Below, in pieces: positions 1 through 29,554 of a stretch of DNA of 29,554 bases. Numbering within the stretch: the first letter of the stretch is position 1; each line of letters begins with the position of its first letter. The stretch lies in IMG/VR virus record IMGVR_UViG_3300045988_082515; one strand, 5' to 3'. Below the pieces are notes generated by a model. That model saw nothing but the letters and a program-made list of their open reading frames with translations. It had not been told where the DNA came from and searched no databases. Source of the DNA: a virus. Position numbers and translations under genes: made by a program.

Positions 1-119
1 GTTTTTTTTTGTAAACTTATTGCAAGTATCAACGCTGAGTACCCTACACTCTTCGGAAAGGGAGATGAAGAAGAGACTAAGGAAAACCAGGGACAAACTG
101 GAAAGGAGGAAACTTCTGA
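1..119. repeat. Terminal direct repeat copy 1, identical to 29436..29554. Circular-assembly overlap, or possibly true terminal redundancy.
   Basis: Bases 1-119 (g, T9, gtaaacttattgcaag ... aacttctga) recur base for base at 29436-29554. An ORF reads straight through the junction. Confidence 0.95.
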
Positions 120-327
120 AGAGCTTAATACAGACGAGACGATTAATCCTTTTACTCAAAAATGAAGCTGAATTATCTGAATAGATAAGGTGAGTGAAGT
201 TACCAGATTTAATTGGCATCAGATATATGATATGCAGATTAAAGAGTTCCTGAATCTTATATGCTATGTTATAGATAAAGCTAATGAAGAAAATAGACAG
301 ATTGAAGAATGAAAAAGAAAACATTAA
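1..327 (+). CDS. C-terminal -1-frame extension of the wrap-around gene that starts at 28978. Tail-assembly-chaperone-like, the long GT-type product.
   Basis: Frame 1 is open from base 1 to TAA 325-327 when TGA is read as Trp (TGA at 163, 169, 178, 310). The peptide is protein-like (...NPFTQKWSWIIWIDKVSEVTRFNWHQIYDMQIKEFLNLICYVIDKANEENRQIEEWKRKH). There is no ATG near its 5' end. It is entered from the upstream frame at the T9 run. The 0 frame instead ends at TAG 182-184. Confidence 0.5.
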
Positions 328-328
328 C

Positions 329-378
329 TGTAACCTTTTTACTCATATTTGGTACTAAGATAATATAAAAAAGTTACA
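329..378 (-). repeat. Conserved palindromic intergenic element, copy A, in reverse orientation relative to copies B and C.
   Basis: Arms TGTAACCTTTTT (329-340) and AAAAAAGTTACA (367-378) pair over 12 bp with 1 mismatch. The 26-nt loop, reverse-complemented, matches the loop of copy C at about 20/26 positions. Confidence 0.7.
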
Positions 379-384
379 TATAAA

Positions 385-409
385 ATAGGGAGTACACCTC
401 CCTATTTTC
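385..409 (+). terminator. Rho-independent-type terminator hairpin.
   Basis: Stem atagggag (385-392) pairs with ctccctat (398-405). The loop is tacac and a T-run follows. Confidence 0.6.
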
Positions 410-448
410 ATTAGCTACTAATATATAAAATAATATATTTTAACAAAA

Positions 449-937
449 ATGAATATTCAAGAATTAAAGTTCTCAAATTTAAGTGAGCTATTAAGAAAGT
501 GAGGAGATCTTATAATTTCTCTTTATAGACAGGAATTAGTTAAAACCAGATCTGATGACACTGGAGCATTAGGTAATAGTTTAAACTATATAGTTGAGAC
601 TCAGGATGGAGACTATGAGGTTAATTTTAGCTTATTAGATTATTGAGAATATGTTGAAGAAGGCAGAGCTGCTGGTAAATTTCCTCCATTATCTGATATA
701 AAGAGTTGGATTAAAACTAAGCCAGTAATTCCAAGACCTTATAATGGCAAGTTACCTACTGTAGATCAACTTGCATATTTAATTGGAAGAAAGATACATC
801 TTCAAGGAACTCAAGGAAAACATCCACTTACTAATACTATAGAATATATAGAGAACAATTATATGGAACTTCTTGATGATGCTATAACTAAAGACTTACA
901 AGGACAAGTAGATTATTATTTATTTAAAGACTTTTAA
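449..937 (+). CDS. Virion/tail-associated protein, possibly an HK97 gp10-like tail-completion or neck protein. Function uncertain.
   Basis: ATG 449 to TAA 935-937, 162 aa, with 2 in-frame TGA (500, 644). The motif LLDYWEYVEEGRAAGKFPP...IKSWIKTKP weakly resembles tail-completion proteins. The standard-code track misses this gene entirely. Confidence 0.6.
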
Positions 938-939
938 AA

Positions 940-2544
940 ATGACATTTATACCAAGTAAATTAGGAATACCAAGAAGTACAGGAACATATCCTGTTAAAT
1001 GGGAAAATCCAGGATGGGGTCTTACAGGAGTATATGATTATTGGCTATGAGGAGATGACTATTCAGAAGAGGGTCCATTAGATGTTACTATTTCTAATGC
1101 AAGTACAAGCGGTTGTACTATTAACTTTAGAAATCCCTCAACGATTACAACGGACTCTTCTACAATATTTAGATTATACCCAAGAGGACATACTACTGCT
1201 TTATTGGAAGATACTATGCCAGTTTATCTTCATAGTAAAGCCCCTGGATATTATCCTGCAAATGGCAGTATAACAGTGCCTAATACTGGAGGTACTTATA
1301 CTGTTGAATATATATTAAGTAGAGCAGATATTATTAAATGAACTTGTGATGTAGTAAATGCTACTGCTTTAGTGAGTGTTGAGGTATTAGAATGAGATTC
1401 CTGCTCTATTAAGTTTAAGATTACAGTAGATGCTAATACTGAATGAAATACTAATCTTACTGGAACTATTCAATTAGGAGCTTATTATGAAACTAATAAG
1501 TTTATTTCTTATAGTTATGGCTTTAATATTGTACAAGAGGTTAAAGCAGATATATCTCCAATATGGAAAGATTATATATGAGAAGAGGAAACTTTAAATG
1601 ATTTTATAGAATATCATCTTGATTATGCAGGAGATACTATTTATGCTGGTAAAGCTTATAAATATCCTGATGCTACAGGAGTACAATTTTTACTTAATGA
1701 TGTATCTGAAGACTTTTTAGATAACGGCATTATATTTCCATCTTTTGGAAAGACAGAAATTATACCTAACTATTTAAAAACCTTTACATTAATAACTTCA
1801 AGCGGTAGTGAAAAGCCTGTAACATTCTTTAATGATTGGTCTTATAAAGATACAGATTTAACTAAGCCTTATTTCTTAAGTGACCCTATTAGCACTTTAG
1901 TTGATTCAAGACAGTATGTATTATGTAGTTGGATATTCCCAACTGGTGAAGGTGTGCTTAATAGACGTTATACTACACCTGAAGGAGTAGTAACTAATGT
2001 AGATATTACATTAAGACAAGGAATTAATGGTTATACTTATGCAGAACCTTTAGGTAATTTACTTTTGGAATGCAAGAGTAAATATGAAATAGGATTTGTT
2101 GAATCTGGCTCTTTTACTACAACTATTAATTATCAGATTGATACTACTAATAAGAATTATGTATTATATTATACTAATGCTTATGGAGGATGGGATAGTT
2201 TATTAGTACAAGGTAATGTTAAACAAACGGATCAAATTGAATCTCAGACTTATATAAGAAAGGTATTAAATACCGCTTCTCAGTTTAGTAAAAATAAGTA
2301 TTTAAACACTATAGTTCCAGAATGGACTTTATATACTAATTATCTTACAGATACTCAAGCATCAAAGATGCACCATCTATTAGAATCTACTATGGTATAT
2401 TTACATAATCTGGAGGATAATAAGATTATTCCTGTAATAATTACTAATAATAGTTGTGAGTATAAGACATATAGTAATCAGGGTAAAAATATGTTTTATT
2501 ATACTATAGAAGTACAAAGTTCTCAAGATAAATATAGAAAATAA
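940..2544 (+). CDS. Tail/baseplate structural protein, 534 aa. Exact role unknown.
   Basis: ATG 940 is in the same frame as track ORF 1954-2544. Five in-frame TGA (1048, 1339, 1393, 1444, 1579) and no TAA/TAG. The translation is protein-like throughout (...YYTNAYGGWDSLLVQGN...). It lies directly upstream of the large tail protein. Confidence 0.7.
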
Positions 2545-2545
2545 A

Positions 2546-5500
2546 ATGAGAAAGAATATAAAACTATTTATTGCAAATAAAGAGGTTGACTGTAGTGAGG
2601 GAATTAGTCTTCCTATAACTTATACAGTTGAGGATTTCCAAAACCCCACTATAGTCAAGAACTCGTTTAGTAAGACGATTTCTATACCTGGTACCAAAAA
2701 TAATAATAAGATATTTGGAGAAATCTATAAATTAGATAGATTACAACATATTGAAGACGGTCAGTTTAGCGGTATTAATTTCAATCCTTCAAAACGAGTT
2801 GATTTTGGAATCTATTATAATGGAGATTTAATAGAATCTGGTTATATGCAATTAAATACCATACAAATTAAACAGAAGGTCATTACATATAACATTACTT
2901 TATATGGAGGCTTAGGAGATTTCTTCTATGGGCTTAAATATAAAGAAGATGGATCATTAAGAACTCTTGCTGATTTACAATACTTTATTACAGATGAGGA
3001 AGGTAATGTTTTACCTGCTGATACTGAAATGGATTTTTATATTAATAAAGATTTTGTAAATAAATCATTTAATAATTATTGGAATAGCGACTTTACTACA
3101 TTAGATAGCTTTGTTGGATTTATTCCTGCATATAATGGTTTATATGAGAATTTTGACAATGAAACTTGTTTAATAAATACAGCAGGAGACACTCTATTTC
3201 CCAAATCTGCAAGCGATGGAGGAACAACATATACTCCATATAATGGTTATGCTTTAGCACAATTAAATAGAGCTTATACAGAATGGGAAATAAGAGACTT
3301 ACGCAGTTATATGCAAAGACCAGTGTTAAAACTTTCTAAGCTTATAGAAACTATTTGTAGAAAAGAGAATTCTGGATATGATGTAATATTTGATGATTAC
3401 TTCTTTAATTATGCAAATCCTTATTGGAGCAAATCATTTGTAGCTCTTCCCTTGCTTGGAAGTAGTGAAGATGAAGAATCAGATTCTATTAAAGAGAACG
3501 CAAAGCTTATTAAATATGGAGCAGATAACTGGTGGGTAGGATTAAAACCTGGAGGAACAACAACTTCATATAATTGAGGATATACTTCTGTTGATGGCAG
3601 CGAGGTAATAGTTCCTGGAGAAGGAAATATTATTGATTTATCTGCAACACCTGCTAATACTTTAGTAAATATCTCAATGGATTTTCAGGTGTTCTTCAAT
3701 GCTAATGCTAGTTCCTCTGCAAATAATCTTTATTTATCCTATGTACGCAATGGAAAAATGGGAAATACTGAGTATCATAATGATCCGTATAGAACATCTT
3801 TAACTGTTCAGATACTTGTATATAATGCCGATGATGAATCTGTTCCATCTAAACCTATAGCATATTCTCCATTGTATAATTTTACAAATAAGATTAATAC
3901 TCAAGTTCAAGCTGGACCATCTACTTGGTTTAATTATTATCCTCTTACTGATGCTCCTGTTGAGGCTATTTATGGCCATTTTGTTAAAGATAGTGGGCAG
4001 AGGTACTATTTTAAAAGTGATACTGGAAGCAATACCTTTAGATTTGTGGTTAAAGATATGCCAAAAGTAAATAAGATAAGGGTGTCAATTCAATTTGCCA
4101 GAAGAACAGAAAGTCTCTATAATCAAGATGCTTTATGGATTTCAGATAATATGAACCCAAATAATGTTACTGCATCAAGAGTAGCAGGATGATCTGAATT
4201 TTTATATGATTCAGATCAATATACATTAATTGCAAGTTGGCCATCGGCTGTAACATCTGATGCTCTTATTACTAAGCAGAAGCTTTTAAAGACAGAATCT
4301 ACACCTGCGGATTATTTACTTAGCTATGCTAAAATGTTTGGATTATATTTTATTAAAGATATAGATTCCAAAACTATTAGAATATTTACCAGAAACAACT
4401 TCTTTAAAAATAAGATAACAGATTGGTCTAAACGAATTGATTATTCAAAAGATTTTTCAGTTAATCTATTATTATTTGATAAGAAGTGATATACTATGAA
4501 ACAAGAAGCTCCTGAGACGTATTATGCAAAGAAATATAATAAACAGTATGATATAACTTATGGGCAACAGAGATTAGATACAGGATATAATTTTAATAGT
4601 GATAATACAGATTTATACTCAGATAACTTATATGAAAATGTAATATCTGCAAGAGATGTAGATAAGTATTATAGAAACTATTTTAATAGTTCAAGTTCGC
4701 CAGTTCCCTGCTTCCTAAATGATAATATTACTTATCAATTATTCCATTCTACGTCTACTGAAAGAAAAACAAACGATCAGGATCTTTATGGAGTAAATTT
4801 CATTGATTCATCTAAGACTACAGAGTGGTGAGATGTTCCTGGTAATGATATATTTGCAAAGACTTGTTTCTATTCATTAGATAATGATGAGCAAAGTTTA
4901 GAAGAAATTAAATCGACATTACTATTTTATAATGGCAATGTAGAGATGAAAGATATTGATGGCAATCCTATTACGTATTGGATTACTGATGATATTACAG
5001 AAATGTCTGTATTAAATGATTCTGAACCTTGCTATTTATATACTACTAGAGAAACTAATGAAGCTGGTGCTAAGATTGCAATTAAAAGAACTTCTTTACC
5101 ACAATTCATAAGATATAATATATCAAGTAATTATGTAATATCTAGTTGGGATTTTGGATTACCAAGAGAAATTTATATAGATAAAATTGCATATCCAGAA
5201 CAAAGTGTTATTTATTCTCAATTCTGGAAAGAGTTCTATACTGATCAATTTGATGTTAATACTAAGAAAGTTACTTGTTTTGTAAAATTAAATGATTTAC
5301 AAGTAAACTTTGATATGTTAAGACAGTTTTACTATTTTGAAGATAGTTATTGGGTATTAAATAAAATAGATGCTTATGATGTTAATTCTGATGCAACTAC
5401 CAGATGTGAATTTATAAGAGTTCAAGACATTAATAATTATATAGGAGGAGTATCTACTTTAGGTAAATACATAGAAGTAAGTGACCCAGAAGTTACTGTA

Positions 5501-5995
5501 GGGTATGAAGCTGGAAGTAAAGTTGTAACTATAGAATCTAATGTTCCTTGGAAAGTTAGTTGGTATAATAATTTGAAGATTACAAATATTTCACCAATGG
5601 AAGGATTACCTGGAATTAGTACTATGACTATTGAATATAATGAAAATCCTAAATATATTGAAGATAACTTCTATTTAAGTTTAGTAGCTCAATCTGATAT
5701 TTATGAAAGATTAGGACAAGTACATTTTTATCAAACTCCTGATCCATCTAAATCAGTAAAGCTTTCTGGAAAAGTAATAGATGCAGATGGTAAAGTATTA
5801 GATGTACAACCTTATATCTATGTAGATAATGACAACTTTGTAGATAGTACATATTGTGATGCAACAACTGGAGAGTACTATTTATATGTTCAAAAAGGAG
5901 TTCCATTCCATTTTGAAGTACAATTATCAAGTGTTGTTAAATATGAGGAAGAACTTACTTTAAATGGAGATACTATTAAAAATATTACAATCTAA
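2546..5995 (+). CDS. Large tail-tip/host-recognition protein (1149 aa) with a BACON-like domain and a carboxypeptidase-regulatory-like C-terminal domain.
   Basis: Track ORFs 2546, 3677, 4496 and 4946 are all in frame 2 and are joined only by TGA (3575, 4190, 4487, 4829). The C-terminal region VTVGYEAGSKVVTIESNVPWKVSWYNNLKITNISPMEGLPGISTMTIEYNENP fits the BACON pattern. SGKVIDADGKVLDVQPYIYVD...TTGEYYLYV fits the CarboxypepD_reg pattern. Confidence 0.75.
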
Positions 5996-8685
5996 TGGCA
6001 CAAACAGAAATTAAAAAGGTTATTAGTATTGATACTAAGTCAAGTAATAAGTCAATAAACTCTTTAAAGAAGGATATTGATGCGTTATCTAGTTCTCTGA
6101 ATGATTTAGAGATTGGTACTAAGGAATATAATGAAACTCTTGCATTACTAGGTAAAAGACAATCAGAGTTCAATAAGATTAATGAGCAGATAGCAAGATC
6201 TTCGAGAACTACTGCTCAAAGATTTGAAAGTGTAGCTAAAATATCCACTGGGTTGGCCAGTGGATATAGTGCTGCAACTGCTGCTATTACTTTATTTGGG
6301 AAAGAATCAGAAGATTTAAATAAAGTAATGGTTAAGTTACAATCTACTATTGCTTTAGTTCAAGGTGTGGGAGGTATAAAAGATTTATTAGAAGAATTGC
6401 CTACTTTAGGTAATTGGTTTAAGAAATTAACTGATTTTATCTCTCCATTTAATACAGGGTTGAATAATGCTGCCAAAAATCTTAATCAGATTGATGCCGC
6501 TAAACTAAATAATATTGGCACTTCTGTTGGAAATGTTGGTACTGAATTGGGAAATATTTCTAAAGTTGTAAAAGATTTAGAGGGAGCCAATATTAATTTT
6601 AAAGTAGGTATGATTCAAGGAGTAATGGGCACTCCTGAGGAAATAAATTCTACTAATAAAAGTGTCTCTAATACCATTCCCATAGTTGGCAAATTTAATG
6701 ATACTGTTAAGAATTCTGCTAACAGTATGAAAGTCACCAGTGAAGAGTTAGAGAGATTAAAAAGGAATTCTCCAGCAATTGCAGCAGCATTGAATAAACA
6801 AGCAGATGCTGCGAAAGGGCTGGCAGATGGGACTTCACAAGCTGCTAAGGCAACTACAGCATTTTCAAAAGCAACTACAGCTCTTAAAACTATTGGTAAT
6901 GTAACAGTATGGATAGCTTTAGCTACAGCTATTGGATTAGCTATTAATAAGGTAATAGATTATGTATCTTCTATAAGAACAGCTGCTAAAGAGCAAGAAG
7001 AATTTAGAAAATCTATCACTGATGCTACTAATCAAATTTCTTCTAAGTCTATTGCTATATTTAAAGAGCTTCAGATAGCATATGAGAGGGTTGGAGATTC
7101 AGCAGATGCTAAACAAGAGTTCCTTAATAAATATGCAGATAAGATTAAAGAGACTGGCTTAAATATTAACACTGTAGCTCAAGCAGAGGATGCATTTATT
7201 AATAATACTGGAAATTATGTAGCTGCTTTAACAGCAAGAGCTAAAGCTCAGGCTATAGAGGAGCAAGCAATTAAAATCTACGAAGAGTATTTAAATAAAC
7301 GTTCTGAGCTTGAACATAAGATAGAAGATACTAATTTTGGAGAGGCATCTGCTTGGCAGGCTTTTAAAGCCACCGCAATGTTTTGGAAGGACTATCAAGG
7401 TCAGATATACGAATATACTAAGCAAAACAAAGAAAACACTTATAATGAGCTTTCAGACTTAAACAGAGAAATAGAAGAAAGACTTAGAAAGATGTTTGAA
7501 GATGTGGCTGAGCTTAATAAGAAATACGGAGGATTTTTTGATATAGAAGTCATTAAAAATAACACTACACAGGCTAAAGAAGAAATAAACGAGTTTGATG
7601 TATGGTTACAGAATAGACTAAATGCCAAAAATCCCGTAGACGAACTTGAAGATGAATATATTAGACTATTAGCATTAGCTATTAAGTATAATAGGGGAAT
7701 TGAAGAGGTAGAAGCTTGGCATCAAGAAGAGCTGAAGAAAATTAGAGATAAGGCTAGAGAAGATGAAGAAAATGCAAGAAAAAGTGCTGCAGATAAAGCT
7801 TGGAATGATTTCCAGGCTGAGTTAAAAAGAATCAGAGATTTATCCTCAACAAGTAATCTTAGAGAGCCAGTAGAACAGACATTCCAAACTACTTATACTC
7901 AAGGAGCATCTAAGGCATTCGGTTTGGCGGGAGACTATAATGGAACAGGTTATAAGTTTACTTACCAAAGCAGAGATGATTTAAATAATCAATATAAGGC
8001 GCAAACTGAGTATAATAATGAACTGTTAAGACTGACTAGAGAGCGTATTTTACAAGAGAATGAATTGTTAAATGAGCAACTTTCTAATGAGCAATTATCT
8101 GCAGATAGAAGGCTTGAAATAGAGCGAATTCTTGATGAGAATAAGAGAGCTTTGTCTGATGCTGAAATTAAAAACGAACAAGCTAATACTCAGGCTTATC
8201 AACACTTACAACAAGCAAGACAACAGGCTTTACAAGGTACTTTATCAGTAGCATCTAGTGTTGCAGGAAGTATGGCAACTATATGAGGAGAGGAAAGTAA
8301 AGTAGGTAAAGGATTTGCAACAGCTCAAGCTTTAATTGATACATATAGTGCAGCAAATAGCGCATACTCTGCTATGGCAGGAATTCCTATTGTAGGTCCT
8401 GCTTTAGGTATTGCTGCGGCTGCAGCTGCAGTAGTTGCAGGTATTGCAAATGTTAAAAAGATTTGAGAAGTAGATGAATCAGGTGCAAGTGGAGTGAGTG
8501 GAGCATCTGCAGCAGTGGCAGCACCAGCTGCTTTAAATACAGCTCCTGTTGAATATACTCGCAACCTATTAGGAGATAAAGAAACTGACCTTTTAAACGA
8601 ACCTGTTAAGTGTTATGTTGTTGAATCTGACATTACTTCAGCTCAAACTAAGGTAGCAGTTACTGAATCTAATGCTTCATTCTAG
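5995..8685 (+). CDS. Tail tape measure protein (896 aa).
   Basis: Track ORFs 5995-8286 and 8494-8685 share frame 1 and are joined through TGA at 8284 and 8464. The protein has long coiled-coil-like Ala/Gln/Glu-rich stretches. The C-terminal segment AQALIDTYSAANSAYSAMAGIPIVGPALGIAAAAAAVVAGIANVKKIW is typical of tape-measure proteins. Ends at TAG 8683-8685. Confidence 0.75.
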
Positions 8686-8694
8686 AAATGTTTA

Positions 8695-8746
8695 ATGTAA
8701 CTTTTTTATTCTTATTAACTACAAAATATGAGTAAAAAGGTTACAT
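8695..8746 (+). repeat. Conserved palindromic intergenic element, copy B.
   Basis: Arms ATGTAACTTTTTT (8695-8707) and AAAAAGGTTACAT (8734-8746). The 26-nt loop attcttattaactacaaaatatgagt is close to the loop of copy C. Confidence 0.7.
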
Positions 8747-8797
8747 TAGATATTCTAAAAATATTACAAATTTATAAAGTGCTATATATTAATAAAA

Positions 8798-9391
8798 ATG
8801 GAAATTACTTATAATGATCTTCCATTATTTCAGGCAGTGATTACTGATGATTGTGATGGAATAGAATATGTTGCTTTAACAAGTAAACCAGCTACACAAG
8901 TTAACTGGGTTGCTTTTAGTAATTCTCAGAAGTTCTCGATGGATGAAGATAAGCATTTAGTAACATCTTGCTTAATGTTAAGTGATACCCCAATTTTCAG
9001 ACGAGATGAGAAACTCGGAGAATACTACATACAGTATGATAAGGAAACTCTTCGTAAAATGGCAGAGAAGATGCTGTATGATAAAAGAACTACAGATGTG
9101 AATATTGAACATTTAGAAGATTCTGATTTAAATGGAATTACTCTACAAGAAATCTATGTAAAGGATATTAATAGAGGAATATCTCCAGTTGAATTCCAGG
9201 ATGTTCCTGATGGTTCTTTATTTGCCACTTATAAAGTAGATAATCAAGTTATTTGGGATGCAATTAAAGCTGGTAAGTTTAAAGGGTTCTCAATTGAAGG
9301 TTTATTTACTTTAGAGAGAAAGTCTGATGAATATGACGAAATAAAAGAGATCCTTAATATGATTAAGAAGATAAAAAGAGTTAAACATTAA
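8798..9391 (+). CDS. Prohead protease, XkdF-like.
   Basis: Intact 197-aa ORF. The region ...DKRTTDVNIEHLEDSDLNGITLQEIYVKD... and its position upstream of scaffold and capsid resemble XkdF-type phage proteases. No TGA. Confidence 0.55.
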   Translation: MEITYNDLPLFQAVITDDCDGIEYVALTSKPATQVNWVAFSNSQKFSMDEDKHLVTSCLMLSDTPIFRRDEKLGEYYIQYDKETLRKMAEKMLYDKRTTDVNIEHLEDSDLNGITLQEIYVKDINRGISPVEFQDVPDGSLFATYKVDNQVIWDAIKAGKFKGFSIEGLFTLERKSDEYDEIKEILNMIKKIKRVKH

Positions 9392-9401
9392 AAAGAGGTT
9401 A

Positions 9402-10004
9402 ATGTATAGTGGATGTATATACTTAGCAACCAATCAAACTAATGGTGCAAAATATGTTGGGCAGACTAATGATTTTAGTCGCAGACAAAAAGAACATAAG
9501 TACAGAACTAAGAATGATAAATTTCATAATGCAATTCAGTATTATGGTTTTGATTCCTTTAAATGGGATATTCTGCAAGTATTTTGCTGTTCAACAGCTG
9601 AATTACTAAGAACAAAACTGGATGAAGCAGAAATGAGATATATTAAATTATTTGATACTTATTCAAATGGTTATAATCTTACATTAGGTGGAGGAGGCAA
9701 TAAAGGACAGATTCATACAATCGAATCTAGAAATAAAATGTCTGCAAAACAGAGAGGAAGGATTATAAGCGATGAAACAAAAGATAAGCTTAGATTAGTA
9801 CGTTTAGGTTCTGTACAGAGTAAAGAATCCAGGCAAAAAGTAAGTAAACGTATAATTCAAACAGATTTGAATGATGTTTATATAAAAACTTGGGATTCTT
9901 CGATGGATGCTGAACGAGAGGATAAATTTGATCATAGTGCTATTATAAGATGTTGCAAAGGTAAACAAAACTATCATAAAAATTTTAAATTTAAGTATGA
10001 GTAA
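9402..10004 (+). CDS. GIY-YIG homing endonuclease with NUMOD3-like repeats (HEG 1).
   Basis: N-terminus GCIYLATNQTNGAKYVGQTNDFSRRQKEHK...NGYNLTLGGGG carries the GIY-YIG, R and NGYN motifs. It also has repeated xSxExRxKxS NUMOD3-like units. It is inserted between the protease and scaffold genes and is one of the few genes with an AGAGG-like RBS. Confidence 0.85.
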   Translation: MYSGCIYLATNQTNGAKYVGQTNDFSRRQKEHKYRTKNDKFHNAIQYYGFDSFKWDILQVFCCSTAELLRTKLDEAEMRYIKLFDTYSNGYNLTLGGGGNKGQIHTIESRNKMSAKQRGRIISDETKDKLRLVRLGSVQSKESRQKVSKRIIQTDLNDVYIKTWDSSMDAEREDKFDHSAIIRCCKGKQNYHKNFKFKYE

Positions 10005-10599
10005 ATTCACTAAAATTAAATTGGAGTTAGCGAGAATGCTGTCTAATTTTACGGATCTAAAGACATCAAGTGGTGTACTTACTTGGGATTCAGATGAAGA
10101 CTTACGCGCTGGTATGGATGTGTATGTTCAGGATGAGAACGGAGAATACAAACCTGCTGAGGATGGTGAGTATGTAACTGAGGATGGAAAGACAATTGTT
10201 GTTAAAGACGGTAAAGTAGAGTCTGTAACTGATCCTAAAGCTGAGGTTGATCCAGAAGAAGCAGCTAAAGCAGAAGTTGATGCTGCTTGTGGAAAACGCA
10301 AGGTAGAAACTGCTGAAGAGCCAGTTGATCCTGAAGTAGCTACTGATGGTGACAAAGAAACTGTAACTGATGCAATTGATGCAATTCATCGCGAAATTAA
10401 TGAGCTTTATGACATTGTTGATAAGCTTGTTAAGAAAGTAGCTGAATTAGAGGGTAAATCTGAAGCTACAGAAAAGACGGTTGAAAAGATGAGCAAAATG
10501 AGTGCTGCATTTTCAGCTGAGGAACAGATAGAAGGCAAAGCTTCAATAATGACTGGTAATCCTGTTATTGATAAAAAGCTTAAAAACTTTATTGGTTAA
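9997..10599 (+). CDS. Scaffolding protein (putative).
   Basis: Acidic 200-aa protein predicted to be helical, immediately upstream of the major capsid gene. Its start overlaps the HEG stop (ATGAGTAA). Confidence 0.55.
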   Translation: MSKFTKIKLELARMLSNFTDLKTSSGVLTWDSDEDLRAGMDVYVQDENGEYKPAEDGEYVTEDGKTIVVKDGKVESVTDPKAEVDPEEAAKAEVDAACGKRKVETAEEPVDPEVATDGDKETVTDAIDAIHREINELYDIVDKLVKKVAELEGKSEATEKTVEKMSKMSAAFSAEEQIEGKASIMTGNPVIDKKLKNFIG

Positions 10600-10621
10600 T
10601 TATTAAATTATTTATAAAATT

Positions 10622-11527
10622 ATGGCAAATAGTCCTGTAATGACTAGTCTTACTGCTTATGTAGAGCAGAGACGTCTTCCATTGATAAAAGAGGCTGTAT
10701 TAAAGGCTAAGAGTGCTAGTTTATTTAACTTACAGACTGATATTAAAACTTCAGCTGCTCTTAACTTACTTTCAACTGATGTTGAATTTGGAGATGGTCT
10801 GACTTGTGGATGGGATGAGGCTGGAACGCAGACTCTTTCACAACGAGTTCTTACGACTGGAAATATCAAGATTAATATGGCTTATTGCGACAAAGCTATG
10901 CTTAAATATTGGACTCAGTATCAGGTTCGCGTTGCTGCTGGTCAGAAAACGCTTCCTTTCGAAGAGGACTTTATTAGTGGTGTAGTTGAGAATGTTAAAG
11001 CCGCTATTGAAACCGCTATCTGGCAAGGTGATACTAGTTCTAGTACGAACAACCTTAGCTATTTCGATGGTCTGTTAAAGATCTTAAAAAATGATGCTGG
11101 TACTGTTGATGTAACGATTACTGGAGCATCTGCTTATGATGACATTATGGCTGTTTATAACGCTATTCCTGAGAAGGTTCTGGATGGTGCTTCTATCTTA
11201 GTTGGCAGTGATACTTTCCGTAAATTTATCCAGGAGTTAGTTGCTAAGAACTACTACCATTATAGTGGTGAGAATCTTAACGGTGAGATTATGCTTCCTG
11301 GTTCGCAGGTTAAAGTAATCGCTGTTAATGGTCTTAATGGAACTGATAAGATTGTTGCTGGTCAGTTAGATAAGAACTTCTTCTATGGTTGCGATATGAT
11401 GAACGATGAAGAGAAGTTTGAATTGTGGTATTCACAAGATTTCCGCGAATTTAGATTAGCTATTGAATTTAACGCTGGCGTACAGGTTGCATTCCCTGAT
11501 GAGGTAGTTCTTGGTGCCAAAGCCTAA
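10622..11527 (+). CDS. Major capsid protein, HK97-fold.
   Basis: 301 aa. The pattern ...KTLPFEEDFISGVVENVKAAIETAIWQGDTSS...YFDGLLK... matches HK97-family capsid proteins, and the position after protease and scaffold fits. Four Trp, all TGG. Confidence 0.8.
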   Translation: MANSPVMTSLTAYVEQRRLPLIKEAVLKAKSASLFNLQTDIKTSAALNLLSTDVEFGDGLTCGWDEAGTQTLSQRVLTTGNIKINMAYCDKAMLKYWTQYQVRVAAGQKTLPFEEDFISGVVENVKAAIETAIWQGDTSSSTNNLSYFDGLLKILKNDAGTVDVTITGASAYDDIMAVYNAIPEKVLDGASILVGSDTFRKFIQELVAKNYYHYSGENLNGEIMLPGSQVKVIAVNGLNGTDKIVAGQLDKNFFYGCDMMNDEEKFELWYSQDFREFRLAIEFNAGVQVAFPDEVVLGAKA

Positions 11528-11565
11528 TTTCAATAGAGTTTAACTTTAAATAAGATTGAAATTAT

Positions 11566-12090
11566 ATGGCTTGTTTAATAACTATCGCTGGTATTACCCT
11601 GGATTGCGAATCTTCGCTTGGTGGTATCAAACAGGTATGGATTACTCAGTACGATAACGTTAAGAGTGTAACTGTAGATGATGAGACTAATCAAATCTCA
11701 GCTATTACTCTTGAAGAAGATGCTAAATGGTATAATTACCAATTCCGCAAAGGTACTGGTTCTCTAACCTCAACATTGAACGTTGACGAAACTGCAGGAA
11801 CCAACTATGTAAGTAATGAGCTTGCTCTTGTATTTACAAAGATGGAGACTAAGAAAAGAATCGAGATTGCTGCTCTTTCTATTGGACAACTTGTAGTTGT
11901 TGTAGAAGATTCTAATGGCAAATATTGGTTCTTAGGAAAAGATGAATATGTAAGCGCTTCCGCTGGTACGGGTGTTACTGGTACTGCAAAAGGTGATCAG
12001 AATGCTTATACGCTGACTTTAGCTACTGACTCTGAATCATATCCTTATGAGTTGAGTGCAGAAGCTATCCAAAGTGTTGTAGGTGCTTAA
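11566..12090 (+). CDS. Major tail tube protein (putative).
   Basis: 174 aa, directly after the capsid gene. The N-terminal GGIKQVWITQYDNV and C-terminal ...DSNGKYWFLGKDEYVSASAGTGVTGTAKGDQNAYTLTL pattern resembles siphovirus tail tube proteins. A strong terminator follows. Confidence 0.5.
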   Translation: MACLITIAGITLDCESSLGGIKQVWITQYDNVKSVTVDDETNQISAITLEEDAKWYNYQFRKGTGSLTSTLNVDETAGTNYVSNELALVFTKMETKKRIEIAALSIGQLVVVVEDSNGKYWFLGKDEYVSASAGTGVTGTAKGDQNAYTLTLATDSESYPYELSAEAIQSVVGA

Positions 12091-12098
12091 CAACAGAA

Positions 12099-12135
12099 GA
12101 GGGGCGAGTATTAATTTACTTGCCCCTTATTTTGT
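12099..12135 (+). terminator. Rho-independent terminator.
   Basis: GC-rich stem aggggcgagt (12100-12109) pairs with acttgcccct (12118-12127), with one G-T wobble. The loop is attaattt and tattttgttt follows. Confidence 0.75.
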
Positions 12136-12180
12136 TTATATACCACATAATGAATAATTTATATTTTATAGAAAAATAAT

Positions 12181-14793
12181 ATGGCAAACGAAACTGAAAA
12201 GACAATTCTTCCTTATCTTAATGTCCTTGAAGTCGAAACAATAGATAAGTCAAATGTGACTAAAGTTATTGTTATTGACAAGGATGATGAAGTTAAGGTT
12301 ATGGATGGTTCTCAGTTAGCTACTAATAGCTATTTTGATCTTCAGGATAAACCTGAGATCAATGGTATTGAGTTAAATGGTAATATGACTTCGGAAGAGT
12401 TGGGATTAGCGTCATCTGAAGATATTGTTACTATTAATTCTGAGTTAGAGCAAATAAAGAGTACTATTCCAAGTGCTGAAAATATTGATAATCAGATAAC
12501 TGAACGATTAGCTGATTATCCAACTAAAGAAGAGGTTACAACTGAAATTTCAGATGCAGTTGCCAATAAAGCCGATAAATCTGAGATACCAACAAAAACT
12601 TCACAATTAACTAATGATAGTGGGTTTATTAGTAGCTTAGATGGATATGCTACTGAAAATTGAGTTGAAGATAATTATCTTACAAAAGAAGCTACTGAAA
12701 GTGCATTAAATTCTAAACAGAATAAATTAAACCAAGGTGACGGTATAGTAATTGAAGAGAATACTATTTCTGCAGATTATAATACTATTCGTAACAAACC
12801 ATCTTTAAATGGAACTGAATTATCTGGAGCAGCTTCAATCGTACCTGCCATTAATATTCAATCAGTCCCATCTAAAGTTACTTTAGCTCCTGTATTTGGT
12901 AATCAAACTGGAGAAGCAGTTGAACTTCCAATATATAATACAGAGACTAATCAAGCTGGTATTGTTAATGGTCCTCTATATGCACAATTAGCAGATAAAT
13001 ATACCAAAGCTGAAATTGATGCTTTAAATACAGCTATTAATAAAGAGATAGCTTCAAAACAGGAAACGCTTACAGCAGGAAAGAATATATCTATTATAGA
13101 TAATGTAATCTCTGCTTTTGAGAATCATTTCTTACTTAATTTAGATGAGAATGATCCTGTAAGACAGAAACATATCTATGACTTTATTAGAACTAATCTG
13201 GACTTCTATTTATTCTGCCAGATTACATATAAAGGTGATATTATAGTTATTCCTGTTGCAACTATTGAGCATCCCGAAACTATTGATTTATATGGCTATT
13301 ATTTCCAAGATAATGGTGTATTAGTAGTTATTAATGCAATCTTAGTAAATAATGGTAATATGACTGTTAAAGTTACTGAGGTTGATCTTACTAATAAAGG
13401 ATATACTAAAGATGAAATAGATGAGAAACTTGCAGCTAAGCAAGGTGTATTTACTCCACAAGCTCCATTAGCTTTTAATGGAGATAAGACTCAGTTATCT
13501 GTAGATTTATCTGGATACCAACCAGTTGGTGATTATGCAACTAACGATTCAGTTAATGAGGAAATTGAGACTCTAAGATCTTCTTTACAAAGTAAGATTG
13601 ATGCAAAACAAGATAAAGGAGATTATGCTTTAAAGAGTGATATTCCAACTAAAGTTAGTGAGCTTACTAATGATTCTAACTTTGTAACTGAAGCAGAGGT
13701 TTCTGGAGATTTAGCAGGTAAAGCAGATAAGACTTATGTTGATGAGCAGCTTGCTACTAAACAGCCTGTAGGAGATTATGCAACAAAAACAGAACTTGCA
13801 GGTAAAGCAGATTCTTCTGTAGTAGAATCTTTATCTACTCAAGTAGCAACTAATACTTCAGATATATCAATTATTAAAACAAAACAAGAAGAAGATGGAG
13901 ATAAGATTGATTCTCTTGATAAAGAGATGGCTACTAAGCAAGATTTACTTGTAAGTGGAACTAATATCAAAACAATCAATAGTCAGTCTTTACTTGGAGA
14001 AGGTAATATAGAAATTGAAAGTGGTTCTAATATTCCATTTCTATTTATAAATTCCATTACTCATCTTTCTGGAGATTTCGCTGCTGTTAAGAATGCTATA
14101 GCTAATAAAACACCATTTGAGCTTTATTATGTAAATATTCTAGGTTATGGTGATATAGCAGCTCCAGAAGTATGTTTTGTTTCAGGAGAAAATATTCAAG
14201 CTACTTTCCATTTTGAAAGTACTACAGCTAATCATACTGTAGTTCAAACTACTATTACTCCAACTGGAGTATCAGCAGATACTAGTTATCATAGTTATCA
14301 GGAGCAATTAGTCTCTGGGACTAATATAAAGACTATTAATGGTGAAAGTATTTTAGGAGAAGGTAATCTTGAAATATCTGGTAGTGGAGGGACTACTGAC
14401 TATACTCAGTTAACAAATAAACCTCAAATCAATTCTGTTGAACTTAGTGGTAATAAGAGTCTTGAGGATTTAGGTATACCAACTAAGACATCTGAGCTTA
14501 CTAATGATAGTGGATTTTTAACTTCTATTCCTGATGAATATGTTACGGAAACTGAATTAAATGCAGGATTAGGAAATAAACAAGACACTTTAGTTAGTGG
14601 AACAAATATCAAGACAGTTAATGGAGAAAGCTTATTAGGTAGTGGAAATATAGATATTGAGAATGTTTCTAATCCAGTTACTTATGGAAGTGGAACTCAA
14701 TCACAAGTTCATACTATTCTTGTGGTAACTCAGTCTGAATATGATGCTATTTCAAGTAAAGATCCAAATACTCAATATTTAATTGTAGAGTAA
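12181..14793 (+). CDS. Long tail fibre (870 aa) with repeated fibre motifs.
   Basis: Track ORFs 12181-12663 and 13360-14793 share frame 1, with a single TGA at 12661. Region 12664-13359 is open in the same frame. There are three LVSGTNIKT(I/V)NG(E/Q)S(L/I)LG(E/S)GN(I/L) repeats, three (I)PTK(T/V)S(E/Q)LTNDS(G/N)F motifs and NKPxINGxELxG motifs. Confidence 0.8.
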
Positions 14794-14794
14794 T

Positions 14795-15721
14795 ATGAAT
14801 ATTCGAGATAATTTAAAAGCTTTTTATGTAGGTAACAGACAAGGTACTGCCATTTATGTGGGCAGTACCAAAGTCTGGCCTATTGATCCTTGTAATCCTA
14901 TAACCTTTATAGACCCAGTATTTGGAAGTCAAGTTAAAAGACTTTTATTAGATGATAAACCTGTAACGGATTGTAATATAGACAGTGTAAAAAGCTGATA
15001 TTATCCAAATCCTTCAAATGACTCTGCATTTACTGGTTCTGCTGTAGTTACTAACGAGGATTACAAAAAATTCAATGTTCCTGCATCTAATGATGATAAT
15101 GTAGTATTTATGAGACTTTTTCAAAGTTGTGCTGATTTAACTACATTTGATACTGGAATGGTTGAAGGTGGAGAAGATAAATTAGGACTATTAAACAATA
15201 TGGGCGGTTTTTATTGTACCTTACAAGGATGCACTTCATTAACTACCATTATAGGAGATTTTGATGGTTCTAAGATATATAATTATAACTGGATGTTTGG
15301 AAATTGTAGATCTTTAATTACTGCTCCAAATATAACCTTCCCTCATAATAATTATTCAGCAGGTCGTACAGTTAATGTAAGCAGATTATTTGATGGTTGT
15401 ACTTCATTAACTACTATGCCTTTATATGATGCATATTCTTGGGAATATTTAAATCTTACGTTTAATAATTTATCTAATTTAGAAAATGTTGGAGGGTTTA
15501 AAGATATAGGAAAATGCTTTACTAATAACTCCGTTGCTGGATTAAATTTTGAAGATAGCCCAAAGTTAACTAATCAATCAGTACAGAATATAATTAATAA
15601 TTTAGCTACTCCAAGAGAATCAATTGCTGGAGTTCTAAAATTTGCAGAGAGTGTTTATAATTCATTAACAGAGGAACAAAAATCACAAATCACCAGTAAA
15701 GGCTGGTCAGTAACATACTAA
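14795..15721 (+). CDS. BspA-like leucine-rich-repeat (LRR_5/DUF285-like) protein, putative receptor-binding component, paralog 1.
   Basis: Track ORFs 14795 and 15110 share frame 2, with TGA at 14996. Repeated units: FQSCADLTTFD, LQGCTSLTTII, MFGNCRSLITAP, LFDGCTSLTTMP. The C-terminus resembles that of the 16622 gene. Confidence 0.7.
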
Positions 15722-15722
15722 T

Positions 15723-15944
15723 ATGAAAGTTGAAATTAAAGAAAAGTATCAAGTAGTTAAGCCTGAAGATAGTATGCTTCTGACTAACTATAAAGACGAA
15801 ATGGATATTAAAGGGTATAACTCATTTAAAGAGTGTATTTGTCCATTAGATTGCGATTTAACTCATCTAAGAGAAATATCTCTGGAACAAGACAGGGTTT
15901 ATAAAGAACAAGCTGAGAAGGCTATTGAAGAATCTCTTAAATAA
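15723..15944 (+). CDS. Hypothetical small protein.
   Basis: Intact 73-aa ORF packed tightly between the two fibre cassettes. Confidence 0.5.
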   Translation: MKVEIKEKYQVVKPEDSMLLTNYKDEMDIKGYNSFKECICPLDCDLTHLREISLEQDRVYKEQAEKAIEESLK

Positions 15945-15951
15945 TAAAACT

Positions 15952-16620
15952 ATGATTATATTAAAGAATACTAAGAATACTCAGACCTTCTATGTTAGTA
16001 AGAAATGTGGTATTGAGACAGCTCAGCTTCCAGTTGGTTCTTATACAAAGATTGAAGCAGATGCGAGATTTCAACCTAAAGGTAATTACATTTCAGAAGA
16101 TAAGGCTGTTGAAATAATTGATGAGCAAATTAATTCTCAGTTGGATGTTATACTTGAACCTAAGTTAGAGCCAATTAAGAATGATATTACTGAATTAGAA
16201 ACATCTAAGATGGAAGTATTTCAAGTAAACTCTCCTATGTCATTTAATAGAGAGGGTGAAGATTTACATCTATCTATTGATCTTTCTAACTATGCTCTCA
16301 AGTCAGATATTCCAAGTACTGAGGATTTTGCTACTAAAGAAGAGCTTGCATCTGTTGAAAGTGAAGTTGGAAACAATTCTTCTAAGATTACAGCTATTGA
16401 AAGCAAGCAAGAAGAGGATGAACTAAAGATTGATGCATTAGATAAGGAAGTTGGGACATTAGATGCAAATAAAGCAGACAAATCGGAACTATCTAATTAT
16501 GTAACATTAGAAGTATATAATGCTAAGGTTTCAGAATTAGAAGCTGCTATTCAAGCTTTACAGGCACAAATCGGAACTATCTCAACTACTCTTGATACAA
16601 TTAATGGTGAGGTAATCTAA
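15952..16620 (+). CDS. Short tail fibre / fibre-like coiled-coil protein.
   Basis: ATG 15952 follows the upstream stop. The track start at 15925 would overlap it. The segment SDIPSTEDFATKEELASVESEVGNNSSKITAIESKQEEDELKIDALDKEV is paralogous to part of the long fibre (TKTELAGKADSSVVESLSTQVATNTSDISIIKTKQEEDGDKIDSLDKEM). Confidence 0.65.
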   Translation: MIILKNTKNTQTFYVSKKCGIETAQLPVGSYTKIEADARFQPKGNYISEDKAVEIIDEQINSQLDVILEPKLEPIKNDITELETSKMEVFQVNSPMSFNREGEDLHLSIDLSNYALKSDIPSTEDFATKEELASVESEVGNNSSKITAIESKQEEDELKIDALDKEVGTLDANKADKSELSNYVTLEVYNAKVSELEAAIQALQAQIGTISTTLDTINGEVI

Positions 16621-16621
16621 T

Positions 16622-17632
16622 ATGGCAAATACTATAAGTGATAAATTAGAGTATCTTGAAGGCACTAAGAGTGCTATTAAAGATGCTATTGTAGCTAAAG
16701 GTGTAGCTGTTGAGGATACTGCAACCTTTAGAAGCTATGCAGATAAGATTGGAGAAATATCTGGAGGTGGAGGAGGTAAGGTTAATTTGAATGATTATGG
16801 ACTTACATTAGCATATTCAAAACCTACAAATGAACAATTAAATAACTTAGAATTTAGTTTTTCTACAGTTAATAGCACTAAAAATTTCTTTAAGGGAATG
16901 GTCTCTACTGGAGCTTATATAAACCTATTTCCTATTTGGAATACTTCTATGGCCTATGATTGTAATGAAATGTTAGCTGGAGCATCTGTAAATCAGATTG
17001 ATTTCCCACAAGAAATTATAATATCTGGTGGAAATAATATGTTCAATAATTTTAGTGCTTCAGCTATGACTTTAGATACATTAGTAGTATCTTCTCCTAA
17101 TGGCTTTGATGATATGTCTTATATGTTCCAATATGCTGATGTTGTTTGTAATCATCTTATTGTACGAAGTATAGACAATGCGTATGTAATATTTAATTCC
17201 ACTTTTGCAAGTTTAGGAAATACTATTACAGCATTACCCAATGTAAAGATTGAAGCAGTTAATTCTCGCATTAGAATGGAATGTAATGGTATATATTCGC
17301 AGCTTCCATCTAATATTACGGCACTTCCATTATGAGATTTAACTGGAGTTACAGAAGGCCAGAATTTTACTAACTGATTTGATTATAGTTGAAGTAGTAT
17401 AAATAGTACTGTAACTGATATGGAAGGAATTGAAAATCTAAGAGTTGATCTAGATTTGAGATTATTAGACGCATTAAATAGTAATGCTATAGATAATATC
17501 CTTAATAAAGCAGCTGATCTAAGTTCAGAAGCAACTCAAACTATTACATTTGCTTCCTCTGTATTTAATGCCATTACAGAAGAACAAAAAGCTTTAGCTG
17601 CATCTAAGAACTGGACATTAGCTTCTGCATAG
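16622..17632 (+). CDS. BspA/DUF285-like repeat protein, putative receptor-binding component, paralog 2 (336 aa).
   Basis: Track ORFs 16622 and 17420 share frame 2, with three TGA (17333, 17375, 17390) giving PLWDLTGVTEGQNFTNWFDYSWS. The C-terminus ...ITFASSVFNAITEEQKALAASKNWTLASA parallels ...LKFAESVYNSLTEEQKSQITSKGWSVTY of the 14795 gene. Confidence 0.7.
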
Positions 17633-17638
17633 TAAATT

Positions 17639-17666
17639 TAGGGAGATTTTATTCTCCCTATTTTTA
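17639..17666 (+). terminator. Rho-independent terminator.
   Basis: Stem tagggaga (17639-17646) pairs with tctcccta (17653-17660). The loop is ttttat and TTTTT follows. Confidence 0.7.
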
Positions 17667-17739
17667 TGTTAATACATATACATAGTCTTTTATATTTTAA
17701 GAAAAAGATATGTAAATTAACGTAAAACCATTGCAAAAT

Positions 17740-18132
17740 ATGAACTATACTTTGTTAATGCAGAATACGATTACAAAGGAAGTTTATTTATTTGACCTTG
17801 AAAATCAGAATTATGCTGAAAATATCTACTATAAGTTTGATATTACATTATCTGATGATATGCCTGATGGTGAATATCAGTATATTCTGTTTAGTAATCC
17901 AAATAAACTTGAAGTAATTGTAGATGTAAATAATCCTATGCAGTCAGAGCTATATGGTAATCCAGTTATTCTGGTAACTTATGAAAATACTCTTACTACA
18001 GGAACGCAGATATTAGTTGCTGGTAAACCTATACCTGTATTGAGTTCAGGACTAATAAGAGTTGGAGATTATCAGAATAATAAATACCAATACGATAAAC
18101 AAAATAAATATACGGCTTATGAGCGAAAATAA
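17740..18132 (+). CDS. Hypothetical protein, first gene of the portal operon.
   Basis: ATG 17740. The track start at 17731 is TTG. 130 aa, no TGA and no recognisable motif. Confidence 0.5.
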   Translation: MNYTLLMQNTITKEVYLFDLENQNYAENIYYKFDITLSDDMPDGEYQYILFSNPNKLEVIVDVNNPMQSELYGNPVILVTYENTLTTGTQILVAGKPIPVLSSGLIRVGDYQNNKYQYDKQNKYTAYERK

Positions 18133-19201
18133 AACAAAAGTACAATTAAGTGCAATTGATCCAGTAATTGTATCAAACATCGTATTGCCAGTAGAAGGTA
18201 AAGTTAGAGGTAAGGACTATATTTCTTGGGGTGAAGATAATCGCTATCCTGTATATTTATGGGATTTATATTTAAATGTAGCTACTCTTCAATCTATCAT
18301 TAATGGTACTGCTGACTTTATTGTTGGTAATGATGTTGTATGTAATGCACCAGGATTTGAAATAACTGTAAATAAGAAAGGTGAGACTATTATGGATATT
18401 ATGCGTAAAGTATCTAAAGATAAGATGATTTTTGGAGGATATGCTTTACAAATAATTAGAGATATGTTAGGTAGAGTTTCAGAGATCTATCATCTTGACT
18501 TTATGAAGATTCGTTCTGATGAAAAGAATGAAGTATTCTATTATGCCGATGATTGGTCTGCTTGGTCTATTAAAGCTATCAAATATCCAAAATTTAATTA
18601 TTCAGACGATAATCCTACAAGTGTTGTTTATAATAAGGGCTATATAACAAGAAAGGTATATCCAGTCCCTGTTTATGGTGCAGCTATCCTATCTTGCGAA
18701 ACTGAGAAGAATATTAATGAGTTCCATCTAAATTCTCTTCATAATGGATTTATGGGCAATCTTATTATTAATTTTAATAATGGGCAGCCTACAGACGAAG
18801 TTAAAGAAGAGATTGAGATGAATATCAATGAGAAATTCTCAGGATTTCAAAATGCTGGTAGAGTTCTTATTTCATATAATGATGATGAAACAAATAAGAC
18901 TACTATTGAGCGTTTAGACTCTGATGATTTTGATGAGAAATATAGTGCTTTATCTGATAGGACAAGAGAACAGATATTCTGCGCATTTAGAGCTAATCCT
19001 AACTTATTTGGAATAAACTCTGATTCTACTGGATTTAATGAGCAAGAGTTTAATTCATCATTTAAACTATATAATAGAACGATGATTAAACCTATGCAAA
19101 AAGAGATTTGTGATACATTTGACAAAATCTTTGGTATGAAGAATTCTATCACAATTACACCATTTAGCTTAGATACAGCTGATTCTAAAATAGTTGAATA
19201 A
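18119..19201 (+). CDS. Portal protein (putative).
   Basis: About 360 aa from ATG 18119 (MSENKTKVQL...). The track start at 18062 lies inside the upstream gene. Size, position ahead of connector-like genes and sequence character (…FYYADDWSAWSIKAIKYPKF…, …RANPNLFGI…) fit a small portal family. Confidence 0.55.
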   Translation: MSENKTKVQLSAIDPVIVSNIVLPVEGKVRGKDYISWGEDNRYPVYLWDLYLNVATLQSIINGTADFIVGNDVVCNAPGFEITVNKKGETIMDIMRKVSKDKMIFGGYALQIIRDMLGRVSEIYHLDFMKIRSDEKNEVFYYADDWSAWSIKAIKYPKFNYSDDNPTSVVYNKGYITRKVYPVPVYGAAILSCETEKNINEFHLNSLHNGFMGNLIINFNNGQPTDEVKEEIEMNINEKFSGFQNAGRVLISYNDDETNKTTIERLDSDDFDEKYSALSDRTREQIFCAFRANPNLFGINSDSTGFNEQEFNSSFKLYNRTMIKPMQKEICDTFDKIFGMKNSITITPFSLDTADSKIVE

Positions 19202-19202
19202 T

Positions 19203-19892
19203 ATGGAACAAATGGATTTTAGAAATGTACTTCTAATTAGTGAAGATTACATCAAATCTGAATCTAACTTAGATAATAATGTTTCTGGCAAGTATCTTCA
19301 ATCAGCAATTAAGTTGGCTCAAGATGTAGAGCTTCAGTCAACTATTGGTACTAAGCTATTGGAAGCATTACAAAAGAAATGTATTAATTGGATTGATCCT
19401 CATACCCCAGTTCATCCAATAGAGCCTCCTGAGCCACTTCCAAGTGATTCTATTGATGATTCTGATAACTACAGATATAAAGAGCTATTAGACTATTATG
19501 TTCAGCCTTATTTACTTTATCAAGTACTTAGTGAGATAGTAATTCCTATATCTTATAAGCTTGGTAATTTTGGAGTTATGAGAACTGATGATGAGAAAGA
19601 TATTGCTGCTGAAGCAAGTCAAGTAAATCAAATTAAGAAGTATTATAGAGATAAGGCGGATTTCTTTAAGACTCGTTTACAGGACTTTATAATTACATAT
19701 TATAATGAATTCCCTGAGCTTTATACATATAAGCCATTAAAGGATATGTTTCCCAATCTTTATTCTAGCTCATCTTGCAATATTTGGCTTGGTGGAGCAA
19801 GAGGTAAAGGTTGGAGATATAATTCTTGTGAAGGTCCTCTGCAAAGAGCTTATGATTTCCCTTCAAGTGATAACAATAAAAAGAGTAAGTAA
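19203..19892 (+). CDS. Head-tail connector/adaptor-like protein (putative).
   Basis: ATG 19203 comes right after the portal stop. The N-terminus MEQMDFRNVLLISEDYIKSESNLDNNVSGKYLQSAIKLAQDVELQSTIG resembles head-completion/adaptor proteins. The functional call rests mainly on position. Confidence 0.4.
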   Translation: MEQMDFRNVLLISEDYIKSESNLDNNVSGKYLQSAIKLAQDVELQSTIGTKLLEALQKKCINWIDPHTPVHPIEPPEPLPSDSIDDSDNYRYKELLDYYVQPYLLYQVLSEIVIPISYKLGNFGVMRTDDEKDIAAEASQVNQIKKYYRDKADFFKTRLQDFIITYYNEFPELYTYKPLKDMFPNLYSSSSCNIWLGGARGKGWRYNSCEGPLQRAYDFPSSDNNKKSK

Positions 19893-19893
19893 G

Positions 19894-20319
19894 ATGACGT
19901 ATTTTGAATTAATAAACAATTTAAAAGCTTGTGCTCTTGAAGAACCCAATATTAATTTTGTAGGAAGTAAGGATATATATGAACTTAATAGTATCCCAAC
20001 TATTGAATATAATGTATTTTATATAACTCCAAATACATTTAATATGGATGAGGATACTATTACTTACTCTTTAAATCTCTATTTTATAGCAAGATGGGAT
20101 GAAACTGATAATAATCAGCTTGAAGAGCAATCAGCTGGAATATTAGCATTAACTAATATAATTAACCGATTTAATAACCAATATCCAGAAGTTGAAATAG
20201 CTTATCCTTTAATTTATACTCCATTCTATCAAAAGTTCAAAGATATTACCTGCGGAGTGTTTGTTAGAGCTGATTTCCAAGTTGACAACACATTAGGCTT
20301 ATGTCAAGACAGTATGTAG
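19894..20319 (+). CDS. Neck/head-tail joining protein (putative).
   Basis: ATG 19894 follows the upstream TAA. 141 aa, ends at TAG 20317-20319. Positional call only. Confidence 0.35.
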   Translation: MTYFELINNLKACALEEPNINFVGSKDIYELNSIPTIEYNVFYITPNTFNMDEDTITYSLNLYFIARWDETDNNQLEEQSAGILALTNIINRFNNQYPEVEIAYPLIYTPFYQKFKDITCGVFVRADFQVDNTLGLCQDSM

Positions 20320-20885
20320 TTTATATTCATACTTTTCCAAATGGTAAAAGATATGTTGGATTAACCACTCAGTCAGTAAATAGTAGATGAAGAGGTGGAG
20401 AAGGATATAAAGATCAATTTTTTTACAGACCAATTAAAAAGTACGGTTGAAACAATATTAAACATACTATTTATTATGTAAATAGTGAATCGGAAATGAA
20501 ATATCTTGAAAAATACTTCTTTAGCTATTATAATACTACAGATTTAAGATTTGGTTATAATAGAACTGACACAAGTAATCATCCTATAGTTTCTAATGAA
20601 ACTAAAGTTATTATTTCTGAATTTGCTAAAACTAGAATAGGAAATAAAAATCCATTTTATGGGAAGCATCATTCAGAAGAAACTAAGGAATTAATACGCA
20701 AGAAAAATCAAAACTATGGAACTAAAGCTATTAGTCAATACACTTTAGATGGAAGATTTATAAAATCTTATAAAAGTATAAGATCAGCAGCAAGAGAGTT
20801 AAACATAACTTCTTCTTTAATATCTTCAGTTTTAAGTGGCAGACAAAAACAAACTAAAGGATATACCTTTAAGTATAATATGTAA
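20301..20885 (+). CDS. GIY-YIG homing endonuclease with NUMOD3 and a C-terminal HTH-like (IENR1/NUMOD1-like) region (HEG 2).
   Basis: ATG 20301, in the frame of track ORF 20496. MSRQYVVYIHTFPNGKRYVGLTTQSVNSR[TGA]RGGEGYKDQFFYRPIKKYG[TGA]NNIKH. Both TGA sit where this GIY-YIG subfamily has conserved Trp (RW..G.GY and KYGW.N). NPFYGKHHSEETKELIRKK is a NUMOD3 unit. Confidence 0.85.
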
Positions 20886-21541
20886 TGGAAAATAAATTAA
20901 ACTGGTTTGGAAAGGTATTAGAATGAGTAGATAAATATGGATTACTAAAGATATTTAAAGCAGGGATTGGATTAATATTTATATCCTATGTAATGGTTAT
21001 TACACTTAATCCATCTATTGTTTATAATAAGGTTGTAACCTATATTGAACAAACTCACAATTCTAAAACTATTGCAAGAAATGAAGCAACTTTAAAGATT
21101 AAATATAAGCTTAAAGAATTGCTTCAAAGTACCAATGCTGATAGAGCTTGGGTTATTGAATATCATAATGGAACTACTGGATTAGGAGGACTTCCATTTA
21201 CTTATGGAGTAATGAATGCAGAGGAAGTAAAACCAGGAATAAGATCTGTAAGTAGCCATTATAAAGATTTCCTGTTATCTGACTATACTTCAATTATAGA
21301 GTTTTCTAAGAATGATGGATGGTTTGGTAATATAGATAGTTTAGAAGCAGATGATCCAAGATTATATTATGCATTTAAATCCAACAGAGTGAATGAAATA
21401 GCAGTATTTTATTTAAAGACTGAGGATAAAGATATTGGCATTTTAGGTTTGTCATTCTGTGATACACCTATGCCTTATGATACTTGAGTACATCTAAGAA
21501 GAGCTGGAATACAGATAAGTATAATTTTAAATAAAATATAA
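20885..21541 (+). CDS. Membrane-anchored GAF-like domain protein in the lysis cassette.
   Basis: ATG 20885 overlaps the HEG stop (TAATG). It is in the frame of track ORF 20993, with TGA at 20924 and 21485. N-terminal TM segment LLKIFKAGIGLIFISYVMVITL. ...NADRAWVIEYHNG...IDSLEADDPRLYYAFKSNRVNEIAVFYLKTEDKDIGILGLSF fits the GAF fold sequence pattern. Confidence 0.6.
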
Positions 21542-21542
21542 T

Positions 21543-21701
21543 ATGAAATATTGGTTAAAATATGTAATAGTAGTTGTACTATTAATGATTGCATTTTTGC
21601 TAATTAAAGTAATTCCTTTTTGGATTACTATTAGTTTAACGTTATTTGGAGCAGTGTGCTATTTTATTTACCTTTATAAACTGCATAATTCATATAAATA
21701 A
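21543..21701 (+). CDS. Holin candidate (52 aa, two TM segments).
   Basis: MKYWLKYVIVVVLLMIAFLLIKVIPFWITISLTLFGAVCYFIYLYKLHNSYK. It has two hydrophobic helices and a charged C-terminus. Its stop overlaps the endolysin start (TAATG). The ORF track does not list it because it is too short. Confidence 0.6.
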   Translation: MKYWLKYVIVVVLLMIAFLLIKVIPFWITISLTLFGAVCYFIYLYKLHNSYK

Positions 21702-22153
21702 TGAAGTATTTCACACTCGAAGAATTAACAAGATCTGATACTGCTTCAATTAAGCATATAGATAACACTCCAGATGAGAGTATAACAGAGCACCTGATAG
21801 AGTTGGTCGAGAAGCTTTTAGACCCAATAAGAGAGAGATGGGCAAAGTATTGTGATGACAATCAGCTTGGCAATGCAGGCATCAGGATTTCCTCTGGTTT
21901 TAGAAATAAGGAGCTTAATAAAGCAGTAGGAGGATCTTCAACTTCTGCTCATTTAACAGGGTATGCAGCAGATATATCTCCAATTAATGGTAATATGAAA
22001 GTATTCCAAAGTTGGATTGCTGAAGCTATCGAAGAATTAAATTGAGACCAGTTGATATATGAAAAGCCTAAGAATGGTATAGCAAGTTGAATACACTTGG
22101 GATTAAAGAATAAAGACGGGATGCAAAGACGACAGAAATTTACTATTATATAA
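21701..22153 (+). CDS. Endolysin, peptidase M15 (D-Ala-D-Ala carboxypeptidase-like) family.
   Basis: SGFRNKELNKAVGGSSTSAHLTGYAADI carries the SxHxxGxAxD zinc-ligand motif. It continues through TGA 22043 and 22088 as N[W]DQLIYEKPKNGIAS[W]IHLG, matching the family's FDQLIxE ... WxH C-terminal motif. 150 aa, TAA 22151-22153. Confidence 0.85.
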
Positions 22154-22155
22154 TT

Positions 22156-22494
22156 ATGGATTCCAAATCAAGTAAATTGCTTCATAAGACTAAGAGGAAA
22201 GTAAGAAGTGAAGAATATTTAAAGTACCAGAGATATATCCGCTCAAAGGAATTTAAGGCGATTAGAGAGCAAGTTTTGTTGAGGGATAACTACCACTGCC
22301 AAACTTGTAATTGGTGCGTTGAGGAAGGCGGAAACAGGTCATTATCGGTACATCATAAGAGGTATGACAATTTATATGAGGAGCAAGACCATTTGGAAGA
22401 TTTGATAACATTATGTTCAGTATGTCATAAAGCTATACATTCAGCAGTAAGTAATTATCAGAGGTTTAATAAAAAAGAAAAGGAGGGCAAATAA
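22156..22494 (+). CDS. HNH endonuclease (HEG 4).
   Basis: CQTCNWC...SVHHKRYDN...LCSVCHKAIH provides the HNH motif and zinc-finger cysteines. Confidence 0.85.
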   Translation: MDSKSSKLLHKTKRKVRSEEYLKYQRYIRSKEFKAIREQVLLRDNYHCQTCNWCVEEGGNRSLSVHHKRYDNLYEEQDHLEDLITLCSVCHKAIHSAVSNYQRFNKKEKEGK

Positions 22495-22506
22495 CCCTCC
22501 TTTTTG
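22481..22506. terminator. Bidirectional terminator between convergent transcription units.
   Basis: Stem aggaggg (22481-22487) pairs with ccctcct (22495-22501). An A-run lies upstream and TTTTTG downstream. It sits between the plus-strand HNH gene and the last minus-strand ORF. Confidence 0.7.
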
Positions 22507-22507
22507 T

Positions 22508-22648
22508 TTATTCCATTATCTCAAATAATTTCTCATCTTTAGGTATTAATTCTCCAGTTTGTAAATCTACTAAGAATTTACTATTTTCAGGAATTACATA
22601 AACGTAATTTATTCCATTTAAGCATAATTTATATGTAAAGTACTTCAT
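22508..22648 (-). CDS. Hypothetical small protein (46 aa).
   Basis: ATG at 22648, TAA at 22508-22510 (minus strand): MKYFTYKLCLNGINYVYVIPENSKFLVDLQTGELIPKDEKLFEIME. Tightly spaced after the upstream ORF. Confidence 0.45.
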   Translation of the reverse strand: MKYFTYKLCLNGINYVYVIPENSKFLVDLQTGELIPKDEKLFEIME

Positions 22649-22649
22649 A

Positions 22650-22784
22650 TTAGTCAATATATGTTGCGTTAGGAATCTCTGGTTTTTCTTCTACTTCTTC
22701 CCAAACTAACCCTTTGTTTTGGTTTTCTAATTGAACTATTCTATATTCTAGTTCTTTAAGTTTTTTAAATAAAAAATCATCCAT
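22650..22784 (-). CDS. Hypothetical small protein (44 aa).
   Basis: ATG at 22784, stop at 22650-22652 (minus strand): MDDFLFKKLKELEYRIVQLENQNKGLVWEEVEEKPEIPNATYID. Confidence 0.45.
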   Translation of the reverse strand: MDDFLFKKLKELEYRIVQLENQNKGLVWEEVEEKPEIPNATYID

Positions 22785-22786
22785 AA

Positions 22787-22999
22787 TTAATCAAATTTTG
22801 AAATAAATGTAAAATCTCTTTGTGCTAATACTCTATCTATAATATCTCCTAATTTCTTAGAATTCTCTTTAAATTCATTCATTCACTTATCAAACTCCTT
22901 AATAGTATCTTCTGACTTTTTAAGAGTTTCTTTAATATCCGCAATTCTATTTAAATATGAATCTTGGTCTAATAATAATGTATCCTTTGCTTCTAACAT
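22787..22999 (-). CDS. Hypothetical coiled-coil protein (70 aa) overlapping the helicase 3' end.
   Basis: ATG at 22999 lies inside the helicase codons GAT-GTT, in the +1 frame. One TGA (22883-22885) and TAA at 22787-22789: MLEAKDTLLLDQDSYLNRIADIKETLKKSEDTIKEFDK[W]MNEFKENSKKLGDIIDRVLAQRDFTFISKFD. Confidence 0.45.
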
Positions 23000-24665
23000 C
23001 CTTTTCAGTTTTAGTTGATTTTCTAACTTCAAAATAGTGTTCAATATCTGTTGCCTTTGCAGTTTTCTTTATACCTAAAGTCTTATATACATCAGCAATC
23101 TTATTCTTTAATAAAGCTAAACTGTAGAACATACCATTCTGAATATCTCTTGTAAGTAATTTGGCAACCTTATTTGGCATATTTTTATCTGATATTTTAA
23201 CAAGCTCCTCTTTAATATCTTTAATGCAATAACCCAAAGTTGCCATTCTTTCAAATCCCAGTTTATTAATTGCATCATTTAACCAAGGATATTTAATTAG
23301 AGCTTCATTTAATATAGGAGTCCCAACTTTAAATTTAGTTTCCCATTCAGCTCTTACATCTTTAATAAGCTCCTGAAACGACTTACTTGGAGCTTCAAGG
23401 TCTATCTTAATAGATTTATCTTCACATTCAGCAACCTTTATAAAGCCATTCTTTAAATATTCATTAGTAAGATTAACTCTTACAGAATATAAACCTCTTG
23501 CAACCTTAAAATTGAATATATCTACTTTAGCCATATTTGGGTCAAATTCAAAGGTATAATCCTCATTAATTTGAATGTATGTATCACTTGTAAAGTCTGT
23601 AATCTTCTTACGAGCTACTTCTGGAAGCTGATTGTATGATTCAACTGCAATCTTTGTTTCTTCAATATTCTTTAATGTATTATTTTTAAATGTGTCATAA
23701 TCTATTTCTGCATATCTTGTGGCTGAATAAAGATGAGTAATCCAATTTAAATATTTACTATTTCTAATTCTACCAGCAATCTGTTGAATTGAAGTAGATA
23801 TATCTAAAAGAGTCTGAGCTTTAGAGGAATCACTAACTACAATAATTCTTCCATTTTCATCATAAATATCAGAACCTTCAAATACAGTAGAAGTCAATAA
23901 ATTAATCTTCTTAGGTTCATCATTTACTGAAGAATTCTGAATTGGTAGTTTAGTTCTATTATTCTTAGAATATACTACTCTTGTGTTATCTGCTGTAAGT
24001 TTAGCCTTTAAAATAAGGTTCTTTATAAAGTCAACAGAGTTAACAAATATATAAGCATTACCTTCAACATTCCCACTTAAAAATCCATTTATAAGCTTAA
24101 TTGTAGAAGCTTCTACATTCTTGCATTTAACAGTCTGAACTTTAGTCTCAATAACATCATCCCATTCTTGTCTTACTAATGGCAGTTTAGACAATTCATC
24201 TAAAACAAATTCATCTTCTAAGGGAGTAGCAGTCATAAATGTATATTCTTTAAATAGACTATATGTCTTTAATACATCTTTAATTGCATCTCTTCTAAGA
24301 CTATATTGATTAAATAGTATATGATATTCATCAATTAATAAGCTATAATCTTTAGGATTTACTGCTTCTATTACTTTATAAAGAGAATTATAAGTAACAA
24401 TGATTTTAGGGCATTTAACTGAAGATATATAAGCTTCAATATCTGTCTTAGTAATACCTTGATAAACTCCAAAAATAGGCTCTTTACGTCTTTCATTAGG
24501 ATATTGAGCAAGTTTATTCTCAACTAAACTTACAAATGGAACACATATAACATAAGGCTTATCACACTCTAAAGCCATTGAAGTTCCACCACATCCTACT
24601 TTACCTTTGTCAAATAAGCAGTTAGTAGGTAATTCATTGATTAAATTATTTAAATAAGTTTTCAT
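22947..24665 (-). CDS. SF2 (DExH-type, DEYH box) helicase, putative replication helicase.
   Basis: Intact 572-aa ORF ending in TAG. Motifs are KGKVGCGGTS (P-loop-like), LLIDEYH (motif II) and MTATP (motif III). No TGA, and four Trp all encoded by TGG. Confidence 0.6.
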   Translation of the reverse strand: MKTYLNNLINELPTNCLFDKGKVGCGGTSMALECDKPYVICVPFVSLVENKLAQYPNERRKEPIFGVYQGITKTDIEAYISSVKCPKIIVTYNSLYKVIEAVNPKDYSLLIDEYHILFNQYSLRRDAIKDVLKTYSLFKEYTFMTATPLEDEFVLDELSKLPLVRQEWDDVIETKVQTVKCKNVEASTIKLINGFLSGNVEGNAYIFVNSVDFIKNLILKAKLTADNTRVVYSKNNRTKLPIQNSSVNDEPKKINLLTSTVFEGSDIYDENGRIIVVSDSSKAQTLLDISTSIQQIAGRIRNSKYLNWITHLYSATRYAEIDYDTFKNNTLKNIEETKIAVESYNQLPEVARKKITDFTSDTYIQINEDYTFEFDPNMAKVDIFNFKVARGLYSVRVNLTNEYLKNGFIKVAECEDKSIKIDLEAPSKSFQELIKDVRAEWETKFKVGTPILNEALIKYPWLNDAINKLGFERMATLGYCIKDIKEELVKISDKNMPNKVAKLLTRDIQNGMFYSLALLKNKIADVYKTLGIKKTAKATDIEHYFEVRKSTKTEKDVRSKGYIIIRPRFIFK

Positions 24666-24699
24666 AATAGTAATTTTTAATAAGTTAATAAATTTTATA

Positions 24700-24749
24700 T
24701 GTAACTTTTTTTATTTATCTTACTACAAAATATTAGTAAAAAAGTTACA
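24700..24749 (+). repeat. Conserved palindromic intergenic element, copy C, in the helicase 5' leader.
   Basis: Perfect 12-bp arms TGTAACTTTTTT (24700-24711) and AAAAAAGTTACA (24738-24749). The 26-nt loop is tatttatcttactacaaaatattagt. Confidence 0.75.
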
Positions 24750-24767
24750 GTAAAGGTTAAAATTAAA

Positions 24768-24784
24768 CTGGGAATTAATCCCAG
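24768..24784 (-). terminator. Short hairpin with a T-rich tail on the minus strand. Candidate terminator or attenuator in the helicase leader.
   Basis: ctggga-attaa-tcccag forms a 6-bp GC-rich stem. On the minus strand it is followed by tttaatttt. Confidence 0.35.
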
Positions 24785-24816
24785 CTCAATTTTCAATATG
24801 GAAGTAGTTTTAGTTT

Positions 24817-24835
24817 GATAGTACAAATATACAAC
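24817..24835 (-). promoter_or_regulatory. Bacteroidota-type promoter P3 for the helicase operon.
   Basis: The minus strand reads GTTGTATATTTGTACTATC. The -7 box TATATTTG is at 24824-24831. A TTTG (plus-strand caaa, 24852-24855) lies 20 nt upstream. 17/19 identical to P2. Confidence 0.55.
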
Positions 24836-24872
24836 AATTTTTCTCAATCTCCAAATAATTTAAGTATTATTT

Positions 24873-25361
24873 TTAGTAAATTTTTGGTCAAAATTCTAAC
24901 TCACTAAAACTTAGTAGTTTATCTGATTCATATAAATCTAATGCCGATGGTTCCATATAGTAAATTTCAAAACATCTATCAAAAGAGCCTAAGTATTGTC
25001 TCTTTCCCTTAGATACATTATATTTGTTTTCTAAAGTTTGAACTACTATATTTCCGCCTTTATTTTGATTATATCCATTATTTAGGGAATTATATTTAGA
25101 TATATAATATATTTCAAGATTATTTAGCTTTATAATTAAATCTTCTAAATTATCATCTAATTCCTCTAATATTTCTCATTTAAACTTATCTATTCCGTAT
25201 TTTCTAAAAGCGTTATATAATGGATAATTATAAGCTTTATTACTTGGATCTGTACTTACAAACTTATGTTTATTCCATCTTTTGTTAATATTAGTTCTAG
25301 TTTGACCAATATAACACTTATTATTTATTGTATTAGTTATTTTATAAATATACCCTTTCAT
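24873..25361 (-). CDS. GIY-YIG homing endonuclease (HEG 3, 162 aa).
   Basis: Track ORF 25176-25361 (MKGYIYKITNTINNKCYIGQTRTNINKRWNKHKF...) continues through TGA (25176-25178) as ...GIDKFK[W]EILEELDD...YNSLNNGYNQNKGG.... There is a second TGA at 24888-24890 and TAA at 24873-24875. Confidence 0.8.
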
Positions 25362-25371
25362 AGTTTATTAT

Positions 25372-25389
25372 TTTCATAGTGCAAATATA
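25372..25389 (-). promoter_or_regulatory. Promoter-like box P1 for the GIY-YIG gene. Left arm of an 18-bp perfect inverted repeat.
   Basis: The minus strand reads TATATTTGCACTATGAAA, identical to 25457-25474 on the plus strand. The -7 box TAnnTTTG lies 20 nt upstream of ATG 25361. Confidence 0.5.
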
Positions 25390-25456
25390 TGAATAAATTT
25401 TTAATTATGCAAGAAAAATAAATGCAAAAATATTTGGAGATTTAAAAATAATGTTG

Positions 25457-25474
25457 TATATTTGCACTATGAAA
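25457..25474 (+). promoter_or_regulatory. Bacteroidota-type promoter P2 for the rightward early operon. Right arm of the inverted repeat.
   Basis: TATATTTG at 25457-25464 is preceded by TTTG at 25433-25436, a 20-nt spacer. It lies about 46 nt upstream of ATG 25511. Confidence 0.55.
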
Positions 25475-25510
25475 GTAAGACATAATATTAACAATTAAAC
25501 TTTATAAATT

Positions 25511-25750
25511 ATGAAAACTATATTTAAATATGCAATTATTGCAACGATTATTTTAATGGGAATAGCTGGTATTAGAGTATATAATGCTTATGGAGACTAC
25601 CAAACTAAAACATTTGAGCTTAGATTAGAACAGGCAGAACTCCAGCATAAATTAGACTCTGTAATGTGGTATAATCCTGGAAGTTCAGAAGTATCTGAAT
25701 TATATGAACAGTATTGTGATGTAACCTTAAAAATTCATAATATAAGATAA
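25511..25750 (+). CDS. Small membrane-anchored hypothetical protein.
   Basis: Intact 79-aa ORF with N-terminal TM segment YAIIATIILMGIAGI. Confidence 0.55.
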   Translation: MKTIFKYAIIATIILMGIAGIRVYNAYGDYQTKTFELRLEQAELQHKLDSVMWYNPGSSEVSELYEQYCDVTLKIHNIR

Positions 25751-26184
25751 TGAAAACAGATATAAGAAGCTTAGTCTTTATAAAGAATCTATTTAAAGAT
25801 AAATATAATATAGAAATAGAATGATGTAAAGACGATTATTCCAGATATGATGGAACATTTACTTGGAATAATATAGACTATATAATTGAAGTTAAAAGGA
25901 GAAGGTTTAAATCAGATAAATATCCAACTACAATTATAAATAGGGATAAGTTTGATATACTCAGTAAATGTAACTCCATATTAGTCATTATATTTGATGA
26001 TGGAGTTTATATTTATAAAGATGTAAAAAGAGCTTTTATTAAAGATTCAATGAAATATGGAAGAAGTACAACTGATTTTGGAGGAGAATATAAATACTCT
26101 TTAAAAACAGAGTTATCTTTAAAGAAAGCAATTAAATTAGAAATAGACACAACTTTTAGTAATTATATAAGAAATGACGAATAA
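25750..26184 (+). CDS. PD-(D/E)xK nuclease-like protein (144 aa).
   Basis: ATG 25750 overlaps the upstream TAA. One TGA at 25822. ...YSRYDGTFTWNNIDYIIEVKRRRF... fits a D-x(n)-E-x-K nuclease core. Absent from the standard-code track. Confidence 0.45.
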
Positions 26185-26482
26185 TGAAATACTTACCAAA
26201 TATTATGAATTCTGCTTAGAACTAAAGGTTAAATTTGGGATGGATGATGATTGTTTTCAAATCTGTCTACTAGCTTTACTAGAAACAGATAATGCCAAAC
26301 TAAATAGTTTATTGGCCAAAAATGAATTAAAATACTGAATTGTAAGAGTATTTAAAAACAACTGGTTCAGTAAGAATAGCAGATACTATTATACATATAA
26401 ACGATATTATGAAATATTTAAAGAGCCATTAGAACAACAAACGGATAATTTAGAGGATTGGTTAAATGAAGCAGAAGATTAA
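26174..26482 (+). CDS. ECF-type sigma factor, region-2-only polypeptide (102 aa).
   Basis: ATG 26174, TGA at 26336. DDDCFQICLLALLE...LKY[W]IVRVFKNNWFSKNSRYY matches the Sigma70_r2 pattern (D..Qe.fl.l.. ... W L.ria.N...d..R). Confidence 0.5.
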
Positions 26483-26711
26483 TATTGATGATTTATTAAT
26501 TGAGTATAACTTTGAAATAGATACCTTTACAGAGATGGATGATAGATTACTTGCAATTTATCCGAAATGAGAGGCATTAAATAGAGCAGATAAGACTATA
26601 ATTATCTTATATGCTGAATATCGAAGTTATAGAGAAGTTGGGAAGATTTTGGGAATTAGTCATACGACTATTGCCAGGTTTATTAAACAAATAAGAGAGA
26701 GATTATGTTAA
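26466..26711 (+). CDS. Sigma factor region-4-like HTH polypeptide (81 aa).
   Basis: ATG 26466 overlaps the previous ORF by 17 nt. TGA at 26568. LNRADKTIIILYAEYRSYREVGKILGISHTTIARFIKQIRERL matches the Sigma70_r4_2/LuxR-type HTH pattern. Confidence 0.55.
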
Positions 26712-27031
26712 GCATACTTTTTATAGCTATTATTCTTGTCTTCTGCATTGATTTATCTGGAGCTATGGACAAGGCAAATAGATGGGTATGAAGTAAACTA
26801 TATCCTGGAGTTAAATATACTGATTGGTCTATACCTTTATTTGGATGTTCTCTATGCTGCACTTGGTGGGCAAGTTTACTATATATCTTAGTAACTGGAC
26901 AATTAAGCTTCTTAATGATTGCATATATTGCTTTAATTGCATTTATGACTCCAGTTATAAAGGATTGTATGATTCTAATTAAAGATATGATTACCAAACT
27001 AATAGATATAGTTTATAAATACTTGGATTAA
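26705..27031 (+). CDS. Cys/Trp-rich integral membrane protein (108 aa), DUF1360-like.
   Basis: ATG 26705, TGA at 26789, TAA 27029-27031. It has three hydrophobic segments and the motif PLFGCSLCCTWWASLLY. The antisense track ORF 26683-26997 is its shadow. Confidence 0.55.
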
Positions 27032-27053
27032 AAATAATATATTTTAAATAAAA

Positions 27054-27386
27054 ATGAAAGAATTAACAAAAGAACAGTATGAATATTTAAGTAAATTCGA
27101 TAATAGGTTTAAATGTGCTGTTAGAGCTAACTATTGTCGTAATATCCAAAAGGAAGATACTGAAAGGATGAGAGCTATTTATGAGGAACTAATAGAGCAG
27201 CCATATAAAATGAATATAAACTGCGGAACTTGTGTTCTTAACCTTATAAAGAGACTTGGAGTTTACTACTTTGAATATGTTGAAAAACTAAAAACTATTG
27301 AGGATGAAGGAGCAAATAAAGAAGAAAGTAGGGAGACCGAAAAAGGCAGAGGTAGAAAAGGAACAAATAGACGAAGTAAAGACTAA
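27054..27386 (+). CDS. Hypothetical protein with a CxxC motif.
   Basis: Intact 110-aa ORF. Its 3' end overlaps the terS start by about 83 nt, so the basic C-terminal tail may not all be meaningful. Confidence 0.45.
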   Translation: MKELTKEQYEYLSKFDNRFKCAVRANYCRNIQKEDTERMRAIYEELIEQPYKMNINCGTCVLNLIKRLGVYYFEYVEKLKTIEDEGANKEESRETEKGRGRKGTNRRSKD

Positions 27387-27747
27387 ATATCTTTATGCTG
27401 CAAGGTTATTTAACAAAGGATGGTCAAGGAATAAAGTAAGTGAAGAACTCCAAAGTAAATATAATGTAAGCCAATCAACAGCTGCAAGATATATTGGAGA
27501 AGCTTATAAGATAATTGCTGAAAAGAATGATAACCTTATAAAAAATCTTAGACATATACAATTATCAAGATTGGAATCATTACTGGATACTGCTATTAGT
27601 AAGGGAGATATTAGAGCTGCAAATGAGATTATTAAGACTATAAATAGTATGTTTGGATTAAATCAACCTGAGACTATTGTAGCTATTCAGAATAATGAAG
27701 TCCAGTTTAAATTTGGAGATCCAATTAACAATGACAAAAATATATAA
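27304..27747 (+). CDS. terS: Terminase small subunit (putative).
   Basis: ATG 27304. The track start at 27298 is TTG. N-terminal KKKVGRPKK, an HTH-like NVSQSTAARYIGEAY segment, and a position immediately upstream of and overlapping terL. Confidence 0.55.
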   Translation: MKEQIKKKVGRPKKAEVEKEQIDEVKTKYLYAARLFNKGWSRNKVSEELQSKYNVSQSTAARYIGEAYKIIAEKNDNLIKNLRHIQLSRLESLLDTAISKGDIRAANEIIKTINSMFGLNQPETIVAIQNNEVQFKFGDPINNDKNI

Positions 27748-28978
27748 AGGATATAGCCCATTTATCTATCAATTAAAGGTACATACTGCTATGAATGACT
27801 CATATAGGTCTGGTAAAATCTTTACAATTAAAGCAAAGAGACAGGTAGGTAAATCATTCTTAGCAGAAAATGAATTATTGAGATTCGCTATAAATTATCC
27901 TGGGAGTGTTAATTGTATAGTTGAACCAACTCTTGGACAATCTAGAAAGGTATTTAAAGAACTCGTACAAGCTGTTATAGACTCTGATATATTAAGGAGA
28001 AAGAATGAAACCTTATTAGAATTAGAGTTTAATAATGGCAGTTCTATACTATTTAGATCTGGGGAACAAATGGATTCATTACGAGGATTCTCCGTTAGTG
28101 GATTATTAGTACTTGATGAGGCAGCTTATCTTAAAGATGAAGTATTTGAAATTATTAAGCCTACCACTGATGTATGGAATGCTCCAATACTTATAATTAG
28201 TACTCCAAGGTTTAGAGAAGGATTCTTTTATGAATGCTTTAAAAAAGGCTTTGATGGCAATTTTAGCAAATATTATCAATCCTTTGATTGAGCATTAGAA
28301 GATACCTCTGTGCTATTGAGTGAGGATAAACTTGAAATGTATCGCCTTACAACCTCCAAAAATAAATTTAGAACTGAATATCTTGGGGAGTTTGCAGATG
28401 ATGATGGTTGTCTCTTTAATAATATATCTAACTGCATAATTGATAAAAAACCTGAATATCATAATCTTTATATTGGAGTTGACTGGGCTACTGGTTCTGG
28501 TAAAGACTATACTTGTATTACAGCTTTAAATGAAAATGGGCAGATGGTCTTTATAAAGTATTTTAACGACAAAACTCCAACAGAACAAGTTGATTTACTG
28601 ACAAATATATTTACTGAGTATCAGGGATTTATAAAGATAGTTCAAGTCGAACAAAACTCAATAGGTTCAGTGTTTTATGATATTCTTGTAAAAAGGAATC
28701 CTAAATTACGGATAGTTAAGTTTTTAACTACTAATAAGTCTAAAGCAGCTATTGTAAATAAGCTACAAGCTGCATTAGAAAACGAAAAGATTGGTATTTT
28801 AAAGGATGATAAACTATTAAATGAATTAAGACTATATGAAGCCAGTTATAATCCAAAGACTGGAAATGTATCATATAATGCTCCATCTGGCTTTAATGAT
28901 GATACTTGTATATCTTTAATGTTAGCTTATGATGCTTTAAATACAAATAAAGGAACTTATAATATTGCAATTAAATAA
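27731..28978 (+). CDS. terL: Terminase large subunit (415 aa).
   Basis: Track ORFs 27695 and 28310 share frame 2, with TGA at 28289 (SFD[W]ALED). Walker A is KAKRQVGKS and Walker B is LLVLDEAAY. The C-terminal part is nuclease-like (VDWATGSGKDYT...FNDDTCISL). The likely start, ATG 27731, overlaps the terS stop. Confidence 0.85.
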
Positions 28979-29554
28979 TGATAAAGAATTGGAATGAAAT
29001 GGATTTATCTCATTATAAAAGACTGTTTGAGATAATACGAAAAGACTGGGAAAATGAATTAGATATGAATTTAGCTATGGTATCTGTACTTAGTGATATA
29101 CCTATAGAAGATATAACTAATATGGAAGTAAACAAGCTACAAGAATTTATAAATAATCTTAAATTTATAGAGACCCCATATAAGCCAAAAACCCCAGAAA
29201 CTACTTATAATATTGGTAATAAAGAATATAAAGTCTTTTTTAATGTTAATAAGATGACGGCCAGTCAATATATTGACTTTCAGAATTTTTATAAGCAGTA
29301 TGATGATTTTATGCCTAATCTAGCAGCTTGTTTCTTACTACCTAATGGAAAGAAGTATGGAGAAGATTATGACCCTATTGATGAGGCAGAATTCTTAAAT
29401 ACTCATCTAACAATAGATATATTTTCAGACATAATGTTTTTTTTTGTAAACTTATTGCAAGTATCAACGCTGAGTACCCTACACTCTTCGGAAAGGGAGA
29501 TGAAGAAGAGACTAAGGAAAACCAGGGACAAACTGGAAAGGAGGAAACTTCTGA
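28978..29554 (+). CDS. Tail-assembly-chaperone-like gene, N-terminal 0-frame part. It runs off the window and wraps to base 1.
   Basis: ATG 28978 overlaps the terL TAA. The frame is open to the window end. The protein-like sequence runs up to ...EAEFLNTHLTIDIFSDIMFFF at the T9 run (29437-29445). After the run the 0 frame turns into a basic, low-complexity tail that ends at TAG 182-184 in wrapped coordinates. Confidence 0.6.
   Translation, partial: MIKNWNEMDLSHYKRLFEIIRKDWENELDMNLAMVSVLSDIPIEDITNMEVNKLQEFINNLKFIETPYKPKTPETTYNIGNKEYKVFFNVNKMTASQYIDFQNFYKQYDDFMPNLAACFLLPNGKKYGEDYDPIDEAEFLNTHLTIDIFSDIMFFFVNLLQVSTLSTLHSSEREMKKRLRKTRDKLERRKLL
29436..29554. repeat. Terminal direct repeat copy 2, identical to 1..119.
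   Basis: Exact 119-nt identity with the window start. Confidence 0.95.

Follow-up and report, generated by a model that had tools for sequence, protein, structure and literature searches.

Phages that read TGA as Trp (code 4) often lack a visible means of doing so. In the survey of Borges et al., a TGA suppressor tRNA is present in only 35% of code-4 phage genomes, and 65% are without a detectable one. Among the opal-suppressed crAss-like phages of the Zeta group, phage c815351 carries a TCA suppressor tRNA, and four of seven have no TCA tRNA. A host-encoded or highly divergent suppressor had been proposed earlier by Yutin et al., and Borges et al. suggested that recoding might act as a sensor of co-infecting phages. 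On the bacterial side, UGA to Trp reassignment is reported in Bacillota, Pseudomonadota, Verrucomicrobiota, Actinomycetota and Patescibacteriota only, with none in Bacteroidota; new walled code-4 lineages, such as Eggerthellaceae, still emerge from mammalian guts. UGA can also be read by variants of tRNA-Trp(CCA) that have a 4-bp anticodon stem, or A9C or G24A changes. Measurements of near-cognate readthrough have so far given modest values, about 2.5-fold when the tRNA is over-expressed.

The DNA analysed here, called the window, is a stretch of 29,554 nucleotides whose phage had been described as a decoding paradox: it depends on TGA decoding and has no gene for it. Both the need and the absence hold. 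[quoted passage not shown]

A complete circular genome and its genes

Positions 1-119 of the window match positions 29436-29554 exactly. The source contig is k119_120176 of ENA ERZ27261342, a name indicating that the 119-bp overlap is the assembler's k-mer. The ends of the contig thus join, and the window holds the whole of a circular genome of about 29,435 bp (29.4 kb). The absence of a tRNA is thus not a truncation artefact. The genome is that of an uncultured human-gut tailed phage of the alternatively coded class (code 4), with a low GC content (31%, also given as 30%) and a full set of replication, packaging, virion and lysis genes. The phage has a very wide distribution, as its more than 597 matches in IMG/VR show, and its clade is common in human faeces.

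When TGA is read as sense, the coverage by open reading frames of at least 100 amino acids rises from 0.815 under the standard code to 0.937, against only 0.829 when TAG is read as sense. The 35 in-frame TGAs fall in 17 of about 37 genes, or about half: tail genes, the large terminase gene, the M15 lysin, an HTH/sigma-like gene, homing endonucleases and small early genes. The original prediction that tail, terminase and endolysin proteins require TGA decoding is thus correct.

On the plus strand, gene g34 (213 amino acids) runs from 28978 to 29554 and, as its translation across the junction shows, on to 184. A run of nine T at 29437-29445, equivalent to 2-10, opens the -1 frame g1 (1-327, plus strand; TGAs at 163, 169, 178 and 310), and the two are probably a programmed -1 frameshift pair. 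The 0-frame product of g34 gives a 207-residue alignment with a protein of a sister genome; the Trp sites of g1 over the clade hold TGA 83 times, TGG 33 times, and no other codon. The tail module g2-g5 (449..8685, plus strand) consists of code-4 reading frames that match PHROG tail completion and tape-measure families: g2, for neck or tail completion, has TGAs at 500 and 644; g3 at 1048, 1339, 1393, 1444 and 1579; g4, of 1149 amino acids, at 3575, 4190, 4487 and 4829; and g5, the tape-measure protein, at 8284 and 8464. The head module g6-g10 (8798..12090, plus strand) is free of TGA. It is recognised by Pfam Peptidase_S78_2 and GIY-YIG and by PHROG head-protein families, and comprises the prohead protease g6, the GIY-YIG endonuclease g7, the scaffold-like g8, the major capsid protein g9, and g10. 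The tail-fibre or receptor-binding region g11-g15 (12181..17632, plus strand), identified by Pfam Phage_tail_C and module comparison, has TGAs at 12661 in g11, 14996 in g12, and 17333, 17375 and 17390 in g15. The portal gene g17 (18119..19201, plus strand; Phage_portal, E = 7e-16) is TGA-free in the window, and the homing endonuclease g20 (20301-20885), which has NUMOD/I-HmuI-like Pfam domains, contains TGAs at 20388 and 20448.

The lysis region (20885..22153, plus strand) holds the membrane protein g21 (TGAs at 20924 and 21485), a translated frame of 52 amino acids with two transmembrane segments (21543-21701, plus strand) and, directly downstream, g22. The latter had been read as an M15 peptidoglycan peptidase, which Pfam Peptidase_M15_3 (E = 7e-14) and a match to PDB 1LBU confirm, and the 52-residue protein does look like the announced holin. 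The TGAs of g22, at 22043 and 22088, lie upstream of the C-terminal His of its WIHLG motif.

Small minus-strand frames at 22508-22784 encode early proteins of unknown function. They are followed by g24 (22947..24665, minus strand), of 572 amino acids: its AlphaFold model (mean pLDDT 81) leads Foldseek to SF2 helicases (Mfd, DEAD-box, RecQ; E about 1e-8), which suggests an early helicase-like (DExH) protein with an ordinary SF2 fold, and a homologue with 45% identity sits in the chromosome of Hymenobacter sp. J193. The homing endonuclease g25 (24873..25361, minus strand; Pfam GIY-YIG; TGAs at 25178 and 24890) sits as an insertion within the region of the divergent promoters. The rightward promoter is followed immediately by the small genes g26-g30 (25511..27031, plus strand): g26 is TGA-free, g27 has a TGA at 25822, g28, which is sigma region-2-like, at 26336, g29, an HTH protein resembling sigma region 4, at 26568, and the membrane protein g30 at 26789. 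The proposed sigma gene is upheld in part: an 81-residue HTH protein resembles sigma-70 region 4 and passes the generic HTH_50 threshold, but falls below those of the Pfam sigma-70 region-4 families. The large terminase subunit g33 (27695..28978, plus strand; Pfam Terminase_6N and Terminase_6C) has its TGA at 28289, codon 199 of 428.

Meaning and distribution of TGA

The interchange of TGA with other codons was judged across about 70 related genome fragments. Where a relative departs from TGA at a TGA site of the window (130 observations), the codon is TGG in 89 cases; TAT and TTC come next, and GGN does not occur. Where one departs from TGG at a TGG site of the window (272 observations), the replacement is TGA in 222, and GGA and GGT sites never change to TGA. 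Of 113 conserved Trp sites, 78 are TGA in one or more members of the clade. This interchange with TGG, and never with GGN, indicates that TGA is read as Trp (code 4) and not as Gly (code 25); the substitution counts led us to reject code 25. A CPR host using code 25 might be suspected from the low GC content and from the published occurrence of code-25 phages in human microbiomes, and low GC could also raise the suspicion that the TGAs are genuine stops, marks of pseudogenes or assembly errors. However, a single frame stays open over 3.4 kb despite 30% GC, and identical TGA positions are kept in dozens of independent assemblies, so that the chance of any of these readings being right is negligible. 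The TGA-bearing tail genes are given their full length in some of the public annotations available for close relatives (Logan contigs).

Only 35 of 118 Trp codons are TGA (0.30), whereas the other NNA/NNG pairs are 0.62-0.98 A-ending. The codon is found at 5 of 20 Trp sites in the head proteins, g24 and g26, a grouping picked after inspection of the data, versus 73 of 93 elsewhere (Fisher p = 9e-6). Over the clade, TGA makes up 0 of 169 Trp observations in the capsid protein, 1 of 121 in g10, 0 of 89 in g24 (in a larger locus set, one of its five conserved Trp sites is TGA in at least one relative) and 19 of 191 in the portal; g33 has 29 TGA and 31 TGG, g27 and g30 about half, g28 about a third, and g29 16 of 17. 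Genes g27-g30 bear TGA right after the rightward promoter: decoding must thus operate from the start of infection. The base after TGA shows no significant avoidance of strong termination contexts (p = 0.08; for T versus non-T, p = 0.44); some avoidance would be expected under strong competition from release factor 2 (RF2).

A sister genome, with a capsid protein 66% identical and a GC content of 28%, uses the standard code, lacks g24, g26, g27 and g29, and has one TGA stop among its 39 open reading frames. Its near absence of TGA matches the route described by Borges et al., in which stop-codon depletion leads to recoding. For 32 GTDB-resident relatives of the capsid protein, the gain in coding density is at most 0.05, versus 0.1-0.25 in the recoded clade.

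These figures bear on one of the two readings first offered, that of an undescribed walled host which reads UGA as Trp and whose code the phage mirrors. Such a host would render phage decoding machinery unnecessary, and TGA in genes adjoining the early promoter, the unbiased context and the continuing discovery of walled code-4 gut lineages agree with it. It is nevertheless very unlikely: TGA stays at 30% despite the strong A-ending bias, and is avoided in the capsid, scaffold and helicase genes; crAss-like phages that share a fibre module with this clade, described below, reach 0.65-0.72 of Trp codons in the fibre region, so that inferred host-mates differ sharply; the closest sister is almost free of TGA; no large density gain appears in the 32 capsid relatives; and the reassignment is unreported in Bacteroidota, although human-gut genomes are densely sampled. 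The other reading, decoding encoded by the host or a helper, takes the lead.

Decoding genes and signals of the host

ARAGORN, including its circular and intron modes, finds no tRNA, suppressor or other, in the whole window; at an 80% threshold it returns only sub-threshold candidates, almost all within coding sequence, and those inspected have mismatched stems. Rfam gives no match at E <= 1, and no UCA anticodon stem-loop resembling that of a tRNA turns up in a scan of the non-coding gaps, which total less than 1 kb. Among about 150 related loci spanning both genome halves there is no suppressor tRNA, and the close recoded relatives have no tRNA of any kind. Release-factor and aminoacyl-tRNA-synthetase families have no match in Pfam, PHROGs or NCBIfam, and protein family searches detect no deaminase, release-factor-like or tRNA-modifying family. 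This genome, as the original prediction had it, and its whole clade are without tRNA, release-factor and synthetase genes.

The gaps, whose coordinates had been given correctly, are not all featureless: repeat and folding analysis locates a 67-nt palindromic element in three of them (320-386, 8688-8754 and 24692-24758), with a folding z-score of -8.9 for the copy at 8680-8765. The element is a simple hairpin without acceptor or T arm; it is not tRNA-like, and probably a regulatory site. Its conserved structure could nonetheless be invoked for a phage-encoded factor that escapes recognition, either a divergent suppressor RNA or an early protein that inhibits RF2 or modifies or edits the anticodon of tRNA-Trp, a possibility raised by both Borges et al. 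and Yutin et al. Candidates would be g26, g31 and the minus-strand frames at 22508-22784, early proteins of unknown function that never contain TGA, and the four genes missing from the standard-code sister. The small non-coding space, the empty searches, the plain hairpin and the ordinary helicase fold of g24 all speak against such a factor, which we consider decidedly unlikely.

The signals of transcription and translation are of Bacteroidota type. Promoters of the form TTTG-N19-20-TAnnTTTG lie exactly where they had been announced, upstream of g24 (24824..24855, minus strand; TTTG at -33, TATATTTG at -7) and, by motif scan, upstream of g26 and the rightward operon (25433..25464, plus strand). 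The two matches in the whole window are not above the 1.22 expected by chance; all 21 relatives that reach upstream of the helicase gene conserve the promoters, with three sites in 19 and two in the remaining two, and with differing spacers. There is no enrichment of the sigma-70 consensus. A Shine-Dalgarno core stands ahead of 3 of 33 genes, where the background rate is 14%, in line with the near absence first claimed. The protein domains cited for the same host fare otherwise: no BACON or CarboxypepD_reg domain appears in the C-terminus of g4, even at E <= 5 in Pfam, and the sole basis for BspA-type LRRs is one sub-threshold DUF285 match.

Distant relatives of the capsid protein occur in prophages within the chromosomes of Chitinophaga, Mucilaginibacter, Dysgonomonas and Bacteroidia. 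The Hymenobacter homologue of g24, and the fibre module that close relatives have in common with crAss-like phages, likewise favour a Bacteroidota host. Against a Bacteroidota host can be set some gut relatives of the same protein binned with Clostridia MAGs, and the iPHoP placement of some opal-recoded Zeta crAss-like phages in Erysipelotrichaceae. The host looks walled and Bacteroidota-like, and is most likely a member of the order Bacteroidales with, we infer, the standard code.

Decoding in trans and a shared fibre module

The infected cell would thus supply the reading of UGA in trans. Its most likely source may be the Trp-decoding machinery of a standard-code Bacteroidota host, in competition with RF2, a proposal whose chances we judge evenly balanced. 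Possible decoders are a tRNA-Trp(CCA) variant, whose anticodon stem has 4 bp or which bears changes of the A9C/G24A type, and a resident tRNA(UCA); a search of host bins limited to tRNA-Trp(UCA) would overlook the former. Host-supplied decoding would be workable but inefficient, which fits the codon pattern: TGA is excluded where hundreds of copies of a protein are required (capsid, scaffold, g10), and nearly so from the first-expressed helicase. In the genes of low-copy products (tail, fibre and terminase, but also lysis, regulation and homing endonucleases) the codon is tolerated, and its effect there would also be to reduce or postpone expression. Genes such as g3 and g4, with four to five TGAs, and the fibre module, with eight, would need a high per-codon efficiency from the host machinery.

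This fibre module is the new lead: tail-fibre genes are exchanged between close relatives and large TGA-recoded crAss-like phages. In some of these relatives a module of 2,256 nt (2.2 kb) takes the place of the C-terminal part of g11; it is a single open frame with 90-100% nucleotide identity to that of crAss-like phages of about 165 kb, and 89-99% identical among 11 large-phage contigs (85-168 kb). It recurs in independent small-phage contigs (95.4% over its full length in L017, 90% over 1,682 nt in L113), and one co-assembled contig joins a small and a large phage through it. The presence of this module in both phages implies a common host and past co-infection. In the large phages, reading TGA as sense raises frame coverage by 0.3-0.4, and the portal resembles crAss-like portals.

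These observations, together with the sensor suggestion of Borges et al., are what favours a helper: a co-infecting or persistent TGA-recoded crAss-like phage of the Zeta group, or a recoded prophage, that would express a tRNA-Sup(UCA). Obligate co-infection would, however, be a severe handicap for a phage with a full gene set and so wide a distribution; the roughly 30 kb of large-phage sequence examined contains no tRNA; the four Zeta phages without a TCA tRNA suggest that the property belongs to the host and not to a helper; and residues 585-731 of the window's own g11 have only 38-40% amino-acid identity to the large-phage fibre. A helper is thus unlikely.

The missing tRNA is a real gap, yet many recoded gut phages are known to have it too, and the host's own Trp machinery is our preferred means of filling it. 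If a helper were nonetheless at work, the TGAs of the small phage would mark its dependence on a partner, or serve as a sensor for it.

Genome and genetic code

The first 119 bases of the window are identical to its last 119 bases, and the whole stretch corresponds to the ENA contig ERZ27261342 k119_120176. The overlap is an assembly k-mer left by a circularly closed path, so the window contains the complete genome, of about 29,435 bp. Its tailed-phage genes include those for a large terminase (TerL), a portal, a prohead protease, an HK97-type major capsid protein, a tape-measure protein, which makes the phage siphovirus-like, and a tail fibre. A holin and an M15 peptidoglycan peptidase had been predicted: the peptidase is found, and just upstream of it is a holin-like protein of 52 amino acids with two transmembrane segments. 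The conserved ORF for this protein, at 21543-21701 (+) between gene g21 and the M15 lysin, was missing from the first picture of the genome.

One large leftward gene, g24, encodes an SF2 helicase fold. Downstream of it, the 450-nt stretch 22495-22946 is occupied by small leftward ORFs: we count two or three at 22508-22999 (-), conserved, 44-70 amino acids long and likewise missing from that first picture; one contains TGA at position 22885. Between the convergent units lies a bidirectional terminator, at 22477-22505. There are four homing-type endonuclease genes, at 9402-10004 (g7, GIY-YIG), 20301-20885 (g20, NUMOD/I-HmuI-like), 22156-22494 (g23, HNH) and 24873-25361 (g25, GIY-YIG). Several near-identical relatives (L002-L008) lack g7, so these genes are mobile; g25 interrupts the divergent promoter region, whose promoter it has duplicated (inverted repeat 24807-24874 / 25414-25481).

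This phage clade is very frequent in human faeces. Many public runs contain near-identical contigs of 28-31 kb, and IMG/VR holds more than 597 relatives of the capsid protein, most of them from one human-faecal co-assembly. Among GenBank phages there is no nucleotide match to the window and no match to its capsid protein, and the matches to TerL are Thermus and halovirus-type terminases only, at 28% identity or less.

A phage is assigned to code 4 when its coding density gains more than about 5-10% if TGA is read as sense, and nothing if TAG is. Coverage of the window by long ORFs rises from 0.815 under the standard code to 0.937 with TGA as sense, and reaches only 0.829 with TAG as sense, which places the phage in code 4; one frame stays open for 3.4 kb across four TGAs, at about 31% GC. 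All genes stop at TAA (28) or TAG (4). In-frame TGA is found in conserved genes that include TerL, the tape-measure protein, the M15 lysin and tail genes, at positions that are Trp in relatives, so that the tail, terminase and lysin genes do depend on TGA decoding, as originally proposed.

The meaning of the codon comes from a codon-by-codon comparison of the window with about 70 related genome fragments. Where an in-frame TGA of the window is changed in a relative, the replacement is TGG in 89 of 130 observations, followed by TAT and TTC, and never GGN. Conversely, of the 272 changed observations at TGG codons of the window, 222 are TGA, and no Gly codon turns into TGA. The alignments thus establish that TGA reads as Trp. 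Since the exchange is between TGA and TGG and never involves GGN, code 25 and pseudogenes are ruled out. The original prediction had mentioned a code-25 CPR host, and phages of natively recoded hosts, whether Mycoplasma or Spiroplasma (code 4) or Absconditabacteria or Gracilibacteria (code 25), do resemble ours in having in-frame TGA and needing no suppressor tRNA of their own. However, code-25 phages have TGA in about 90% of their genes, against about 46% in the window, and the TGA of the window, contrary to that of Absconditabacteria and Gracilibacteria phages, is never aligned with Gly. To code 25, or to an artefact, we attach a negligible probability.

Two pairs of overlapping genes deserve a separate mention. 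A run of nine T at 29437-29445 (= 2-10) lies where the g34 frame (28978-184) meets the overlapping -1 frame of g1 (1-327). Gene g1 contains four TGAs, and across the clade its Trp sites vary between TGA and TGG only, so that both frames appear to be coding. The arrangement resembles the tail-chaperone G/GT pair and suggests programmed -1 frameshifting, although in this genome it directly follows the terminase gene. The second pair, at 26174-26711, bears on the "sigma" gene of the original prediction: g29, an HTH protein of 81 amino acids, does resemble sigma-70 region 4 (HTH_50), and its upstream neighbour g28 is weakly similar to region 2. Each has one TGA, and the two genes overlap by 17 nt in different frames; together they may represent a small ECF-like sigma factor that has been split or frameshifted.

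Uneven use of TGA

TGA accounts for 35 of the 118 Trp codons of the window (0.30), while every other NNA/NNG pair is 0.62-0.98 A-ending. Over the whole clade, TGA appears in at least one genome at 78 of the 113 conserved Trp sites, and its use is uneven. Counted per Trp observation, it is found in 0 of 169 for the major capsid protein, 1 of 121 for g10, 0 of 32 for the scaffold and 0 of 89 for the helicase g24. It takes up roughly 15-100% of the observations in tail, fibre, terminase, lysis, homing-endonuclease and small regulatory genes, with about half being typical for TerL, g21, g27 and g30. At the level of sites, the contrast between the low-TGA group and the rest is 5/20 versus 73/93 (Fisher p = 9e-6, for a grouping chosen post hoc). 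The capsid, scaffold and g10 genes, though late genes, are essentially TGA-free, and the helicase g24 has almost none; recoding affects the genes for tail, fibre, TerL and lysis, and TGA also occurs in g27-g30, the small genes next to the promoter. We rejected readthrough that depends on context, since the base that follows TGA is not significantly different from the base that follows TGG.

Borges et al. (2021/2022) describe clades of code-4 gut phages, some small (Garnet, Amethyst and Topaz; the small recoded clades have 22-34 kb) and some large (Jade, Agate and Sapphire), whose predicted hosts are standard-code Firmicutes or Bacteroidetes. At about 30 kb, the window is similar in size to the Garnet and Amethyst clades, and it shares with these code-4 phages a low GC, a gut origin, TGA as Trp, recoded structural, lysis and terminase genes, a replication gene in standard code, and a close standard-code sister that has nearly no TGA stops. 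It differs from them as follows: no integrase is found and the phage is never seen integrated, the exact clade never being found on a contig longer than 50 kb; TGA is present in small genes right after an early-type promoter; and the late capsid, scaffold and g10 genes avoid it.

The nearest standard-code sister, represented by loci L148 and L041 (IMGVR_UViG_3300029905_000019, 30,128 bp, GC 28%), has a capsid protein 66% identical to that of the window. It has a single TGA stop among 39 ORFs, no in-frame TGA and no tRNA, and its early module is different, without homologues of g24, g26, g27 and g29. This sister is the depleted-stop intermediate that was proposed by Borges et al. Farther away, coding density increases by 0.167 with TGA as sense in L042 (3300012991_000003; capsid protein 57% identical), and by 0.072 in L090 (IMGVR_UViG_3300011334_000349; capsid protein 38% identical, GC 0.42). 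These gains hint at further, possibly independent, recoding events in the phage family.

Decoding genes and repeated elements

The original prediction saw neither a tRNA nor a release-factor or synthetase gene. Applied to the complete genome with default, circular and intron settings, ARAGORN finds no tRNA, and Rfam gives no match on the window at E <= 1. Lowering the ARAGORN thresholds to 70-80% and adding mitochondrial models yields sub-threshold candidates only, nearly all within coding sequence, and with mismatched stems where inspected. One of them, a "SeC(tca)" candidate at 1194-1268, was rejected because its acceptor stem is mismatched and it has no T-loop. A scan for stem-loops with a UCA anticodon returns nothing credible in the gaps. 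Among the close relatives, roughly 70 genome fragments covering both halves of the genome, none has a tRNA, and the few tRNAs found in the loci of more distant relatives are ordinary (Leu, Met, Ser), with no suppressor. No protein of the window matches release-factor, synthetase or tRNA-modifying families in Pfam, PHROGs or NCBIfam, and a translation-related role for g24 was rejected, its fold being that of a generic SF2 helicase. The phage is thus without a tRNA, release-factor or synthetase gene: the observation was correct, and it now extends to the complete genome and to the whole clade. An RNA or protein factor of the phage that these searches fail to recognise would account for the decoding, an option that we find distinctly unlikely.

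Non-coding space amounts to less than 1 kb under code 4. The gaps were rightly described as free of tRNAs, but three of them are not featureless: they hold copies of a palindromic element of 67 nt, at 320-386, 8688-8754 and 24692-24758, in the gaps upstream of g2 (tail), g6 (protease) and g24. The core of the element, ATGTAACTTTTTT ... AAAAAGGTTACA, surrounds a conserved centre of 24 nt, and folding of the copy at 8680-8765 gives a z-score of -8.9. The element does not resemble a tRNA and probably serves as an operator, a late-promoter element or an RNA hairpin. An AT-rich leader of 34 nt (TACnAATnTATAAAnT..TATATTTTAAnAAAA) is also repeated, at 416-449, 8765-8798 and 27020-27053, where it directly precedes the start codons of g2, g6 and g31.

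The "paradox" of a phage that needs TGA decoding and has no visible means to achieve it is not new: how recoded phages without a suppressor tRNA read stop codons is an acknowledged question (Ivanova et al. 2014, Yutin et al. 2021, Borges et al. 2022). A TGA suppressor tRNA is present in only 35% of the code-4 phage genomes of Borges et al., and our phage is like the remaining 65%, in which none is detected. The same mismatch was pointed out by Yutin et al., who propose that the suppressor is host-encoded or undetectable. In a Dutch cohort study, matching tRNAs are found in 13% of TAG-recoded genomes. The opal-suppressed Zeta crAss-like phages document the problem as well: the TCA tRNA is absent in 4 of 7, though they have 18-25 other tRNAs, and present in phage c815351.

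Host, fibre exchange and the source of decoding

The original prediction relied on expression signals and on protein domains to propose a Bacteroidota-like host. The first hold better than the second. The two TTTG-N20-TAnnTTTG promoters are at the very positions given for them, 24824-24855 and 25433-25464. Two such sites in the whole window is a count that is not above chance, but both lie in the sole divergent intergenic region, correctly oriented for g24 and for g26, the first gene of the rightward operon. All 21 relatives whose locus covers the divergent early region keep two or three sites of this Bacteroidota type (TTTG at -33, TAnnTTTG at -7), with differing spacers. The sigma-70 consensus is under-represented in the window, and a Shine-Dalgarno core is found before 3 of 33 genes, less than the background of 14%, in agreement with the near absence of these motifs noted earlier. 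The expression signals are of Bacteroidota type. The BACON, CarboxypepD_reg and BspA-LRR domains find no support in Pfam and were set aside as host markers.

Searches of the GTDB genomes return no close relatives of the phage, only distant standard-code relatives of its capsid protein, at 27-55% identity. Chitinophaga, Mucilaginibacter, Dysgonomonas and several Bacteroidia carry them within their chromosomes; a few are on phage-sized contigs that were binned into Clostridia MAGs, and these count as weak evidence. A Hymenobacter chromosome has a homologue of the helicase, 45% identical. Promoters, lack of Shine-Dalgarno motifs, prophage relatives and helicase homologue, together with a module shared with crAss-like phages that is described below, support a walled Bacteroidota as the likely host.

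A host that natively reads TGA as Trp would dispense the phage from any decoding gene. In Mollicutes, which have no cell wall and call for no peptidoglycan hydrolase, TGA is the predominant Trp codon. In the window it is a minority codon, unlike what a native code-4 host would lead one to expect, and the capsid protein shuns it; moreover, the peptidoglycan peptidase and holin-like gene, the Bacteroidota-type promoters and the missing Shine-Dalgarno motifs set our phage apart from those of natively recoded hosts. Reassignment of UGA to Trp is known in Bacillota, Pseudomonadota, Verrucomicrobiota, Actinomycetota and one Patescibacteriota family, and no code-4 Bacteroidota is reported. We consider a native code-4 host quite improbable, and the undescribed walled code-4 lineage of the original prediction as the least likely of the serious options; the interpretation that accompanied the observation is supported in part.

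A link with other recoded phages comes from the tail fibre. The loci concerned are L149 (IMGVR_UViG_3300045988_175865, contig positions 105705-125962), L013 and L093. One IMG/VR contig of 148 kb has a clade member at its end. The idea that this contig is a prophage in host DNA was rejected: walking upstream reveals no host flank, but a chimera of two phages, with about 118.8 kb of a large phage joined to one small-phage unit. The junction is a tail-fibre segment of 2,256 nt present twice, at 116530-118785 and 146376-148631 of the contig. The same segment is found at full length, with 95.4% identity, in an independent small-phage contig of 30.8 kb (L017), at 90% over 1.7 kb in the small-phage contig L113, partially in two further small-phage contigs, and at 89-99% identity in eleven large-phage contigs of 85-168 kb. 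The TGA-recoded crAss-like contigs with this module include 3300045988_141593 and _159576. Its presence in independent contigs of both kinds makes it more than an assembly artefact. Under code 4 it is a single ORF with 8 TGAs, seven of which are retained in the small-phage copy. The window's own fibre has 38-40% amino-acid identity to the large-phage fibre, over one domain.

The large phages have a GC of 32-34%, and their ORF coverage increases by 0.3-0.4 with TGA as sense; in the fibre region, TGA makes up 0.65-0.72 of the Trp codons. Their portal matches crAss-like portals, Shine-Dalgarno motifs are not enriched, and some of their promoters resemble those of the small phage. No GenBank phage matches the large phage at the nucleotide level, and a search of about 30 kb around the fibre genes, in genomes of up to about 168 kb, finds no suppressor tRNA. 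A relative by its portal, MT835470, was set aside: it is not recoded and has no tRNA. Sister branches of the large phages, L158 (IMGVR_UViG_3300045988_095150) and L159 (3300013383_000001), are recoded at TAG instead, with gains in ORF coverage of 0.34-0.46 when TAG is sense, so that code switches occur inside one family over short evolutionary distances.

Judging from these identities, receptor-binding genes have passed recently between relatives of the window and crAss-like phages recoded at TGA. Such an exchange implies a common host and co-infection, and we infer that the large phages share the host of the small one. The resemblance with the opal-suppressed Zeta crAss-like phages ("Echekviridae": c815351, 3075_90106, ctddo16, ctvkg4, ctPTU4, Lera) includes the human gut, a GC of 30-33% and TGA as Trp; several of them have no TCA suppressor tRNA, and it is with phages of this kind that relatives of the window share the 2.2-kb fibre module. 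It stops there: Zeta phages belong to the Crassvirales and are podovirus-like, with genomes of about 155-190 kb and 17-34 tRNAs, while the window has 29 kb, no tRNA, and unrelated capsid, portal and terminase. No crAss-like capsid or TerL is found in it, and the crAss-like portal is seen only in the partner large phage.

The fibre exchange makes it more plausible that a helper, either a crAss-like phage or a recoded prophage, provides the suppressor. Yet the small phage is autonomous and abundant, and there are opal-suppressed Zeta phages that lack the tRNA themselves; a helper is thus possible, but we think it unlikely. The explanation that we favour, with about even confidence, is that the host belongs to the Bacteroidales, uses the standard code and translates UGA as Trp with its own machinery, often enough to be useful but with limited efficiency. 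Either a resident tRNA(UCA) or a variant of tRNA-Trp(CCA), with an anticodon stem of 4 bp or a Hirsh-type change, could be responsible. Fakih et al. (NAR 2026) report that near-cognate tRNA-Trp(CCA) variants (4-bp anticodon stem, Hirsh G24A, A9C) read UGA in E. coli, with a modest effect, and that they occur in standard-code bacteria; in Bacteroides oleiciplenus, both the 4-bp and the 5-bp forms of tRNA-Trp are expressed. Such variants would offer our phage a way to translate UGA as Trp with no UCA anticodon.

Limited efficiency would leave TGA as the minority Trp codon, and would exclude it from high-copy proteins and almost wholly from the helicase, which would be expressed first. It would also account for the freer use of TGA in the large phages presumed to share the host, some of that family having a suppressor of their own. 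The weak points of decoding by the host are that the host itself is deduced, that near-cognate readthrough is modest, that some genes contain up to 5-8 TGAs, and that the base after TGA shows no bias.

A more speculative reading, to which we grant only slim chances, ties the small phage through its genetic code to the large crAss-like phages, likewise TGA-recoded, that would infect the same Bacteroidales. Tail, terminase and lysis proteins would not be made unless the cell already expresses the opal suppression of a large phage, and the TGA codons would act as a sensor of co-infection, or as a dependence: a helper relationship based on the code, between two otherwise autonomous phages. On a par with it is a variant in which a TGA-free early protein of the small phage may reprogram UGA decoding in the host, without any tRNA gene. 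The early genes that contain no TGA are g24, g26, g31 and the ORFs at 22508-22784.

The clade is a clean test case: a complete genome of 29.4 kb, common in faeces, with close relatives free of tRNAs, TGA in promoter-proximal regulators, and a sister nearly free of TGA. It offers two leads. Its codon use resembles inefficient decoding, with avoidance in high-copy proteins and a TGA share of 0.30, compared to 0.65-0.72 in the partner crAss-like phages; and the recent exchange of a fibre module with TGA-recoded crAss-like phages nominates a possible helper. This asymmetry in codon use and the fibre exchange make the clade a good system for finding the source of decoding in recoded phages that have no tRNA. 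If the host supplies it, for example with a UGA-reading variant of tRNA-Trp(CCA), the prediction of phage genetic codes and of host ranges would change; if a helper does, it would be a new kind of dependence between phages.

Follow-up and report, generated by a model that had tools for sequence, protein, structure and literature searches.

The window analysed here, a 29,554-nucleotide stretch of DNA, is the complete circular genome (∼29.4 kb) of a tailed phage of the human gut in which in-frame TGA is read as tryptophan, and across its family the share of tryptophan codons written as TGA differs from gene to gene. This heterogeneity is restricted to a subset comprising the genes for the major capsid protein (MCP), a tail-tube-fold protein, a scaffold-like protein and a helicase, together with a holin-like ORF and the small ORF 22650–22784; outside the constrained genes TGA and TGG turn over in a neutral-like manner. 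There is somewhat better than even reason to think that the infected cell can decode TGA only at a cost, the decoding being inefficient or delayed, and that selection purges TGA from high-yield or early genes.

Code assignment and decoding machinery

When relatives were aligned to the window, their in-frame TGA codons lay opposite Trp 468 times, opposite Phe or Tyr 73 times and opposite Gly 5 times, and distant standard-code relatives present TGG at columns where the window has TGA. Code 25, the TGA-to-Gly reassignment of Absconditabacteria and Gracilibacteria phages, is ruled out, Gly standing opposite only 5 of ∼600 aligned TGA codons. Among the terminators of the 34 complete genes of the window 30 are TAA, 4 are TAG and none is TGA; the sole candidate for a terminating TGA is the one preceding ORF 22787–22882.

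The genome is without tRNA genes: ARAGORN found none, either in the window or among 35 relatives, and no Rfam tRNA match appeared even at E ≤ 5. Release factor and aminoacyl-tRNA synthetase domains are absent from all ORFs, and neither a suppressor tRNA nor a Trp-tRNA synthetase is encoded. A complete genome with no decoding mechanism suits a native TGA-reading host at least as well as the proposal of costly decoding. TGA supplies 28 per cent of the Trp codons of the window, and the A-ending share of its Lys, Glu and Gln codons is ∼72 per cent. At the base following TGA (+4) T is depleted, but non-significantly, so that competition with a release factor is not demonstrated by this measure.

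Placement of TGA within the genome

The 35 gene calls of the window hold 33 TGA and 83 TGG, with TGA in 20 of the 35 genes. An earlier note on this DNA had held that the head block, portal block and helicase avoid TGA entirely, and its counts are exact (0 TGA and 12 TGG in genes 8798–12090, 0 and 8 in genes 17731–20319, 0 and 4 in the helicase, and 13 TGA in genes 449–8685). The non-random placement that it read into them finds no statistical support in this genome (permutation p = 0.22–0.36). With an exact census, permutation puts the per-gene G statistic at p = 0.22; 29 Trp codons sit in TGA-free genes where 26.7 are expected (p = 0.36), the longest run of TGG is 13 where 11.5 is expected (p = 0.30), and a runs test gives p = 0.27, so that the single genome is consistent with random placement. 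The contrast of 0/24 with 33/92 (Fisher p = 2e-4) is a product of picking TGA-free genes post hoc, and the TGA-free state of the portal, connector, protease and head-block endonuclease genes in this genome would be sampling chance.

A 'chaperone extension' (11925–12179, + strand), which had been counted as a coding region with four TGA codons, is spurious. It is an out-of-frame reading of the 3′ end of gene 11566–12090 that crosses the intrinsic terminator ending the head operon (12099–12128, +; 12-bp stem with 6 GC pairs and a T tail); its translation abounds in Trp, Cys and Arg, and relatives carry TAA or TAG stops or indels within it.

Constraint across the family

The family comparison covers ∼60 related loci, which are not phylogenetically independent, and its group-level tests are in part post hoc. 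Gene-level heterogeneity emerges when Trp columns are permuted among the genes (p = 0.018). TGA and TGG interchange freely in the tail genes, terminase and portal, and in genes other than the constrained ones 67 columns have undergone 100 TGG/TGA changes, 1.34 times the rate of A/G changes at Lys, Glu and Gln codons. The 10 columns of the MCP, tail-tube-fold and helicase genes have 1 change between them where 8.7–11.6 are expected, and 10 columns resampled from other genes sum to at most one change with P = 5e-5. Third positions of Lys, Glu and Gln codons in the MCP, tail-tube-fold and scaffold genes flip ∼0.8–0.9 times per column, yet TGG-to-TGA flips in these genes are absent. Across 29 genes a stronger codon bias goes with a smaller TGA share (rho −0.38 and −0.49), and how deeply a Trp site is conserved is uncorrelated with that share (rho about 0): column 648 of tail gene g2546, a deeply conserved Trp site, is 93 per cent TGA. 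The effect thus acts at the level of the gene and not of the site.

The freely varying genes include the tail module (449–8685, +), recognised by PHROG matches and made up of a Neck1/tail-completion-like gene (449–937, +), a tail gene (940–2544, +), g2546 (2546–5995, +) and a tape-measure-like gene (5995–8685, +). It contains 32 TGG and 13 in-frame TGA, the latter at positions 500, 644, 1048, 1339, 1393, 1444, 1579, 3575, 4190, 4487, 4829, 8284 and 8464. Relatives use TGA for 29–43 per cent of the Trp codons of their tail genes, with 1.4–1.8 TGG/TGA flips per column; the family counts of TGA are 228/531 in g2546 and 76/187 in the tape-measure-like gene. The large terminase gene (27695–28978, +), ∼45 per cent TGA in the family, has one TGA in the window (at 28289) and at least one in every relative. 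The endolysin gene has strong codon bias yet 42 per cent TGA, which counts against the reading of costly decoding. A holin-like membrane ORF of 52 aa (21543–21701, +), called in a gap of the gene list upstream of the peptidoglycan peptidase Peptidase_M15_3 (21701–22153, E = 6.5e-14), has 2 TGG in the window and 0 TGA against 52 TGG across the family.

Head and portal genes

Within the head block the prohead protease gene (S78-like; 8798–9391, +; 0 TGA and 2 TGG in the window) is not constrained, its relatives having 9/73 TGA with two flips in two columns. The GIY-YIG homing endonuclease (HEG) gene inserted between protease and scaffold (9402–10004, +), also with 0 TGA and 2 TGG in the window, is TGA-rich in relatives (40–57 per cent). 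The scaffold-like gene (9997–10599, +; 0/1 in the window) has 0/25 TGA in the family, all from one Trp/Tyr column; phrog_24921 covers both protease and scaffold. The MCP gene (10622–11527, +; 0 TGA and 4 TGG in the window) has 0/152 TGA in the main clade and the strongest bias of the genome toward G/C-ending codons (NNG 0.57 and NNC 0.35, versus ∼0.2 and ∼0.1 in tail genes). Its TGA-free state recurs in two separate, deep recoded lineages: TGA/TGG counts in L032 are 4/2 in the tape-measure gene, 4/2 in the HEG and 0/4 in the MCP gene, and those in L128 are 10/6 in a tail gene, 5/0 in the terminase and 0/3 in the MCP gene. The last gene of the block (11566–12090, +; 0/3 in the window, 1/114 TGA in the family) encodes a protein with a tail-tube/terminator-like fold, a weak structural match (AF2 pLDDT 70; best Foldseek matches to tail tube and terminator proteins, E 1e-3 to 1e-1).

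The portal gene (18119–19201, +; 0/4 in the window) carries TGA at 12/116 Trp codons in relatives; TGG and TGA have replaced one another there nine times independently, and one locus, L136, has 4 TGA to 1 TGG. The two connector-like ORFs (19203–19892 and 19894–20319, +; 0/4 in the window) reach 7–17 per cent TGA in relatives, with repeated flips. TGA is not constrained in the portal or the connectors. The suggestion that the most highly expressed genes are under selection to avoid TGA holds in part: the lack of flips, the L032 and L128 lineages and a G/C-ending codon bias that is strongest in these genes bear it out for the MCP, tail-tube-fold and scaffold genes, and the portal block does not bear it out. 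Relatives carry TGA in their portal genes and lack it in their capsid genes.

Early operons and host

The leftward early operon opens with an SF2 helicase gene (22947–24665, −; 0/4 in the window), whose product is predicted at AF2 pLDDT 81 and matches DEAD-box, RecQ and UvsW structures in Foldseek at probability 1.0. The family has 1/135 TGA in this gene, codon bias is at background, and alleles that differ by 27–30 per cent in protein are both without TGA. Three small ORFs downstream (22787–22882, 22650–22784 and 22508–22648, −) have no sense TGA across the family (0/29 for ORF 22650–22784). The TGA at 22885–22883 (−) directly precedes an ATG that is kept in 28 relatives, has AAGGAG upstream and opens a 31-aa ORF, and this helicase-adjacent TGA is unlikely to be a sense codon.

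A Bacteroidota-type promoter, TTTG-N20-TAnnTTTG, lies upstream of the helicase (24824–24855, −), where most relatives retain it between −175 and −190 with a spacer that varies, and a second copy (25433–25464, +) serves the rightward operon (25511–27031, +). In the latter, gene 25511–25750 is TGA-free (0/20 in the family), and the nuclease-like, split sigma-like and membrane ORFs downstream each contain TGA in every genome examined. Staged translation, another explanation that had been offered, thus gains from the family-wide TGA-free helicase operon and loses from the obligatory TGA of the rightward operon. The early-region exceptions raised against it divide likewise, the nuclease-like and split sigma-like ORFs carrying TGA as described and the helicase-adjacent ORF being doubtful. 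Because a host-type promoter drives an operon with obligatory TGA, a simple switch from early standard to late recoded translation is not the whole story.

The host is probably a member of the Bacteroidota and putatively uses the standard code. A Shine–Dalgarno core precedes only 4 of 38 genes, −33/−7 promoters of Bacteroidota type stand before both early operons and are kept in relatives, sigma-70-type sites show no enrichment, and distant relatives sit in Bacteroidota MAG bins; the promoters, the scarce Shine–Dalgarno sequences and the peptidoglycan hydrolase together point to a standard-code host. A search for a prophage junction found none, the 148-kb phage-bearing contig being a tandem concatemer and the 193-kb scaffold probably likewise.

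Explanations for the exclusion of TGA

We infer a cost of decoding, a division of genes by yield and timing, and the phylum of the host. The most probable source of the cost would be release factor 2 of a standard-code host from the Bacteroidota, competing for the TGA codon. TGA may then be purged from self-assembling products needed in hundreds of copies (MCP, scaffold and tail-tube-fold protein) and from the helicase operon, which would be needed at the very start of infection. In low-copy tail, fibre, terminase, lysin, regulator and HEG genes, drift from TGG to TGA would be almost neutral under A+T pressure.

An alternative that we consider unlikely is a native code-4 host with tRNA-Trp(UCA) and no release factor 2, whose code the phage would mirror and in which ordinary translational selection would favor TGG, as it does other G-ending codons, in the most expressed genes. 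It would account for a genome and relatives that all lack tRNA, release factor and synthetase genes, for TGA spread over 20 of 35 genes, some of them under host-type promoters, for its presence in each genome's terminase gene, and for a TGA share that follows general codon bias. It fits poorly with a helicase operon that avoids TGA (1/135 and 0/29) at background codon bias, and with a TGA share of 28 per cent where other A-ending codons reach ∼72 per cent and phages of Mycoplasma reach 77–95 per cent. The Bacteroidota-type promoters, scarce Shine–Dalgarno sequences and peptidoglycan hydrolase speak against Mollicutes, close syntenic relatives use the standard code, and reassignment of UGA to Trp is limited, according to a 2026 preprint, to Bacillota, Pseudomonadota, Verrucomicrobiota and now Actinomycetota.

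It is conceivable, and we hold it only tentatively, that an undescribed route from UGA to Trp, independent of tRNA and either encoded or induced by the phage, operates in a standard-code Bacteroidota cell, for example by inactivating release factor 2 or altering the host tRNA-Trp. The gene for such a factor would be among the few early genes that are TGA-free family-wide (25511–25750, the helicase, 22787–22882, 22650–22784 and 22508–22648). In that case the obligatory TGAs that come next, those of the nuclease-like, sigma-like and terminase genes, would serve as a translational gate and dosage control, and lattice-forming proteins would stay TGA-free.

Chance is a weaker candidate, and we doubt it strongly: there would be no gene-specific constraint, Trp-poor genes would often be TGA-free, and shared ancestry would repeat their state. 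Every unbiased test in the window is non-significant, the constrained genes have only 3–5 Trp columns each, TGA likewise stays under 5 per cent in 19 of the 74 Trp columns of 'permissive' genes, and per-gene Poisson values (MCP P = 0.008, helicase P = 0.025) lose significance after Bonferroni correction over 24 genes. Against it stand the column permutation and the resampling, the polymorphic Lys, Glu and Gln sites of the same genes, which show that ancestry has not frozen third positions, and the TGA-free capsid genes of L032 and L128 beside TGA-rich neighbours.

Historical inertia, by which the code changed recently from an ancestral state with all Trp as TGG and slow genes have yet to gain TGA, appears less probable still. 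Standard-code relatives at 66 per cent MCP identity, the genome-wide scarcity of TGA and its low share in conserved genes would suit it, but turnover within the clade already runs at 1.34 times the other synonymous A/G rate, deeply conserved tail Trp sites such as column 648 are freely TGA with no conservation correlation, and helicase alleles 27–30 per cent apart in protein are both TGA-free. Recent import of the head module, and perhaps the helicase, from a standard-code phage, which for the head module the earlier note had also suggested, is scarcely credible: the head block does have a GC of 0.38 versus 0.31 for the genome and a distinct codon usage, but L031, the nearest standard-code relative, is syntenic from packaging through tail, head and portal with proportional divergence (34–66 per cent identity) and has the same capsid elevation in codon bias and GC (MCP 0.367 in a 28 per cent GC genome), no standard-code capsid gene among the IMG/VR matches is closer than 66 per cent, and in ∼40 relatives the divergence of the head genes keeps step with that of the remaining genome.

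Relation to known recoded phages

Highly expressed structural genes of phages are under translational selection on codon usage. The capsid gene resembles this, being the most G/C-ending, with a TGA share that drops with bias and the same capsid bias in L031. Exclusion of TGA is, unlike ordinary codon bias, all-or-none and extends to a helicase operon without codon bias, and ordinary codon bias alone is therefore insufficient.

Mycoplasma phages MAV1 and P1, whose native hosts use code 4, likewise read TGA as Trp, are A+T-rich and encode no tRNAs. At similar GC, TGA makes up 77 per cent (MAV1) and 95 per cent (P1) of their Trp codons, in almost every gene and matching other A-ending codons, whereas the window phage has 28 per cent, shuts TGA out of specific genes and encodes a peptidoglycan peptidase (Peptidase_M15_3), for which phages of wall-less Mollicutes hosts have no need.

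The crAss-like phages (Crassvirales), which recode TAG to Gln or TGA to Trp in late genes, share with the window phage a probable Bacteroidota host, low GC, recoding that toggles between close relatives, and incongruence of recoding with suppressor tRNAs. The window genome is small and unrelated, without a crAss-type RNA polymerase or large replication module. [quoted passage not shown]

Code-4 gut phages predicted to infect standard-code Firmicutes or Bacteroidetes include the Garnet, Amethyst, Topaz (small-genome) and Agate clades (Borges et al., bioRxiv 10.1101/2021.08.26.457843), here compared by description. Some ∼65 per cent of reported code-4 phages lack a suppressor tRNA, as does the window phage, and only ∼35 per cent have code-change machinery, which is thus no strict hallmark of the group. 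Like the phages of Borges et al., it is a gut phage whose in-frame TGA aligns with Trp, it has close standard-code relatives, so that the code shifts over short evolutionary distances, the genes richest in TGA include its HEGs and its tail or fibre genes, and one replication gene block is compatible with the standard code. Their model lays weight on the recoding of structural and lysis genes, whereas the genes free of TGA here are those for the capsid, scaffold, tail-tube-fold protein and holin-like product; further differences are the obligatory TGA of an operon with a host-type promoter and the lack of any code-change module in the complete 29.4-kb genome.

The window phage is thus best read as a variant of known stop-codon-recoded gut phages, which refines a known phenomenon and does not constitute a new one. 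The exclusion of TGA, in this phage and its relatives, from the genes for capsid, tail tube and early helicase suggests that its reading in these phages is costly or delayed.

Identity of TGA and the recoded family

Long open reading frames open up in the window only when TGA is a sense codon, and the stops of 34 of 34 complete genes are TAA (30) or TAG (4). In-frame TGA in ∼60 related IMG/VR loci faces a window tryptophan 468 times and phenylalanine or tyrosine 73 times. Given that single tryptophan columns often switch between TGA and TGG among relatives, and that the window's TGA columns are TGG in distant relatives, TGA is assigned to tryptophan (code 4); code 25, in which TGA is glycine, is rejected, as only five alignments pair the two.

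The family mixes recoded and standard-code phages. The main clade has ∼40 IMG/VR members with 88–98 per cent identity in the major capsid protein (MCP) and two groups of helicase alleles, about 70 and 99 per cent identical to the window. Two deeper lineages are also recoded, represented by L032 (57 per cent MCP identity; no further members were found in IMG/VR) and L128 (69 per cent). The related contig L031 (66 per cent MCP identity, 28 per cent GC) is standard-code, with 0 TGA against 32 TGG, and is syntenic with the window from the packaging genes through the tail, head and portal. In more distant loci (L036–L080, L129–L145) in-frame TGA is essentially absent: most homologous stretches have none, and a few of low identity have single codons. 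Recoding thus arose within a vertically inherited, syntenic family.

Genome and gene content

An exact 119-bp direct repeat at the window ends (1–119 and 29436–29554) marks a circularly closed contig of ∼29,435 bp, in which ORF 28978 runs over the junction to a stop at position 184. Its GC content is 30.7 per cent, and neither blastn nor tblastn matched it to a phage in an annotated phage collection. Near-identical genes occur on contigs whose record names place the source in human gut metagenomes. Profile searches identified a tail-completion-like and a tape-measure-like gene, an S78-like prohead protease, a scaffold-like protein, the MCP (10622–11527), the portal, the large terminase, an M15 peptidoglycan peptidase, one HNH nuclease, three GIY-YIG homing endonucleases and a sigma-70 region-4-like helix-turn-helix ORF (26466–26711). 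The ORF upstream of the latter (26174–26482) had no profile match; the two, each with a TGA, share 17 nt in different frames and could be the parts of a sigma-like factor that is split or frameshifted. For the helicase and the tube-like protein, PDB sequence searches, with profiles included, returned no match and the assignments come from fold searches: the minus-strand gene 22947–24665 (pLDDT 81) matches the DEAD-box, RecQ and UvsW folds of SF2 helicases with probability 1.0, and the model of 11566–12090 (pLDDT 70; E 1e-3 to 1e-1) weakly suggests a tail-tube or terminator-like fold.

Gene order across 449–12090 is unusual, in that a neck-like gene, two large tail genes and the tape-measure-like gene precede the protease, scaffold, MCP and tube-like gene, and the portal lies 6 kb downstream, past the fibre genes. 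The tape-measure assignment, which rests on weak coiled-coil-rich PHROG matches, may be wrong. The fibre-like gene 12181–14793 holds, within 13956–14657, three copies of a ∼60-nt repeat encoding SGTNIKT(I/V)NG(E/Q)S(L/I)LGEGN, and a related motif lies at 16585–16610, at the end of gene 15925–16620.

Distribution of TGA in the window

The earlier note reported that TGA is absent from the head block, the portal block and the helicase, and its counts are exact. The head block (8798–12090) has 0 TGA and 12 TGG, the portal block (17731–20319) 0 and 8, the helicase 0 and 4 and the tail genes (449–8685) 13 and 32; all 35 gene calls together hold 33 TGA and 83 TGG, to which three further small ORFs add 3 TGG and 0 TGA. 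Non-random placement within this single genome is not borne out, in that tests without a post hoc choice of genes show nothing unusual: P = 0.22 for a permuted per-gene G statistic, P = 0.36 for tryptophan codons inside TGA-free genes (29 against 26.7 expected), P = 0.30 for the longest TGG run (13 against 11.5) and P = 0.27 for a runs test. The contrast of 0/24 with 33/92 (Fisher P = 2e-4) is an artefact of choosing the genes after the data had been seen.

Two TGA-bearing features of the earlier note are also withdrawn. Its 'chaperone extension' (11925–12179) is the out-of-frame 3′ end of 11566–12090, spans a strong terminator (12099–12128) and carries TAA or TAG stops or indels in relatives. 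The TGA of its 'helicase-adjacent ORF' directly precedes an ATG, with AAGGAG upstream, that opens a 31-aa ORF kept in 28 relatives; the stretch 5′ of this TGA overlaps the end of the helicase and is not conserved. Within genes TGA has no 5′ or 3′ bias (mean positions 0.48 and 0.47, rho 0.07). The +4 base was examined as a signature of release-factor competition: in the window T is scarcer and G commoner after TGA than after TGG, and at the family level, over unique combinations of column, codon and context, the shortage of T is non-significant (chi-square P = 0.30).

Gene-level exclusion across the family

Across the family, seven genes are nearly free of TGA: the MCP (0 of 152 tryptophan codons), the tube-fold protein (1/114), the scaffold (0/25), the helicase (1/135), a holin-like ORF at 21543–21701 (0/52), ORF 22650–22784 (0/29) and gene 25511–25750 (0/20). 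Usage is low, with repeated flips between TGG and TGA, in the portal (12/116), the protease (9/73) and the connectors (7–17 per cent). It is moderate in genes 940–2544 (86/298) and 2546–5995 (228/531), the tape-measure-like gene (76/187), the M15 peptidase (42 per cent) and the terminase (45 per cent), and high in the homing endonucleases (40–80 per cent) and the fibre-like genes 12181–14793 and 16622–17632 (80–97 per cent). Between-gene variance exceeds that obtained when tryptophan columns, taken as the unit, are permuted among genes (P = 0.018).

Changes counted by parsimony on neighbour-joining gene trees give a similar picture. The MCP, tube and helicase show one change in 10 columns against 8.7–11.6 expected (Poisson 1.6e-3 to 1e-4; resampling 5e-5), a post hoc grouping whose members taken singly give P = 0.008 for the MCP and P = 0.025 for the helicase among 24 genes tested; the other genes show 100 changes in 67 columns, 1.34 times the A/G rate at Lys, Glu and Gln codons. 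The TGA-free capsid is repeated in the independent recoded lineages: L032 has 4 TGA and 2 TGG in both its tape-measure gene and an endonuclease and 0 and 4 in its MCP, and L128 has 10 and 6 in a tail gene, 5 and 0 in the terminase and 0 and 3 in the MCP.

The earlier note had allowed that relatives carrying TGA freely in capsid and portal genes would count against it. They do so in the portal, where nine independent flips have occurred and one relative (L136) has 4 TGA and 1 TGG, but not in the capsid gene. The portal block and the protease, with their TGA and repeated flips in relatives, therefore drop out of the claim, and what survives, with moderate statistical support, is that across the family the helicase operon and the genes for the capsid, scaffold and tube-like protein exclude TGA.

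Two smaller patterns were also seen. The nuclease-like gene 25750–26184 has exactly one TGA (codon 25; window 25822) and one TGG (codon 39) in 21 of 21 relatives, a fixed pair that contrasts with the free flips in tail genes. The holin-like ORF, probably a holin, lies between gene 20885–21541 and the M15 peptidase, encodes a 52-aa membrane protein and lacks TGA in 27 relatives.

Why certain genes are spared

The explanation of the exclusion favoured here as the likeliest, with modest confidence, is a cost or delay in TGA decoding, which would keep the codon out of the capsid, tube, scaffold and helicase operon. The main rival, a host that reads TGA natively, appears rather improbable. No tRNA was found in the window or in 35 relatives, even at permissive Rfam settings, nor any other cryptic RNA, and profile searches of the phage ORFs returned no release factor or synthetase domain, a lack that suits such a host at least as well as the favoured reading. 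In the Mycoplasma phages MAV1 and P1, whose hosts do read TGA natively, TGA makes up 77 and 95 per cent of tryptophan codons and occurs in almost every gene, whereas in the window it makes up 28 per cent, while Lys, Glu and Gln codons are ∼72 per cent A-ending; this low usage is consistent with a standard-code host.

There is also reason to place the host in the Bacteroidota. Both early intergenic regions share one 45–68-nt element containing TTTG-N20-TAnnTTTG, with one copy before the helicase, one before gene 25511 and a third, partial copy before the endonuclease 24873–25361. Sites of this −33/−7 type are reportedly the consensus of the Bacteroidota primary sigma factor. A generic TTTG-N17–23-TAnnTTTG occurs twice in the whole window against 1.8 expected, which is not above chance, and the argument therefore rests on site location, duplication and conservation: both motif blocks are kept upstream of the helicase in most relatives, with a variable spacer. 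Sites of the sigma-70 type show no enrichment (82, with 105.6 expected). Taken with these promoters, a Shine–Dalgarno core before only 4 of 38 genes, the phage-encoded M15 peptidase, the two short, distant matches (both in Bacteroidota MAG bins) that alone emerged from a prophage search of 185,579 species genomes, and a 2026 survey preprint that lists no Bacteroidota reading UGA as tryptophan, lead us to infer a standard-code Bacteroidota host.

Candidate host-flanked prophages were discarded. The 148,631-bp contig IMGVR_UViG_3300045988_175865 (L003, L108) is a tandem concatemer of about five copies with a period of 29,846 bp, and a 193,455-bp ENA scaffold (L113), which has only phage genes around the match, is probably another such concatemer, with a unit of ∼29.8 kb. 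The helicase homologues seen in a Hymenobacter genome and a 132-kb scaffold belong to other elements and give no pointer to the host. The latter scaffold (LEMO22-1..scaffold_71; L123) carries at 5900–21740 an integrase-flanked prophage beside host genes (glutamine synthetase, TerC), with a 46 per cent identical helicase homologue. The genes called in it are markedly broken up (81 aa for the terminase, 213 aa for the portal and 174 aa for the capsid), so that this prophage, too, may be stop-codon-recoded, in this case with a host that could be identified.

Selection for translational yield would account for part of the pattern. Across 29 genes the TGA share drops as the preference for G- or C-ending codons rises (rho −0.38, P = 0.044; rho −0.49, P = 0.007), which fits such selection, and bias is strongest in the MCP (NNG 0.57, NNC 0.35), followed by the tube and scaffold. 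Codon bias is nevertheless only part of the explanation, since the helicase excludes TGA at background bias (0.24 and 0.13) and the strongly biased M15 peptidase has 42 per cent TGA.

Avoidance at deeply conserved tryptophans is not supported: TGA share and site conservation are uncorrelated (rho ∼0) and ancient sites in tail genes are often >90 per cent TGA, so that exclusion acts per gene and not per residue. A mosaic head module, as the earlier note had suggested, is rejected given recoding inside a vertically inherited syntenic family whose tail and head genes diverged in proportion; the rise in capsid GC and codon bias is already present in standard-code L031 (MCP GC 0.367; NNG 0.30 against 0.14 in its tail gene) and also in L128.

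Operons and regulatory repeats

The leftward operon behind the host-type promoter comprises the helicase and ORFs 22787–22882, 22650–22784 and 22508–22648, and nowhere in the family do these small ORFs contain a sense TGA. This matches the idea of Borges et al. (bioRxiv 10.1101/2021.08.26.457843) that replication genes stay standard-code. In the rightward operon, behind the same promoter type, the first gene (25511–25750) is TGA-free, but in all genomes examined the nuclease-like gene, the membrane ORF and the sigma-like pair each hold at least one TGA, and so does the terminase. A simple scheme of early standard and late recoded genes therefore does not fit; TGA decoding would have either to be available early or to serve as a gate past the first gene.

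Several repeats accompany these operons. A 67-nt near-palindromic element, with arms TGTAACTTTTTTA and TAAAAAGGTTACA, occurs in three copies of 78–87 per cent identity: before the tail operon (320–386, inverted), before the head operon (8688–8754) and between the helicase start and the endonuclease 24873–25361 (24692–24758). Its orientation toward downstream genes is not conserved; binding of a regulator and hairpin formation are possible roles. A 34-nt A/T-rich element, TACnAATnTATAAAnnnnTATATnTTAAnAAAA, at 416–449, 8765–8798 and 27020–27053, abuts the ATG of genes 449, 8798 and 27054. It may serve as a phage-specific (late) promoter or as a leader, and the sigma-like ORFs could be what reads it. 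The host-type promoter element is doubled as a 68-nt inverted repeat (24807–24874 and 25414–25481) flanking the GIY-YIG endonuclease 24873–25361, which has its own partial copy at 25368–25412; the arrangement suggests that the endonuclease cassette entered a divergent promoter region and copied the promoter. Another GIY-YIG endonuclease (9402–10004) lies between the protease and scaffold, and phrog_24921 matches both of these flanking genes. Homing endonuclease sites differ in relatives, lying after the MCP, inside the tail module or beside the portal (L113–L117); in L113, L115 and L117 one lies between the MCP and tube genes.

Relation to known recoded phages

Stop-codon-recoded gut phages are a known class, of which this phage is a variant. 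Borges et al. described code-4 and code-15 gut phages of standard-code hosts, with close standard-code relatives, a suppressor tRNA in only 35 per cent of code-4 genomes and recoding concentrated in structural and lysis genes; in their gene-family tests endonuclease, tail and lysis-membrane genes prefer TGA. The present phage resembles these in its TGA-rich endonucleases and tail fibres, standard-code relatives and lack of a tRNA. It differs in that its capsid, scaffold, tube-like and holin-like genes exclude TGA (for the holin-like ORF, the opposite of the published enrichment in lysis membrane proteins), in that TGA is obligatory behind a host-type promoter and in having nothing like a code-change module. 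In the literature searched, whose coverage is incomplete, no report of capsid-specific avoidance of a recoded codon was found.

The pattern thus qualifies the published view of structural and lysis genes as favoured sites of recoding. In practical terms, the standard code suffices to annotate the capsid and helicase genes of such phages and to use them as markers, while the remaining genome needs code 4. A review treats decoding in tRNA-less recoded phages as an open question, and an abundant, small and complete genome, in a family with both recoded and standard-code members, offers a compact test case; its chief use is as a model for the translation of recoded phages that lack a suppressor tRNA. 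That the capsid, tube, scaffold and helicase operon refuse TGA indicates imperfect or delayed decoding, and the hunt for any code-switch factor is narrowed by how few early ORFs are TGA-free.
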